The position numbers and the translations under genes were made by a program. A model generated the notes under the pieces. That model made no database searches. It was given only the letters and a program-made list of their open reading frames with translations, and was not told where the DNA came from. A stretch of DNA of 63,992 bases, filler included, from Bonamia ostreae (Eukaryota): NCBI GenBank assembly GCA_040357525.1. It is 9 parts of 9 records of this genome, joined end to end, with 100 filler letters (N's around TTAATTAATTAA, not from the genome) between each part and the next. Parts side by side here need not be neighbours in the genome. Positions count along the whole stretch, not along the records: positions 36,995 to 44,185 come from JBDODL010000091.1; 8 more parts are not named here. One strand, given 5' to 3'. Every line of letters begins with the position of its first letter. Within the stretch, counting starts at the first letter, position 1. Below are positions 1 to 63,992 of this stretch, one piece after another.

Positions 1-339
1 GAAAAGTAAAAAAATTGTTAAAATCAAAAAATGAAAGTACGGAACCGGAGAAATGGACGAAGAAATAAAAAAGGCAAAATCGCATTTTGCCGAAAACATT
101 TTAAAAGTTTGAATTTATTCAACAACGAAAGGAGGAACATGTCAATATCAGTTCCGGCGTCAAACTGTACACGAAAGAAGTTATCGATTTCGCTACGTCA
201 AATAACTTTGACCCTTTCAAAGTTCGATTCTTGAACCTTTTATAGCTCGTCGAAAAAGATTTGGGAAAAGAAATAAAACTTTTTATAGAGAGCGCTTTAA
301 GAGTTAAAGCTTTAGACCAGAGCTTGGAGGAAATAAAGT

Positions 340-627
340 TTGGAAACCAAATTTTTTAGGGAAGAAAAGGCCAAAATTGTGGAGAACGTTAGAATTTGCG
401 AAGAAAAGACGCGAATTCTTGAACTGCAAATTAGAGAAAGAAAGGTTTTGGCGGCGCTAAGAAAAGCGAAGAAAATGGGCCACGAAAAAGAAAATTTGGA
501 CAATTGGGACGAAGATCAATTCGAGTTGTGTTTACAAAAGTTTAGGAAATTCGAAAAGAAATGGCGCTTGCGATTCGACTATTTGGACTCGAAAACAGCT
601 CTTTTGCCGATATGGAACTACTTTTAA
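340..627 (+). CDS. 3' exon of a hypothetical protein (5' part unresolved)
   Basis: 95-aa ORF with no ATG start; helical, charged sequence; family not recognised. Confidence 0.4.
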   Translation: METKFFREEKAKIVENVRICEEKTRILELQIRERKVLAALRKAKKMGHEKENLDNWDEDQFELCLQKFRKFEKKWRLRFDYLDSKTALLPIWNYF

Positions 628-781
628 TAAATACACGAGCTTTAAATAATTTAATGTCGCAATGTTTTAAATGTTAATTTGTATAATTGAAAACAAATTT
701 GATAGTTTCACAGAAAATAATTATAAATTTTATAATAAACGTTGGAAACGAATAAACCATTTTAAAAATTACATTAACATA

Positions 782-1675
782 ATGGACAATTCAGAGCATT
801 ATCATTATTTACTGGCAAATGACATGATCATCTACATTGTAAAAATCGTCAATTACTCTCTTCTGATGATGTTTAATCTCGTTCTTCTATTTATTCAGAT
901 TCGAATAATTTGCCGCATTAAAAGATCTAGAAAGGGAATTGAACTAGTTCCCTCTAATGTTGAAAGTCTCAGATTCAACAGTAATTTCGTTTCGAATATT
1001 GCGAATCCAAACGGAAATAAAAGAGGATTTAAATCAGTTCTAGAACGCGCCAAACCAGCCATTGTTTTAACAAAAATCCAACAACATATCCTTGATAATA
1101 CTTCCTTACCCGAAACTTATCAATCTGAAATTTGCAAAAAATTATTTGGCAAAGTTATTGACGGAAAGCACTATTTTTATACAGATTTTGTTCCTTTTAA
1201 AGGTAAATTACCGGCTTTCAAAAATTTGAAGCATTTTGTAAATAAACTTAAAAAAAATTGCGCCGAATTAAAAAATTCAAATCTTAAAACAATTTTGAGG
1301 GAGGGATTTGATTATTACACTTTTGTTACCGTTCTTGTAAATTTTGAACTCGGGTATCTGTTCAAAAAAATTGAAGACGTCATTGCGACTTGCATCTTTT
1401 TCGATGCCAAAGAAACAATAATTCTAGACGCAGATTTCATGGATTCTTTAATGGACAGATTAGTAAATTCGTTTCAAACGGAAACCAGTCTTGTTGAAAA
1501 TGGAAAGAGAGTTCTCATGTTACAACCCAAAATTAATGAATTTTTGTCGAAAATGGCTGAATTTAGAGATCAACCGGATAGTAGATCGGATGTGTACGAT
1601 TTGGCTGTTGGCATTATGGACGAATTGTATTCAGAAGCGGAGAAAAATGGCTTTCTAGAAGAGAGAATGAATTAA
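782..1675 (+). CDS. Hypothetical protein with N-terminal transmembrane segment
   Basis: Long ORF (671-1675); probable ATG at 782; hydrophobic stretch SLLMMFNLVLLFIQI followed by basic residues. Confidence 0.6.
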   Translation: MDNSEHYHYLLANDMIIYIVKIVNYSLLMMFNLVLLFIQIRIICRIKRSRKGIELVPSNVESLRFNSNFVSNIANPNGNKRGFKSVLERAKPAIVLTKIQQHILDNTSLPETYQSEICKKLFGKVIDGKHYFYTDFVPFKGKLPAFKNLKHFVNKLKKNCAELKNSNLKTILREGFDYYTFVTVLVNFELGYLFKKIEDVIATCIFFDAKETIILDADFMDSLMDRLVNSFQTETSLVENGKRVLMLQPKINEFLSKMAEFRDQPDSRSDVYDLAVGIMDELYSEAEKNGFLEERMN

Positions 1676-1975
1676 AACATTATGACTTATTTGATTTTAT
1701 ATAATTGCAAACAAATTTTTTAACGATCCTTATTTAACACAAAAAATTGACAAAATTATCGCTCGTTTTACAGTAAATATCCAAACTAATATTTTTGATT
1801 TTGATAACAAAAGAAAATGCTATAAAAATGTTCACAAAAAAAATCGTTGAAAACGAAATTATTTGTTATTTAAAATATTTAAAAATGAAAACTTTTCTAA
1901 ACAAATTAAATATTTTCAAATGTTTTTATAATTTAAATAAATAAAACATTAAAAACGAAAAAAATAGTTTTTAAA

Positions 1976-3540
1976 ATGAATAAATTTTTCTTTATTTTTC
2001 GAATTATTGTGGCCGGTAGCTCTATTACGTTGTTTCTAAGCTCCGCGGATAAAATCGATATCGAAACCAAAAACATTAAATTGCAAAATTTTTCTGAAAC
2101 CAATCCATACGATTCAACATCAAAACTTTATTTGCAAAACATGTATGTAACCACCGCCCAGCAAAAACAGCAAAAAATAAAAAACATTTTATCCCTTCAG
2201 TGTTTCCATTCTTTCGGATTGAAACTGCAAAACAAAACTTTCAGATTTGGTAACGATGACCAAATCAGGGTGCATAGAATTGATATTAACAATTATTTTT
2301 CGAACAAAAACTTCGATGTAAAAGGCAGTTCGATAGATGATCAATATTTAAAAACAAGCAAAAATCATGCAGAAATTCTTTTTAGAATAGACAAAAAATA
2401 TAAAAATTTATTTGTGACATTCCGGCGAAAATTGCCTAAAATCGAAAAGTTGCTTTTTTATGTCATCAGTTTGGGGAAAAAAGAGAAATTGAAACCAATT
2501 TTAGAATCAAAATCCCAATTTGATAATTTTGAAACCGTTACTTACCAACTGAACGCCACAGAAAAGCCCATTGAAATAAATTTTGTGTATCACGGGCATG
2601 ATAAAAATTGTTTAATTAAAGATCTGTTGGTTTCTACAAGAAAAGAGTTCTTGCACTATAATGAAGAGGGTTATTTTTTTAAATTTAGTTCTTTATGAAA
2701 ACAATTTTAGTGAAACAAATTGGTTGATATCGAGAAAAAAGAAATTTATTGTATTAACTTCACCAATTATAAAAACTTTATATTCTGACCATCAAATTTT
2801 AGTCCATTTACAAACTAATTTTACCAAAAATTTGAGCACTAATTCCAAATTGGTTTTGCAGTTTGTTCAGGGGGACGACAGCTATTTTTTAACAAAGTTT
2901 AAAAATGTGCACTATTGGGGAACAATAGCAAAATTAACCAGTTCCAACAAAACTGATTTGTTTGTGACAATTTCCAAACTCAAGAGAAAGTATGCCATTT
3001 TCAGAATGATTATATATGGCAGTGAACAATCGATATCTACGATAAAAAAATTTGTTCTTTATTCAAAAACGAAAAGATGGGCAAATAATGAAAACAAATG
3101 TCTGAGAAAAGTTGATATTATTTTTAAAAATAATTCGACCATCAAAAACTTTACGATTGATGTCATTGATAGTTACACACAACACACCGTTTTTAACTAT
3201 AAACATTTTAAAAGATACCAATATCAACCAATGTAACAAATTCCATACATAAAAACCCTTTTAAAAAGGATTTTCTGTATTTCAAAGAACAAGTAAAGAT
3301 AAATTTTGATACGCTTATTGTGCTTATTTTTATTGTTTATCTAATTTTTGGAATTATTTTTATCCTCTCTGTCAGCAAAAAATGTTTTTTATTTAACCAC
3401 GTTGTTAATCGCTTTTAAATAACTGCATCTATATTTTTCATAACCTTTTATACAAGATTTTGCGGCAAAAGATATTATAATCAGTCCGTTTGGTATAAGA
3501 GAAGATATAAATAATAAGGAAATTAGTAAAGAAAGGAATC
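1976..3540 (+). CDS. Hypothetical secreted/membrane protein, multi-exon (3' end approximate)
   Basis: Consecutive ORFs 1976-2698 and 2661-3236 with a signal-peptide-like start; hydrophobic stretch near 3310-3370. Confidence 0.5.
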
Positions 3541-4270
3541 TGAACGCGGCAGACAATAAATTCCACGCCAAAAAACATATTCTCGTGTTGATTTTTGTAC
3601 TCGTTGCAAGAATTTACCTACTGATTTTTATCAAAAACATGTTGAAATCGAGTTGGGAACTGGTAAACTACAAAAATAACAAATCTTTTGTTAATTTTGT
3701 GCCATTTGTTAAAAATATTTATAAACAAAATTCACTTGAAAATAAAAAAATGAACAGGTTTTGTTAAAAAAATTGAGATATCAAAATAAGGAAATTAGTC
3801 GTCAAGAAAACAATTTTTTTATTCAAAAATCTACCTGTGACGACATTTTAAGACAAAAAAATTCAAATTTTATATCAGAAGCAAGTGTGATATCAAAACA
3901 AAACGAAATAAAACAAACAAATATTAAAAAGATGTTTGACAGAAACAATAAAAACAAACTTGACAAATTTAACCGACAGGTACCATTTTAATATTAATTT
4001 TTTAGTTAAACAGAAAGCGCAAAGAAGAAAGACTTATTTTAGATAAAAATTATAAAAATGTAGTTAAGAACATTGACTTAAAATTGAATGATCACATTAC
4101 AGAAGAAGAACATTCTAAACTTTTAAATATGTTTTTCCCTATAAAACTAGTATTTCAAAAACTATTTTTGTCAAAGTTACCATTTACAAAAAGATTATAG
4201 TTAACCATTTTATAAAAGAAAATCGAACTTAAAATATCAAAACACTTCAATTGACGAACAAGATAATTTT

Positions 4271-4579
4271 ATGGCGGAAAATTTAAAAGTTGAAGAAATC
4301 TTTGATGAAGACGAACCCATTCCAAAGTTAAAAGTAGAAGAAGACAATAACAATATTGATACTAAAACTTCGGAAATTGAATACCCCCAAATTTTTTTAA
4401 AATTCAAGAAAATACAGGATCGTTTTGCGAAGATAAATCTATTCTATTGGCTTGTTACCGCGTGGAGGATATATTACGGATTTCATACTTTAATAATCTG
4501 TGTTGATCTTATTAAGGGAGTTTTTAAATTTATTGCCAAAAAATTTGCAATTTCTTTATTTATTATATTTCTAGTATGA
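4271..4579 (+). CDS. Small hypothetical membrane protein
   Basis: 102-aa ATG ORF with acidic N-terminus and hydrophobic C-terminus. Confidence 0.45.
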   Translation: MAENLKVEEIFDEDEPIPKLKVEEDNNNIDTKTSEIEYPQIFLKFKKIQDRFAKINLFYWLVTAWRIYYGFHTLIICVDLIKGVFKFIAKKFAISLFIIFLV

Positions 4580-4929
4580 GCAAAAAGTTAATTGGGAAAA
4601 GTTTGCAGATATTAAAAAGAAAAAATCAGTTTTAAAAATTGATTTTCTTGTTTAAGAACACGAAATAATATAATTTGTTTTTTAATTAAAATAGAAACGC
4701 ATTTTAATCAAAATTTTGACTTTGGTTCTCAAAATACGCCCGTTTTTTGTTTTGTTTATTGTTACATTTATTTACTTGGTTGTAAGTAACAGTTCTTTTA
4801 TTTGTTTCATAACAAATTTTTTTGGTCCAAAAAACATAATTGCGATCGCTGAAAGAATGATTGCGCTCCCATTATACACTGCTCTTATTGTTTAAATTTA
4901 AACAATAAAAGAACACTAATACGATAACA

Positions 4930-6155
4930 ATGGAAAACGCTCGAAATATAAATGAAAATAAAATCCCATTTTACCTTGAAAACTTTAATGAAACAGTATC
5001 AATAAGAGAAAAATATGTTCATAGATATAACAACCAACAAATAGCGGATTCGGAAAAATTTAATGCAGATTTTTGCGCCGCAAGTAAATTTATAAATTGC
5101 AAAAACTGTTTTATCTGCGTAAAAATAAAAAAGTGAGAGTTACCAAAGAAGATTGTTTTCAGCAAAGATGGGTATTAACGGAGAATTTTAGCAATGATTT
5201 GGTAACTAAAACTGATTTTTCTTCAAATTTTTGTCGATCGTTCGTCAAAAATAGAAAATTCGCCCATGAACATAAACGTTTTTAGTTTTTATAATTCGCT
5301 GTTAGAACACATTTTTGTTCCATTTACAGTTTAATAAAGGATGCTTGTCGTTTAAAAGAATTCCATGCGAAAAGGAATGCAAACTGAAACTAAATTTTTA
5401 TGTCAAAACAGTTTTGACATTAGAAGAAGCCCTGAGCAAATGTGATCGCAACATATTATGCGCAGCCGTACAAAAAACAAGCAAAAACAAATACGATCTG
5501 TTTTACGAAAGCAACGAGTTTAAAGAATTTAACGGTGTCGAATTCTATATTTGTCTAACCGGTTCTATTTTTACCACCAAAAACAGAAAAAAACTTTGAA
5601 GATTGTGATGCCGATACTCTTTGTCCCGTCGAATACATTAACTGTATCGAATCGCCAAAATGCGCCAAAATGGCTGAAAAGATGTTTAAAAATAAAACTT
5701 GGAATATCGAAAAAGCTCTACACATCAACAAGAACTCGAAGATCGAAGCCTTTTTAGATCTTTTTAGGTGCGCGAAAAGAATGTGCGAGCCCCTTAAATT
5801 GAAAGAAGAGGCTACAACGGAATGCCTTTGTTATAGAAAAGCAGACAGATCGGTTATTAAAAACGGCAAAGTTTGCGAAGAATGGGCAGTTCGACCCGAA
5901 AAAATTTTGGAGAACGAAACAGAATGTAATATGGAGCCCATTACAGTAACAATGTACACACAATTTGATTACGAGAGATATTTAATGCTTATATCTGAAA
6001 CATTGCTCCCCTTTGTCGATTCTGGCATCAAAGTGGCAAGAAACGCTGTAATTTACTTTTTCTGTTCAATCGCTGCTTATTTCATTTTTTCTTTTTCGAA
6101 GAAAGCTGTAATTGAAAAACTTATTCAACTTAACGCGATAAGGTTTAGCTTTTAA
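4930..6155 (+). CDS. Cys-rich multi-exon membrane protein, possible PAN/apple-like modules
   Basis: Chain of frame-shifted ORFs; TLEEALSKCDRNILCAAV resembles a PAN motif; C-terminal hydrophobic segment. Confidence 0.4.
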
Positions 6156-6770
6156 CGTCTTTGAAGATGTAATTGGATTTTTGTGAGACCGTCTTTTAAT
6201 TAAATCTGATTTTTTATTAATATTTTTTCGTTGATGCTATTGGCGATGTGTATTTGTACACAAAAATATTAGACGAAGAAACCAATATTAGACAAAAATT
6301 TTATTATAATTTTATGTGCATTGCGATAAATCATAAACAATTAGACAAATTGACACAAAAAATTATATTTTTATATAAATCAGGATTATTTGACGCATTT
6401 TATTAGAAATTTTATTAGAAGTGAGCATTTTATTTGACGCATAAATTCTTGACGAAAAATTTGTTTTGTGCTGATTTTATTTTGCGAATTAAAATAATTG
6501 GGTTCCCAGAAAAAATAACATATTGGCTATTCAAGATCTTGACTAAATCACAAAAACTCAAAGTGCACAAATTTGAATTCTTTCCAGACGACGATAAAGT
6601 ACAAAAGAGGAGGGGAACTCATTTCACAGATCTGAACAAATATTCACAGAACTGAAAGTGATTTTCAACGACACCATTACAAAGACTTATTTCCTTTAAG
6701 ATACTTAAAGATTCTCATTTCCTAAACTTATCTTAACATATGATCATATAGCACTTAAAGACGAGCTTTA

Positions 6771-7422
6771 ATGTTTCAGCTTAAAACAAAGTACATCTTT
6801 CCAACTGCGAAACGCAACACAACGAACCTGCACAAAAACAGCGCAAAATTTCTAACGACCGACTACAGAGCATACAATTATAAGGAACACGGGGATCCCA
6901 GACACGTTCTCTCCTTTTCGGAAGTACGATTTCCAGAAAAGCCGAATTTCCGAGTAAAGCTTGCTCCCATAAACCCTTCTGACATCAACATGGTAACAAT
7001 AAAATTCACAGAGAAGATCGAAGGACGGTACCCGATGTTAAAACAATCGATCGTCAAAGTAGCGGGGAACGAGTGCGTTGGCTACTACTCGGATAATGGC
7101 GTTCAAAGACTTGCGATCCCAAGATATGGCAATTTGGGCACGTGGAGAAAATTCATACATGCGAAAGAAAGCGATCTGATCATCTTGCCGGATCACGTTC
7201 GGTACCACCCTTTTCTTTCGGCGGTCAGCATCAATCCGCTGACAGCTCTGCGTTTACTGAGAGATTTTGCATCTTTGAAAAGAAACCAATACATCATCCA
7301 AAACACGGCGAACAGCACTGTCGGACGCTGCGTGATCCAACTGGCGAAAATATTCGGATTCAAAACTATCAACATTGTTCGAAATCGGTTTTTGCAAATC
7401 TTAAAATCCAAATTTTGTTTTG
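6771..7422 (+). CDS. MECR: Mitochondrial trans-2-enoyl-ACP/CoA reductase, 3' truncated
   Basis: APINPSDINM-IEGRYP, GNECVG, GTWR, INPLTALRLL, IIQNTANSTVGRCVIQLAK; 24-nt intron at 6993-7016. Confidence 0.92.
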
Positions 7423-7522
7423 NNNNNNNNNNNNNNNNNNNNNNNNNNNNNNNNNNNNNNNNNNNNTTAATTAATTAANNNNNNNNNNNNNNNNNNNNNN
7501 NNNNNNNNNNNNNNNNNNNNNN
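7423..7522. other. Artificial contig-joining spacer (N44-TTAATTAATTAA-N44)
   Basis: Six-frame stop linker between N runs; genes on both sides are truncated. Confidence 0.98.
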
Positions 7523-8139
7523 CAACGCGTACATGTACGGCTGCTGCGGGCAAAAGTACATTGTTCTTTATGACACATTGCTCAAACAATGTTCCGAACA
7601 ACAAATTATAGCCATTCTCGGCCACGAATTGGGACATTGGAAGAAAAGCCACATCATCAAAATGTTCATAGTACTCGAAGCTTTTATGTTTAGTACATTT
7701 TACGCGATGAGATTGTTTCTATTTTCAGAGTTTTTAAATTAAAGTTTAGCGATTTGTACACTTCTTTCGGATTTACCGAAAACCCTGTTATTATAGGCAC
7801 TTTTTTGTTTTTTGTGCTCTATGAACCGATCGAGCAAATCAGAAGCGTTCTTTTTAACGGATACATGCGTTATTTAGAAAACGAGGCCGACGATTTTTCG
7901 AGCGATTTGGGATATTCCGAAGTGCTTTTTATTTTAAATTTTAAATGTTAAAATAGTCTTATGCAAATTTTATCGAATATGTACATTAAAAGCACCTTGT
8001 CGAAGGATTATTGGCTTTAGAAAGAGAAAACAAATCTGGTTTGATAACAGATCCAATCTATTCTTTATTCAAGCACAATCATCCTCCCATCATTGAGCGA
8101 GTAAGGAGATTACGTTTGAAAATGAACAAGGAATTATAA
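7523..8139 (+). CDS. STE24: CAAX prenyl protease 1, C-terminal part
   Basis: NAYMYG..IVLYDTLL, HELGH (HExxH), ENEAD, DPIYS..HPPIIER; 20-nt intron at 7730-7749. Confidence 0.92.
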
Positions 8140-8555
8140 ATTCTCAAATCTTTTTTCTAAAAATCTTTTTTTTAAATAGTTTAAAATAATATCTCTTACA
8201 AAAAACCATAAATTACATTATTTTTACAAAAACGATCAAAAATAACAATATTTTGTCAAAAAAAACAATTTTTCTTATAAAAACAACATTTTTTATTATA
8301 ATAAACAACAATTTTCAAAAGTTGTATAAAATGGATAAAATGTTGCCACCAAAGCAGAGATTTGATTAGATCTTTATTGACTTAAAAATCAATATTTATC
8401 TGAAAAATAAAAATGTTGTAAAAAGTTATCCTCCACAACACAAAAACATCTAATTTTGACCACATTCCGATCACATAAAACTCTTTATCTAACAATAACC
8501 ACATAAAATTCTTTAAACAACAGCCACAAAAAAACAACGATTATCAGTCAATTTC

Positions 8556-9608
8556 ATGTGCTCAATTAGATCATGTAGTTTCCCAAATGTGCCAGGTATC
8601 TCTATCGATCAAACATACCATGAGATATGCACCCAACTGTGGAAATATCCCCTTGAACGCTACAAAAAACTGTTCAGCGCTTTAGACGGCGAATTCAAGT
8701 TCAAGTTTAACGAAAAAACTCGTTGTGGATTTTATAGCGGCGCCTGCAACCGAGATTTCTCTTTTTTCCTCTATCAAGACTCAAAGAAACACTCGCAACG
8801 AGCTATGCTTTGCACTTGCTACATGCAGAGTGCCACGAGAGCGATCTCGGAAATGCGTTTCGCGATACAAAAACTGCGCAGTTTGAAAGAGAAGAAAGAA
8901 AGAGACAAGAACAAAGAGCCCGATCCGAACGAATATATTCCCAAAAAGTGCCCCATTCAAGAATTCAACGAGTTCTACAAAAGAGTCGAAACCGAAGGAC
9001 GCGAAAACTTTGACAAAGCAATATTGATACCAGTCAACGAGATGTACCGTTGTCTTCTGCGCATTTCAATGCTGCAGAAAATCGAAGCCGTTTTGAAGCC
9101 TTTTTATCTTGCGCGAAATACTCCCTTCGACCCGAAGACAAAGAAAAAATCGTTTCTGAAGCGGTTGTTTGGTTGCTTCTCTAATCAAAAGAGAAAATCG
9201 ATTTCGAAAGAAGAAAAAACTTCTTTTCTCGACAAAATCGATTTTGGAAAATATTTGGAGACCGTCGAAGGAGTCTGCCGCGCTGAGAAACAGCGTTTCT
9301 GCAACCAGCGGCGAAATCTGTACCTCATTCTGAAATGCTACTTCAGAACGCTAATGGTGAGCGGCATTTACTACAAGAGCAAGACAACTTATTTGGACTG
9401 GCTCCACCAGATTCTCGTGTACGAAAACTCGCGAGACAAAATCGACGCGGAAATGCGCCGCAAAACAGATTGCGAGGAGGTCTACTTCCCTGAATGGATA
9501 GTACCCGAGCTTCCTCGTCTGCAGAAAGCCAAGGTCGTGCCGGACAAGCCAGAGATGGACCATTTCGATGTCGACATTGGCTTTCACGAACGAGAATATT
9601 TTGTCTGA
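8556..9608 (+). CDS. Hypothetical protein (350 aa)
   Basis: Long ATG-initiated ORF; no family recognised. Confidence 0.7.
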   Translation: MCSIRSCSFPNVPGISIDQTYHEICTQLWKYPLERYKKLFSALDGEFKFKFNEKTRCGFYSGACNRDFSFFLYQDSKKHSQRAMLCTCYMQSATRAISEMRFAIQKLRSLKEKKERDKNKEPDPNEYIPKKCPIQEFNEFYKRVETEGRENFDKAILIPVNEMYRCLLRISMLQKIEAVLKPFYLARNTPFDPKTKKKSFLKRLFGCFSNQKRKSISKEEKTSFLDKIDFGKYLETVEGVCRAEKQRFCNQRRNLYLILKCYFRTLMVSGIYYKSKTTYLDWLHQILVYENSRDKIDAEMRRKTDCEEVYFPEWIVPELPRLQKAKVVPDKPEMDHFDVDIGFHEREYFV

Positions 9609-9959
9609 GAACGTCAGATGAATTTAATTTCGGTAAAAAAATAAATATCGTTTAAATTTCGCATCGACTTTCCAAACTAAATATCGTTTAGACAAAAACG
9701 GTTTTGAAAAATTGTTAGGCAAAAACGGTTTCTGTTCAGAAAAATTGCTTATCGAGTTTGTGTGTTTGTGGAAGCCATTCTCAGTCCACATTTTATTTAA
9801 AAATATCTTCCCTTTTAGTCAATTATTAAAATCTCTCCATTTCCATTTCGAAGATATGTTGTTGTAGCACTTTAAAATTATAACAACAAAACGATAAATT
9901 TGCAAAAAAATTAAATCTTTAAAATAACAACTTTAAAATTAAATTGGCTCTGAAACGAA

Positions 9960-11163
9960 ATGGGCTGTTTCGATAAATGTTGCGGCAAAAGAGGAAAAAT
10001 CGAACCTTTGGTGGTTCCTCTACCAGGTTTCAATTGAATATATTCGTTCAACAAATTTAATTGGTGGTCCAAACATTATAAATTTTAACAGACAAAAATA
10101 ACGATGCGGAAAGTACTGCTTCATTAGACATTTTTTTCTTATCCAATTCAGTTATGCCAACATGGGAAAAAAAGTTGAGAGAATATAGAAGAAGATGTTT
10201 GAGAGAAAATGACGACGAAGGAATTCGTATTTTGGACAATTTGGAGTTTTATCGAAAAAACTGTTTTTAAATAATATTTGTGAAGACAAAATAAATATGA
10301 CAGAATGGCCAAATGTGAAAGCGATCGACGATTTTTGTGAGATCAATAACTGTTGTAAATATGAGCAGAGAAAAGATTACATTCTAGAACAGTTCGATAT
10401 TGAAAACTTTAAAATTTTACAATTTCTTCTGAAGATGGATAGACATCCCAATGTTCTAGATGTCGCGAGAGCTTTCGAATTGGATGATCAAATTTTTATT
10501 TATCGAGAAAAAACGATTTGCAATTTAAGGTTCATTTTATTTAAATCAAAGAGATGTCTTTTTGGACATAAAAATCAACATTCGTTTTTAATTTAAAACA
10601 TTAATTTTAAACTGGAAAACAAAATTTTTTACTTTCTTCGAAAATCAAAGCTGTCGTCTTCGCACACTTAATTTCAGGACTGTTCCATATTCACAGATCC
10701 AAGATAATCTACAGAAACATTGGCACAGAAAACATTCACGTCACAGAAGATTTCCGAATAATTTATTGTTTGTCGAACGAGTCGATTTTCAGTCCCAGCG
10801 ATTTGCCAGTCGACAACAGCGACGAAGAGGAGCAGTTTTTCAACTGTTTTTTTTAACAAAAAAGCGCAAAGAAGAAATTGGAAAATGATGACCGCCTACG
10901 AAGACGACGTCTGGACGTTGGGAATTCTCTTGAAGAAAATCGCCGACGGCGAAGATGTGCACTACGATCGAAACGCCAAAAGAATCAAAATCGAATATTC
11001 GCCGGATCTGATCGCTCGCGATGTGGAAGAAGTTTTGGAGGGATTTTTGAATGTTGACGCGGCTGAAAGATGGGGATTGAAAGATTTTGAGCAGATAAAG
11101 GGAAAAAGATTGTTTTACGGATTGGATTGGGACGACCTACCGCCCATAAATCAAGAAATTTGA
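9960..11163 (+). CDS. AGC-type kinase-fold protein, predicted pseudokinase, multi-exon
   Basis: MGCFDKCCGK start; HPNVL..AFE; HIHRSKIIYRNIGTENI; DVWTLGILL; AAERWG..QIKGKRLFYGLDWDDL tail. Confidence 0.7.
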
Positions 11164-11431
11164 TTATGCCATATTTGCAACAATGACGATATTCAAATTG
11201 CAAAATAGCAAAATTTGATTTTTCCGTAACATTAAAATTGTAAAATTGCAAAAATCGCTTTTTAATGGACCAAAAATTGCAAAAACGACAAAAATTGACT
11301 TAAAAACGACAAATCTTCGAAAACGACCAAATCGACATTAAATTCGAACAACCGAAAATGAACCGAAAACAGCCAATCCGAAAATCGCAACATCCCGCAG
11401 TTCACTTACCACAGCCAAACAACAAAACCAA

Positions 11432-12545
11432 ATGACCAAGTCAACCCAAGAACACGCTGATAAAGCCATTTGCGCTATTTTTAATCGCTTGTTTTTGAAA
11501 GTCCGATTAGCCAAAGAAATGGCTGAATTGGAAAGCGATCAGATCGGCAGCAAGAACATTTTGCTGGGTTGGGCCGATGCCATCGAAAGCAGTCTTCGTT
11601 CCGGCGACAGTCGCCCCGAAGCCAAAGCGCCCGGCGGCAAAAACATTTTTCTCTCCGTTTTCAACGATTTGCAGATCTTCGAGCGACTTTTGAAACTTTT
11701 CGTGCTCGGAGGCTCTTCAAAACTGCAAATCGGCGTGCTCAGTTATATGTTTTCGATGTGCTTCTACGGCAGCGAAGATTTTTATTTTTGGTTTCTGAAG
11801 CAAATCCTGTTAAATTTTTTCAAATCTCTTTTCTCTGACCCGTTTTAGACCGATTTCGGCGGCTTTGAGAGAAAGTCTAGGCGATTTGAAAAACTGCGCG
11901 GAGGTCGACCAATTTCTTTCGGCGATCACCGCTTTCCTCAAATTGCCTTCCGGCGGAAGCGGAGACGACTTTTTTTTGCTTTCGCTCCAAATCGACTGGG
12001 GCGACAAAACCGAAAAGAAAAATTTGGACCAAATCGGAAAAGACGTTGAAACGGCGAACGAAAACATTCGGAAACTGGTCGAAGCGGCGCGGAAAGTGAA
12101 AAGTTGCAGAGACCGTTTCATTTTTAGCGCGCCGCTGCGTTGCGGAGATGAAAAGGACTTCTTCGACTCGATCAAAAAACGCGTTCGGGCTTTGCACAAA
12201 ACGGGAAAAGAAGAACTCGAGTCGAAGGCGAATCGCTTCAGAGCGCAAAACAACACTCCGAAAAGCGTTTACCGCCGGAGAGTGATCGCGGAGCGCGTTA
12301 AACCGCTTCTATCGCAAATCGAAAAGAGGAAAATCGAGATTTCGGAGAAAGAGAAAATGGCGGGAGAACTGGAAAAAAAGCTTTTGGAAACGAGAGAAGA
12401 GATCGGGAATTTGAGGAAAGAAGAGAAAGAGCTCGAGATCGAGTTGAAATCGGAGCAGTTGAAGATCGAGGAGACCGTAGCGGATTTTTATAAGGACCAC
12501 AAGAAGCTGGGCGAGGAAATCCGCGTCGCCGTTACAAATTGCTAA
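11432..12545 (+). CDS. Hypothetical coiled-coil protein (2 exons)
   Basis: ORFs 11432-11848 and 11865-12545 join via a GT-AG intron at ~11809-11848; E/K-rich C-terminus. Confidence 0.65.
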
Positions 12546-12975
12546 AATTTGACAAAATTGTCGAAAATTGAAAATCGACAAAAATTTGATAAAAATTGAT
12601 AAAATTGTAAAAAATGATAAAAATTGATAAAATCTATAAAAATTGTAAAAATTGTCGAAATCGATATAATAATTTGATAAAATTGTCAAAAATTGATAAA
12701 AATTGGCAAAAAATGATAAAAATTGACAAAAAATGATAAAATTGATAAAATATATAAAAATTTGATAAAATTGTCAAAAATAGATAAAAATTGACAAAAA
12801 AATGATAAAATATATAAAAATTTGACAAAATTGATAAAAAAAATGATAAAAATTTGACAAAATTTGACAAAATTGTCGAAAATCGATAAAATCTATAAAA
12901 ATTGTCGAAAATAATAATTTGATAAAATTGTCAAAAATTGATAAAAAAAAATTTGATAAAATTGTTAAAATTTAC
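12546..12975. repeat. Degenerate ~10-11 bp tandem repeat (AAAATTGAT/C)
   Basis: Dozens of AAAATTGATA/AAAATTGTC variants. Confidence 0.85.
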
Positions 12976-13005
12976 AAAAATTGAAGCGACAGAAAAACAA
13001 AGCGA

Positions 13006-13530
13006 TTGAACTGTTCTCGAGTTTTATCTCCGAAGTCGAACTTAAATTCAAAAACGACTACGCTCCACAAAGAAAAATTTTCGAGAACATTCAACACAAA
13101 AATTATTCTACGTAAAATTAAAAATAAAAAAAGCCTTCTCCTCCAAACACGAAACCTGTTCTCGCTCCTGTCGACGCTCTCAGAACAAACGGTCGCCCAA
13201 ATCTGCAAAATCAAAAACTTTTTCAGCCAAATCAACAGCCACTTCCAAAAAGCACTTTCCTTCGAAATTTCCTGCGACGACAAAAACTTGTATCGAATGA
13301 ACTCCGAAGATCAATATGTTCAGAAGCTCGTTTCCCGCGGCGAAACTTTTTTGAGGAAGATAAGTTTTTGTGTCGAGAAGACCTGTTTGTTCTTGTCAGA
13401 AGCCGTTCCTTTCCAGCTCGTCCGGAAAGAGCTGTTGGACAAACTGGATTCGAATGTGCTGCGCTCTCTAAATCTGGACGAACATTTCGAATCGATTTTT
13501 GAAAAAGAAAACGAAATTGCTTTGGAATAA
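13006..13530 (+). CDS. Hypothetical protein
   Basis: 174-aa ORF; start unresolved. Confidence 0.45.
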   Translation: MNCSRVLSPKSNLNSKTTTLHKEKFSRTFNTKIILRKIKNKKSLLLQTRNLFSLLSTLSEQTVAQICKIKNFFSQINSHFQKALSFEISCDDKNLYRMNSEDQYVQKLVSRGETFLRKISFCVEKTCLFLSEAVPFQLVRKELLDKLDSNVLRSLNLDEHFESIFEKENEIALE

Positions 13531-13637
13531 ATTTCTTTTTCAATTTTTTCACAATTTTCAAATTAGTAAATTTAAAAATGGTTTTTGCAATTAGTCAAAA
13601 AAGATTGATCACAATAACATTTATTAAGCACGTCTGC

Positions 13638-14596
13638 TCACTCTCTGCTCTTTCGGTCCATCTCCTCCGCGGTGAACGAAATCTCATTTTCTGCGACGTC
13701 ACTTCCTTCTCTGTCTTTCCCGAGATGTTCGACTTTTGCGCCATCGTCTTTGTCGGAAGGCCGTTTTGTCTCCTGCAGCTCAGAGCCGACAATGTCCATC
13801 GTCTCCTCTGTGAATCCTTCGATTTTCTCTTTGGCGGAGCTGAAGATACCGGTGATGAAGTTGAGACCGCTTTTCACGCTTTCGTTCTCGCTCAGTTTGG
13901 CGACATGTCGGGACATGTCGCCTTTGATGCTGCCGATTTTCTCGGAAATGCCCATGTCGCTGTCTACTTTGCTCGCGCGCCGGTTCGCTTCTTCCCCCAA
14001 CGACTTTATTGTTTGCAATTGGCAATTTGCAAACGACGGAAAAGAAAAACTTTGGCGGATTCCGAGATGGAACGTGCGATTCCGCTGATTCCCGTCTTCT
14101 CGTCGACGTTCTGGAAAACGTCGTAGATGCTCTTGCGCGCCTTCTCCGCTTTCTGCTGCAATTCCCAGTCGCTCGCCATTTGGTTCGCGCCTTTGTACGC
14201 GCCGTGCAAACCCAAAATCCCGTTCGCGGCGAGACCGGTCAGTTGCTTCTGCGCGGTCTTCCTGAGTCGTGGGAGCACTTGTTGGTCGTATTTGGAGTAC
14301 GTCGTTTTGTGGTCCATGAGAAAGAGTCCTTCGTCGGAGCGGGCCATCTCTTCGACGTCTCGCAGGCGGTCCTCGTCGCCGACGACGAGGAGGACGTCGA
14401 CGCGGGAGTGGGGCTCGAGGAAGAAGAGGTTGGTCTGAGCGATGAAGCCGTCGTCGCCGCCGAAGAAGTTTTTGAGTTCAGCTTCGACTCCGGAGAAGTC
14501 TTCTTTTCGGGGGATTCCTCTGTCGCAATTTTCGGCGGCCCATTCGGGTTTGATGAAGAAAGAGAGGAGGGCTGCTTTGGAGCTGAGTTCTGCCAT
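13638..14596 (-). CDS. Hypothetical protein (2 exons)
   Basis: GC-rich codon usage; ORFs joined by a 47-nt GT-AG intron at 14004-14050. Confidence 0.7.
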
Positions 14597-14651
14597 TGGG
14601 ACGCAGAACGATTTCTGGATTGTGTCTGCGAGGTACTTTGGTCGATTTTTT

Positions 14652-14881
14652 AACGATTTTTTTTATAATTGTTTTTTCGATGAAATAGATTATTTTTTGA
14701 AAATTATTTTAACGATGAAATAGATTTTTTTTATAATTATTTTAACGATGAAATAGATTTTTTTTTATAATTATTTTAACGATGAAATAGATTTTTTTTG
14801 TAATAATTGTTTTTTCGATGAAATAGATTTTTTTATAATTGTTTTTTCGATGAAATAGATTTTTTTGATAATTATTTTAAC
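14652..14881. repeat. ~33-bp tandem repeat (CGATGAAATAGATTTTT core)
   Basis: About 6 copies running into the contig end. Confidence 0.85.
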
Positions 14882-14981
14882 NNNNNNNNNNNNNNNNNNN
14901 NNNNNNNNNNNNNNNNNNNNNNNNNTTAATTAATTAANNNNNNNNNNNNNNNNNNNNNNNNNNNNNNNNNNNNNNNNNNNN
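14882..14981. other. Artificial contig-joining spacer
   Basis: Same 100-nt N/TTAATTAATTAA/N linker. Confidence 0.98.
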
Positions 14982-15201
14982 AAAAATTTTTTATTCAAAA
15001 TTTATTTTTAAACTTTTAAAAGACAAAATTTATTTTTAACGACAAAAATTTTTTATTCAAAATTTATTTTTAAACTTTTAAAAGACAAAATTTATTTTTA
15101 ACGACAAAAATTTTTTATTCAAAATTTATTTTTAAACTTTTAAAAGACAAAATTTATTTTAACGACAAAAATTTTTTATTCAAAATTTATTTTTAAACTT
15201 T
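14982..15201. repeat. ~61-bp AT-rich tandem repeat
   Basis: About 3.5 near-identical copies at the contig start. Confidence 0.85.
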
Positions 15202-16127
15202 ATGAAAAATGTGTTTTCTGGCGCTTTTATAATATCCGGAAGATTTTTGAAAAATAATTTTAATCCCTCTTTGTAGCCCATTTTTAATATCAAATCTTTT
15301 CTCACAACAGTTCCAAGTTCTTTTGACTAAATTTTAAAAACGGCAATTAGTAAAATTTTTATATTGATAAAAAGCCAAAAGTTCAAATTTGTAAAAACAG
15401 AAATTTGTTCTAAAAATACAAAAATTTTGTCTTCACACAATATCCTCAAATCCTCGAATAAATAAAATTTTTGTTTTTCTGTAAAAATTTTTGATTTTCT
15501 CGATATCGTTTCTTTGACAAAACATTCTGCAGATTTTGATAAAACATAATTAAAATTTAGTTTTGCCAGTTTTTCGGTCGTTTTGGCAAAACCTTTTATC
15601 AAAAATTCGTTTTTGGTTTTTTGGGAAGTTAAAACTGAATCTTCGCAGTTTTCTTCAAAAATGTCGAACGTGGCCGAGAAAACAGCGGTTAAACATTTTA
15701 TCAAGTTTTGCGATTTGTAATTTTGGTGCAAAATTTTTATTTTCTCAAATAACTTGTTTTTGTTATAAAGATTTTCTTGTTTCAATACTTTTTTGTACGT
15801 TCGAAAAATTGTTTCAAATTCTGAATAAAGTTTTTCTGCAGATTGATTTATTGTGTTTAAAAGCAAAATCGCTTTTTTTGATTTATTCAATAAATAATCG
15901 AGATACTGTGTACTGTAATAATGGTCGATTTTGAACATAAATTCTTTGAATCGATTTTCGAGTTGTTTTTCGATATAAAGTTCAAACCATCCGACAACGG
16001 CGACTTGTGTTTCTGGTCTAAAAAGTGTTTTTATTTCTTTTTGAAGATCGGAAAAATTTTTTGCTCCAATTTTAGATTCAAACTGTTTTGTCTTTTGAAC
16101 AACGTTCTTTAATATTTTTGATTCCAT
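15202..16127 (-). CDS. Helical protein, possibly the N-terminal part of APC2 (truncated)
   Basis: 282-aa ORF plus a following exon LFFKNLPDIIKAPE, weakly like the APC2 FDIIxDYP motif. Confidence 0.3.
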
Positions 16128-16352
16128 TTTTAATAGCTTTTTAGGATTTATTATTTTTGGATATATTATGAACATTAAAAGTTTTACATATAATAACAGT
16201 TGATGTCTTTATAAAATGGATATTGATTTTTATTATGTTTGTGATCATTGTAATCGACTAAATTTTTAAATTTAGTCGATTTTGAATGAATAATTATATT
16301 TATAAAGAATAATAATTTCTACAAAAAAGTAGATTTTGGCTAAATTTTAAAT

Positions 16353-19300
16353 TTAATTTTTGGAATTGATGACGTCTGCCAACAAACATAAAGTTTCATC
16401 CACATCGTCTTCCAATCTCTCAGATATTAAATTCATGTTTTTGGATAACTCTGCTAGCAATTTGCTATCCGCTCTCGATATTTCTTTTGAATGTGTCTAA
16501 AATTTAGAAAAATCAAATTTGAAAAATTAAAATTATTTTAAAAAACTTTAAAAAATAAATTTAGACAAGATTGAACCACTTCAAAATGGGCGAATTTGTT
16601 TGTCAATGAAATAAAAAATTTTAAAAATAATTCTATTTCTTCTTCTTCTTCAATAAATTGGAAATCCAAATCAATTTTCGAAATATTTGTTTTCTTCAAA
16701 TATTCCAATGCTTCTTTATCTTTAAAATCGAAATTGTAAAAATTGTTAAAAAAGTTTTTTCTAAAAAGATCAAAATTTTAAAAATTGTTAAAAAAGTTTT
16801 TTTCTAAAAAGATCAAAATTTCAAAAATTGTTAAAATATTTTTTCTAAAAAGATCAAAATTTTAAAAATTGTTAAAAAAGTTTTTTCTAAAAAGATCAAA
16901 ATTTCAAAAATTGTTAAAAAAGTTTTTTCTAAAAAGATCAAAATTTTAAAAATATTATTTTTTGAATCCAAAATTTAATTAGCAAAATTTTAACAATTTG
17001 TGATTTTTTCGCAACGTCTTAGAATTTTTATTAATTTGTTATCACTAAATTTGGAAATATTTTTATTAAGATCGTCATTCTCTTCAATCTCGTCATTTTT
17101 ATTATAATCTTCTAATGACGCTAAAAAGAATGGCGCATTTTCCATTTTTTTAACGGGCTCTATTGGTCGATTTCTTTCCTTTTTATAATTTTTTATTTTT
17201 GACATTTAATTGCCAAATTTTTATTTTTGGCAATATTAATTAGCCAAACTTTTTAAATCGCCAAATTTTTTTTAGCAAAAATAATTTTTGATAAAAACTT
17301 TAATCAAATCGTAAAAAGCGAGGTTTGCCCATTTATCAATTTTCGCCGAATTTGAAAAAACGACCAAATTTTCAATTTCACTATTTTTCTCTTTTTTGAG
17401 AACTTTGTTCTCATTTTTATCGTATTTGTTTTGATTATTTTCTTTATTGCTGTTCTGATTTTTGTCGCCGTCTTTGTTGCTCTCATTTTTATTCCACAAC
17501 AAATTTCTATCCAATTCGGTCAATTTTCCATCAACTTCTTCAAAATGAGAAAAATTTCCAGCTTTTAGAAAAAATCTTTTCGGAGGGACGTTTTTGTTTA
17601 CAGAATTTGTTGGCAAATGCATAAAATGGCTTTTGTTGATCCACAAGTGAACAGCTAATGAATTTGCGTGCGTTGTCATCAGAAATCTTTCATCCGGTGA
17701 AAAGTTTATCGATGTTGGAGGATCTTCGAATTCGAACCAATCGATTAATATATTTGAAAGTATATCGAAAACGCGCACTATTCCATTTGTCGTAGTTGTT
17801 ATCAACCAACGCCCGTTTGGATGAAATGTCTTTATTGTTGTTATTTTTGTTTGTCGTTAAAAACAAAATCGGAAATCCGAGAAAAATGAGTTTCGAATTC
17901 TCTGACCATTTTCATATTTGAGATATCAATTAATGTTATTTCAAAATCGTTTGTTGTTACTCCAAGAAGATTAGTTTCCAAATGCAGTTTCATTTTGGTT
18001 ATTGGCGATCGCAATTCCAAAAATCTCAAAATTCTCGCTTCTTCAAAGTTCCAAACCTCAAATTTAAAAGAATGTCAAACTTTGATTATTGAGTCTGTTG
18101 CGCCACTAATTAACGTTTTGTTAAAAGATTCGAAGCATAATCCAAAAATTGCTCCAGCGTGAGCAGATTTGCCAATATTTTCGTCAATAAATTTTTCTCT
18201 AAAATGGCTCGATTCCATGTTAAATTTGTAAATGTTTCCAGATTGTGTTCCGACCACACAAAAATTACCACAAACGCTCAAACTTACAGTCTTTTAATAA
18301 ATTTGACAGTTATTTCTTTTAATCGGCAATTTTAAAACAAATTTGAACAATTTAAAAAAAAACTAAAAACAACTTTAAAACAAATTTTAACAATTTTAAA
18401 AAATGGTGATCAGTTTTAAACCAAATTTTGAGCAATTTTGAAAACTAAAAACAATTTTAAATTATTGGATTGACCAAAAAATAATTTTTAATACGAAAAA
18501 ACGGTTATAATAGTTTTTTCCTTAAGCGAAAGTTTTTTCTTGTTCATCGCCTTGTTTTCGAAGGACCACGTAATGGCTTTATTTGACTTTTCATGACAGG
18601 TTATAATGTTCCACCATTGGCGCTCTTTTGCTTGAGCTTTGATTATTTTATGTGATCAAATATTATAAAAATATGATATATTTTAAATCATGGAAGTCTT
18701 TTGTAATCATTAGATTTGTTAAATTAGATCGCCTTAAACTAAAACGTAAAATGATTTGATCTCTAAAAAATTTAATCGACAAAATTTTTTGTTCACGAAA
18801 AATAATCTTTTAGACTAAAAAATTAGAAATGCCCTTTAATGGCAACACAAAAAATATCGAACAAATTGTAATAACTCAATAACAAAAAATAACATGTGCA
18901 CATATCAAGAGCAATTGGCAATTTGAGACGTTCTTTTTCGCTTTTAGTGTTTTTAGCCAATTTGTCTAATTTGCCTTGACTAAATTCCACATTTTGCTCG
19001 TCTCTAATAACTGAAATTCTTCTTAAAGCTCTATCACAACCAGCGCTTATTATATCGGTTCCCTTTTCGCCATAAAATTGAGCAAAAGATAGCGGCAAAT
19101 AATGTCCAGAACGAGATTTTAAACAGATAGCAGTTTGATCTTCCACATCGATTTTCCATATTTTTAAAGAATTGTCATTTGAAGCCGTAACAAGCTTTAA
19201 ATCTTCAAGAAAATATATGGACGAAATGGTCCTTAAATGAGCTTTTTTAATGATTTGATTTAGATTTTTTTCTTCTAAATCCCAAACGTTGACGCAACCG

Positions 19301-20187
19301 GATGTGGACGATGTGGCTAATATTCCCTTTTCGTCTTTTCCTACGGAAATTTGGAAAATTTAAAATCGCTAAAATTCGAATGTCGATAATTTTAGCCGAA
19401 AAACTGGAAAAGTCCAAATCGGTTATAGCGCCATTCGTTTGTAAAAAATCGGTCAAAACGACGTTTTGTTTAAGATTCAAAATCTCAATTTTCCCGTTTT
19501 TGTAACCGACTGAAACGACATTTTTAACTTGCGACGATTTAATTTTAAGCACAGAATTGACGCTGTTGTTACTTAAATTATCGGCATTAAAGACGAAAAT
19601 CGGTTTTTGCCGGAAAATTTTATATAGGATAAGCACACCATTTTCAAATCCGATTAATATTTTATCTTTGTGGCCATATAACGTTTCGACGCAAGATGAT
19701 TTATGCGGCAATTTTAAAACGGAACTTAATTTTAACGAATTGTCGTAAATCTCGAGTTGGTCTGTTTTAAGACATAAAAGAAATAAAGAATTTTCGTCGA
19801 TAGTTTTGGAGCTATGAAAATCTCCAACAGACTTTAACTCGATGAATTTGAGCTTTAGGACTTTAGATTTTTGTATAATCGATGATGTCTTTTTATGTTT
19901 TTGAAAGATAACCAGTTCGTTTCGTTTCCATAATGAAATGTGTTGGTTGTGGTAAGCGGCCGTAAAAGTTTGCTTTGAGGCAATCAGTTGAATTTTGGAA
20001 GCGACGGATTGGCCAAGATTTGCCAGTTTGAGTTTTTTGGCCTTTGGTTGTCAATCGAAACATTGTAGACGTGGAAAGTGTCCCCGACAGCGCAAGTCAA
20101 AAAATCGTCGTTTCCGAGGTTTTCACCACTTATAGGAACGTTGTTGCAAACAATTCCTAAAGCTCTATATGGTGCGAATAGCGACAT
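16353..20187 (-). CDS. WDR36: U3 snoRNA-associated WD40 protein WDR36/Utp21, multi-exon
   Basis: MSLFAPYRALG start; RSGH..FYG..IISAGCDR; SVCGNFCVVG..FNMES; FSPDERFLMTTH..LWIN; ENAPFFL. Confidence 0.93.
16738..16952. repeat. 42-bp tandem repeat (~5 copies) inside a WDR36 intron
   Basis: AAAAATTGTTAAAAAAGTTTTTTCTAAAAAGATCAAAATTTT unit. Confidence 0.9.
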
Positions 20188-20330
20188 TTTAAGCTTTGTT
20201 ATATTTGTTTTGTTTAACTAAAAATGGCTAAATCTAAAAAATGGATTGGCACTGACAATATAATTGATATAAATGACGAAAAATTTTCGCAAATTTGATT
20301 AATTTTTAGAAAAATTTGTACTTTTGAAAT

Positions 20331-21580
20331 TTATTTTTTCTTCTTTAATGTTTTGGCTAAGACACCCTTTTGTCCCAACATTTTTAGAATCGTCATTATA
20401 AGAGGTACATAATTATGTCTTCTTCTTTCATTTTCGATCTTTTTTTTATTAAAAAAACTTTCCAGTTTTTAAATTTATTTTCCTCTTCGACCAATTTCTC
20501 TTGCAATTTTACAATTTTGCTGGAATTTTCCGCTTTGTCCAAATTTTGCAATCTTTTTATTTGGGCTTTTATTTCTGTTCGATTGTCTGGGACGATTCCC
20601 ATAAGATTGAATCCTATTTCCGAACTCCCCAAACTTATCAAAAAGAATTTTCGTCATTAATTAAAAATAAAATATCGAAAATGTTCAAACATCTCAATTT
20701 TGCTCTTTATATGTTGTTTCGCAATTTTCAACCATTCGCTTTTATCAACACCGTCGGCTTTTAAGAAACAAGTATTAACGTATTTAGATATAAAAATCCA
20801 ACACGAATATATGAAAAGCTGACGAACAATAAGTCCAAAAATCGCTTAAAAATGGTTAATTGCAGAATGTCAAAATTAAACAAATAGAAACCGATCAGAA
20901 CAGGCGAAAATTTTAAGCCGTCCAGTTCATAGACGGCGTTTTCGAAGGGCACCAAAGTTATAAAATGGAACGCGTCCTCTGTTTGGGATGGCTGAGATCC
21001 ATTATTTGAGTAAAAAAGACCATGTGTGTTAAAAGAATTGTGAACTGATTTTATATATTTGCTGTTGCCTATAACAATCCCTTTTTCCTATTTTTATTTA
21101 AATTGTCCCTTTTTAATTTATTTTTCCGCGATTAATGTCTTTACTAAATATCTTTTACACAAACTACCCCAAAAACGAGAAAAATTTTGGCGATACAAAT
21201 TTGAAGTGTTTTGGCCAAAGAAAAAATATTTGGCTAAAAACTTCGTGTGAACAACTCGAACAGCTTTTTTTAAACTCGTTGAGAAATTTTCCGAGTTGGA
21301 TTTCGGAAGAGTTTAAAAGAACTGACAAGATCGCTTGCGTGGCACAGGCATTATCAATGATTTGCCGCGCGAAAAACAGGTTTTGGGGAATCTGTTGTTT
21401 GGTTTTTTTGTTTGGGGGTTTAAGTGATGTCCATTTGAAGAGAAAGATGAGCCCGAAAACTTTTTCTTGTTTGTCCAAAGTGTCCAAGTCGTAATATTCT
21501 TCGACCGAAATGTTTTTGACGCCTAAGCGCTCAATGAGTTCTGTGAATACTCCTGGGTCGCTTTCTATCGTCGACCACAT
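20331..21580 (-). CDS. UCHL5: Ubiquitin C-terminal hydrolase UCH37, multi-exon
   Basis: WSTIESDPGVFTELI, QIIDNACATQA (catalytic Cys), DAFHF (His), YELDGL (Asp); C-terminal coiled tail. Confidence 0.93.
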
Positions 21581-21697
21581 TTAATTTGCTAATCTATTGA
21601 AAATCGTTAAAGTGCGATGAGCTTTAATGTGCTAAATTTCAACTTTTGACGATATTCTTTAAAGAGTTTAAATAAAGTAAAAGACAAACAGAAATTG

Positions 21698-22239
21698 ATG
21701 GCGACGCTGGAAAACCTCATTAAAGATTTCGACAATATTCCATACGCGATCAAAAGAGAATTGGAACTTTTGACGAAACTGTCGTACAAAACGCAGTGTA
21801 CTTTTAATTTAAAAATAGCAAAACAAATCCAACTCGAAAATATGTACAACCGAACCGTCGAAAATTTAAATAACGTTCCCGAAACACCCGAAGAAACGAA
21901 TATATTAAACGGCAAAATCCGAACAATACGCAAAAACCAAAAAGAAATATTTTTTCTGCACTCCGAAAAAATTGCTTCTGTGGAAAAAATACAAAAAATT
22001 GTAAATTTTTTTTATCCAAAAAAGATAAAAAGCGCTCTTTGCAGAACAGAATGTTGCGTTGTTCAACTTAAAGACGAATTTAAAGGTAATTTTTGATATC
22101 ACTGAATTTTAGAAATTCCGGTGGAAACTTATTTTACAAAGATCATATCGATTCTAAAGAAAAACAAAGCATTGTCGAAACAAAGCCGTTCGTACTTTAA
22201 AAACCAAGTTATGGAACATGTGCGGAAAAACAATTGTGA
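21698..22239 (+). CDS. ING-family N-terminal-domain-like protein (runs to contig end)
   Basis: LENLIKDFDNIPYAIKRELELL and EKIASVEKI resemble the ING N-terminal helices; no PHD finger seen. Confidence 0.5.
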
Positions 22240-22339
22240 NNNNNNNNNNNNNNNNNNNNNNNNNNNNNNNNNNNNNNNNNNNNTTAATTAATTAANNNNN
22301 NNNNNNNNNNNNNNNNNNNNNNNNNNNNNNNNNNNNNNN
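22240..22339. other. Artificial contig-joining spacer
   Basis: Same linker. Confidence 0.98.
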
Positions 22340-22648
22340 TGCAAAAAGCTTAGTCTTTCTTGTGCCATACTTTTTGTAACTTTCTTTTCAAAGTTATCTG
22401 TTTATGTATTTTTGATAGATACACTATGATCGATATCAAAGATCGAATTTTTTCAAAAATAAGATCATATAACAAAGTGAATATAACAAAAGGGAATATA
22501 ATAACAAAGTAGGTGATATAAAGAAAAAACTTTTTCTGATTTCATTCACAAATGACTTTTTGAAGTAAAATCTTACAAAATATAAAGAAATTACTTTAAA
22601 CTTGTTTAGTGTAATAAATTTTTGTCTTTTTAACTCTTTAATTATTTA

Positions 22649-23645
22649 TCAGTCAGTTTTCCACACAATGTCCAGAAAGCGCATCACTTGTTCATACACT
22701 ACCATGACAATTGCCACGTCTGCGCAAACCCTCATCATTCGCGGTGTGACGCCCTTATAGAAAGCAAGAGGGCCTTCTTCCCGCCAAATTTTTTGTGCGC
22801 AGTCTACAAAGCCATTGTAGTTGTGTGCCTGTAATCCCTGTAGACGAGTTTTTATCACGTCGAGCGGCGTGTTTCCGTACACTGAAGCGGCACCAGCTAT
22901 CGCTCCCGCTAGTGCCGTTTTAAGAGGACCTATACTGTTCGGAGCCTGTCCCTCTTTTGCGAAAGCGGCCTTAAGTTTTGAGTATACTAGCCATCGAATA
23001 GCTTGATTGCTGCCCTGCTTGAGCAAAGTCGCGGAAAGCCCTCTGTAAGTAGCCGCAATGCCTTGCTCGGAAACGATCCTGTAAACGCCGTGGAAAAAGT
23101 TGCGATACTTGCGCTGCCCTTTAGCGTTCTGCAGCTGGTCGTGGATCAACTTCACTTTTAGAGTCTCCATCGGTGTGACGACTGTCAGCGCCTCGAAAAG
23201 CCCACTGCCTAGTCCGCACAACACTGTTTTCCCTGTGCTAATTTTGCCGTCCGGTCCCTTTATTGACTCTAGCAAAAACTTCCATTAGTTTCCTCAGATT
23301 TTCGTAAGCAAAAAAACGCGAGGCGTTTTTAGGCACCGAGAAAAACAAGAGACATGACAAGCCGCGATACATTCCTAACACGGAGTGCTCGCGCACTGTA
23401 GAGCGAACGAAATTTAGCACGCCATCTTTTGAGAGCTGCCTGTTAAGCTGCATTTGAGTCTTAATATATTCTGTGGGATAAGTGATGCTTATTTCGATTG
23501 CACCAGAAAGTCCGCCGGCGAGTATTGCCTTTAGCGGGTGTCGGCTCTTGTTGCGGTTAGGCTGTCTTGGCACGACCGATTTCTCTTTGTTGTGCTCTTG
23601 CGAGGAGTGCACCTCTACGGCTTTGTTCCGGAATGACAAAAACAT
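22649..23645 (-). CDS. SLC25A1: Mitochondrial tricarboxylate/citrate carrier
   Basis: Three Px[DE]xx[KR] repeats (YPTEYIKT, TPMETLKV, TPLDVIKT), KQGSNQAIR; 22-nt intron at 23258-23279. Confidence 0.92.
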
Positions 23646-24710
23646 AGCCGTTCGAACTAAATTTAAGTGGCTTAGAAAATCATTAATGTGAATTTATTTA
23701 ATATGGCTCAATCACCCCTTACATTTCTCTGTTGTAATTGAACTAGGGACTCGCTCCAAATTGGAACAGAGCAGAAATCATTAATACAAATTATAATGCC
23801 AAAGGACAAAATCAAGTTTAAAAAAATCGACTCCTTAATAATTATGCATTAAAATTTTTTGCGTACAAAAACTCTTAAATAGCAAAAGAGCCCTACTCGC
23901 AAATATTAGCTTGTTTGGATATAATTTATTTGCCTAAAAATGATTTTTTCGACGCTCAAAAAGGAATTCACAAGTCTACTTCTGTATTATGAACTGCTCA
24001 CTGGAATTTATCTGTTCTCTTATTAAAATAAAAGATTTAGTACGAAAGAGCGTGTTGTCCTTCGTTTTAAATCTTTAATTTACTCAAAAAGATGTGGTCT
24101 GCTCCGTAACGATCTTTGCTTGCTGTTACTATAGCATCTACATATCGTCATTAGTTTTGGAGCATATAGCATCTTTTTTGGCAGTAATGGCCAGTCAGCT
24201 ATTCCATTAACGCCATAAATTGTTATCCACGATTTTATTCATAAATATACGGCACTCTACAACTTTCAGTACTTTCCTTCAAAATTTTGCTAAAATTTTT
24301 TGAAACAGGAACAAACAGAATACAATAATATTTCACAAAATTGTAAAACTGTTTTCGTAGATTCCAATATATCGTAATCCTGATGCCCCATTATTTTAAA
24401 ATGGCATTAAACAGTGTATAGTTAAAAATTTCATTGATGACCTGTTGCTTTTCCGTAAATACTTACAATTTGAAAAGATGGCTGTTGAAACTTGTGTCCT
24501 GTAAATACAACATACAGTTTGAGTTAGTTTCCTGTAAATATGTACTTGACAGTTCCTGACATTTCAATAAAGAGTTCCTAGATGATAGACCGGAGAGTTT
24601 TTGGGAGTTGAGGTCCCACAATATAAGGAGTTAGGAACCTGGTGTCGCCATGAGGTTCCCCTGCCGATTCATAAATTAAACAAATTTTATAGAAAGCTAA
24701 TTTCCCCGTA

Positions 24711-25680
24711 ATGGCCAATTTTGTAAAACAATCAGATTCGATATTAACAGATGTATTTCGCTATCTGACGGTCCCTGAACTCGCTCAAATGCGACTGGTT
24801 TCAAGAAAATTCCGTCTGGCAGCAGAGAAAACACTCGCCAAACTCCAACTAGCACGAATCAAAAACTGTTGGGACAAAGCTGACTCTCTTAAGCTCATAG
24901 CAGCGCACTTTCACTCCGTTCGAAAAGTGGTGATCGCTTGTTACGGCGGAGAAACCGCATTTTCAGTTTAAACCCCCTATATTTTAGGCTGCTATAAAAG
25001 TCTTCCAGTCGTGCCCACAACTGGAAAGTATTGGAATAATCCCTGGTGGTGCAATTAATTGCTTTAACGGAATGCTTCATCGTATCAGAGAACTGGCTGT
25101 GTCCATTGAATCGGCTACCGAGTTAGATAGCATTGCTGTCAAGTGTGACAACTTGGAAATACTCGAGATAGAGTGGGCACCCTTCGCGCCATCTAGACGC
25201 AGTCTCTTGCAGGTTTTCTCGAGCTGCACCAGAATTCGTTCACTGTCTCTGTGGGGGTTTTCTGTCGAACCCAGTCAATTTTTAGTAGCCAAACGCATCG
25301 AAGAACTATTTTTCTACTCAACAAATCTCGACGACGACTATCTGGAGTCGCTGTCGCTGCAGCTCTGCGACAAGCCGTTACGGCGTCTAAAAATAAGCGG
25401 CCAAACTTGCACGATAAGAGGCATCTTGAGCGTTGCGTTGTATTTGCCAGAACTAGAAGAACTAAATATTAGCTACACCAAAGTGGACGGGGATGATGTG
25501 GCCGATTTGTTATCAGCTAAAAACACGAGAGGGGAGTTGCAAGTTCTGAGGCACTTGAAGCATTTGTCAATAGGGTGGGATCAAGTCGATGTGGTGAAAA
25601 AGAGGCTTTCATCTCTGAGAAAGAATATGGTTGTGGATTGTAGTCCTTGGTGCAAACAAAAGTGCTGTGTTGCCGATTAA
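24711..25680 (+). CDS. F-box/LRR protein
   Basis: F-box ILTDVFRYLTVPELAQMRLVSRKF then LRR-like repeats; a 22-nt intron at 24966-24987 restores the frame. Confidence 0.8.
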
Positions 25681-26068
25681 ACAAAAAATATTGCTCAACT
25701 TACACAATTATTTTTGACGTGACATATGTTACATGTAAAAGCTAAGGATGTGAATATTAAATCATGAATATTAACGGTTTTAATTGGATTGAAGCAGGTT
25801 TCTATTTAAATAAAACAAATCGAATAAAGTCCCTTTATCAAAAATAAAGTAAAAACTATTTATAGTTTTTAAACAGTGGAACTTCACGATCTAGGACCAT
25901 CTCTGAAAAAGTTCAGAGTCGGTTTAGAAGGCGGGGGTAAGCAACTCAATTTTTAGATGTGGTATAATTAAAATGTATAAACGGGCATATTTGAAAGTAT
26001 ATTCAATTAAATTATTCGGCAGCCCTAAATGAACCGAAAGACAGTATAGAGCTGTAATTAAGTTAAGA

Positions 26069-27629
26069 ATGAATTCTAACAGCGATGTGAATTTTGTTGA
26101 TCTAAAAAAAATCGGCATTATGCGTTCCACTGCAAACCTTGTGAACATCATCCTCGGAAGTTTTGTTTCTACAAATCAACAGGCGGAGTACTGTACATAC
26201 CCAAAGCTTTGTCTCAATCAGGGTTTTATTTTGGTGTATTTTTGTTGGTATTGGTCTCAGCCATGAGCGCTTACATTAGCGTGGAATTGGTGAAAATAGC
26301 AAAAAAAGGTTTGAACTGTTTTCAATCATTCGAAAAAAGAGAAAGTAAACGAATATGAGACATTAGCGGAAAGAGCTGGTGGAACTTGGTTGTTCTATCT
26401 GACGAGCGTTTTTTGCTTTCTCTACTCATTTGGTGCATTAGTTTTGTTAAATATTTAAAAAAGATGAACTACAGTGAGTTAATCAAGTCGAGCATCGAGT
26501 CGATTCTGGAGAATTACTGGACGACGACGCAACTAAAACAGCATTGGGTTTCTATTGGGATCACCCTGGCATTGTTTTCGCTCGTGGTGACACCACTTTC
26601 ATTGTTACGCCAACTAAGCATGCTATCGTGGACGTCTATTCTCAGTGTTTCTACATTCTGTCTTCTCGCGATAGGCGTTATAATAGCGGGTGTGCGCACC
26701 TTTTCACAAGTTTTTAAATTTATGCAATCAAGCCGACTGTTCCAACAAACCCTAGTTTTTCTGGAATCGTAGCAGCATTTGGTAATTTTAATTATAACAT
26801 TGGCAAAAAGGAACTCTGTCATATTCTTTTGTTTGTACGGATAGCATTTTCCCTGTCTATTTGGGGCTGGAAAATCCAACACAAGGCCGTTGGAACAAAG
26901 TCGTGATTTCTACCGTTGCAACCATAGGTGGGTTGTACCTAATATTTTCGACAGCTTGCTTTTTTTTGATCCCTGTACTTGTTACAATTTTCACTTTTAA
27001 AAAAGGACGATTTTGTTTTAAACTCGCCTGAAATCTCCAACTTGATCGAAATAAACATCTGTAAATTGCTTCTTGCAATCACTATAATTTTCACTTACGT
27101 TGTAAATCTGCACGTCTCTCGAACTTACCTATACGCCATGATAGGCCAAGCTGGCAAATTTGTAGATCGTTTAAACGCAAAGAAACTAATGTTTCTTCAT
27201 GTTGGCATAACGCTTTCGTTTTTAGAATCACTTTAAAGGGTGATCGTTTTAACGCTAACATTTGGCCTCTTGATCGGAGATTTGATGTTTATCGTGGAAA
27301 TTACTGGATTAGTGTCTAGTACGGTTGTCGGGTTCACTATTCCAGTTTTCATCATCTTCAAGGTTTTTATGCTTCCAACAATGTCTTGATATACTTCTTA
27401 GTTATATTATACTTTTATAATAAATTATAATTTTGCGTATTTATAGATGAAAACATTTGAAAAGTTGTTTGGGGAATTTATTGACACATTTAAATGTAAA
27501 AAGAAATTTAAATCGGGTTTCAAAGCTGTTATGGACTTTTCTATCCCAATATTCATTTTTATTTTCGGAATTATTGCATTCATTGTTGGCCCCCCATTAG
27601 TCATAATGGATTACTTGAAGAAAGAGTAA
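26069..27629 (+). CDS. Amino acid transporter (Aa_trans/SLC38-like), many short introns
   Basis: NLVNIILGSGVLYIPKALSQSG, PLSLLRQLSMLSWTS, multiple TM helices; introns at 26160-26182 and 26441-26463. Confidence 0.85.
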
Positions 27630-27763
27630 ATGAGATGTGCTTCTAAAAATAAAATTTTTTGTTTATAAAATTTTGGTAAAAGTGTGCGAGGATAAGGAGC
27701 TACCGGCAAAAAAAGAGTCAGTTTCGACGATTTGGACGTAATTAATTAACATAAACTGCCGAA

Positions 27764-28376
27764 ATGTTTAAAAGTGCCTCAATGTTCTTTTTGTCGTTGA
27801 TCGACATGTTGTTCGGATGCCTGTCTTCGATGCTCGGGTACAAATATTTACATTCCTTCGACGTAGTCGTCGGCTTCCTGTGTTTTGTTTTAATTCGAAG
27901 TCACAACGACTGGAATTCTGCTCTTCTTCGCTTCATGTATAGACTCGTCTGTATTCCTAACCTTCACTATCTTCTTTGTGGCGGTTTCCACATTGATATC
28001 GCCCTGTCAAGTGTTTTATTGGGCTTCAGAAGCAAAAAAATATTGCGCTGGCAATTTAGATGATACGAAGAAGTGCTTGAAATTTGTCACTACTTGGACT
28101 TTTATCTGTTTTACGAATTTTAAAATTTATTTCGCATATTTTCTGCTCAATTACTTTTTATCACTAACATAAATTCTTAAAGGTGTGGGCGCCTTTCTCA
28201 TTAGTTTCATATCACTGGTTTTGGTTTCAGTGAAAATATCTAGCATCGGTAAGAAAGAATCTCAATTGAAAACGAATCCTCAAAGAAAGAAAAGACGCCA
28301 CGAGGAAATATCGCTTTCGGTTCCGTTCAGAATGAGCAGGAAAAACGAAGACGATAGGGTTGGATTAAATGTTTGA
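27764..28376 (+). CDS. Hypothetical membrane protein, multi-exon
   Basis: Chain of hydrophobic ORFs separated by short GT-AG segments. Confidence 0.45.
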
Positions 28377-29519
28377 GTATTTATACTCAGTAACTTGAAA
28401 CCTAAAATCAATGTCATTAACGATAAAATTTTGGTAACTCGAAGTATAAATTATGTAAACAACATAATAAAAAAGCTTTTTTTTATAAAATGTGTCGCCT
28501 AAAATTTGAAAATTTGTTTTAAAAGAGAACGCTACAGAGATCCAACCTTTGGCTTTTTTAAGAAAACCTCTGTTTATGGTAACACTGAGATCAGTGAATT
28601 TTATCCAAGAACCCTCTGAGAGCGCTAAGACTCGTTTGAAAGTCTGCTCTCCTGTTTTCTTTTCGATAACGATGGGCATAAATGAACCCTTTGTCTTGTT
28701 TATCACCAAATCCGTCATTCTTTCTATTCTTTTAATTGTGATTTGGCAAAACTGGTAACGGAATTTTTTCTTGTTATTAGTTCCATCCCACACGAAGAGT
28801 AGAATCGTGCCATTATCAAGATTTCTTTTCTCGATTACCTTTATTCGTTTAAAATAACCTGGCATTCGATGTTTTGCGTGCCGTATCCTAAATCCTTTAT
28901 TTCTTTACAAGTGTGGGAAACGACAAAGTTGTTTTTCTTTGCAAAGACTTTCAAAAATTTTATTCTGTAGTAATCAGACGGGAAAGGGAGATTATCTGAA
29001 GACTTTTAAATATAATCTGACATGTTGGGATGTGGATTGTTTTAAAGGGAATGCGCGAAGACGATATACAAAACAACATGACATATTAAGAAGAGTGTTT
29101 ATCCGTAGTAATTTTTACAGTTTAAATACAAAAAATAATTAGATATGTGAAGACGTAGAATGCCTCAATATTCGTTTTAGCTGTGCAGCTGTAAACACGC
29201 CACCGACACGAAGATTTTTCAGGAACGACCAGAACAATGTTACAGTTGTTAATGACGTCTGCTTTGATGCATAAACAGACAAAAATCGAAGGGGCCTCGA
29301 AGCCTTTTACTGGTAGGTTGGATCCACTAAACAAGTTTACACTTGTTAATCGGTTTGTGGTCTGATCGATAATTTTAAAGCTAATCATATATGTGGCCCC
29401 TTAATTTATCAACTGAAACGGTTTCTAACTTGTTTTCTCGCCTTCGACATCACTATAATGCCACTAACGTTGTATTCGCCCGATTTTATGACATTTTGAA
29501 GCTTTGTGAATTCGGGCAT
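28365..29519 (-). CDS. POT1: POT1/TEBP-alpha-like telomere ssDNA-binding OB-fold protein
   Basis: OB1: YNVSGIIV..TYMISFKIIDQT..VNLFS..LP; OB2: LLFVWDGT; 20-nt intron at 29400-29419. Confidence 0.72.
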
Positions 29520-29585
29520 TATTTAAATAAGTTGATATAAATCAAAATGTATTTCGGATAGCAACTTCCAATAAATCTCTTCTAG

Positions 29586-29685
29586 NNNNNNNNNNNNNNN
29601 NNNNNNNNNNNNNNNNNNNNNNNNNNNNNTTAATTAATTAANNNNNNNNNNNNNNNNNNNNNNNNNNNNNNNNNNNNNNNNNNNN
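29586..29685. other. Artificial contig-joining spacer
   Basis: Same linker. Confidence 0.98.
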
Positions 29686-29754
29686 TGTCATCATAGCAAA
29701 AAAAGATAATATAGTAAACGATTAAATATCATAGCAAAAAATAATATTTTACCA

Positions 29755-30320
29755 GTGAACGATTTGTTAATAACTTATCATGTTCTGTGCAAGGATGTCA
29801 ATGTAGCCAACAAAGATATAATAAAATATTCCAAGGAAAAGTTAATGTCAACTATAGATTTTCTTGAACAAACATTGAAATTCGGCAAATCTGAAATCGC
29901 ATTCCATTTTTTAAATGACAAAAATCCCCAACTTGTCATCGACGAATGCAGAAACGAATATGAAAAGTATTGCAATGTTTATTTTTTGTACTATTACGAC
30001 TTTCAAACTATGGACGAAGATGATCTAAACGAAAACCCCCAAAACACTTCACAGTTCTTACTCGATACCGCCGAAGAAATAAGAAAAAACAAACGAAAAA
30101 GTGATAAAAGTAAAATTTGGAATGAACTTAAATTGTTAATACAAAGCGATAGCCAAAAAATTGATCCAGATTTTTTCAAACGTTTTTACAAGCAAATTGT
30201 TGTGCCATGTTTAAATAAGATATTACAGTTTTTTTTATCCAAAATAGACGTTCAACAAAATTGCAAGACGCGTTTAATCAAATGGATTACAAGAACATGT
30301 CTTATTTGCTTTGCTATTAA
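29755..30320 (+). CDS. Lineage-specific hypothetical protein (paralog of 35898-36405)
   Basis: ORF plus a 20-nt intron at 30228-30247 giving the C-terminus RSTKLQDAFNQMDYKNMSYLLCY*. Confidence 0.6.
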
Positions 30321-30495
30321 ACGACTTATTGTTTTTCGATTGGACATATTTTGCAAATAAACAAAATTTATTTTTGGTTATTTAAACACGAAAAAACCAA
30401 TAAAAAATAAACAGCAAAACAGATCGCCAAATAACAAAATTATGGAAAACAAGTTTGAAATAACATAATATGAAACTACAAATTTATAAAACTAC

Positions 30496-33322
30496 TTAAG
30501 ATTTGAAAGACATGTTGTTTGAAGCGATGAGGGCCCATTTCAGGGACTGCTTAACGGATTCGTTTTGCGCCGAATTTCCGATTTCAAACAATTTTCGAAC
30601 AGACTGATTCGCAGACAGCGGCGCCAAAGTTTCTTTCAGAATATCAGCCATGTCACTTTTTGTGATTTTTTGTAAACATTAGCGATTTATAATTTTAACA
30701 AATATCAAATTTTGTGATTTGACAATATATCAAATATTATATTAGCAATTATATTAGCAATTATATGCAAATCGAAACCCGATTAAAGCTAGAGCAGATG
30801 AAACAACTTCAGGGCTTTTTTCATCATCGTTTACGACTTTGTCGACAAGATCGACGATCGGAGCGATGAACTGGAAAAACTTTTGTTTCGGCTCGATGGC
30901 GCGGACAGAGTGCAAAATCATCGAGAAGGTCTCGAAAAGCGCCGACCGAAGCGAATTCGAAAACTCGATGTCCGCATAACTGTTTCCCGCCAACTGCATT
31001 TTCGCCACTCTCTCCAGAAGAGACATCACGTGGCTAAAGTACCGCCCAAAATTCTCATTCAGCGACAGCGCGATGTCGCCAAAGCACACTATCACGCTCG
31101 GCTTCACCCTCCTTTCCACCGACGGGTTCTGCAGCGTTTTGATCAGCGCCTGCACAAAATCGTCCGCCATCTTGTTTTGGTACAAAGCGTTCCCCATCGC
31201 CCGGAACACGTCACCCACGACTCCGATGGAGACCTGGCACGCGTCCGGGCCGAGGCTGTTCCCCAAACCGCTCATCAGAAACGGTTTGAGCTCCGACACG
31301 AAATGGCTCATCTTGGACTTGATTTCTTCGATTCGAGTGTAAAAACTTGTGATGACCGCTCCGATGGCCAACAAGACCTCCTCGAAAATGGTTTTGTCTC
31401 GCGAGTTCAAGACGACGAACAGTACTTTCATAATGTCGTCCACTCTCTCTAAAACGTCGTCTTCCGCCATCACTTTTATGACGCTCGAGATGGAGCCGAC
31501 CAACACGGCTTGCAGATTGCTTATTTGGATGGCGTGGTCGACCGAGGCGCTCAAGCTGCGCTTCAGGTCGGCCGTGAAAAGGGCGGCTAGTTTGAGCACG
31601 TCGTTTTTGGACTGCTCCGCCGCGGACAAAACGATTTGGTTTACCGTTTCGTAGCAGCAGAACAGCAATTGGTGTTCGCCGCTGTCCGGTCGTTTCGAGG
31701 TTTCCAGAAGCGCTTGTACCAGGTTCTGGAAGAACGGCGTCAGCGCGTTCGCTCCGAGGCTGGGCTGGTTTTCGGCGGTCGCGCTGGCGATGCTGTGCAA
31801 GCACCAGCAGCAGTTCGCGGCGATCTTGGGGCGGTCTTTGAGGCCTTTGATGGCTGTTTGGAGCAGCAGCGCGAGGCGGTCCGAGTTGACCATCTGGGCG
31901 CCGAAGGTCTTGCAGATGCGCGCCAGAGTCCAGGTGGCCGTGTCGCGGAGGAAGGCGTTGTCGGAGGCGCAGAAGGAGAGGATGACGTTGTAGCAGTCGG
32001 AGACGATGGGCGCCAGAGTTTCCTTCCCGGGCCCTTCCATCAGAACTCCGACTGCGCAGACGGCGGCTTCAGCCTGTCGCCAGTCGTTCGAGCGGAGGTG
32101 GGAGCGTAGGAAGGGGACCAACAAGGGGGCGAGTTCGTCTTTGGCGCATCTCGAGACGAGCTGGAGACACGCGGAAGAGGCGCTCGCGCCGTTGACGGCG
32201 TCTTCTTCAAAGTTTTCTTCCGTTTGTCTGGTCATCTGCTCGAGCAACAATGGGACTACTCCCGGGAGAGATCGCGCGATGTAATTTTTGGAGTCTTCCT
32301 TGCGCGTGAAAACGGCTTCCACGGGGGCCTGCAACTCGGTCTCGTATTCTGACAGCGTGGCCCAAAAATCGAGTGCTCTCAGAACCACAGATTGCGGAGT
32401 GGAGGAGTTCCTCAGAACTCGCGCGGTCTCTTTCAGAACGTCCGAGATGGACTCGGAGAGGAAGCGGTAATGGACCTCAGAAAACCGCGTGAAGAACTCG
32501 AAGGCAGCCACAGACATGTTTTCGTCTTCGCCGCGAAGACATTCGAACACGGCGTTGGTGACGACTACGCGGCCCCGGTCATTGCTCAGAACGTCCTGCG
32601 AAAAAAAGAGCGCCTGATAAATCATCTGGAGCACTAAAGACTTAACGAAAGGAGGCAGTTTGGAACGAAGAGCTTCTACGGACAGTTCGAAGATGGCGTT
32701 CGCATGTTTTTCCATGTGATCCGGAACCTCTTCACACAGATAACCGATCGTTTTGAAAGCGCCTTCAGAGGCATTGGCGGAGATGGCGTTCTCCTGCTCG
32801 GAATTGTTAGCGGAAATGGGAGCTGAAGCCATTTTTATGAGGTTCTGTACCAGGTTGGGCCAATTGTCGAAGGGCATTTCCACAGAGGCGATCTTGGAGA
32901 CGACCAAAGCGGAGACGCTCCGGGAAGTCTGGTTTTTGGAATTGAGCATTCCGAGGACTTTTTCGCGAATCGTTGCCCTGTTTTCGGCCGGTATTTTGAT
33001 CCATCTCGCTTGCAGCGATTTCTTTAGTTCTGTGTTCTTTGTTTTAATTTCAAATTACTTTCGCGTCAACGGCGTTTTTGAGGAGAATTCCGGCTAAGAG
33101 AACTGATTGAGTCGGTTTGTTCTCGTTCGAAAGCTCATCGCATAAAAGATTGAGATAATTAGTCTGACATTAAAAAAATAACAAAATCGTTTTGTTCCAT
33201 TTCTTTGAGGTAACCTTCGGCTTGCTTGCGAATGGTCCCGTCTTTGGCAAATTAGAAATCAAACCGGGATTCTGTGTGGCCAGAAGAGTGTTTGTTAATT
33301 CAAAGTTTGCCATTCTACTCAT
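30496..33322 (-). CDS. KPNB1: Importin subunit beta-1
   Basis: HEAT repeats; IGYLCEE, ALDFWATL, DWRQAEAA, LRDTATWTLARI, VKPSVIVCFGDIAL; introns include 33242-33264 and 31326-31346. Confidence 0.95.
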
Positions 33323-33729
33323 ATAGCAACCTTTATTATTATTTAGCTTTGGCTTATATATTAACAAAATTGCATATTCCCCGTTTAGCCTTTTAAATTT
33401 TTTATTCGCGAGATGGCTTAATATGATCTTATGAACGGATTTAACCGTTTTTGATTCATTTTTTTCCAAATCAACCATTTGGAATTGTTATTGCGATTTT
33501 TAATAAATTTTTTCGGTGGATGAAATCTTCTCAAGGAATGTAGATTTAATTGAATCTTTATTGACTAAAAATATACCGTTTAAGCGATTGAATAGGAAAT
33601 GTCACATAATTTTCTGTACGTAAGATTGTAAAGATGTTAATGACTGTTGTCATTCAATTAAATTAGCATTACAGTCAATATTTCCGGGTAAAAAGACTGG
33701 AAATGTTATAAATTATATTAATACAAACA

Positions 33730-35375
33730 ATGACCATTTTAGTTGTTATAATAATTTCTTCAATACATTCTCAGTCAATTCCAATGCAAAAAAACGAAGT
33801 GGCATCTTGCTACGCTCTTTTTCGCGAAAGCTGTCACTGTGAAAATGACTGGGCCAAATATAAAATATTTTCCGATGAATGTCTACCGATATTTAATATT
33901 AGTAACAAAAATGCCATTGTAACAAACTCCTTTGTAACAAACATTTATGAATGTGGAGGTGATTTGACGATTTCCTTGGCTGCCTTTGACCAAAGTGGCA
34001 ATTTTTTGGAATTCTTAAAAATGACAAAATTCAAAAATGTGGAATTATTGAATTGTTTTCTAACAATTTTACCGAACGGGGCTAATTTTATACGGTATTT
34101 TGAGTATTTTGATGACATAGGGTCGGTATACCAGTCAAAAAAGTATTTTTATGATAACAATAACATCAAATTAGAACCAAAATTTTTAAATGGAAAAGTT
34201 ATCGTAAGGTCAAGTCTTTACAAAAACAGTTTTTATTAAAAATTGTAGATTTTTATGTGAAAGGGATAACAGATATCAAAAAATCGAAGATGAAAAATTT
34301 GAAGATACAAACTATTAAAATTATCGATAACGATAACGTTGAATATGTAGTTTATGTCAATGACACAATCAGCAATATTCAAATATCAAACGAAGATGAT
34401 TCTTTTGTCAAACAATTTTTACTTAATAATCAGACAAACACTTTTTCAATCGATTTTTATGATTTTAATGTTACCAAAACCGATGGCAGTTTCAATAATT
34501 ATATAAACAATAACAAAAACGATCCAAATAATGGAAACAGTAACATTGATGTGAAGGAAAATGATGTGGCATCCCATATAAAAATATTAACGGTGCACAA
34601 AGATAAAAGAATTAAATCAAAATGTGAATTAAAAATGACTATTTGTTTATTCTTCGATAAATCGAGGTTCGATTTTGATTCGCAACAAGATCTTTATTAT
34701 CAAAACGGGATCTTTCAAGAACAAATTGATCTAGTGAACAGATTTTACGAACGATTTGATATTTTAATAGATGGCGAATTAATAATGGACATTTTCATAA
34801 TTTTGAATGAAAAAGAATTCAAAAAAGTTAGTTTGAGCAGAGATAGAAAAGACGTCTTGTTTCACGTACTCGAATCGTTGTTTAATCGAACGGTCCTTCA
34901 AAAAGATTTCAGTTTTGTAGCAGATAACGATCTTTGTATAGAAAAATGGCGTTCAAAAGACGCCAATGAATTAGAAAAATCTAATTTTGTTAAAGAGGGA
35001 CTAATCATTATATCTATTTTCAATGAAAATGATGGTAAGAATAAATTTTTGTTGGTAAAGAATATAAAAGATGAGCAGACTTTGACAACAAATTTTGAAA
35101 GATTTGAAAATTTTAATAATATCTTTGAAACTTTAGAAGAATGGATAATTAAAGACATTAAATGTATTTATAAAAAGAATTTAAAGAAAATATGGTTATA
35201 TGTACTTCTAAGTTTATCTCTTTTAATCATTTTCTTGTTTCTATTTGCTTCACTGTGGCTTCAGAGAATAAAAAATAAAGAAAGACAAAAGTCTTTAAAA
35301 TCTAACGAAGTAAATTTTGGAAATTCTAAGAATGATGAAGTTAAAGTTCTTTCGCCTGAAATTTTGATTATGTAA
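33730..35375 (+). CDS. Orphan type I membrane protein (2 exons)
   Basis: Signal peptide MTILVVIIISSIHS; TM IWLYVLLSLSLLIIFLFLFASLW; short basic tail. Confidence 0.7.
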
Positions 35376-35897
35376 ATATTCAGTTAATCTTTACTATTTT
35401 TTAAATAAAAAGTCTTTTAAATAAATTTATTAAATATAAAAATTGAAGATTTATTAAATATCTTCGTTTGATAATATGTTGACACGTTGTTTCAATAAAA
35501 GATTAGTACAAAAAATTAGATCTTCAATTGTCGAAAGAATAAATTTTATTTTCGTTTGCGCTCATTTACGTAGTGAAAAATCTGCCATTGTCAAAATGGG
35601 GAGAATTTGGAAAATTTGGTTTAGAATAAATTAAAAAGACAAATTAATAAAAGATAAAATATCTTCGCAAAATGTCAAAAAAATATAACTGATTTTTAAA
35701 GCAATAAAAATTAAATTTTTCTGGGTTAAAGACCTTTCTTTTCTAATTGTTACATCAGTCATATTAATTTAGTTTTCAAAAATTAAAGTTAGATTTCCAT
35801 TAAAGATTATATTAAGTTTGTTTTTCAGACTATAAAATCTTTATCTTATAAATATTTTCGTCGTTGCAAGGAACTTTATATTCATTACTACAAAATA

Positions 35898-36405
35898 TTG
35901 CAAGGAAAATATTCAATGCAAACGGAAGATAATTTCGACCATATTTTAAGCGAGGAAGAATGTAAAACCGCATTCAAACTGTTAAACAAAGAAAATTCTC
36001 AACTCGTCAGTCAAAATTTAAAAAATGGATATGAAATATTTTGCAACGAATATTTTATTATGTTCGAAGGTTACAAGTGTGCTGATGAAAACAATCGATA
36101 TGAAATCAACAAAAAACTAAAAGAATTGGTCGAAGCTTTCCAAACTTTGCGAAGATCAGAAAATTCGAAAAAGAAAAAGTTAAACGCGTTCAAAAAAATA
36201 CTATCGCCAAAATCATTTCACTAAATGACGAAAAATTAAAGAATGAAAGCTGCTGTAATTTGTTTTGTACAGTTTATGAAAGTTTGGCTGTGCCATGTTT
36301 ACAAAAAATATTCGCGTTTTTTAATTAAACAAAAGTCGTTCAAAAGAATTACAAAACGCGTACAACGAAATGAGATCTGAATCCAACTTTTACTTGTGTT
36401 ATTAA
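35898..36405 (+). pseudogene. Paralog of 29755-30320 with a frameshift at an A7 run (pseudogene or sequencing error)
   Basis: Shared VPCLxKI motif and intron 36316-36335; C-terminus RSKELQNAYNEMRSESNFYLCY*; frame break near 36192-36198. Confidence 0.5.
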
Positions 36406-36894
36406 ACGACTTTAATTTTCTGTTGGCGCATTAATTAAAATGACAACAACAAAATGATTTAATGTAAAAATTCCCATTCTTTATTATAAAAATTTTGCGT
36501 CTTAAAATAAAAGAAAAATTTTTATATTTAGAGACAATTGTTCAAATTTGCAGAGGCAATTTTAATATTTCAAGTCAAATAATTTTAAATTTAATCAAAT
36601 CTCTCCACTTTACATTTGCGCTTTGTTTTTACGAATCCTCGTTTTCGAAGATTCGCCGTTTTTGAATTTTATCCATTAAAAGATGTTTTATCAAAACATT
36701 ATTTCCATTTATTACAATGGCCAATTTTGTTTGTTTTGGATTTTTTGGAATTTGAATTTTTACAAAACTTTTCGCTAAAAACATTTCAAATTTTAAAATA
36801 TCTTTTACGTATTTATTAATCCATATCCATTCGCAATTTCCTTCCACTTTTTTTCGCCTTTTAAAATCTGTTTGATCACTTCCATACCGTCAGA

Positions 36895-36994
36895 NNNNNN
36901 NNNNNNNNNNNNNNNNNNNNNNNNNNNNNNNNNNNNNNTTAATTAATTAANNNNNNNNNNNNNNNNNNNNNNNNNNNNNNNNNNNNNNNNNNNN
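36895..36994. other. Artificial contig-joining spacer
   Basis: Same linker. Confidence 0.98.
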
Positions 36995-38330
36995 GAAAAA
37001 TTAAAAAGTGTGAGCTTGGAAATCATATAATAAGTCTTTGTGCTATTAACAGAAGATTTTATTAATAAAGAATCCCCATCTTCTTTCCAACTAAACTTAA
37101 CGCTTCCAGCTGACAATCTTTTGCTTCTAATCGATCTCGAAAAACTTTGAAGATAAAGTAGCAAAACTTCGGGAAATTGTAAACTGTCACTTTTGAAAGA
37201 CATTCCTTCGATATCAAATTTTGAAAGTCAAATTTAAAAAAGTCAATTTAAAATTTTGTTGAATTTTAAAATTAAATTGTACTTTGTTTTTGCTCTTTAG
37301 AAATAAAGCGATTCGTCCATTCGAAGCGGACATTGAGAAGCTTTTGAGCAAGAACGAAGTGTTTTTGTTTGCAGATTCGCCCTCTGTCGCTGAAGCATCG
37401 AAAACAAGAAATGGTTCAAAAATTGTTGTTTTTTCCGGTGCGTCGTCCGCGTTGAAAAAAAGTAATTTGTTTTTTTCATTGTAACAAAAAATGCTTTTCC
37501 CCTCAAAATCGAGCCATTTGAAAAACGGCCAATTTTCCGTATTGAAATTTTTCATGATCAGAGCGAAAATGATCTGAAATAAAAATCGTCCAAACTTTGT
37601 CGTGTACGATATCTCGTATTGTCAAGTTGGGCTCTTCCGCGTTTTGAAACTTATTCAACGAAACTAAAAATCTGTTGTTCGGGGAAATGTCTATTTCCTG
37701 AATATACTCTCTTTCCTAAATTTTAAAATTGAAAACAATTCTCCGTTTGTACATTATCGCGTCTGTGTTTGGAGAATTGTTCAGTTGGATTTTTGTTATC
37801 ATTTCTTCCAACTTTTTGTTATCGGATTCTATTTTCTCGCACCTTTCGGCGGTAACAAGTTTCTTTTTATTTTGGTGCGTTAATATCGCTAAACGATTCA
37901 AAATTTAATTTTTGAGGACTAGAGAAAAATTTTTGTTGATTAGAAAAAATTTTTTGTTGAATTTTGGTAAATGCAAACGAAGGAATATATTTTTTCGAAG
38001 GTTGCGCTTTTATAGATGTAAATAGAAAAATTATCGATAACGCCAATAAGAGAGCTATCGCGGCTCAAAACTATTTTGCGCGTAGTCTGGCCTCTTTAAA
38101 ATAAAAGAAGAAACTCTAAAAACGGTTTTAGGGCCGGGCCGGATTTGTTCGCTGGACTAAAGCTATATTTTGCTTCTTCGCGAACTTTTGGTTTACAGAA
38201 TCTTGCAAACTTAAAATTGTCTGAGGAATTGACATCTAGCGCGGAGAGCCGGGAAACTTAGCTTTATAATATATTTGGATGTGCTAAAATTTTAAAGCTT
38301 TTTAACAGTATTTGCTAAACTTTTGAAAGT
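36995..38330 (-). CDS. EIF2A: Translation initiation factor eIF2A (WD-type), 3' truncated; 5' end approximate
   Basis: EEPNLTIRD..KNFNTENWPFFKW and SAGSVKFSWKEDGDSLLIKSSVNSTKTYY match eIF2A propeller motifs. Confidence 0.6.
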
Positions 38331-38447
38331 AGTGATTTGTCGACTGTGAGAATAATGAAGATAAGTTTTATGATATGATTGTATAAGTTTGGAGAAAGAT
38401 TTAACAAAAGGAATTTATCGATATTTTCAAAAATCAATTAAAAATAT

Positions 38448-38692
38448 TTAATATTCGTTTTCCGGTTTTTGAGTTGGTAGAAGCTTAAATCGTTTTTTGC
38501 ATTCGATTCGTTGTTTTGAATAGACATCGTCTGGGGAGAACTTTGCTATTTGGTCGTTTGGTGAAAACCTGGATGCGCGGAGATAGTGTTGATTTCTTTC
38601 CCGGAACAAGAGCAACTTTCCTTTAAGTAAAGATGGCAAATTTAAACTTTAAGAGTGTATTTTCCACAACAAACAGTACGCATCAACAGCAT
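38448..38692 (-). CDS. NOP10: H/ACA RNP subunit NOP10 (3 exons)
   Basis: Spliced product [64 protein letters not shown]; introns 38621-38647 and 38546-38568. Confidence 0.92.
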
Positions 38693-38782
38693 TTTGAATT
38701 TAGCCTTTATTCAACTTGTTGTTTAATGATTTGGGATATAGTAAAGTTGACTAAAAAATCGTGATCTTTAACATTTTCAGAA

Positions 38783-39941
38783 ATGGTCGAAATCTTCAAA
38801 CAGTCCGAATTAAAGATCATTGACGATTTTCTTAAAAAGTTTTAAAACGGAAAACAATATTTTAGCGATATCACAAACGAACTTTTGAACGAGAAATATA
38901 GCGGGAAATCTCAGTTGTCAGCATACGAACCCAAAAAGTTTAATGCTTTATTTTAGGAAAAAACGTAAATTCGCCTGTAGAACGGAATACCGCACTTATA
39001 CGCCAGAACCGAAAATTTTGCCGAAAATGCTTTCTATTCCAGTCGAAAACACTTTTATGGCTGAATTTTCAGGCACCTCGATTGAACTTCTGAATCCGCT
39101 GAAAATGCCAGATATTAAACTCGGCTCGACACAAACTGATCTGGGCACCGTTTTTAAACCGGCTCCCAGCAATCTCTCGGCCACGCTGACTAAAGAGCAA
39201 CGAGAAGTTTTGTACGGGCCCGAAAAAATTAAAATGACCGAAAAGGCAATTGCGGAAAAAAGTTCCAAACAGTCCAAAAAACTTCATCGTTTTACAATAT
39301 ACATACATCTAATCACTAAAAACGGTTCTACCGAACCATCAAAGCATTTAAAACTATAACGAAAACAGCTAATATCTTAAGCTACTTTACTCCTAATCTA
39401 TTTGCAACAAAAAGCCGAATCCTCAAATGATAACCTAAAAGCCATCGGCAACGTTGACGAATATGTTTCAAAGTGTTTAAAAAATCCAAACAACGATCGA
39501 AAAGCGAAAATAATCTGCTCCAAACCGATCTTTTTCAGAGAAGCTTTTGGCGAAAAAGAGTTTTCCTGATCAAAAACAAAAGAATAAAAAGAGTAATCTT
39601 CAACGACAACGTTGACAAAAATCACAAGTTCTCTCTTTTGCACAACAGAGACGACGACAATTTTGGTCTGTACGCCAAAGACGTTTTCCCGCTTATTCTT
39701 AGAAAAGCAACGACGGAAACTACGATTTGGTCAGCGAATACAAAAAAAGCAACGACGGCGCCGCGCCTCCGCCGGGCAGAAAAAATGTCCTTATTGTCGG
39801 AAAAAATTTTGCCGATTTTGTCATTATCGACAGCGATTTGCGGCTTAAAAGAAGACCGCCGACAACTGTTTCCAAAAACCAACTTTGAAAAAGTACGATT
39901 TTGAAGAAGACCAAAGACTCCCACCGCACTTAAAAATATAG
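38783..39941 (+). CDS. PAF1: Paf1-like Pol II elongation factor, multi-exon
   Basis: KFACRTEYRTYTPEPKILPKML..FSGTSIE resembles the Paf1 N-terminus; C-terminal IDSDLRLKRR. Confidence 0.55.
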
Positions 39942-39949
39942 TTACTCGT

Positions 39950-40639
39950 TTACTTGTACCCCAACTTGTCCAGTTTGTCCGCGTAATATCGTCTTGCGAC
40001 TTTTTCGCCGAGTCGCTTCATGTAATCTCCGATAAAATATGGCTTTTCGTTAAATTTCAGAGCGTACTCGATTCTAGTTCTGGCAAAAGTGACCCTGTCG
40101 CTGTCGAACTTGGATTCGAACTTCTCCATTCCGGGGATCTCCGCGGGAACTTCGACTCTGCGGATGTCCTGGCAAATGTAGGCGTAAACGCGGACGATCT
40201 TGTCGTCTGAAAAGTTTTCGATGGCGCATTTTATCGCTTTCGCGCAACGGATGTAATCTCTCTTTTTGTCGTCTTCTTCGAGCAAATTGGCGGGCAAGTC
40301 CAAGCCGTGTTTTTTAAACTCGTCTCGATAGGGCAGTTCCTTCGGGATTTCCTTCAGTTCGTCGAGTCGCATTTTGCTGATTTGCAGACTGTGTTGTTTC
40401 AAGTCGGAAAATTTGGCTTTGTTGATTTTTTTGATCGTGTCGAGTTCTTCTTTGTAGTAAAATTTGGGGGCGATTTTGTCGAGTCTTTGGATTAGTGTTT
40501 GGAATGCAAACTCTTCCTCTTCTTTGATGAGGTGCGTTTTTTCGACGTGTTCGAAGCGTTTTTGTCTGAACGCGCAGAAAGCGCTTCTAGTGACAATTTG
40601 TGTGTTTGTGCGTGTTAAGGATCTTTTTATTTTGAGCAT
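39950..40639 (-). CDS. Hypothetical protein with possible mitochondrial presequence
   Basis: 229-aa ORF; N-terminus rich in R/K/S/T and free of acidic residues. Confidence 0.65.
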   Translation of the reverse strand: MLKIKRSLTRTNTQIVTRSAFCAFRQKRFEHVEKTHLIKEEEEFAFQTLIQRLDKIAPKFYYKEELDTIKKINKAKFSDLKQHSLQISKMRLDELKEIPKELPYRDEFKKHGLDLPANLLEEDDKKRDYIRCAKAIKCAIENFSDDKIVRVYAYICQDIRRVEVPAEIPGMEKFESKFDSDRVTFARTRIEYALKFNEKPYFIGDYMKRLGEKVARRYYADKLDKLGYK

Positions 40640-40864
40640 TAAGCTGTAAGAAGTTTAGGATTTTGTGTTTATGTGGTTTCGCAAATTGAATGTTTTAGCA
40701 ATTCTGTTAATTTTGCTGTTGCAGGTCAACCTTTTTAATTATTTATTTGTAAGTCGATTTTTTTATAAATCTGATTGCTCATTTATTGAAAATTATTAAT
40801 TTTAAGCTTTATTTTTGATTTAGTAGAGCTTATAAATTTTAGATTTTTTGTATAACAAAAGAAA

Positions 40865-41632
40865 ATGATGCGGTTTTGCTATTTGTTGTCGCTCTTTGCT
40901 GTTTTGGCTTCAATGGCAGTTAACTCATGTAAATTTTGCCCTTTTCTCGACAATTGTTTTAGAGAATTTCCTTCTAAAACAAAACTGCACGTTTTTGGGC
41001 ATTATGTAGATTTTAACAATTTGAACGATTTCTTCGTATTTTTAACGTTTAGTTTCATTTTTTGTGGCATCCTTCTACTTAACAAACCGCGAAAGTTCAA
41101 AATAGACATGGCCCTGGCGATAATTATTTGCTACTGTTTCTATCTCGGAAACCACTTAATGGTTTTTCTTCTCAAATTTCTGTTTGGCGATTCTAATTGC
41201 AACACAAAACCAAATAGCGTTTCTGGCCATTTCAACTTCTACGTTTATTTCTTGCTCTCCCTTCGACACATTTTCACTGCTTTCAAAGTTTTTTCAGTTC
41301 AAAACAGAAATCTCAAGTTGAAGAAAAATTTTTCTTTCTGGAAACTAGTTATGTCTTCTTCGCATTGTTGTCATTTTTGAACCTCTCNNNNNNNNNNTAT
41401 GAATAAAGGCTCTTTGTCACATGTCTTTTACTGTTCAGTCTTGTTTCCAATGGTCTTGCAAAGAAAGGGCAAGAAAACAGCTCTAAAGATAGCGTTGGTT
41501 TTCCAAGCGACGTTTGCTCTGCTTTTAATCTTATTCAAAATACACAATGTTTTGTTCGAAAAAGGGCATCTCTTTGTCGGCAGTTATCTGTTATATTTTT
41601 TGATAATAAATATCCGTTATCATTTTGATTAA
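40865..41632 (+). CDS. Polytopic membrane protein, possibly PAP2/FIT-like
   Basis: Several TM segments; SVSGH motif; internal N gap. Confidence 0.45.
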
Positions 41633-42169
41633 AATTTTTGCAAATTTTCTCGAGCCACTTTTCGGGGTCGTTGCGACTTTTCGCAACTTATTGCGATTGC
41701 CACGATTATTCGCAAATGTTATATCATAAAAATCACTTTGATTGCCAAATCATTCGTTAACGATCTAAAAAGATTACAGAAAGTACAAATTCCAAGTTTC
41801 AGCGAAATGAAATTACATTGTAACAACACTACAGTAAATTTTAAAAGTAATGTCGATAAACATAAAAACACAAAAACATTTAAATCTGAAACTAACAAAC
41901 CAAATATCGAAAAATAAAGCAAAAAAACATGAAAAATAACAAACCGCTTTTGATGCTACAAAATAAAGCAAAACCAAATAAAAATTACTCTAATTTACGC
42001 AAAATAAAACAAAAGTCAAGACAAACCAAAATAAAACAAACCACTTCAGAATATTTACGCAAACGAATAAAAATAGAACAAACCTCTTTTTAAGCAAAAA
42101 TACGATAAAAACAAATTAACAAAAATTCAACTTAAATTGCGCCAATAATTTATCAGTTTCTGTTATTCA

Positions 42170-43233
42170 ATGTCTCTGACTGATAGAAGCAACGAAGTAA
42201 ATTATTTTTTCGAGAAAAATAAAATCATTCGCACGGAAAAAACTAAAATCGCAGTGCGCCAGTCGGTGTTCAAATTCCTTTTGCAAGGAGTTGTCTTAAA
42301 AGTGCCCAGAAAGATATTGCCCAATAAAAGGTACGTTTTCTGCTTGAGACGAGTGGACAGAAACGTTTATTTTGTAATTTTTTCTTATTGTAAAGCAAGC
42401 AGCAATTTATTTTTATCCGGAAGGCGCGTGGAACAAAATAAATAAAATTCCTTTGACAGATATTGTCGCTGTTGAAGGATATGAAACCAGAAAATGGGAA
42501 AAAAATCGACTCTGTTTCAAAATCATGACTCCTGATGACAAGTACAAGTTTATCTGTTCATCTCAAAAAGGTTTTTGTACAAACACAACATTAAATTTGA
42601 TTGTTACAAACACAACATTCAATTTTGTACTATTTTTGTTCTCCAAATCGACTAGAAAAAATTTTAATTGTAAATTTTAAGAAAAGGGAATGTTGACTGC
42701 AGCAATTCGATTTTTAATCTGCGAAAAAATCGTAAGGAGATCGTCTGTTAACCGAATCCCGAAACACAAACTGGTTCTAAAAATGACATTTCAATAATTT
42801 TTAACTCTTTGCATCCATTCCTTATAATTATTGCCACAAACGATTTGTTTATAGATACGACCAAACGAAATACACATTAAAGACATACTTCACCACATCA
42901 TTGGATTCTCGCCATATTCGTTTACAAAAACAAATTTGAAGATCCCTAAAACAGTACAGAGGATTGAACGAAAAAACAGCATCAAAAGCAAAATCTGAAA
43001 ACGATGAAAAATCAATCGACAAAATGGTCAAAAACATAGATTCCAAAATAATCCAATTAGATTTATTGGAAGAAATAAAACAGGCCATCAAAGAGAGACA
43101 GCATTCACAAGAAAAATCAAAGGAAAGCACTAAAAATTCTGCAAGCGACGAAAGCAGAATCGAAATTATTGATGAAAGGATTGAAGAAAAAAGCGGTCCC
43201 TGGAAAAAAATAAGAAAATTGTTCAAAAAATGA
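42170..43233 (+). CDS. PH-domain-containing protein, multi-exon
   Basis: GVVLKVPRK..KRYVFCL; IPLTDIVAVE..LCFKIMTPDDKYKFICSS. Confidence 0.55.
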
Positions 43234-43407
43234 TCTTTAAAACTAAATGTACAAAAATTTTTCTTCATTTTTAAACATTTTTTCAATGCAAAAATTAAAT
43301 AAAACATCTTTGTTTAAAAAATAAAACGTCTTTTTAATCATTTGTTCCTTTTTTCGCTTTTAAAGCGACAAATCTTAAATTATACAACAAACCAATATTA
43401 AACTAAA

Positions 43408-43962
43408 ATGACCACAAAAATGAAAAACATGGTCAAATCAACGAAAAACATTTCTATAACAGTTAATAAACCAGTTAAACTCAAAATCGGCAAAACTCGT
43501 TTTGTAATGGCGGGAACCAAAAAAACAAAATCAAAATACGCATCAGTTAATGATTTTGACCATTTGGTAGACAAACCTGTTCAGATAATGAACTACATTA
43601 AATCCACGCCATCTACCAGTACCAAAACCATTTTGCAGCCGTTTTCGTCGGTTTCATAACAATTTTTATCGATCTAAACCGAAAACACGAACATTTTTAA
43701 GGTGGGCGAAAAATATGAAAAAGAACTAAAAATCGCCCAAAAACCGCTCATGTCGACGTTGATTTTGATGTCCACTGATTCCTTCGATTACTTTAACCGA
43801 AAAAGAGAAAAGATGGCAGATTACAAATTGATATCAGATTACTCCATTTCGATGACGATTATTCTATTGTGCGTTTACAGCGCTTACAGCATGTTCTTCC
43901 AATATCGAGAGAAATTGGAAAATAAGGCGGCGTTGGGCGAAATCGAAGAAGAAATTTTGTAA
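43408..43962 (+). CDS. Hypothetical membrane protein (2 exons)
   Basis: Two ORFs separated by a GT...AAG segment; TM near the C-terminus. Confidence 0.5.
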
Positions 43963-44185
43963 TTTTTTATTTTGAAATTGAATGTCAAAAAAAGTTTTTG
44001 AATTGTTTATTTTGTTGGGACCAATGTCTTCAATGTTATCGCTTGAGATTTTATTAAAGATAACCATGAATTTGTTCTATTTGGTTCTTAAGAACGTCGC
44101 GCACTTTTCTGTGGCGATCAATTAACTTTAATCCAGTAAAATCGGGAGAGACTATTTTTATAAAAAACTTTTCCCCTTTTTGTTT

Positions 44186-44285
44186 NNNNNNNNNNNNNNN
44201 NNNNNNNNNNNNNNNNNNNNNNNNNNNNNTTAATTAATTAANNNNNNNNNNNNNNNNNNNNNNNNNNNNNNNNNNNNNNNNNNNN
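44186..44285. other. Artificial contig-joining spacer
   Basis: Same linker. Confidence 0.98.
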
Positions 44286-44333
44286 CAAGAATTTGCTCAA
44301 ATTTATATTTTTACAAAAAATTGGTAACAATAT

Positions 44334-45206
44334 TTACTCTCCAAAATTAGATTTTGTGTTTGAAAACTTTTGTAATACTTCCAATACAAAATGCATGTCG
44401 ACATATTTTATGTTTGTTGCCCACGTCATCTGACAGTTCATTAATAACCACGGCGGAAAATTACTCAAAGTTCTGTCCATGTTGACATTAATCAAAATAT
44501 CAAGTTCTTTCAAACCGGGGAAAAGTTCTATTTTTGCAAAAATTATAATTTTACATTTCAAAAAACTGATTAATTTTGACAAATAGAAATTAAAAAACTC
44601 AAAATTTGCTTTCTAAAATAACTTTTGTGCTTCAAAGAATCATAATCACTCAAATTTAATCCTTCCTTTTCACTGCACACATTTCTAATAGCTAATGTTA
44701 CGGCATTATCACTTTCACTTTTCGACAACAAAAAAATTTCCATTTCATTTAATCGCAAAAAACGCTTTCCAATTTTTAAGCAAAATGTTTTATTTTCATA
44801 ACTTTCCTCTTTAATGTCTTCCAGAAAAATTTCCAAAAAACGGCCAAAATTTTTCATAATTTCATTCGAGTTAATTTTCTCAGAATTGTCATTGCAAAAT
44901 AAAGTTAAATGCGCCAGACCAGTTTTTTGCAAAATCAAAATCGATTTGGCCAAATTATCAAAATCGCCCACAAAATCTTCCTTCTTCTGAAATGATATGG
45001 CGATATGTGTGGGCGATTTTTTAAACGCAGACACTTTGTTTTTAAATTCCGCTTCATTCATTGGAAAGAGATAATTGATTTTGATCGAACGCCATATTTT
45101 TGTAATGGTTTCACAGAACTTCAAAATGGCAAAAAATTACCCGATTTGCAATTTTGAGAATTGCAATGACTTGGTATAAAATGGCGGCGATCGCCGCGGC
45201 TATCAT
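44334..45206 (-). CDS. NUS1: cis-prenyltransferase partner subunit NgBR/Nus1
   Basis: N-terminal hydrophobic helix; KKSPTHIAI; ELDILI..TLSNFPPWLL..C; ends KSNFGE*. Confidence 0.8.
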
Positions 45207-45825
45207 TTTTTGTACTTTATCGATATTTTTAAGATTGAACTCGCTTTTCTGGTTTGCGGCGCTTTTCTATATTTCCGCAATTTTTAGATTTAGCCGAATT
45301 ATCAAAATTTAAAAATTATTTGTTTGCAAAAAAATGTAAATTTATCATTGTCGATTTTNNNNNNNNNNNNNNNNNNNNNNNNNNNNNNNNNNNNNNNNNN
45401 NNNNNNNNNNNNNNNNNNNNNNNNNNNNNNNNNNNNNNNNNNNNNNNNNNNNNNNNNNAAAATTTAAAAATTATTTGTTTGCAAAAAAATGTAAATTTAT
45501 CATTGTCGATTTTTATCGTTTTGCAAAAAAATCTAAATGTGCCAAATTGGTAAAAGTATTTTCACAAAACTTCAAACTGGCTCAAATTTGCAAATTGCTT
45601 TTTTTGTTACATTGTCAAATCATTTTTTATCAAATTACTTTTGAATATTAAATATTTTAAAAACATTTTTAAATAACCCTTCAAAAAATTATCGTAGATG
45701 AAACATTTTTATGATTTTAACATTTTTAAAAAAAAAACATCGTAGATGAAGCGGAGAATTTTGAATTTAATTAAAAATCGTTACGAGAAAAAACTGCGAT
45801 ATAAGTTTAAGCACAATTAGTCAAA

Positions 45826-47010
45826 ATGAATTTATCAGAAATAACATTGACATATTTCTTCGCCACAAACTCTTTCAAATCTCTCTCCCTTTTTAGCAAA
45901 ATGTTAGTTGTAACTATAATTGCTTTCATTGCTATCTCTGCGACGTCAGTTTGCAGATACACGAAAAAAACAAAAAATAAATTACCACTGTCTGTGAAAA
46001 CGAAAAATCAGTCAAAAATGGATAAAATTTTTGAAAATTATCTTCGAAAAATTAATGTTTTTTGTGATTGGTCCAAAATTTTTCAGAAAACTGTCAAAAT
46101 GCGTTTGGAGCAAATTAAAAACCTTTTCGCAAAAAATGCGATAACTTTTACACCGAAAAACAAAATCGAAAACGAACCTTCAAAAAGTTTCTTCAACAAA
46201 AAATTGATCAACAAAGACCAAACAGTAATTCTCAGCAACTATCCTGAATGGTGGAGCACTTCAAAATTGGAAAAAATCTTTTTAAAATTCGGAAAAGTTA
46301 AAAATCTCAAGATTATTTTTCCTATTCGAGGAAAGAGATTCTGTAAAACTACTTTTTACACTCGCAAAGAAGCCAAAAACGCGGTTGATATTTTGAATTC
46401 AACTATCTTTTCTTACAAAATTGTTAGCGCCGCCTTAAAAAGCGACTTGGAACTTGTCAAATCAGAGGAATCGAAAAATGAAAGAAGTTTTGGTGATTTT
46501 GGCACACCTTCTAATTATAGACTTTTGAGTTTAAATTTTCAGAAACAACTAAAATCGACCGAAAAATATTTTCAGAATTTGAACATGGGTAGGATAAAAA
46601 CAGATTCTAATGATATCGAAGATTCCAGCAGTTCTGAGAACACTTCTACCGATTCATCTTCTGAAGAAAGGGTGTTCTTCAGAAAAACAGGGAACAGTTT
46701 TTTAAGAAAAGGGGATTACCGAGTTTTGAGAATGGGCTCTGATTCGCGCCAACCGCCGCGCAAAGTGTGTATATATTTCCAAAAAGGGATTTGTAGAAAG
46801 CTCACCGATTGCACTTTTATGCACTTCTGGCCTGAAGACATTTGCCAGAGATTCATCAGAGGGGATTGTGACATTAAAGACTGTAATTTGGTGCATGTCG
46901 ATTCTGAAAACAGAATCTATGTCCCTTCAAATGGGCAAATTAGGAACGAACGAAGATTTAATGAAAAACGTGTTGATGAAATAGTGAAGGAGGATAAAAG
47001 GGAATATTAA
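45826..47010 (+). CDS. RRM + tandem CCCH zinc-finger protein with N-terminal hydrophobic segment
   Basis: RRM (VILSNYP..IFLKFGKV..RFCKTTF); C-x7-C-x5-C-x3-H and C-x7-C-x4-C-x3-H fingers. Confidence 0.8.
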   Translation: MNLSEITLTYFFATNSFKSLSLFSKMLVVTIIAFIAISATSVCRYTKKTKNKLPLSVKTKNQSKMDKIFENYLRKINVFCDWSKIFQKTVKMRLEQIKNLFAKNAITFTPKNKIENEPSKSFFNKKLINKDQTVILSNYPEWWSTSKLEKIFLKFGKVKNLKIIFPIRGKRFCKTTFYTRKEAKNAVDILNSTIFSYKIVSAALKSDLELVKSEESKNERSFGDFGTPSNYRLLSLNFQKQLKSTEKYFQNLNMGRIKTDSNDIEDSSSSENTSTDSSSEERVFFRKTGNSFLRKGDYRVLRMGSDSRQPPRKVCIYFQKGICRKLTDCTFMHFWPEDICQRFIRGDCDIKDCNLVHVDSENRIYVPSNGQIRNERRFNEKRVDEIVKEDKREY

Positions 47011-47202
47011 ATTTGTTTTTACGCCAAAAAAAACTGTTTTACAAAAATTGTCATTTTGTCTTTTCTAAAATTGCATGATGTACACCGTTGACTAAAAATA
47101 GCAAAATTTTGAATATTTAATCTGCATTAGTTAAAAAAAATAATTTTTTCGTTAAAAAATTGAACTGGTTTAGATTCGATTTTAATATAAACGAATATCG
47201 AA

Positions 47203-48470
47203 ATGTCAGGATTAATCTTCTGTTTTACGCTAATATCTGTCCATTCAATCAACGAAGAAAATATTTCAGAGGTAATATTAAATTTTATTGGTGAAGGTGC
47301 ACGTTCATTACCCCATAAACTCAAAGTTTTATATTTGAATTACAGCGCCGATTCTAAAAATTTTGAATACGGAGGATCTACAGTTGCAACAAATCATTTT
47401 ATCAGACTGACCCCGTCCGTTAGCAATAGATTTGGCTGGATTAAATCGACGAAAGCCGTTGAAAGCACTATTTTTAGAATGGATGTTGCCCTCAGGTTTA
47501 CAGGAGGCAACAGATACACAAATGGCGATGGAATCGCGATCCATTTTTTTGACCAACCCGATGACACCGACTTCTTCGTCTCTCAATATTCTGCTGAAAG
47601 TTTTTACGGCGTAAATCCGTCGCAAAGAGGGTTTTCGGTGGTTATAAAAACTAACGAAGATGGAAAAGTAAAAATCTTTATAAGTGACAATATGAAAGCC
47701 AAAGATCGAAACGTTTAGTACAAAATATAAACAGATTGACGATATTTTTGAGAACAACGCGGGAGGTTCTTTTGTAACAGGTACGTGTCTTCTAAATTCT
47801 TTTGGCGATGAAAAAAACACAATCGTGATTAACTTTTTCAAAGAAGATGTATATATCTATTTTGAAACCGATAAACTAGAATTTTGTGCAGCAGCAAAGC
47901 TTTCCAAAACGTTTGAGAATTTCCCCCGTTTTGGAATAGGAGCAATGACATCAGAACAATTCAATAATCATGATATTTTCTCAGTATTTGTTAAAACTAG
48001 CAGATCGAAAAATAGCAATAAAAGTATCGATTCATTTTTAAAAGCTGGAGAAAAATCATTTTCCGAATCTTTTAGATTACTGAAAAAGTGCTTATTTTTT
48101 TATTGTAATCAGTTTTTGTAATATTGTAAAAAAAGTCGGATAAAGAGAATGTTTTGGTTTGCTGCTGTGATTTCCGGAATGTTGTTGTTTCTGGAGACGG
48201 TTTGGGAATTGTCTCTTTTGCAACACGTCGTCAACGACAAAGTTTTGTAAAAACGTTTTAGCTCGTTCCAAAAGAAACTTTGAATCTAATCAATCTGGCG
48301 GTCCCTTACACCAATTACGTGATGATCGGTCTCTTCGTCTACACTTTGTTGTCGTTCAGAATTTTGATGGCGATCTTTTTGGCGCCGATTTTCGCGTTCA
48401 AAGTTTATCGACTTGTTTTTTGCAAAAAAGTAATTTCTGAAGACGAACAAAAAGAACGTATTGAAATCTG
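47203..48470 (+). CDS. L-type (legume-like) lectin, ERGIC-53/VIP36-like, copy 1
   Basis: FEYGGSTV..IRLTPS..GW, GDGIAI, FGIGAMT..NNHDI; C-terminal hydrophobic segments. Confidence 0.8.
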
Positions 48471-49619
48471 ACGAATTTGATTATACAAAAAATTTTAATG
48501 GTTATTCGATAATGCTGTGTGCGTCTGTTGTTGCATATGTTTTTTATACTTTTCTCGCGGTTGGAGAACTCGTTTCGTTCTAAATAAATGGAAATCTTGA
48601 AGTCTATTACTTTTTTAATAAATTTTTATTCATTTTTAAAACTATTCAGATTTTTATTGAAACAGATATTACTTAAAAACTTTTTCGAATTATGAAGTAC
48701 ATTGAAAATTATGTAACAATCATTTCCATTTTTGAAAATTTTCGTTCAATATGTAAATTCTTTCTAATGTTAGTTTCATTTGCGAAACAAAACCGATTGT
48801 TTTGCAGTAATGCAAAAGCTGCAATTTAATTTGCAGAAAACAATGAAAAACATTTAATTTGGCTTTGAAGTATTCAAAATAAAAAACAGTAAACAAAAAA
48901 GCCAATTTGTAACAAGATTGTTCTCAAAAGATTTTGTTACTCGCAATTTTTTGTGCATAGAACGAAAACAAAATATTCGAAAAAACATAGAAAACAAGTT
49001 TCAAGTCATTTACGTTTACTTTCCATATTGTTTCTATATTGAAACATAATTTAAGTTTAGATTTTCATTTAAAAACAAATACAACAAAGTAAAAAAATTT
49101 AGTTTCAATAAAGAATATTAAATGATAGACTAAAAAAGTTTGAACAAAACTAATGATTACCAATTGTCAAAATGTTTTTAGATTGGTAAAATTATTTAAC
49201 ATATTATTTACATTGGTCCCAAAGATAAAATTTACAGTAAAAAATGCGAAAATTGAATGCAAGATAATCCTTATTAGGCCTAAAAAGTCGAATCATAATT
49301 CTTGTTAGAAAAAATATTCAAACAGACAAAAATAAAACTTTAAAATTTAACAGACAAAATGTTTGAGAAAATCGTTTAGAAGACATATAAAAAATAGATC
49401 CATAAATTTTTCAAAATATTTGAATTTACAACATCACTAAAAAATCTGCTCGAGCAAAGATGAACCCGACGATTTTTAATATTTCGAAATTAAGTCGAAA
49501 CACTAATTACAAAAAATAGATTTAGCTCGACAAAACTTTTCTAAAACAGCAAATCGCTATTTTAACTAATCTCCCATTTTAAAAGATAAAAATATATTTC
49601 TAATTTATCGATAATCGAG

Positions 49620-50916
49620 ATGTCCGTAAAGCTTTTTTGCCGATTGGCAGTTTTGTTTGCGTCGATTAACAACGCATTCAAAATATCAAACGTTTCCCTC
49701 AAAAATTAACAAAAAGACACATTCTCTAAATCACCCGATTAACTCAAAGTTTGCTCTCTTAAAAAAAGTGTCAACACAAAAAATTTTGAGTACGGCGGAT
49801 CCACAGTAATCACGAGCGATTTCTTGAGACTCACAACTTTGAGCAAGGGGACGCTGGGATGGCTCAAGGCGCCGAAGCCGCTTCACTCGGATGTTGTGGA
49901 AGTGCAGTTGGAAATAAGAATTTCGGGGCCGAACAAGTTCCATGGCGGGGATGGGATAGCCATGCACTTTTTCGACGCCGAGGATAACAGTTCCTCTTTT
50001 CGGTCTCACTATCAGAAGAAAGACCTCTTCGGCGTAGACCCGTCTCGGAAAGGATTCTCGGTCGTTCTCAAAACGAACGAGAAAAATTACAACCAAATCA
50101 TTTACGTCGACGATAACATGGAACAAGATCGCGAAGACGTTTTGATCGCTAAAAACGCAGAACTCGAAAAAGGAAAATAAGAAATCCAAAAGACGCAGCT
50201 CGTGCGCTGTCAACATTCGCAACCAAGACAATTTGAAATTGATCGTTCGTTTGTTCAGAGACAACGTCTACGTCTACAAAGTTATCAAGCGACCTGGCCA
50301 CAAGAGAGGGAACACGGAGTTTTGTCTTGACGCCCATCTCTCGAGGAAATTTGACCACAAACCTGTTTTGGGGGTCAGCGCAACGACTTCCGAAAAAACA
50401 GACAACATCGACGTTTATTCGCTGCAGGTCCGGTACAAAGAGCCGAGCAGAGCACAAGGAACAGAAAACGTCGAAAAGTTTTTGGAAAGAGCGAGAAAAA
50501 ATTTTCCGCGGAAAGCTTTAAGATTACCGAAAAAGTACTTTTTTCCATAAAATTTTGTGAGCTTTAATATTCTAAAAAAGTCGGATAAAGAGAATGTTTT
50601 GGTTTGCTGCTGTGATTTCCGGAATGTTGTTGTTTCTGGAGACGGTTTGGGAATTGTCTCTTTTGCAACACGTCGTCAACGACAAAGTTTTGTAAAAACG
50701 TTTTAGCTCGTTCCAAAAGAAACTTTGAATCTAATCAATCTGGCGGTCCCTTACACCAATTACGTGATGATCGGTCTCTTCGTCTACACTTTGTTGTCGT
50801 TCAGAATTTTGATGGCGATCTTTTTGGCGCCGATTTTCGCGTTCAAAGTTTATCGACTTGTTTTTTGCAAAAAAGTAATTTCTGAAGACGAACAAAAAGA
50901 ACAAACTGAAATCTGA
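49620..50916 (+). CDS. L-type lectin, ERGIC-53/VIP36-like, copy 2
   Basis: FEYGGSTV..LRLTT..GW, GGDGIAM, LGVSATT..DNID; first two introns at the same positions as copy 1. Confidence 0.8.
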
Positions 50917-51064
50917 CGAATTTGATTATACAAAAAATTTTAATGGTTATTCGATAATGCAGTGTGCGTCTGTTGTTGCATATGCGTTTTATGTTATGCT
51001 CGCGGTTGGAAAACTCGTTTCGTTCTGAAATAAAGAGAAGACAATTTTTGAAGTCGTTTATTCT

Positions 51065-51397
51065 TCAGAAATTAAGACAATCAAAATCTTTTAGTTTTCC
51101 GCTTTCCAAGAAGAGACTTGAAATGTTTTCACCGAATTGGCATTTTTCTTGAAAAGGTAATTTTTCCGCAATGAGATCGTCAATAAGATATTTTTGAGTT
51201 GGAATTTTCTGTTCGTGAAAAGTCGCCGAAGTTGCGTGTTCGCTTTGATTTTCTGGTTCTTGTTGACTCGAAAAGTTGTAAGATTTTATATCCTTCAATT
51301 CTTTTGGATTGCAACTCAGCTTTTTATTTGCAATAATTAAGAATTGACAAATAATAAAATTTACTAAAAATGACAATAAAAAATATTTAAATGACAA
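51065..51397 (-). CDS. Small hypothetical protein with signal/TM segment
   Basis: 110-aa ORF near the contig end. Confidence 0.35.
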   Translation of the reverse strand: MSFKYFLLSFLVNFIICQFLIIANKKLSCNPKELKDIKSYNFSSQQEPENQSEHATSATFHEQKIPTQKYLIDDLIAEKLPFQEKCQFGENISSLFLESGKLKDFDCLNF

Positions 51398-51441
51398 AAT
51401 TAAAAATGAAAAAATAATTAAATTGATTAAATAAAAAATTG

Positions 51442-51541
51442 NNNNNNNNNNNNNNNNNNNNNNNNNNNNNNNNNNNNNNNNNNNNTTAATTAATTAANNN
51501 NNNNNNNNNNNNNNNNNNNNNNNNNNNNNNNNNNNNNNNNN
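51442..51541. other. Artificial contig-joining spacer
   Basis: Same linker. Confidence 0.98.
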
Positions 51542-51730
51542 CTTTACTAAAAAATGAAAAATGTTTTATTAAAAAACGAAAAAACATTAAAAAATTATTT
51601 TATTAAAGATGAAAAAAAATATTTATTAAAAAGAATATTTTATTAAAAAAGACGAAAAAACTTTACTAAAAAATGAAAAATGTTTTATTAAAAAACGAAA
51701 AAACATTAAAAAATTTTTATTAAAAATGAA
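51542..51730. repeat. A-rich ~119-bp tandem duplication
   Basis: CTTTACTAAAAAATGAAAAATGTTTTATT at 51542 and 51661. Confidence 0.7.
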
Positions 51731-51907
51731 AAATATTTTATCAAAAAAAAGACGAAAAAACTTTAAAAAAAGAGGAAAAAACTTTATTAAAAACGAATAA
51801 AAATTTGTTAAAAAATCGAAAAAATATTCGAAAAAAAAGAAAAAGACCAACTTTGCGCTTCAGAAATCGCAGAAATAATAATAAGAAACTCGTTTGAACA
51901 GGAAAAG

Positions 51908-52690
51908 GTGTCTTTGCCAGACAAAAATTACATGCGCTCCGTCCAAACCGATCTGGCGCCGGAAATGAGAACGGTTTTGATCGATTGGCTCTTAGAAGTC
52001 CAACAAAACTTCAAATTGAAGCTCGAAACGGCTTTTTTGGCCATCAACTTTCTCGACCGATTTCTGTCGTCGTTCACTTTGAGCAGGCGCAACCTGCAGT
52101 TGACGGGCTGCGCCGCGTTGTTCCTCGCGTCGAAGATCGAAGAAGTGTCGCCGCCGCTGTTGCGCAATTTCGTCTTCGTCTGCGGCGGCGCCGGCGACAC
52201 GGACGACATGTTGCGAATGGAAGAACTGATCTCGAAAAAACTGGATTGGCACTTCATCGTCCCGACCAGTCTCTTCTTCTGCGAACGGTTTCTGCGGGTG
52301 GTCGGGTTCAAACTTGCCCCGAAACAATGTTCCGAAGGCAATTTTTCAAAGGAAAATTTGGATCCGGATTTTGTTGCTGAGGATTTATTAAAAGCGCGGA
52401 ATTGCGCGCTGTTTTTGCTGGAATTGGCTTTGCTCGATTACCGCTTCGTGGGCGTCGAGCCGAGCAGAGTGGCGGCGGCGGCGACCTTTTTCGCGCTGAA
52501 AGTCTATTCTTCGGAGACGGACACAGTTCCGCTTTACATGTTTAGCGGATGGGCTGAAGACGATTTGGTCGACTGTCTCAGCGGGTTTCGGGGGATTCTG
52601 GAGAAAGGAAGAGCAGAGAATAGTGTTTTTAGAAAATATGAGAAACTACTGGATTTGAAGGAGCTAATGGCCATAGGACTTAAATTTTAA
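51908..52690 (+). CDS. A/B-type cyclin (cyclin box; 5' end unresolved)
   Basis: MRTVLIDWLLEV, ETAFLAINFLDRFL, LQLTGCAALFLASKIEE, PSRVAAAA. Confidence 0.93.
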   Translation: MSLPDKNYMRSVQTDLAPEMRTVLIDWLLEVQQNFKLKLETAFLAINFLDRFLSSFTLSRRNLQLTGCAALFLASKIEEVSPPLLRNFVFVCGGAGDTDDMLRMEELISKKLDWHFIVPTSLFFCERFLRVVGFKLAPKQCSEGNFSKENLDPDFVAEDLLKARNCALFLLELALLDYRFVGVEPSRVAAAATFFALKVYSSETDTVPLYMFSGWAEDDLVDCLSGFRGILEKGRAENSVFRKYEKLLDLKELMAIGLKF

Positions 52691-53022
52691 TTTTGTGAGC
52701 TTTTGATATTATATTGCTAACTGTTATATTATGATTCGATATATTGCGATGTCATGTTATTTTAAATTTTTGCGAAAAAATCATCTTCTGAGTTGTTACT
52801 TTAGATGAAGCTGTTTAGAGTGCTTTAGTCTTCAGCAAATAAAAGAAGAAAAAGTGGCAAGTCGATTTAATATTGATATAGGAACTTTTGTGTTTCGGTT
52901 TCTTCTTCTTCTTCAACTGTTTCTATCCTATTAATATTAGCTTTTCCTTCATTATCACATGAATCTCGGTAATTTAGACTTAGAATTTGAGGTGGACCGA
53001 GGAGATCTTCTACAGCTTTTTT

Positions 53023-53182
53023 AAAGGAATTGATGGATTCAAAAATTAGATTAGATTGATAAAAGTAAACCTTTTTTATTTGAATCCATTTGCTTGAATA
53101 TATATATTTTTAAGTTGCAAACCAGTACGCGTCTGTATTCAACTTATCTAAAGATTTTAAAAATATGAATTGTTGTGTTTTT
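53023..53182. repeat. ~160-bp duplicated segment, copy 1
   Basis: Near-identical to 54333-54494. Confidence 0.9.
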
Positions 53183-54332
53183 CCGAGTATTTGTTAAGCA
53201 AAGTTGATATTAAAATTATCCGGAAACAAAAAAAAGAAAACAATTTTAGCAATATTTCCAACAGAGAATTATATAAACATTAGAAAATTTACAAATTTTT
53301 AACAGAATATTTTTTATGGAAAACATTTTTATTGCTAAACAGTAAATTTGTTCTGTACGCGAGGGGATATAAAATCATTTGAAGTCAAACATTTGCAGAA
53401 AATGCATCTTGGCTAGAAGCAACTAAAGCGATACATTGAAAACCGTAGCAGCCGGTTTATCCCGATGCGGTTGGAAACAGCCCTACATGTGGCACCGTTT
53501 GGATTACTCTGAACACGAAAGCTTCTCTGCAGTCGAGGAAAATTGAAAGTACAAAATCCCGACTTGCAAAGTTGATGACACGTCGAACCACGCAAAATTC
53601 GCCTGTTTAAAATTCGAGGTCGAGAGACGTCGAGTTCTCGGTAAACCAAAGTTGAAGAAAAATATATCACTCGATATTGCATGAGGACACTCTAAAGGGC
53701 GACAACAATGGTCGGCGTCTGGTCGAAAATGACCAGGCAGAGAAGCAACGTGCTTAAATGTCAAATGACCGCTTAAGCAATGCTTATTAATAAATCTTGT
53801 TCCGTCAAAAAATATGATGCAAGATGCAAAATGGAATGGAATTTGGAACATTATGCGATTTTTCGTGTATACAAGGAAAGCGACAAAACAAAATGGACAA
53901 GTCGATTTAATATTGATACAGAAACTGCTGGGTTTCAAAATTATCTAAGTTAATGATCGTTTTTGTACCATGACTGTTTCTAACATCCTCGAGTCTTTCT
54001 TCAGCCATTTCTTCATTAATTAATTCTTCCTTTATTTCAATTTTTTTGTATTTGTCTTCATCACCTACAACTTCATTGCCGATCTTCGAAACTTTATCAT
54101 CTTTCGTATTATCGTCGGTACCATTTACTTTTTTTCGGTAGTTTTTTTCTGTACCATGACTGTTTCTAACAATTTCGAGTGTTTCTTCAACCATTTCTCC
54201 ATTAATTAATTCTTTCTTTCTTTCAATTTTTTTGTATTCGATTTCATCACCAACACCTTTATCTTCGACTTTAAATACTTCATAATCTCCCGATTCATCG
54301 AAAACATTTTCTGCATTTTCTAGTTTTTTTAA

Positions 54333-54494
54333 AAAGGATTTGATGGATTTAAAAATTAGATTAGATTGATAAAAGTAAACCTTTTTTATTTGAATCCATT
54401 TGCTTGAATATATATATATTTTTAAGTTGCAAACCAGTACGCGTCTGTATTCAACTTATCGAAAGATTTTAAAAATATGAATTGTTGTGTTTTT
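54333..54494. repeat. ~160-bp duplicated segment, copy 2
   Basis: Near-identical to 53023-53182. Confidence 0.9.
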
Positions 54495-55213
54495 CTGAAT
54501 TATGGTTTTGAAATATTTATATAACGAATAAACTACAAAAAATAAAAAGAATAATCTTCTTTGGCAATATATTTTCTAATCAAGTAAAAATATTCTGCTT
54601 TATTAAAATGCCTTTCAGCCAAACATAATTTTTCCCATTTTTTTAATTTCCAAAACAATTTCTTTTTTCGGGAGGGGCTTTATCTTCGTTTAAAAGGAGT
54701 TTCTAACTACATTTTTTCGGTGTCTCAAGTTGACGGGAGTGCTAATCTCATCCCTTTTTACCTTATTTATCATACTTCTCTTTATCCGTGGGTGGTGTAG
54801 ATGCTAATTTGTTTTTATATATTCCAAGTTATCATCTTTGTCTATGTCGTTAGTTGATGGGAGGAGATTAGCATGTATATGCCTATCATAGTTATATCCA
54901 TAGTTATATACTTCTGTATTGAAATCACATAGCAGGGATAACATTTAATTTCGCTTGGTGATATTATTTTAGTACTTATCTTTTATAAGTAAAAAATTTG
55001 TATTTTTCTTTCCTAGATTTTTCTCTATGACTTTCCACTGTTCAAAGAAAATTTTGTCAATATCTCTTTTATTTATCCTTCTAATAGTTGCAATACTGAG
55101 ACCGAACTATTTAACGGTTCTACATATTTTCCTTAGAAACCTTTATAAGGTTCCTGTTTCCTCTTTTTACAAAATACATCCCTCAAATATCCTTCAAATA
55201 TTCAAAATATTCT

Positions 55214-55445
55214 TTATCGAACGTTAAAAATGAGTGGACTAACAAGAGAAACTTGTGGTACTCCTTTTTTAAATTCATGCCAATTCGTTGATCCGCCTTT
55301 GAATGTTACTTTATTATATCTCTTTCCCAGAAAATATCTTAACTGGTTGTAAAATTTGCCGAAAACTCCTCTTCTATCTAACATTTTCATTAATTTGTTT
55401 CTATTCACACAATTGTATGCTTTTTTGACATCCAAGAAAACCTGC
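55214..55445 (-). mobile_element. Degenerate non-LTR retrotransposon reverse-transcriptase fragment
   Basis: FLDVKKAYNCV (LDxxKAFD) and GVPQVSLVSPLIFN (GVPQGSxLSPxLFN); stop before any YADD motif. Confidence 0.8.
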
Positions 55446-56521
55446 TACAAAATATTTTAAACCTTGTTGAAATATTTTAACAATAAGGTAACTATCGAAT
55501 TATCGCCATACTTAATCATAAATGGCTGTATTCAATCAACGCCCGTATATTTTGTCAGATTTAAAAATCTTAATGATTGAGGTAGTTTCTAGAATGATTG
55601 GTGCACTCAGTATTTTGAATCTATCAGTTTTATTCCTCCCATTCCTCATTTCTATTTGATACAATATTTTGTCCTGAGATCTTAATTTAGAAAGGTATTC
55701 GACTATTTTTTCATGTCTTGTTTTCATCTAATATAGGTTTCATCAATTCCTATTTTATCTGAATTTTCTTTTCGAAACCTGTTTTTGGCCATTTTAATAC
55801 CTTTTCTAGATTTCTATATCTTGATTTCTTTGCGATTTTCTTCTAAGTTTCAGCCTTTTTTTAATTTATCCTTTCGGTCGATTTTTGAAGAGATTATGTA
55901 AGCCGCGATTCTTCTTCATGAGCTATTTTTACGATTACTCTGCTTTTCTGTATTTTTTACGATTTACTTTGGAGATGTTCAATTTAACCTATTTGAACGC
56001 ATTGTTGAATTTTTGGAGCTTTTTCTTCGAAACTATGTTACGAAAATAGATGTTGAATAAAATAGGGTGAGAGTGCTATCTTATTAAAATTATCTTTAGT
56101 TTATGAATCTGAAAAGAAAGATATTGCAATATCGCTAAAAACCATTCTAATTAGAAAGGATCTTGAAACGCCATTTTAATTAGAACGTTTTGAACTTTCG
56201 TTCTAAGAATATTTCTAGAAATTATTGATAAAAAATGTTTTGAAAAGAGACGAATTTTCGACCAAAAAACATTCTGCCACGCAATTATACAGAACTTTGA
56301 TGAGAATTTACATTAAAAATCTCTACAATAAAAGAACATAAAACAGTCATTTCCAAAAAAAAACAAAAAACAAAAAAAGGGCTAAAAACGAACACATCCC
56401 ATACCACCCCAAAAACCAGCCATTCTGGTTGTTCACACCATCGCTCATCAAAAAAAGCTAAAAGCTAAAAGCACAAATACACCACAAACCATTAAAAGCC
56501 AATTAAGAATAGGTTAACTTA

Positions 56522-57470
56522 ATGGCGCTTCCCCGCGAAAACCACAAAACATCCTACATGCGCCGCTTCGTCGTCAAATACAAAAGAAGGAGACAGTGCA
56601 AAACGAACTACAGAAAGCGCGCCCGCCTCGTGGCACAGTACAAAAACAAGTACGAGACGAACAAATACCGTCTGGTCGTCCGGAAAACGAACAGAGACAT
56701 CATTTGCCAAATCACCTCGTCCGACCTTTCAGGCGACAAGTGCCTCGTTTCCGCTTATTCGCACGAACTCAAACGGTACGGCGTCCCCTGCGGACTCAAG
56801 AATTATCCCGCCGCCTATTGCACCGGAATGCTGCTGGCCAAGCGGCTTTACGCCAAGCTCAAAAAGGAGGTCGAAAGTGTCGCCGAAGTCAACGGTGAGT
56901 TCTATCTCGACGACGAGTCCGGCGCGTTCAGAGCGTTCCTAGACACCGGTCTCGCGCGGTGCTCGACCGGCGCCAATATCTTCGGCGTCCTGAAAGGGGC
57001 CGTAGACGGTGGCCTGAACGTGCCTCACAACACGAGGCGGTTTCCGGGATCGACTTTCGAGAAGAACGACGACGGCGTGAAGCAGTGGGAATACGAACCC
57101 GAAGCGCACCGCGACAGAATTTTCGGAGTGCACATCGCGGAATATATGCGAAAGCTGGAGGGAGACGATCCCGAGAAATACAAAAAGCAGTTCGGGTTGT
57201 TCATAAAAGTTTTGAATGACATTGTAGAACAAAATCGGGGCGGACGATATCGAGCAGATGTACCGGAAGGCGCACGACAAAATCAGAGCGAATCCTTATG
57301 TTCAGAGAGACAGCAAAGAACTGGGCTATTTCAAAGCGAACAGGAACAAGCCCAGAAAATCGGCGGAACAACATAATAAAACGAGAAAAAGCTTCCGAAT
57401 TAAAAAACTGACGGGGAAAGAAAAAAAGCAGAATGCGCTAGAAAAGCTTGCAGCAGTTGAAAATAAATAA
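56522..57470 (+). CDS. RPL5: 60S ribosomal protein L5 (uL18)
   Basis: KYRLVVR, AYSHEL, NYPAAYCTG, GAVDGGLNVPH; a 19-nt intron at 57209-57227 restores the frame to the MYRKAH tail. Confidence 0.97.
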
Positions 57471-57514
57471 TAATGCGGATTGTGATGCAAACTTCTTTAA
57501 AAATATAAAAATCG

Positions 57515-57862
57515 TCAAAATTTGAACAAAATAAAAATTTGAACAAAATTAGAACAAATCAAAAATGATCAAAATTTGCACAAAATTAAAATTGTCTAAA
57601 TTTGAACAAAATAAAAATGATAAATATATGAACAAAATTAAAATGGTCAAAATTTGAACAAATCAAAAATGATAAAAATATGAACAAAATTAAAATGGTT
57701 AAAATTTGAACAGTTCAAAAATGATAAAAATATGAACAAAATTAAAATGGTCAAAATTTGAACAAATCAAAAATGATAAAAATTTGAACAAAATAAAAAT
57801 GACCAAAATTAGAACAAATCAAAAATGATCAAAATTTGAACAATATTAAAATGGTCAAAATT
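57515..57862. repeat. 26-bp satellite (AAAATTTGAACAAAATTAAAATGGTC-like)
   Basis: GAACAA recurs every ~26 nt, about 13 copies. Confidence 0.9.
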
Positions 57863-57960
57863 TGATTATCCATTTTGAAATTAATTCTATAATTTTTAAA
57901 ATTTATTTTTACTGTTTGGAAATTAAAATAATTAAATTAATTTTGAAAACTATATTTTCA

Positions 57961-58266
57961 ATGGAATTAACTCTTTTATTGCATTTCCTGAAAATTGAAA
58001 TTGCTGTCTTACTTTTTTTACAGCTTTTATTATTTGTAATCTCGATTCACTCAGTTGCAAAAATTCGACAGAGAATAAAAACCAACAAAAAAATTGCAAC
58101 AAAAGATATTGAAAATCATAGAAACATTAAAATATCTAACGATATTGAAGTGAATAGCAAAGATGGCTCAAATCAATTTGATTTCTTCGAGGAAATCCAA
58201 AAGACAAATTTGGGGTATGTTAGCAACAAGTATTATGAGGATTTATACGTTGAATCGGAAGATTAA
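57961..58266 (+). CDS. Small single-TM hypothetical protein embedded in the satellite
   Basis: ATG at 57961; hydrophobic IAVLLFLQLLLFVISI then a basic stretch; acidic Tyr-containing tail. Confidence 0.5.
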   Translation: MELTLLLHFLKIEIAVLLFLQLLLFVISIHSVAKIRQRIKTNKKIATKDIENHRNIKISNDIEVNSKDGSNQFDFFEEIQKTNLGYVSNKYYEDLYVESED

Positions 58267-58327
58267 ATAAAAACGTAAAAACAGTTATTTTCAAAGGAAT
58301 ATTAAAAAAATTATACAATTTAGCGCT

Positions 58328-58450
58328 CAAAATTAGAACAAAATAAAAATGACCAACATTATAACAAAATAAAAATGGTCAAAATTTGAACTAATCAAAA
58401 ATGACTAAAATTAGAACAAAATAAAAATGACTAAAATTAGAACAAAATAA
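58328..58450. repeat. Resumption of the 26-bp satellite
   Basis: About 5 copies of the same unit as 57515-57862. Confidence 0.85.
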
Positions 58451-58564
58451 TGGTAAACTTAAATTATTATTGATATTTGACTGTTCCAAAGTTTTCGATG
58501 TTCTGTCTGTGAACATCGTGATAACACTCGGGTTGATAGTAAAATTTTGGGATAAATTGTCTGG

Positions 58565-58684
58565 TAGAGGTTAAATGACTCCGCGGAAACCATGAATTAA
58601 ATCGAATAGTGTTTTATCAGCAAACACTACAATACCAGATATGTCCATCGATTTTACCTCTATATTTGTTGAAGGACATTGGCA
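58565..58684 (-). mobile_element. Relic of a Merlin/IS1595-like transposase N-terminus
   Basis: Translates to KIDGHIWYCSVC**NTIRFNSWFPRSHLT, like the DGxxWxCxxC..SIRxxSxFxxSHL pattern. Confidence 0.5.
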
Positions 58685-58784
58685 NNNNNNNNNNNNNNNN
58701 NNNNNNNNNNNNNNNNNNNNNNNNNNNNTTAATTAATTAANNNNNNNNNNNNNNNNNNNNNNNNNNNNNNNNNNNNNNNNNNNN
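58685..58784. other. Artificial contig-joining spacer
   Basis: Same linker. Confidence 0.98.
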
Positions 58785-61700
58785 CGATTCTGGACTGAAT
58801 GGACAATATCTAAATTCGATCATGTGCAATTTGATTTCTGCTTATTCTGATAATCCCAAACGCTTTCCAAACGAAGAAAAATTTAGAGCGCTCAATATTC
58901 TTTTGATGGCGCATTTAGTTATTTAAATTATTCACTTTCGTTACGATTTTTCAAAATTTTTTGTTTTTCATAAATTTTGTTTAGTGGAATTCGTCTGAAT
59001 TCAAAGAATTTCCTTCCGAATTGAAGGAATCGAAGCACATCCAATTGGCGACGGGAATTTTTAACTCGATAAAGAAGAAAGATCCGATAAAATTTTTCAG
59101 ACTTTTAAAGAAAAAATGTGGATTCTTTGAAGCTTGTGCAATGCATCAATACATTCCGCTAATGAGATTTTATTTATTGAGGAAAATGGTCAAAACTAAG
59201 AATTGCAGTGTTGAAGAGTTTAAAGATGTCGGATTTTTCGGTTCAATTGTTTTATAAAAATTGCTCTTTCGATTTAATTTTTTTGTAAAAATTGCTTTTT
59301 CGATTTAATTTTTTATTAAATTTAATTAAACTGCTTTTTCGATTTAATTACCAAAAAGGACGAAACAATAAATTTTGTTAACGAAAACAACGTTTCAGTA
59401 ATAGGAAACCAAATTTTAAAAAATGATTTTGTCTCAAACAACAAAAAATACGAATTAAGACCAAAACCAAATAAATTCTGGACAAACACGCAAAAAACAC
59501 AATTTCTTGATTTCTTTATATCAAAATTTTCGCTTAGTCAAATTATCTTCTCTTCCGGTAAAATTTAGATATTTATCTGTAAATACAAAATTTAATCAAA
59601 AGCTAAATTTTACTAAAATATTTTTTGAAAAAATAGACAAATGCAATACGGAAAATGAATTTTTCGCTTTTATAAAAGAACCTACGCCGTTTAAGGAATC
59701 ACAAAATTTCAAACTTTTGCCAAATTTGACTAAATTTAACGAAAAAGATTATATTGAAAATTTGGATGACGAAAAAGACTTTTTGTCTAAATTTAATGAA
59801 AATAAGAAAATCCGAAAAACTGAAATTTCTAAAAATTTGAAGATAACAAACAGAAAACGAAAAAATGAATTTGACGTTTTGTCAAATGTGAAAAAATTTT
59901 CTGCTGACAATATTTTAAATGAAAAAAGCGAAAATCTCAAATTAAAATTTAGCAACAAAAAAATCGATAATAAAGTCAAATCACAAGACTTTATTCAAAA
60001 AGCTAAAATTTTCACAAAATTTAGCAATTTTGTATACAAAAATGACGAAAATTTTAATAAAAACAACAATAATTTGAATGATATTGGTGACAAATTAAAT
60101 AAAAACGACGAGAAAATAAATGAAAATGGCGTAAAAAATACTGAAACAAAGAAATATTTAAAAATTAAAAAAACTAAATTTTATGAAAACGTCAAAATTT
60201 TGCGAAAAAACAGAACAAAATTTTATTCGAAAATTTTGAAATTTTGCAAAAACAACAAAAAATTTGTCAATGAAAATGGCGGATTGTTTTTAAAAGAGAA
60301 ATTTGGTGTTTTGTTTTGCGGACGAAGAAATTTATCGAATAAGAGAATTGGCAAAATTTGTCGATATTTTTTGACTGAAAATTCTTTTTTAATTGTTTTT
60401 TTTTCAAAATATTTTAGTTTTTATAAAATTTTCTTTTTAATTTTTTTAATAAATTTTTATAAAATTTAGTCATCAAACGAAGAAAATAGCCAAAATAGAA
60501 ATGATCATAATTTTGCAATGTCGATAAAATTCGACCACGACAATTATAACCAGAATTTGATTGTCTTCTCTCCCTTAATCAGAACTGTTTTTATCAAATT
60601 TTAATCAAATTTAAATAAAAAGAAAAAAAGAATAAAAAGATTAATCGAATCAATTTTTGACCGATTTGACAAAAACCAATATCAATCTTTAATAAGAATT
60701 CATATCATCATTTGTCTAAACACAAAAATAGTTTTGTCTAAATTTTAAAATCTGTTTTGCTAAATCTTAAATAATTATAAAAAAGAAAAAAATCGACAAA
60801 AAGAAAATAAGACTAAAATTATTAAAATTTAGCCAAAAAATTTCAATTGGCTTTCTCGATATTTCAAATTTCAACTTTATAGAACAATTTCATTTGAGCT
60901 TATTTAAAAGTTTGAAACCGATTTTCAGAAAAAAATTTTCTTCCGAAAATGATTTTTTGGTTTTTACTGTGAAAAACATAATTCTATAAAACATTTTCGT
61001 TCATAAAACTAAATCCAATTAAACTAAAATTTAGACAACACAACAAAAAATTGCGAAAAATTTGATAAAACTGCAAATTTTGAACTTGAACAACAAAGTC
61101 AAAAATCTTTTCAATTCTGAAAAAACACAAAATTTTGAAAATTTGGCAAAAACGTTTAACCAATCTCTTGCGGAAACACTGCGGAAAACAAATATTTTTT
61201 TAGCGAAACCAAAATATTTTCATTTTAAAGCAAAAATGAACCAAAATTTTGTTTTCGTAAATCGAAAAAGCGCTAAAATGGCAAAATTTTATTTGGCCAA
61301 TTTTTTTCTTTCCAAAATTGATTATTTTGATTTGAAAAAGTTGTTACAAATTTTGGAAAAAGCGATCATTCCATTTCGATTGAACGGAAATTTTCAAAAA
61401 ATCGATTTGATTTTTATGTTAGAATTGGCTGATAGATTTTTGCTGCAAATTTGTTAAAATTTAGCTTTTTATAATTAAGTAAAAATGACAATAAATTTTG
61501 TAATATCGAATTTTTAAGATCCGAATAAAAACATGAAAAATTTTTTATATAAAAAATTGAGAGAAAAACTTAAAACGATTTTTTTGATGGACGATTTGAA
61601 ATTATTTATTTACTTTTTCAAATTTGCGAGGAAAGAAAAAATTGATTTTAGTGATCAAATTGATGTTTAGATTTTAAACTTTTATATTTTTAAAAATTAG

Positions 61701-62188
61701 CCAAAATTTGTTTTATCGAAAATTGCAAAAATTAGTCAAAATTCGTTTTAATATTTGTTTTATCGAAAATTACAAAAACTTCAATAAAAAAGGAAAAAAT
61801 TATTTTCGACGAACAATCGTTTTTACTAAATGTCACAAAAAACAATTTGCCATTTCAAATTTTTACGGAATGCACTTCAATCCACAAAAAAACTTTCGAA
61901 CAACTAAATTTGGCTAAATTTAGAGATTTAGCCAAAATGTATTGTTGCTTTGTCGAATTTGCAAAAATTGCAATGACTTTTTTGCAGAAACAGTTTTCCA
62001 AACTTTTTTCTGACAAAAATTTTGAAAAATCTGTTATAAAAAATAATTTATCGGACTTTTCGGATAAGCTCGAAAATTATATATTGACAAATGCTGAGAA
62101 TAATGGCAATTTTGAGGATTTTTGTGATTTTTGGATGGCGTTTATCGGTGAAAAAATATGTTTTGATTGCGGCTTTGGCGATTTATAA
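58785..62188 (+). CDS. SAC3/GANP-family protein (PCI domain), 5' truncated; 3' extent uncertain
   Basis: PNEEKFRALNILL; ELKESKHIQLA..DPIKFFRLL..FFEACAMHQY..MR. Confidence 0.7.
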
Positions 62189-62703
62189 ATTTAACATTTT
62201 TTTTGTTAAAGAAAAATTTTGTTTTTGATAATCAATTTAATAAGACGAATTTTCATCTTTTAGATCGTTTTTAATATTTTGTAAAATTGCTTCTTCGTTG
62301 TTGTTTTTATGTTGTTCCACTAAATATAAATTTATCAATGGACGATAAAAAATTGTTTGTAAAAAATTTGCTTTCGCGATTTTGTAATAAAAAAGAATTT
62401 AAAACAAAATAAAATCAGTTTTTGAAAAAAAAATGATAAAGACTGATTTTGTGATATAAAACGATAAGCGAAAAAAGAATAAAACAAAATAAATGCGAAA
62501 ACAGAGCAGAATGCCCAGACTGGCAACTTTCTGAACAATTTGACATTTTTTTAACAGTTTTGCTTGGATCAAAAAGTTATCTTTTAAAATAAATTTTCGA
62601 AAATTACTTTGCAAATTCGATTAATAAGATAAATCGTAAAATTTTAAATTAATAAAATTTTAATTAAATTGTCTAAAAACGTCAAAATTAATATAAAATT
62701 TAT

Positions 62704-63992
62704 TTAATCTTTTCCGAGTTTTTTGTAAATCTCAAATTTGCCTTTCAAATGTTTATTCGTCAAATTAATTCGATTCCATCTTTTTTTCGGTTTGTTTTTC
62801 TTAATCGTATTTCTATTCTTTTTTATATCCTTTTTTTCAAAAATTTGATGTCCCTTTTGTCTTAATTCAGTTTTCATCATTTTTACTTTTTTATAAAATT
62901 TGAAGAAAACACCAAATTTTAGTAAATTTTATTTTAATCAAAAACAATTATCATTTTGCGAAACATTTGAAAATTTGACGCTGTTCCAAAGCACTGAAAT
63001 TTTGTCATTTTTTATCAAATTTGAACAAAAATCTGGAATTTTGAAAATTATTAAATCGCCAGTTGTCGAAGGAAAAGTCGTTATTTTATTATTTTTCTTT
63101 AAGATCTATTTTGAAAATATTTTTTTTTACAAATTTTGGCGAATTTTGACATTTTTCAAAATTTTGGAAATAAATTTTTTTAATAAATTTACGATTTTTT
63201 TTGACGAAAAACTTCGATATCTTTTTTGACATTTGGATAACAATCTTCAAAATTCGATTCCAGAATTCCATTCACATTATTTCTTAAATAATTTATCAAA
63301 TCCTCTTTATCTTTAATCCCAACCAATTTTGGCTAAATTTTATCGAAAGAATTAACAAAAAAATTTTAGTAAAAAATTAGCCAACTTTGTAAAAAAAGAT
63401 TTCTTCGTCGTTAAAATTGATTTCGGAACCAACATTTGTATTCGCTCTCAAATTTAGAGAATATTTTTCCATTTCTTTTTCCGATTCGATTTTAATCTTT
63501 TTTCCGAGAAAAACAGTTTCGGAAAATATTTCCGTCAAAGTGGACTTTTTTCTTTTTTCTTTTAAAAATTCGATAGCCGATTTTATGACAAATCGAATGT
63601 GCTTTAAAATTTAGCCAGTAATTAAAGAAAATATTTAATTATTTGAATTAAAATTTAGCCCGTAATTTAGAAAAATGGAGTTTCTATAAAAACTGGTTTT
63701 TTGGTTTTATTTGTGTCCATTGCGAATTTAGAAAATGATTGGCTAATTTTTTTTAAATTTATTAATCTTTTTATTATTTGTGAAATTTTTTATTCAATAA
63801 AGATTTAATCTCTCAATTTTTTCGTTTTATCGTTTGCGGGTTTGTCGACTTTGGCATTTACTCTGTTTTCGTAGATATTTCGTTCTGCATTTAAAAATTT
63901 CTTGATAAATTGGTGATTTTTATTATTTTTACTAAATTAATAACAAAATTTCGTTTATTTTTGCAATTTTTGAGATTGTTTAATAACAAAGT
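62704..63992 (-). CDS. GTF2E2: TFIIE beta subunit, multi-exon; start unresolved
   Basis: IKDKEDLINYL..GILESNFEDCYPNVKKDI, LWNSVK, basic tail ending LTNKHL. Confidence 0.6.

Follow-up and report, generated by a model that had tools for sequence, protein, structure and literature searches.

The source of the window analysed here, a stretch of 63,992 nt, is very probably an AT-rich, gene-dense and fast-evolving eukaryote with genuine U2-type GT-AG spliceosomal introns, most commonly 19-25 nt long. Because short and long introns share the same unusual 5' signal, we read the segments that interrupt its reading frames as ordinary GT-AG introns whose modal length is very short. The window joins nine separate contigs of ~7 kb each with N spacers between them (1-7422, 7523-14881, 14982-22239, 22340-29585, 29686-36894, 36995-44185, 44286-51441, 51542-58684 and 58785-63992), two N gaps lying inside contigs (41388-41397 and 45359-45458). 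It has a G+C content of ~33% and, by rough count, ~1 gene per 2-3 kb. These are ordinary nuclear genes in the standard code, with standard stop codons in use and a 766-codon exon open under that code.

Our curated set comprises 32 introns on eight of the nine contigs, with a median length of 23 nt: 23 measure 19-27 nt, the minimum being 19 nt, and nine are longer (35, 50, 58, 61, 64, 120, 212, 257 and ~275 nt). It is a biased sample, since introns that lack stops and have a length divisible by 3 escape frame-based detection, and two of its members (48242 and 50687) are copies of each other. The initial annotation had listed 12 such segments; the coordinates and lengths are correct for all of them, each reads GT..AG in the orientation of the ORFs on either side, and excision joins open frames in every case. 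Eleven of the 12 start with GTTT, a feature for which they may partly have been chosen. Seven have independent support: either a transcript contig was compared with a DNA contig, or the junction is exactly colinear with homologues, with solved structures, with a Pfam profile or with a paralogue. For four others, separate frames hold two domains or two portions of the same family, and the remaining one (29400-29419) is placed by an ORF join alone.

Two introns are removed exactly from transcripts. Transcript evidence concerns 2 of the 32 introns, one of them ultra-short, because contig 8 was the sole contig compared with reads. Three runs were used: X1 is DNA, X7 is declared RNA-seq, and X5, whose library type is unrecorded, was read as RNA because its coverage looks like that of transcripts and it agrees with X7.

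57209-57227, plus strand: 19-nt intron of the ribosomal protein L5 (RPL5, uL18) gene, from X5-versus-X1 contigs and homologue colinearity
54320-54380, minus strand: 61-nt GTTT..AG intron close to the 5' end of a gene with high coverage (53893-54410) and no family assigned, from a joint in X7 and X5

The X5 contig at RPL5 (868 nt), which spans the transcribed part only (56531-57417), omits exactly 57209-57227, and the X1 DNA contig (54466-57549) retains these 19 nt, over which the frame changes and homologue coordinates pass from 230 to 232. With curated introns on eight contigs, this bears out the proposal of real, very short GT-AG introns over independent contigs. The joint 54319->54381, with ends CT..AC, is present in X7 and X5 and absent from X1. 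Both RNA-supported excisions have GT..AG ends, and poly(A) loose ends correspond to transcript 3' ends.

For about a dozen introns, the predicted spliced products show precise colinearity with homologues. Excisions were scored against homologues at eight junctions, over all lengths of 6-90 nt and without assuming GT-AG boundaries. The optimum length equalled that of the GT-AG candidate at seven of the eight, where this candidate ranked 1-6 among 493-3045 candidates. Window-wide ORF-junction statistics did not discriminate: enrichment was weak, GT..AG ranking 9-24 of 64 matched dinucleotide pairs and GTTT..AG 3-9 of 128, at ~2x the median. The Utp21/WDR36 gene carries the largest series.

20042-20061, minus strand: 20-nt Utp21 intron 1, best GT-AG junction against 11 homologues (898 versus 779 for the next); any-boundary best length also 20 nt
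19341-19404, minus strand: Utp21 intron 2, ~64 nt (64, 67 and 70 indistinguishable), homologue coordinates contiguous over 19409->19356; GT-AG candidate ranks 39 of 3435 in junction scoring
18637-18893, minus strand: 257-nt Utp21 intron 3, best junction
18291-18502, minus strand: 212-nt Utp21 intron 4, tblastn colinearity and best junction
18057-18080, minus strand: 24-nt Utp21 intron 5 with an in-frame stop inside, best junction (1305 versus 874), tied best in the any-boundary search
17830-17864, minus strand: 35-nt Utp21 intron 6, best junction (1766 versus 1321); any-boundary best length also 35 nt
17179-17298, minus strand: 120-nt Utp21 intron 7, best junction (830 versus 601)
16720-16994, minus strand: Utp21 intron 8, ~275 nt, boundaries weakly resolved by junction scoring (457 versus 425)
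16497-16546, minus strand: 50-nt Utp21 intron 9, best junction (584 versus 368)

At intron 3, homologue residue 392 falls at 18904 and residue 394 at 18637, and the following exon matches Pfam propeller positions 67-107. Intron 8 contains a 42-nt tandem repeat (16727-16953). Homologues and solved structures also placed introns in three other genes, two of the importin-beta introns being absent from the initial list.

33242-33264, minus strand: 23-nt importin-beta intron 1, homologue junction scoring
33164-33182, minus strand: 19-nt importin-beta intron 2, newly added, any-boundary search and tblastn
33037-33058, minus strand: 22-nt importin-beta intron 3, newly added, tied best of 1181 any-boundary candidates
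6993-7016, plus strand: 24-nt intron of a MECR-like enoyl reductase gene, gap in the alignment to solved chains
7730-7749, plus strand: 20-nt phase 2 intron of a Ste24/ZMPSTE24-like M48 protease gene, PDB 5syt_A numbering

Among 493 any-boundary candidates, the first importin-beta intron ties for best and is alone in being GT-AG, within an N-terminus colinear with P0121. At the second, the any-boundary best length is 19 nt, with the GT-AG candidate in sixth place among 1037, and in the next frame a tblastn match covers residues 37-69 of P0121. The enoyl reductase segment is in frame and devoid of stops, so that its retention would add 8 residues, and exactly the 8 residues encoded there form the gap in its alignment with 1zsy_A and 2vcy_A. 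In the protease, where a Pfam M48 match lies upstream of the intron, residue 62 of the first exon aligns with ZMPSTE24 residue 363, six further residues and the split codon lead to 370, and residue 1 of the second exon aligns with 371.

Reading frames and protein families delimit the following introns, the junctions at 23258, 24966, 26160 and 38621 being set solely by frames and domains.

38621-38647, minus strand: 27-nt intron 1 of the Nop10 gene with an in-frame TAA, from the reading of minus strand 38451-38691
38546-38568, minus strand: 23-nt phase 1 intron 2 of the Nop10 gene, Pfam Nop10p
23258-23279, minus strand: 22-nt intron of a mitochondrial carrier gene, Mito_carr repeats in two frames
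24966-24987, plus strand: 22-nt intron of an F-box/LRR gene, the upstream ORF encoding the F-box and the downstream one, in another frame, the LRR, with the junction not fixed by homology
26160-26182, plus strand: 23-nt phase 1 intron of an Aa_trans amino-acid transporter gene, Aa_trans profile
29400-29419, minus strand: 20-nt candidate intron near a gene start, ORF join only

The Nop10 gene takes its identity from its last exon (38451-38543), which matches Pfam Nop10p positions 34-52 of 52 from its residue 1 (29.4 bits, cut-off 27.2). The frame upstream of the carrier intron holds Mito_carr repeat 1 (E 1e-19) and the downstream frame repeats 2-3 (E 3e-44), PDB alignments being too ambiguous to fix the junction. 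The downstream exon of the transporter matches Aa_trans profile positions 20-60 from its residue 1. Profile searches of the exons flanking 29400-29419 gave no family match for either, and a weak POT1-like match lies further along this gene.

Two paralogous ERGIC-53/legume-like lectin genes offer an internal comparison, each reaching a full ORF once five such segments are removed.

47272-47296, plus strand: 25-nt intron 1 of lectin gene 1, required by the frame together with 47326-47345; a 25-nt GT..AG segment occupies the same paralogue site
47326-47345, plus strand: 20-nt intron 2 of lectin gene 1, with a 20-nt GT..AG segment at the same paralogue site
47713-47734, plus strand: 22-nt intron 3 of lectin gene 1, ORF join giving an uninterrupted model colinear with the paralogue
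48112-48135, plus strand: intron 4 of lectin gene 1; the ORF model gives 24 nt, an in-frame acceptor 12 nt on, seen in the alignment, 36 nt
48242-48261, plus strand: 20-nt intron 5 of lectin gene 1, with the same sequence as 50687-50706
49692-49716, plus strand: 25-nt intron 1 of lectin gene 2, stop in the read-through frame and paralogue comparison
49749-49768, plus strand: 20-nt intron 2 of lectin gene 2, paralogue comparison
50139-50160, plus strand: 22-nt intron 3 of lectin gene 2, full ORF model and a Lectin_leg-like profile match split between two frames (positions 17-116 and 139-225)
50535-50592, plus strand: intron 4 of lectin gene 2, 58 nt long (46 nt if the alternative in-frame acceptor is taken), ORF model and alignment
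50687-50706, plus strand: 20-nt intron 5 of lectin gene 2, in the duplicated 3' part

At 47326-47345, the flanking micro-exon is conserved between paralogues and the intron has diverged; taken together, the paired 25-nt and 20-nt segments of the two genes differ inside while the exon sequence around them is conserved. The intron at 50687-50706 is not independent of 48242-48261 because it lies inside a duplicated 3' part that is 98% identical.

Frame breaks could also arise from assembly or sequencing errors, such as indels and small insertions, and the contigs are indeed short (~7 kb), some with N gaps, and one alone was checked against reads. However, the interruptions are blocks of 19-27 nt with GT..AG ends rather than 1-2-nt indels, homologues have no counterpart for them, paralogues have equally long segments at matching sites, and the RPL5 segment is reproduced in the contig of the DNA run and missing from the transcript-like one. 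Errors are thus largely refuted as an explanation, and the probability that we would leave to them is negligible. Hardly more credible is removal or bypass by means other than splicing, whether by DNA elimination, as for the internal eliminated sequences of ciliates, or by translational bypassing or frameshifting. The length and AT-richness of the segments do resemble those of short eliminated sequences, and a contig from a run of unrecorded type could in principle be DNA. Yet the ends are GT..AG and not TA..TA, the X5 contig is limited to the transcribed RPL5, X5 shares the 61-nt joint with the declared RNA-seq run, and stops are standard, with the long exon open under the standard code; bypassing, for its part, would not yield transcript contigs devoid of the segment.

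Considered as introns, the segments follow an A-rich exon end, start with GTTT(T) and end with AG, mostly AAG or TAG; beyond these borders their interiors differ. T occupies position +3 in 28 of the 32 (binomial p 4e-10 against 0.336), the other four having A, and position +4 in 25/32; GTTT as a whole opens 25/32, with homology-guided choices having been made without using positions +3 and +4. This signal is found in both size classes (20/24 introns <=35 nt and 5/8 introns >35 nt). A modest enrichment of A occurs at -8 (20/32) and -7 (18/32), and these adenines 7-8 nt upstream of AG may represent a putative branch point, as judged from sequence. Neither a conserved branch motif nor a clear polypyrimidine tract was seen in the 32 curated introns. 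Rfam searches of the window, run with the gathering threshold and again with E values up to 0.1, gave 0 matches, snRNA included. The sole spliceosomal candidate was an RRM protein (45811-47007) whose Torus match was weak and which instead matched CPSF30-type zinc fingers.

The initial annotation had proposed a modified spliceosome that defines introns largely by their length, as suggested for lineages whose intron sizes vary within 1-4 nt. The strong mode (23/32 at 19-27 nt, none below 19 nt), the short and unusual 5' signal and the lack of a clear polypyrimidine tract would fit such a mechanism, and a reduced spliceosome, with only U2, U4 and U6 snRNAs found, is reported for the possibly related mikrocytids in the accessible text of PMC10245619. 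The longer introns speak against it: nine of the 32 (35-275 nt) carry the same 5' signal, the 61-nt intron is spliced in RNA-seq, and Utp21 alone mixes 20, 24, 35, 50, 64, 120, 212, 257 and ~275 nt; even the short class spans 9 nt, versus 1-2 nt in mikrocytids. Recognition by length is thus not supported by our data, and we regard it as improbable.

Tiny introns at this extreme are already known from a few other lineages. The likeness previously drawn to nucleomorphs, ciliates and mikrocytids holds for the presence of very short introns but not for their size range, which is far wider here than in those systems, where the sizes of nearly all introns vary within 1-4 nt. Like the chlorarachniophyte nucleomorph and heterotrich ciliates, the window has many introns <30 nt; unlike them, its range is broad and its genes are ordinary nuclear ones in the standard code. 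As cited in the accessible text of PMC10245619, Bigelowiella nucleomorph introns measure 18-21 bp and those of Stentor 15-16 bp. Mikrocytids (Mikrocytos mackini and Paramikrocytos canceri; Ascetosporea, Rhizaria) are parasites of marine invertebrates, molluscs included, with similar AT-richness (G+C 30-33%, Table 1 of PMC11069148) and extremely short GT-AG-type introns. Their introns, according to the same portion of PMC10245619, are all 16 or 17 nt with a highly conserved sequence, number 224 in 179 genes, and are described there as missing from metabolic and transporter genes. By contrast, those of the window extend from 19 to ~275 nt, have unconserved interiors instead of a sequence conserved throughout, and occur in transporter and enzyme genes.

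The organism, probably a parasite that occurs with molluscs, turns up in mollusc-associated sequencing runs, and dicyemids have molluscs (cephalopods) as hosts. [quoted passage not shown] Like dicyemids (Dicyema sp., D. japonicum), the window has GT-AG introns whose mode is very short and whose lengths tail off upwards, whereas T at +3 (28/32, A in 4/32) departs from GTa and the median is 23 nt; the figures for D. japonicum are 36.7% G+C and 5,012 genes over 67.5 Mb, versus ~33% and ~1 gene per 2-3 kb here. In myxobolid myxozoans (Henneguya, Thelohanellus, Myxobolus), median introns are 22-27 bp with reduced splice-site motifs, A residues near the 3' AG have been proposed as branch site, and canonical U2-dependent splicing has been inferred (PMC13644364). 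The window has a similarly short median, as well as a modest enrichment of A near the 3' AG, but their 5' signal is GTa against GTTT, and their hosts are fish and annelids.

The comparison with dicyemids revealed nothing in the window that places the organism in Metazoa, nor does the window show cnidarian affinity. In a comparison directed at metazoan affinity, PDB bit scores were 227-238 for several entries, which we take to be vertebrate (the search output does not give species), 226.7 for 5xxb and 222.6 for 7qiw. A quick RPL5 tree groups the window with unnamed sequences. Named relatives of RPL5 include two rhizarians at 58-59% identity, and the closest atlas clusters of importin-beta are plant and diatom.

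Because introns of 35 to ~275 nt have these same signals at their borders, sometimes within one gene, recognition would most likely rely, as it does in other eukaryotes, on splice-site sequences read across the intron, with no length ruler. The short mode would best be understood as the end state of a deletion-biased shrinkage towards the smallest intron that the spliceosome tolerates, an idea put forward in the accessible text of PMC10245619, and the GTTT 5' site may need a changed pairing with U1/U6.

The 12 candidate introns of 19-27 nt that the initial annotation had named across the window were all recovered with the coordinates and lengths it had assigned, each running from GT to AG on the coding strand. 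GTTT opens 11 of the 12, and open frames are joined on removal of each.

Evidence at the 12 segments (positions in the window).
6993-7016: 24-nt intron of a MECR-like gene; the ORF runs through, and solved MECR chains align with exactly the 8 residues that it encodes missing
7730-7749: 20-nt intron of a Ste24-like gene; ZMPSTE24 numbering is unbroken
20042-20061: Utp21 intron; best or tied-best junction against homologues
23258, 24966 and 26160 (starts): introns placed by a change of frame between parts of one family, or between two domains of one protein
29400 (start): candidate intron placed by the ORF join alone
33242-33264: importin-beta intron; best or tied-best junction against homologues
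38546-38568: Nop10 intron, fixed by the last exon, which matches Pfam Nop10p 34-52 from exon residue 1
38621-38647: Nop10 intron of the same 64-codon gene, with an in-frame TAA inside
47326-47345: intron of lectin gene 1, matched in position by a 20-nt GT..AG segment in another lectin gene of this contig
57209-57227: RPL5 intron

In the Ste24-like gene, upstream residue 62 pairs with residue 363 of the chain, another six residues plus a split codon lead to 370, and the downstream exon starts from 371. Upstream of the counterpart of 47326-47345, lectin gene 2 carries a conserved micro-exon and a 25-nt segment. The mitochondrial carrier, with its three-fold repeat, gave ambiguous alignments to PDB chains.

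Independently of the GT-AG rule, every frame-keeping excision of 6-90 nt was scored against homologues at eight junctions, so that short lengths follow from homology with no boundary dinucleotides assumed. At seven of them the best-scoring length was that of the GT-AG candidate (19, 23, 19, 22, 20, 24 and 35 nt), which took ranks 1-6 out of 493-3045 candidates. Utp21 junction 2, the eighth, had a best excision of 67 nt against 64 nt for the GT-AG segment (rank 39 of 3435). A GT-AG segment of the length given by homology is tied with, or a few bases from, the best excision, a placement that would rarely arise by chance.

Read evidence came from four public runs compared with contig 8 only. At RPL5, residues 1-230 of the closest full-length homologue align in one frame to 57211 and residues 232-303 in another, from 57234. 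In run X5, a contig of 868 nt (56531-57417) lacks exactly 19 nt at 57209, and a contig of the DNA run X1 (54466-57549) retains them. No library type is on record for X5; its cover is confined to transcribed parts, and it has a second joint in common with the declared RNA-seq run X7. This joint belongs to a 61-nt minus-strand intron starting with GTTT; both X5 and X7 show it, and the DNA run lacks it. No contig of X4 or X7 crosses 57209, which leaves these two runs uninformative for splicing there; in all, transcript evidence spans 2 of the 32 introns that we curated across the window, on one contig. An assembly error is excluded at RPL5 by the X1 contig, and is very unlikely at the other segments given their size, their ends and their conservation between paralogues. 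The segments are real GT-AG introns, and their modal length is extremely short.

The RPL5 mRNA ends at a poly(A) loose end at 57480 (X7), ~13 nt past the last coding base (57467), which makes its 3' UTR very short. At 56522-57373 (+), the protein-database model P0001 is an unspliced 284-residue ORF that continues in the wrong frame past the intron, an example of how intron-blind gene calling truncates genes of this organism.

The 32 curated introns lie on eight of the nine contigs, with a median of 23 nt: 23 measure 19-27 nt, one 35 nt and eight 50-275 nt, in a set that is skewed to frame-breaking introns and includes two members that are copies of one another. Importin-beta holds two more introns, of 19 and 22 nt. 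Utp21 (16497-20187), modelled against 11 homologues from a representative search and with Pfam profile coordinates colinear over its exons, contains introns of 20, ~64, 257, 212, 24, 35, 120, ~275 and 50 nt, with weak junctions for those of ~64 nt (19341-19404) and ~275 nt (16720-16994); a 42-nt tandem repeat (16727-16953, 5.4 copies, 93% matches) sits within the ~275-nt one. Each lectin gene requires five introns for its full ORF to be colinear with its paralogue. Contig 9 yielded mid-size candidates only, namely a 67-nt GTTA..AG segment at 58918-58984 (+), between an upstream ORF and a SAC3/GANP exon, and another of ~110 nt after 59254; no ultra-short introns were seen in the stretch of this contig inspected.

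The lectin genes show two further features. Each has two in-frame AG acceptors 12 nt apart (48112-48147 and 50535-50592), which may reflect alternative 3' splice-site use: the intron measures 24 or 36 nt in one gene (acceptor at 48135 or 48147) and 46 or 58 nt in the other (50580 or 50592). The last ~390 nt of the paralogues (48125-48520 and 50572-50965) are 98% identical, an identical 20-nt intron included, against a mean column identity of 77% over the first ~230 nt of the far more diverged 5' halves, a pattern that points to gene conversion or partial duplication in the recent past.

The usual 5' splice site is GTA/GTRAGT. In the curated introns, T dominates after GT, and GTTT starts 20 of the 24 introns of at most 35 nt and five of the eight longer ones. 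Positions +3 to +5 were unused in the homology-guided choices of introns, and may have influenced the first picks made from the sequence.

Base composition around the splice sites of the curated introns.
+3: T in 28/32 (p 4e-10 against a background of 0.336)
+4: T in 25/32
+5: T in 20/32
Last exon base: A in 17/32
-3: A/T/C/G in 16/9/5/2
-8: A in 20/32
-7: A in 18/32

The branch site may lie at the A enrichment around -7/-8, and no clear pyrimidine tract was seen in the curated introns.

These lengths and signals bear on the mechanism that the initial annotation had proposed, in which length is the main criterion by which the spliceosome defines introns. Its claim of real tiny GT-AG introns stands; the length-based mechanism does not fit, as the introns of a single gene, Utp21, share one 5' signal over lengths of 20 to ~275 nt. 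The range in the window is also far wider than in the narrow-range lineages, for which passages of PMC10245619 give 16-17 nt (mikrocytids) and cite 18-21 nt (the Bigelowiella nucleomorph) and 15-16 nt (Stentor). Its length distribution is closer to that of dicyemids, whose introns are described in PMC6543705 (median 27 bp, two thirds <30 bp) and PMC6736024 (mean 38 bp), and is also like that of myxobolid myxozoans (medians of 22-27 bp; PMC13644364). Canonical U2-dependent splicing has been inferred in dicyemids and myxobolids; their 5' signal is 'GTa', in contrast to GTTT in the window.

Window-wide statistics were weak. In a count of ORF junctions, GT..AG ranked 9-24 among 64 composition-matched dinucleotide pairs and GTTT..AG 3-9 of 128, at ~2x the median; many ORF pairs are shadow ORFs, and coding sequence is rich in GA, so these counts are not discriminating. 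A codon-usage dynamic-programming gene finder called genes on both strands in G+C-richer stretches and picked wrong introns (49 nt against the homology-backed 19 in importin-beta, 62 against 20 in Ste24), and was not used as evidence. Both strands score high with it at 10200-14720 on contig 2, a G+C-richer stretch (~38%) where each strand carries long ORFs and Pfam matches are absent.

The window (nine contigs of 5.2-7.4 kb separated by N spacers, ~33% G+C) presents a picture of ordinary eukaryotic nuclear genes in a Pfam scan of all 238 stop-to-stop ORFs of at least 70 residues. Matches comprised Utp21/WDR36, a UCH protease, a mitochondrial carrier, an F-box/LRR protein, an Aa_trans transporter, importin-beta, two legume-like lectins, a cyclin, ribosomal protein L5, an M48 protease, a SAC3/GANP protein and a reverse-transcriptase fragment. 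Among the shorter ORFs (48-69 residues), 150 of 294 were scanned, with one match, a Utp21 exon. Neither Rfam families nor tRNA genes were found in scans of the window.

Several other loci were characterized. The RVT_1 reverse-transcriptase fragment at 55217-55444 (-; E 2.8e-06), where RNA cover is absent, is probably a decayed retroelement. A 399-codon ORF at 45811-47007 (+) carries an RRM and CCCH zinc fingers; a weak Pfam match to Torus, a domain associated with Cwc2/RBM22-like splicing factors, raised such an identity, which was dropped as the fingers match the CPSF30 type in PDB. The family-less gene at 53893-54410 (-), with very high cover in RNA-like runs and a poly(A) site at ~53893, holds the 61-nt intron described above and encodes an acidic, internally repeated protein. 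The deepest X4 contig (52853-53021, -) has a poly(T) loose end, which marks 52853 as a poly(A) site on the minus strand, and overlaps an 80-codon ORF (52870-53109) with no Pfam match.

The affinity of the proteins was explored mainly through RPL5. Its named relatives include two rhizarians (58-59% identity), an amphipod transcriptome entry (62%) and a tapeworm (55%), and in a quick tree it groups with the database proteins P0002 and P0004. The PDB ranking of RPL5 and an atlas search did not discriminate between affinities. A metagenome scan returned 15 RPL5 loci, all at no more than 49% identity, and so offered no close relative for comparing intron positions; importin-beta had three matches at 27-28% identity, a search restricted to longer proteins found no Utp21 relatives, and a scan of genome contigs found no relatives. 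Part of contig 8 occurs in a run whose label is mollusc metagenome. The G+C and gene density of the window are within the values that Table 1 of PMC11069148 lists for ascetosporean parasites, though no observation made here proves such an affinity. Excerpts of the same paper term paramyxid and Bonamia introns 'canonical' and give no lengths, and the word 'intron' has zero occurrences in four of its supplements. Literature searches on Bonamia, Marteilia and haplosporidians yielded no intron lengths for either paramyxids or haplosporidians, and other supplements may report them.

Our broader reading is tentative and, taken as a whole, rather doubtful: the window would represent a lineage of eukaryotes, perhaps a mollusc parasite among the rhizarians outside the mikrocytids, with tiny introns undescribed in print, a 5' consensus shifted from GTRAGT to GTTTT after an A-rich exon end, and a length reduced to ~19-25 nt in most introns. 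If true, 5' site recognition would be U1-independent or would involve retuned U1/U6 pairing, and standard or prokaryote-style gene calling would truncate many genes.

To our knowledge, sub-30-nt introns are on record in a handful of lineages only, and they test the smallest substrate that the spliceosome can handle; the window adds a case with a 19-nt minimum. Very short GT-AG introns being already known elsewhere, the main interest of this genome is its GTTT 5' site, which raises the question of U1 and U6 pairing, and the presence of tiny introns beside others of 50-275 nt, with common signals and in the same genes, which makes length and signal separable in one organism. Gene models will be badly truncated unless predictors permit ~19-nt introns, and should the organism parasitize molluscs, such models would affect every downstream proteome analysis.

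Follow-up and report, generated by a model that had tools for sequence, protein, structure and literature searches.

The locus raises the question of how a spliceosome finds the ends of introns whose signals look reversed, with U-rich donors and A-rich acceptors, and whether these ends are brought together by pairing with each other. The original prediction, made for an AT-rich, fast-evolving oyster parasite with a compact genome, was given for a single range, 26441..38647, of the window, i.e. the whole stretch of 63,992 nucleotides analysed here. The window consists of nine contigs of ~7.2 kb each, joined by artificial N44-TTAATTAATTAA-N44 linkers, and the range covers three unrelated contigs and linkers. 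The sample it offers is small: 64 kb with 29-43 tiny introns. Our list holds 43 tiny and 13 long introns, with a curated subset of 29 tiny ones that was partly found by a motif-trained gene finder. A motif-blind gene finder was also run, the coding model of its run 2 being trained on genes from the motif-trained run. Two further sets, the RNA-verified and the frame-forced, were selected independently of the motif; a frame-forced donor is the only GT able to join both frames.

The introns of the window are real: they are precisely removed in RNA-like contigs, and DNA runs keep the same segments. Across the window, ten segments are missing from contigs of run X4 and retained in those of X1 and X2, which are DNA runs, while the RNA label of X4 is a guess supported by these ten splice junctions. 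Nine of the ten have GT..AG termini; the ends of the other one resemble GC..AG, and its boundary is uncertain. Two lie in a plus-strand gene of the Aa_trans family of amino-acid transporters (26069..27629), which was recognised by three-frame reading and fit to the conserved stretches of the family, Pfam Aa_trans matching the exon at 26464-26709. It has eight introns, at 26160-26182, 26309-26339, 26441-26463, 26710-26732, 26782-26810 (donor GTAATT), 26975-27005 (donor GTACTT), 27218-27238 and 27363-27446. The sole X4 contig covering them lacks only the 23-nt intron GTTTTG..AAAAAAG at 26441..26463, which connects 42 and 102 open codons, and, at a GT..AG joint that skips 84 bases, the intron GTTTTTAT..TTTATAG at 27363..27446. 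The other 6/8 are retained, and these remain putative introns called solely from homology and frame logic. Also on the plus strand, the 22-nt intron GTTTAAAC..TTTTAG of an F-box/LRR-like gene (24966..24987) is absent from an X4 contig, kept in the DNA runs and predicted in 3/3 gene-finder runs.

The remaining RNA-defined segments are all on the minus strand. Four are tiny: 21 nt at 28547..28567 (GTTTTCTT..CCAAAG), for which the X4 contig lacks 21 bases at 28544, a placement equivalent to 28547-28567 because the end bases are repeated; 24 nt at 28729..28752 (GTTTTGCC..TTAAAAG); 20 nt at 28839..28858 (GTTATTTT..AATAAAG), where 16+4 bases are missing with one junction mismatch; and 20 nt at 29400..29419 (GTTTCAGT..AATTAAG), missing likewise from an X4 contig and bounded by the only GT..AG pair that joins both frames. 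Longer ones are seen as X4 contig joints: a 152-nt intron at 29003..29154 (GTCTTCAC..TTAAAAG); a 133-nt intron at 22398..22530 (GTTTTTTC..TAAACAG), in a gene at a contig edge and at a depth of 20.5; and the 75-nt segment with GC..AG-like ends at 28402..28476, joined with one extra letter. X1 and X2 carry a T insertion at 28476, and the boundary of the last segment is uncertain because it adjoins a homopolymer whose length differs among runs.

Coding frames and homology point the same way, and intron removal restores both in the genes for RPL5, importin-beta, Utp21 and a citrate carrier. In the mitochondrial citrate-carrier gene (minus strand), the 22-nt intron GTTTTTGC..AATAAAG at 23258..23279 connects 138 and 202 open codons with Mito_carr matches in both exons; the one spliced public protein that maps to the window (at 100%), P0124, assigned to Bonamia ostreae by its source, crosses exactly this junction, where the frame changes. 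The importin-beta gene (30496..33322, minus strand; Pfam TPR_IMB1 and IBN_N, homologue P0121) has four introns, at 33242-33264 (GTTTGA..CCAAAG), 33164-33182 (GTTATT..GTCAG), 33037-33058 (GTAATT..ACAAAG) and 30656-30778 (123 nt, GTTTCG..CAAAAAG). Once spliced, the model can be aligned with P0121 (884 residues) over residues 3-874, scoring 385 bits with the third intron as 33037-33058 vs 375 with 33037-33070. The Utp21/WDR36 gene (minus strand) has introns of 35 nt (17830..17864), 24 nt with a GAG acceptor (18057..18080) and 120 nt (17179..17298), in each case no other GT..AG pair joins the frames, and the Pfam WDR36 second-propeller profile runs continuously over its exons (118-182, 183-245 and 247-330). 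In the RPL5/uL18 gene, splicing of the 19-nt intron GTTTTGAA..TTGTAG (57209..57227, plus strand) yields a product with 303/307 residues aligned to P0002 at 70% identity, and only the spliced form aligns in full length; P0001, the recorded protein of this contig, is an unspliced read-through.

Intron sites are also common to two paralogue pairs. In one of them, a 20-nt intron in paralogue A (GTTTTTTTT..AAAATAG, 30228..30247, plus strand) equals in site, phase and length one in paralogue B (GTTTTTTAAT..ACAAAAG, 36316..36335, plus strand). The latter has the only possible GT as its donor and connects a 70-codon ORF to a terminal exon of 22-23 codons, and the terminal-exon peptides of the two paralogues are homologous. 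The four strings that the original prediction quoted are all present at their coordinates and strands, and three are borne out as introns: 26441-26463 by RNA against DNA, 23258-23279 by P0124 and 36316-36335 by its paralogue. The fourth, at 38621..38647 on the minus strand, matches the motif only and stays unverified as an intron: it is flanked by just 21 + 24 open codons, with no ORF of at least 70 aa nearby and no clear coding signal in the region.

The signals at these boundaries follow a consensus: an A-rich exon, then GUUU(U), a short U-rich stretch and an A-rich 3' half ending in AAG, less often in UAG or CAG. The proposal that most donors are GTTT(T) rather than GTAAG is upheld in three sets: GTTT is found at 7/10 RNA-verified junctions (GTT at 8/10), in 11/14 frame-forced donors (GTT in 14/14) and in 23/29 curated tiny introns (GTT in 27/29, GTA in 2/29), vs a background of 22.3% among the 5566 GT sites that the two strands contain (binomial p 1.2e-5 for the frame-forced donors). 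The two motif-blind runs gave 13/28 and 24/39 GTTT donors. Among curated tiny introns T occupies +3 in 93%, +4 in 79% and +5 in 66%, and G is present in just 21% both at +5 and at exon position -1. At the other end, acceptors were claimed to be AAG after runs of A. This stands as a description, with AAG in 6/10 RNA-verified, 11/15 frame-forced and 18/29 curated introns (p 0.014 and 0.023), AAAG in 16/29 of the curated ones and A at -3 in 62%; as an enrichment it is only modest, because in this A-rich DNA AAG already makes up 41.9% of all NAG. The absence of a polypyrimidine tract and of a clear branch consensus is likewise confirmed: by base composition, the 3' ends of curated introns lack a pyrimidine tract (positions -12..-3: A 0.50, T 0.29, C 0.14, G 0.06; +3..+10: T 0.57), and a search for a fixed branch motif in the introns found none. 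A gradient from U to A runs across the intron, from T 0.66 in the first quarter to A 0.55 in the last. The curated introns span 15-35 nt, about 19-25 nt being typical, with 25/29 at or below 25 nt, and their median of 22 places them in the ultra-short class (median <30 nt). A long minority of 62-237 nt (n=13) has the same end signals, with GTT in 10 and AAG in 10.

Since GTT is 46% of all GT in the window and AAG 42% of NAG, such a motif might simply reflect AT-rich composition or mis-called introns. The motif-trained gene finder does over-extend acceptors, calling 28720-28752 where RNA gives 28729-28752. Against this, the motif-independent sets have GTTT at 70-79% vs 22% (p 1e-5), which refutes an artefact for the donors, and homology is restored only once the introns are removed; we regard this explanation as highly improbable. 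Minor (U12-type) introns have an extended, highly conserved donor and branch motif; an assignment to them was rejected, as none of the introns listed, 43 tiny and 13 long, shows an extended minor-type donor.

The original prediction further proposed that intron hairpins, with the U-rich 5' end paired to the A-rich 3' end, juxtapose the splice sites. The ends are indeed complementary, with 3.76 of 6 end positions pairable on average, but this is a property of the consensus alone: permuting the 5' and 3' partners gives 3.58 of 6 (p 0.16), and contiguous end pairs number 2.38 observed vs 2.39 permuted. Folding energies show no excess over controls. At 37 C the mean MFE is -0.59 kcal/mol; shuffling the interiors gives -0.44, and chimeras of 5' and 3' halves have -0.60. 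No structure is predicted for 15/29 curated introns at this temperature. At 15 C the MFE structures pair nucleotides 1-4 with the last six in 14/29, and the mean of -2.47 again equals that of the chimeras (-2.45). Lengths of the U-run and A-run are uncorrelated (rho 0.15, p 0.45), and in some introns, e.g. GTTTAAAC..TTTTAG and GTAATT..AAAAAG, the ends are not complementary. The long introns carry the same end signals, and over 62-237 nt a handful of A-U pairs would not suffice to keep the two ends in contact. A weak consensus-level helix may exist, the permutation tests having low power for near-homopolymer U/A ends; the hairpin model as a whole is very unlikely. Euglenid non-conventional introns lack GT-AG and have ends that pair in stable helices: the idea of end pairing joining exons is shared, but here the GT-AG rule holds and the predicted helices are negligible and equal to controls. 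A self-pairing, structure-defined class was accordingly rejected, no stable or covarying end helix having been found with tests whose power is limited by those near-homopolymer ends. The complementarity would then be a by-product of the donor and acceptor signals.

What is best explained, and probably correct, is that these are ordinary GT-AG spliceosomal introns combining tiny size with a U-rich donor and A-rich acceptor grammar. The class is that of known tiny spliceosomal introns, this grammar is its new part, and the unusual signals are a modest variation on ordinary splicing. There are precedents, judging from the available portions of their descriptions. Myxobolid and Dicyema introns have medians of 22-27 nt, GT-AG ends and no pyrimidine tract, and their weakly conserved A's before AG have been proposed as the branch site, with the canonical U2 branch-binding region and U2AF1/2 kept (PMC13644364). 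They share with the present ones the tiny GT-AG form, the A's before AG, the missing tract and the compact parasite genome; they differ in a donor reduced to 'GTa', whereas here GTA accounts for 2/29, GTT for 27/29 and A at -3 for 62%. Chlorarachniophyte nucleomorph introns are 18-21 nt (PMC6009652), those of Porospora 28 nt and of Babesia microti 20 nt (PMC9250747), and Paramecium and Stentor are further tiny-intron cases cited in PMC6009652/PMC9250747. In all of these, as here, GT-AG is kept with little else conserved, and the branch site shows either no obvious motif or just one A close to the 3' end; the U-tract donor and the AAG-dominated acceptor set our introns apart from the nucleomorph, Porospora and Babesia microti ones, neither feature being described in the accessible parts of those two sources.

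For the donor the closest parallel is Entamoeba, whose GUUUGU(U) donors are matched by a U1 5' end of AACAAAC (ACAAAC matches GUUUGU; bioRxiv 10.1101/2022.06.08.495308, from the part available). U at +3 (93%) and +4 (79%) and the U-rich onward stretch are alike, whereas the near-invariant GUUUGU of Entamoeba (88-90%) contrasts with G at +5 in only 21% here; Entamoeba is also intron-poor with introns that are not tiny, in contrast to the intron-rich genes of the window (8 in a 1.56 kb gene). On the ordinary spliceosomal reading, the spliceosome would act on these signals in trans, and a U1 with a co-evolved 5' end, expected to be something like A(A/C)AAAC, would most likely recognise the donor. 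An altered U1 in this parasite is plausible by analogy because Entamoeba shows exactly such a U1; in the available part of the same source, several other lineages have atypical donors but no matching change in U1. U6 ACAGA pairing with intron positions 2-6 may contribute. The original prediction had U6 ACAGA pairing poorly with GUUUU, a view at odds with the published Entamoeba reading, in which GUUUGU permits more of this pairing (bioRxiv 10.1101/2022.06.08.495308). The A-rich 3' half, in turn, would supply a branch adenosine lying within a few bases of the 3' splice site, and may replace the branch motif and pyrimidine tract, as proposed for other tiny introns. The original prediction also put forward altered snRNAs or a reduced dependence on U2AF. 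Within the 64 kb, an Rfam search gave no match even at E<=5 and thus no snRNA, and U2AF, SF1 and U1-protein families were not found among the 77 ORF pieces of the window.

A reduced spliceosome that dispenses with U1 pairing, its donors set by U6/U5 and proteins and its 3' ends read without a U2AF65-type tract reader, seems to us unlikely. A canonical U1 would pair over ~3-4 bp, because G is present at -1 and at +5 in only 21% each; mikrocytids yielded 17-19 spliceosomal proteins and only U2, U4 and U6 (PMC10245619); one complete spliceosomal subcomplex is missing from a red alga (PMC6009652); and the possibly better pairing of GUUUGU with U6 ACAGA (bioRxiv 10.1101/2022.06.08.495308) would fit too. 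However, the available part of PMC11069148 has splicing genes lost on the branch of paramyxids and mikrocytids and not on that of haplosporidians, and terms B. ostreae introns canonical.

The mikrocytids, Mikrocytos and Paramikrocytos, are rhizarian parasites of the same class as B. ostreae, and their introns, as far as PMC10245619 describes them in the part available, are 16-17 nt long, few (224), highly conserved, missing from transporter genes and incompletely spliced (63% and 37%). Extreme shortness and incomplete splicing are thus shared; introns of the window differ in spanning 15-35 nt alongside long ones, in being frequent and in being found in a transporter gene. Beyond the ordinary spliceosomal reading, we tentatively offer the stronger possibility, itself rather doubtful, that the spliceosome reads a polarity-inverted intron code, in which a retargeted U1 5' end would bind the U-tract that directly follows GU (should U1 be lost, U6 would do so unaided), and the A-tract with its AAG would be branch site and acceptor in one, no U2AF65-type pyrimidine-tract reader being involved. 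If so, the 16-17-nt mikrocytid introns could have arisen from a stage with such a grammar.

The 63,992 bases of the window comprise nine contigs, ordered by decreasing size from 7,422 to 7,143 bases with the last one cut at 5,208, and separated by regularly spaced artificial N44-TTAATTAATTAA-N44 linkers (7423-7522, 14882-14981, 22240-22339, 29586-29685, 36895-36994, 44186-44285, 51442-51541 and 58685-58784). Since neighboring contigs are physically unlinked, features cannot be read across these linkers, and the range 26441-38647, to which the original prediction assigned its unusual splice signals, covers three unrelated contigs. GC content is 24-38% per contig, and the open reading frames are eukaryotic, including importin-beta, a cyclin, ribosomal protein L5 (RPL5), a mitochondrial carrier, Utp21/WDR36, an amino-acid transporter and L-type lectins. 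The organism is very divergent: its importin-beta shares no more than 27-29% identity with the best relatives (the search returned three matches at 27-28%) and a metagenome scan with RPL5 recovered relatives only 41-49% identical. A Pfam scan of 57 exon pieces left 41 with no family match; the window yielded neither a tRNA nor an Rfam match, even with the cut-off relaxed to E<=5, and a 42-base stretch of it found no match among the genome contigs. A 399-aa ORF (45811-47007, +) gives an RRM match (E 2.5e-5) and a weak, below-cut-off Torus/CCCH-like match (E 4.9e-4) in the domain order opposite to that of RBM22/Cwc2; it is read as an RNA-binding protein.

Evidence for removal of tiny introns at the RNA level comes from contigs of four public runs, compared with the contig at 22340-29585, to which this evidence is limited. 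Ten segments are missing from the contigs of X4, an RNA-like run whose RNA label is a guess, and are kept in those of the DNA runs X1 and X2. Six are tiny introns of 20-24 nt (24966-24987, 26441-26463, 28547-28567, 28729-28752, 28839-28858 and 29400-29419), and the other four are longer (75-152 nt). Once equivalent placements are allowed, 9 of the 10 have GT..AG ends. The 75-base segment removed at 28402-28476 (-) has GC..AG-like ends and adjoins a variable-length homopolymer; it is a possible GC-AG intron, with its boundary blurred by the homopolymer alongside. Separately, one base at position 27708 is absent in X4, X1 and X2, and an extra T follows 28476 in X1 and X2; the window sequence seems to carry homopolymer-length errors or polymorphisms at these two places.

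Frame and homology support further introns. Splicing of RPL5 (56522-57470, +) at 57209-57227 yields a 309-aa product that aligns to 303 of the 307 residues of the RPL5/uL18 homolog P0002 with 70% identity, whereas P0001, the protein recorded for the contig, is the 284-aa unspliced read-through and is without the C-terminal PF14204 domain present in RPL5 homologs. Once spliced, importin-beta matches the 884-residue homolog P0121 over residues 3-874, the Utp21 exons track the Pfam profile gap-free across the introns at 18057-18080 and 17830-17864, and the conserved stretches of the amino-acid transporter family appear in the gene at 26069-27629 (+) after removal of eight introns. With the second carrier-gene exon as query, we recovered at 100% identity the public protein P0124, annotated as a hypothetical protein of Bonamia ostreae, whose frame switches exactly at 23258-23279; the public annotation thus has at least one such intron, and they are not wholly unrecognized. 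In this gene (22649-23645, -) the 233-aa P0124 begins at an internal Met and the open frame runs 92 residues further upstream; as this extension holds the first carrier repeat, the public model looks N-terminally truncated.

Intron sites also match in two pairs of paralogs. The L-type lectin paralogs at 48136-48471 and 50581-50916 (+) lie on one contig and have in common a 336-base 3' segment, introns included, with 333 of 336 positions identical; it reflects a segmental duplication of recent date or else a duplicate in the assembly. In a further pair with 20-nt introns at 30228-30247 (+) and 36316-36335 (+), homology of the second copy (35916-36405) to the first needs a one-base frame change in or near an A7 run (36180-36215, +). 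There is no suitable GT..AG candidate there, and the change points either to a homopolymer error or to a frameshift in this copy.

Against circularity, splice signals were counted in motif-independent sets: the RNA-defined junctions, and forced donors or acceptors, where a single GT or a single AG is capable of joining the frames, with ambiguous junctions excluded. The filters (flanks of at least 20 open codons each, read-through of at most 35 codons) kept 76 out of 97 candidates for introns, giving 61 junctions. A codon-usage gene-finder model drifted toward GC-rich ORFs and antisense calls, and its output was unused. A motif-trained finder, used solely for proposing junctions, over-calls and stretches acceptors, as in 28720-28752 versus 28729-28752 from RNA and 50139-50172 versus the paralog-supported 50139-50160. 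Donors begin with GTT in 8 and GTTT in 7 of the 10 RNA-defined junctions, and in 14 and 11 of the 14 forced donors, respectively; two motif-blind runs gave GTT in 20 and GTTT in 13 of 28, and GTTT in 24 of 39, the second using a coding model derived from genes that the motif-trained finder had called. Acceptors are AAG in 6, TAG in 3, CAG in 1 and GAG in none of the RNA-defined junctions, and the 15 forced acceptors comprise 11 AAG, 2 TAG, 2 GAG and no CAG. Our 29 curated tiny introns (15-35 nt, median 22) show GTT in 27, GTTT in 23, GTTTT in 14 and GTA in 2, with acceptors AAG in 18 (AAAG in 16), TAG in 6, CAG in 4 and GAG in 1. Against the window background, where GTT makes up 45.9% and GTTT 22.3% of all GT, the donor bias is strong (p 1.2e-5 in the forced and 1e-10 in the curated set), and the U-rich donors of the original prediction are borne out. 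The A-rich, often AAG acceptors hold as well, with an enrichment that is modest against AAG at 41.9% of all NAG (p 0.014 and 0.023).

T accounts for 57% of positions +3 to +10, while positions -12 to -3 are 50% A and 43% pyrimidine, and along the intron T at 0.66 in the first quarter gives way to A at 0.55 in the last. The predicted lack of a polypyrimidine tract holds, and a TRA search found no branch motif at a fixed position, in line with the prediction of no clear branch consensus. In the curated set the exon -1 position is G in just 21%. Thirteen long introns (62-237 nt) have the same end signals (GTT in 10, AAG in 10), and verified exceptions include the donors GTAATT, GTACTT and GTCTTC and the acceptors TAG, CAG and GAG.

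It had also been proposed that the intron ends are complementary and form hairpins juxtaposing the splice sites. Positions 2-7 and -2 to -7 pair on average at 3.76 of 6 positions versus 3.58 for mixed-intron ends (p 0.16), the count of pairs contiguous with the ends is 2.38 versus 2.39 for ends of different introns, and the lengths of the U- and A-runs are uncorrelated (rho 0.15). Since pairing equals that of mixed-end controls, complementarity stands as a trait of the two consensus tracts and fails as one of individual introns. The mean folding energy at 37 C (-0.59 kcal/mol) compares with -0.44 for shuffled interiors and -0.60 for half-intron chimeras, and 15 of the 29 introns are predicted to be unstructured. 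At 15 C the termini do pair in 14 of 29 structures, with a mean (-2.47) again matching that of chimeras (-2.45). The long introns with matching ends argue for tracts read in trans. Given their low power against a sloppy U/A helix, these controls weaken rather than refute the self-pairing idea; we regard functional hairpins as a very improbable, distant third explanation.

For the donor, the nearest precedent comes from Entamoeba, for which bioRxiv 10.1101/2022.06.08.495308 gives GUUUGU in 88-90% of introns with U favored at +7, a U1 with AACAAAC in place of ACUUAC, and possibly better pairing of GUUUGU with the U6 ACAGA. For the tiny introns of myxobolids and Dicyema, which are without a pyrimidine tract, PMC13644364 proposes the A's before AG as the branch site and reports U2AF1/2 and a U2 whose branch-binding region is canonical; the donor in Myxozoa and Dicyema is reported as GTa there, as against GTTT in the window. 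Other systems differ further: orthonectid introns have a median of 57 bp versus 22 for the tiny introns here, Porospora has a GC content of 54% (PMC9250747), and nucleomorph gene density does not fit the window. With removal from RNA, GT-AG ends, a restored frame and the consensus all demonstrated, we infer the rest of the mechanism and favor recognition by an ordinary spliceosome whose U1 has co-evolved, which, taken as a whole, is probable. The main rival, U1-independent recognition, is rather unlikely; it draws on the mikrocytids, where splicing is partial and only U2, U4, U6 and 17-19 spliceosomal proteins were identified (PMC10245619). The Entamoeba source also describes several other atypical-donor lineages with canonical U1 retained, which counts against a co-evolved U1.

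Neither tiny introns nor U-rich donors are new in themselves. The combination for which we found no description is that of an intron-rich genome with ~80-90% U at +3/+4 and an A-tract acceptor, and a search of literature text found no account of GTTT..AAAG tiny introns. For Bonamia ostreae, the text of PMC11069148 gives a mean of 2 introns per mRNA and a mean CDS of 658 bp (Table 1), 65.9% of a conserved gene set and introns called canonical; no intron logo appears in the passages and supplements covered, and the word 'intron' is absent from four supplement files. Gene models easily miss introns of 19-25 nt that have GTTT donors, and such omissions could feed into these published intron, CDS and conserved-gene figures. 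Bonamia ostreae would be, independently of Entamoeba, a second lineage to have U at both donor +3 and +4, here intron-rich, and permits a direct test of U1 co-evolution as seen in Entamoeba; the finding also extends tiny introns to a second order within the parasite class of the mikrocytids.

In the sole X4 contig that covers the transporter gene, two of the gene's eight inferred introns are removed and six retained, the latter being supported by frame logic and homology. Their retention may reflect inefficient splicing, though a contig cannot prove that splicing is absent. From the neighboring minus-strand gene (28365-29519) every intron is removed in that contig, and the contrast between the two genes hints at intron-specific, often inefficient splicing.

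Follow-up and report, generated by a model that had tools for sequence, protein, structure and literature searches.

NOP10, subunit 3 of the H/ACA ribonucleoprotein, is a small protein of an RNA pseudouridylation machine, in which it grips the pseudouridine synthase Cbf5/dyskerin. In archaeal Nop10 (Pyrococcus; PDB 2aus, 2ey4 and 2hvy), four cysteines arranged as CxxC/CxxC form a C4 zinc ribbon, and a proline follows the first ligand of each knuckle. In the accessible parts of two reviews, the zinc ribbon is called unique to archaea, and the plain hairpin is described as the eukaryotic solution (PMC7991803, PMC1865073). One telomerase review, as far as its available portion goes, loosely gives NOP10 a zinc ribbon (PMC9736166). 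Searches of the literature on Nop10 with zinc, cysteine or protists turned up no description of a cysteine-bearing eukaryotic Nop10.

We found a NOP10 gene with four cysteines in its N-terminal hairpin. The gene is on the minus strand at 38692..38448 of the window (the whole stretch of 63,992 nucleotides that was analysed). It has three exons and a product of 64 amino acids (195 nt after scripted joining of the exons). Its features are:

38648..38692, minus strand: exon 1, read from its translation; start codon and residues 1-15 (15 codons), including Cys8, Cys9 and YTLK; ends CCGKYTLK
38621..38647, minus strand: intron 1; 27 nt, GT..AG, phase 0, with an in-frame TAA inside
38569..38620, minus strand: exon 2; 52 nt, residues 16-32 and the first base of codon 33, including Cys18 and Cys20; starts ESCSCSG, ends SAHP
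38546..38568, minus strand: intron 2; 23 nt, GT..AG, phase 1, within the Ala33 codon
38448..38545, minus strand: exon 3; residues 33-64 and the TAA stop, with KFSPDD ... KKRF ... LLPTQ (linker and eukaryote-type C-terminal tail)
38606..38671, minus strand: cysteine cluster; codons 8 and 9 (38671-38666), 18 (38614-38612) and 20 (38608-38606)

The gene model held up well. The coordinates 38448..38692 and the peptides given in the original prediction were exact: the ATG is at 38692, the TAA stop is at 38450-38448, and the translations of the exons agree. The proposed splicing with two introns was likewise supported by GT..AG ends, by a frame that is intact after removal, and by conserved positions and phases. 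Both have to be removed, since a stop codon interrupts the frame within intron 1 and reading on through intron 2 would change the frame. There is no AG dinucleotide within exon 1, and the frame is closed by a stop 7 codons before the ATG, so the cysteine pair is not separable from YTLK by other splicing. For exon 2, splicing at the next AG, 5 nt further on, would mean the loss of SAHP. A different first exon had been raised as a possible objection. Among 4450 six-frame peptides of the whole window, however, there was no other Nop10-like N-terminal exon, and only the three NOP10 pieces resembled Nop10. The claim that the ORF track misses the gene was correct for the spliced gene, which is absent from it, but a 63-aa ORF with a TTG start (38448..38639) is listed and consists of exon 3 plus intron read-through.

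Judging from the sequences compared, both introns are at positions and phases that recur in other eukaryotes. A [CT]AG acceptor stands directly before the Lys19 codon, matching intron 1 in both position and phase, in 11/11 metagenome NOP10 loci that were picked because their reading frame opens at that place. At the Ala33 codon, an AG occupies the same phase-1 place as in intron 2 in all 3 of the 3 loci (L078, L082 and L095) picked in the same way, for a frame opening at the intron 2 place.

The product is a NOP10, as originally proposed. The exon 3 ORF alone matched Pfam Nop10p (PF04135) at 32.8 bits (cut-off 27.2 bits; E 7.2e-8). Against a local profile built from 94 eukaryotic NOP10, scores were 74.6 bits for the spliced protein and 53.7 bits for exon 3 alone. 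The core motifs are all in register (the YT[LM]K strand, [SV]AHP, the [RK]FSP[DE]D linker and the conserved arginine of the C-terminal helix), and 64 amino acids is within the stand-alone Nop10 size of about 50-70 residues. The C-terminus, with KKRF and the LLPTQ tail, is of the eukaryotic type that had been predicted. Since the Cbf5-binding linker and the tail are ordinary eukaryotic ones, the protein should do an ordinary job. R34, the linker arginine, and K40, the lysine that follows FSPDD, are identical in 120/120 eukaryotic relatives and are K and V here. Because these invariant residues have changed and the whole protein is evolving fast, its odd residues need not all be functional. A word-indexed protein search for a close orthologue, using the exon 3 ORF, gave one candidate, a canonical protein with 74% identity, and no orthologue from a sister species. 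No stretch of DNA resembling this one turned up either in the collection searched. We conclude that the locus is almost certainly a real, working NOP10 gene.

We found that the four cysteines (residues 8, 9, 18 and 20), which flank YTLK as had been noted, lie in the two loops that hold the archaeal zinc ligands. With archaeal rows as the scaffold of the alignment, Cys9 is in the column of archaeal zinc ligand 2 and Cys18 is in that of ligand 3. Cys8 is one residue before ligand 2 and Cys20 is one residue before ligand 4; in the columns of archaeal ligands 1 and 4 this protein has Thr and Ser. An archaeal profile aligned to residues 3-24 without gaps, and both loops are identical in length to the archaeal ones around YTLKE, with a Gly after each Cys loop as in archaea.

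The match to archaeal Nop10 is incomplete. The cysteine motifs here are CC-G and C-x-C-x-G, that is CC and CxC, whereas archaeal Nop10 has CxxC/CxxC; two CxxC knuckles (typically CPxCG) are not present, and neither is the proline that follows the first ligand of each archaeal knuckle. This NOP10 also has two extra residues before SAHP, and its C-terminus is eukaryotic. On the archaeal profile, residues 1-29 scored 15.4 bits, compared to 37-48 bits for true archaeal N-termini, and this score rests largely on two cysteines, YTLKE and Gly. On the eukaryotic profile, the same residues scored 1.1 bits. In contrast, the N-termini of 318 eukaryotic relatives among the matches listed scored at least 17.5 bits on the eukaryotic profile, and at most 13.5 bits on the archaeal one; the canonical eukaryotic profile barely sees the hairpin described here. 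Since residues 1-29 score low on both profiles, the N-terminal domain is neither canonical eukaryotic nor truly archaeal.

Archaeal Nop10 varies in its own ligands. In 18 archaeal loci picked by the motif AHPARFSPD, which makes them a biased subset, all four cysteines of CxxC...CxxC were present in 10 and three were present in 8, in line with the archaeal pattern described in the original prediction. Loci L002, L005, L006, L010, L013, L014 and L019, mostly labelled Methanomicrobiales or relatives, have Asp for zinc ligand 2 (C-P-x-D), and a Nitrosopumilales locus (L004) is without ligand 4. In the ESM Atlas, the clusters recovered with an archaeal Nop10 were all Nop10, and all of them archaeal or untaxed.

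We compared the hairpin with canonical eukaryotic NOP10 (human, PDB 7bgb; yeast, PDB 1y2y and 3u28) and with 318 eukaryotic NOP10 that have a recognisable core, taken from protein searches (best 120 of 238, best 150 of 1249 and best 120 of 5917). Much is shared with the canonical protein: the length of 64 amino acids, SAHP, FSPDD, KKRF, LLPTQ, both intron positions, the PF04135 match and the N-terminal start M-x-L-M, which is eukaryotic in type. The hairpin is different. The distance from the start to the Tyr of YTLK is 11 here and 13-15 in the 318 relatives, and that from the Tyr to AHP is 18 here and 14-16 in the relatives, with one at 22 (both among the matches listed). The hairpin is 3 residues shorter before YTLK and 3 residues longer after it than in eukaryotic relatives. 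The canonical aromatic pair (positions 5-6) is replaced by Arg-Thr and the R-V before YTLK is replaced by Gly-Lys. Besides the loss of the aromatic pair, the protein differs from the canonical form by the gain of four cysteines and by the changes of R34 to K and K40 to V.

No eukaryotic relative that we sampled has a similar set of cysteines. Human and yeast Nop10 are without them in the alignments, as the original prediction had said. Two or more cysteines between 12 residues before the Tyr and AHP were found in 0/318 eukaryotic NOP10 among the matches listed. The cysteine-free hairpin occurs, among the same matches, in animals (cnidarians, sponges, an annelid and many others), fungi, plants, algae, amoebozoans and other eukaryotes. 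A metagenome scan gave 581 stretches with 355 relatives, and the best 80 of 355, ranked only by likeness to exon 3, were kept. From these 80, a cysteine in the last 10 residues before AHP was found in 0/75 loci in which that stretch was readable, and a cysteine at the N-terminus in 0/23 loci in which a single frame covers the complete N-terminus. The proteins listed by the searches and the metagenome loci kept were all canonical. Frequent occurrence of such cysteines in eukaryotic Nop10 would have counted against the prediction; they were absent from the 318 proteins and the 75 loci, in samples that favour canonical forms, the DNA patterns having demanded canonical motifs.

Two other observations came from these comparisons. 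Some fish and frog NOP10 (P0278, P0281, P0285, P0295 and P0296) have a single cysteine in the archaeal ligand-3 column, in C-P-x-G, which identifies the P-x-G turn of eukaryotes as the counterpart of the CPxCG knuckle of archaea. A contig assigned to a Rickettsiales MAG (L001:383-595) encodes a canonical eukaryotic NOP10 that has an in-frame TAA where relatives have Gln and that ends in TGA. It looks like ciliate-code DNA binned with a bacterium.

The clustering of the cysteines is more than expected by chance. In the Pfam-supported ORFs of the window, 57/3203 residues (1.8%) are Cys. At this frequency, the binomial probability of at least four cysteines in 9 free positions is ~1e-5, and none of 3059 control windows of 13 residues from these ORFs had four or more. 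On the strength of their number and placement, we put the view that the cysteines bind a metal, most likely zinc, at just under an even chance. The spacing is against it, being CC/CxC and not CxxC, as is the missing proline of the classic CPxCG knuckle. CxC pairs bind zinc in some proteins; two neighbouring cysteines rarely bind one zinc.

Our results might also indicate that this is a real NOP10 whose cysteines hold no metal. A loosely constrained hairpin could have drifted or been reshaped in a fast-evolving parasite, with the cysteines serving as small hydrophobic residues or having a redox or other role. We regard this as a credible alternative, although somewhat doubtful. It is consistent with the divergence at positions that are invariant in 120/120 relatives, with a cysteine spacing unlike that of the classic knuckle, with the single ligand-3-column cysteine that fish and frog NOP10 have without any ribbon, and with the 46/57 ORFs of the window that have no Pfam match, which fits fast evolution. 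The eukaryotic hairpin is also described as only partially stable in the available part of one review (PMC7991803). Drift does not readily account for a cluster with a probability of ~1e-5 and no counterpart in 3059 control windows, for cysteines exactly in the two loops of the archaeal zinc site, for loop lengths that are now archaeal, or for the loss of the aromatic packing residues at the same time.

Whether a metal site would be old or new depends on the lineage. Under the standard code, the window has 24 discrete ORFs of at least 200 amino acids, one of them of 766 amino acids. Its genes are eukaryotic housekeeping genes (importin-beta, a cyclin, RPL5, Utp21, a UCH peptidase, mitochondrial carriers and ERGIC-type lectins). 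For the RPL5 ORF (56513-57373), the top-scoring solved structure was an octopus ribosome protein (9EHO), at 239.8 bits, followed at 228-234 bits by proteins that we take to be from frog, fish and mammals. There was presumably no ciliate ribosome among the 60 best RPL5 matches, which also speaks against a ciliate origin. Such an origin had been considered for the tiny introns and was ruled out by the long discrete ORFs under the standard code. Importin-beta matched solved structures from human and mouse at 327 bits, Chaetomium at 270 bits and yeast at 194 bits. The assignment of 9EHO to octopus is from the part of PMC13321053 that is available. The closeness of RPL5 to octopus is a hint of spiralian ancestry, which could mean a dicyemid.

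Based on these two proteins and on intron size, and not on a phylogeny, the genome appears to come from a parasitic animal, myxobolid or dicyemid, that is evolving fast. According to the accessible part of one paper (PMC13644364), the only animals with introns of less than 30 nt are myxobolid myxozoans and Dicyema japonicum. A search for Rfam families in the window found none. Of the ORFs of at least 110 amino acids, 46/57 had no Pfam match at E 1e-5, which fits a fast-evolving lineage or many non-coding frames.

Because the genome looks animal and the sampled animals are cysteine-free, secondary gain of the cysteines is far likelier than retention. We consider it likely that they were gained secondarily. 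Retention would mean that an archaeal-type site was never lost and that two of its ligands slid by one residue, giving a degenerate ancestral zinc ribbon. The loop lengths and 2/4 cysteine columns do match archaea. This explanation is nonetheless improbable, since the genome appears to be animal (from RPL5, importin-beta and intron size, the last by comparison with the available part of PMC13644364), the sampled eukaryotes are cysteine-free in this region (0/318 proteins and 0/75 metagenome loci, among the matches listed), the start is the eukaryotic M-x-L-M, the intron positions are common eukaryotic ones, and two reviews, in the parts we could consult, place the ribbon in archaea only (PMC7991803, PMC1865073). 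The original prediction had left both origins open. The animal-looking genome, the lack of anything alike in 318 sampled eukaryotic NOP10 (among the matches listed) and the M-x-L-M start argue against a retained ancestral site. A re-evolved site with compressed spacing fits the CC/CxC arrangement and the animal-looking genome, with zinc as the putative ligand.

Our preferred reading, which we hold tentatively, is that a parasitic animal lineage rebuilt a metal-braced NOP10 knuckle. This would be a convergent reversal, with an unorthodox CC ... CxC ligand set and with archaeal loop lengths restored. In the sequence of events that we envisage, ancestors would have replaced the archaeal zinc ribbon by a plain hairpin. 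The hairpin would then have been rebuilt in this lineage, with the aromatic packing pair lost and the loops changed to archaeal lengths. Four cysteines would have been gained in two loops that face each other, the equivalents of the loops that meet at the archaeal zinc site. A metal, probably zinc, would now stabilise the domain in place of the hydrophobic packing that was lost, and the parts that grip Cbf5, the linker and the tail, would have stayed ordinary eukaryotic.

If this convergent reversal is correct, the small NOP10 domain can switch between an archaeal zinc ribbon and a eukaryotic plain hairpin, and the gene would be a natural test of what the N-terminal domain needs for work with Cbf5, Nhp2 and guide RNA. 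If the cysteines bind nothing, it is no more than a divergent housekeeping gene of a genome that evolves fast.

We found that introns as short as those of NOP10 are normal in this genome. Contigs of one run (X1), which we guessed to be RNA, were placed on 36995-41387. In the genes flanking NOP10 (36995-38173 and 39937-41387), these contigs were without 23, 22, 21, 21, 27 and 20 nt at 37145, 37574, 37715, 38094, 40485 and 41288, respectively. The conclusion about intron size follows from the loss of these 20-27 nt stretches from RNA-like contigs. Stretches of 77 and 116 nt (CT..AC on the plus strand) were also skipped in the flanking genes. Among the X1 contigs listed, none crossed either NOP10 intron, and bins 38612-39934 were empty. 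One X1 contig, with a depth of 1665, was placed only on 38434-38498 (65 bases; exon 3 and just past the stop) and runs from 38498 back to 38434, with TT at the joint. This contig may be a cyclic assembly artefact, or it may hint at a poly(A) site ~14 nt past the stop codon.

A wrong gene model (a true transcript with other exons) or a pseudogene is very improbable: although no X1 contig crosses either intron, bins 38612-39934 are empty and the annotated product of this gene is absent from the protein collection, the reading frame is open throughout only once both introns are taken out, none of the core motifs is missing, the introns lie at conserved positions and in conserved phases, there is no alternative exon in 64 kb, exon 1 holds the cysteine pair and YTLK with no internal acceptor, and the contig piece of depth 1665 on 38434-38498 lies within exon 3 and just beyond the stop. 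As it stands, the NOP10 gene is a worked example of introns of 23-27 nt at ancient intron positions, and of a type of gene that is easily overlooked by gene callers.

The window also contains several stretches of N. Pairs of 44-N blocks, 12 bases apart, occur about every 7,350 bases (7423-7522, 14882-14981, 22240-22339, 29586-29685, 36895-36994, 44186-44285, 51442-51541 and 58685-58784), and these look like masking and not assembly gaps. A 10-N stretch (41388-41397) and a 100-N stretch (45359-45458) look like ordinary scaffold gaps.
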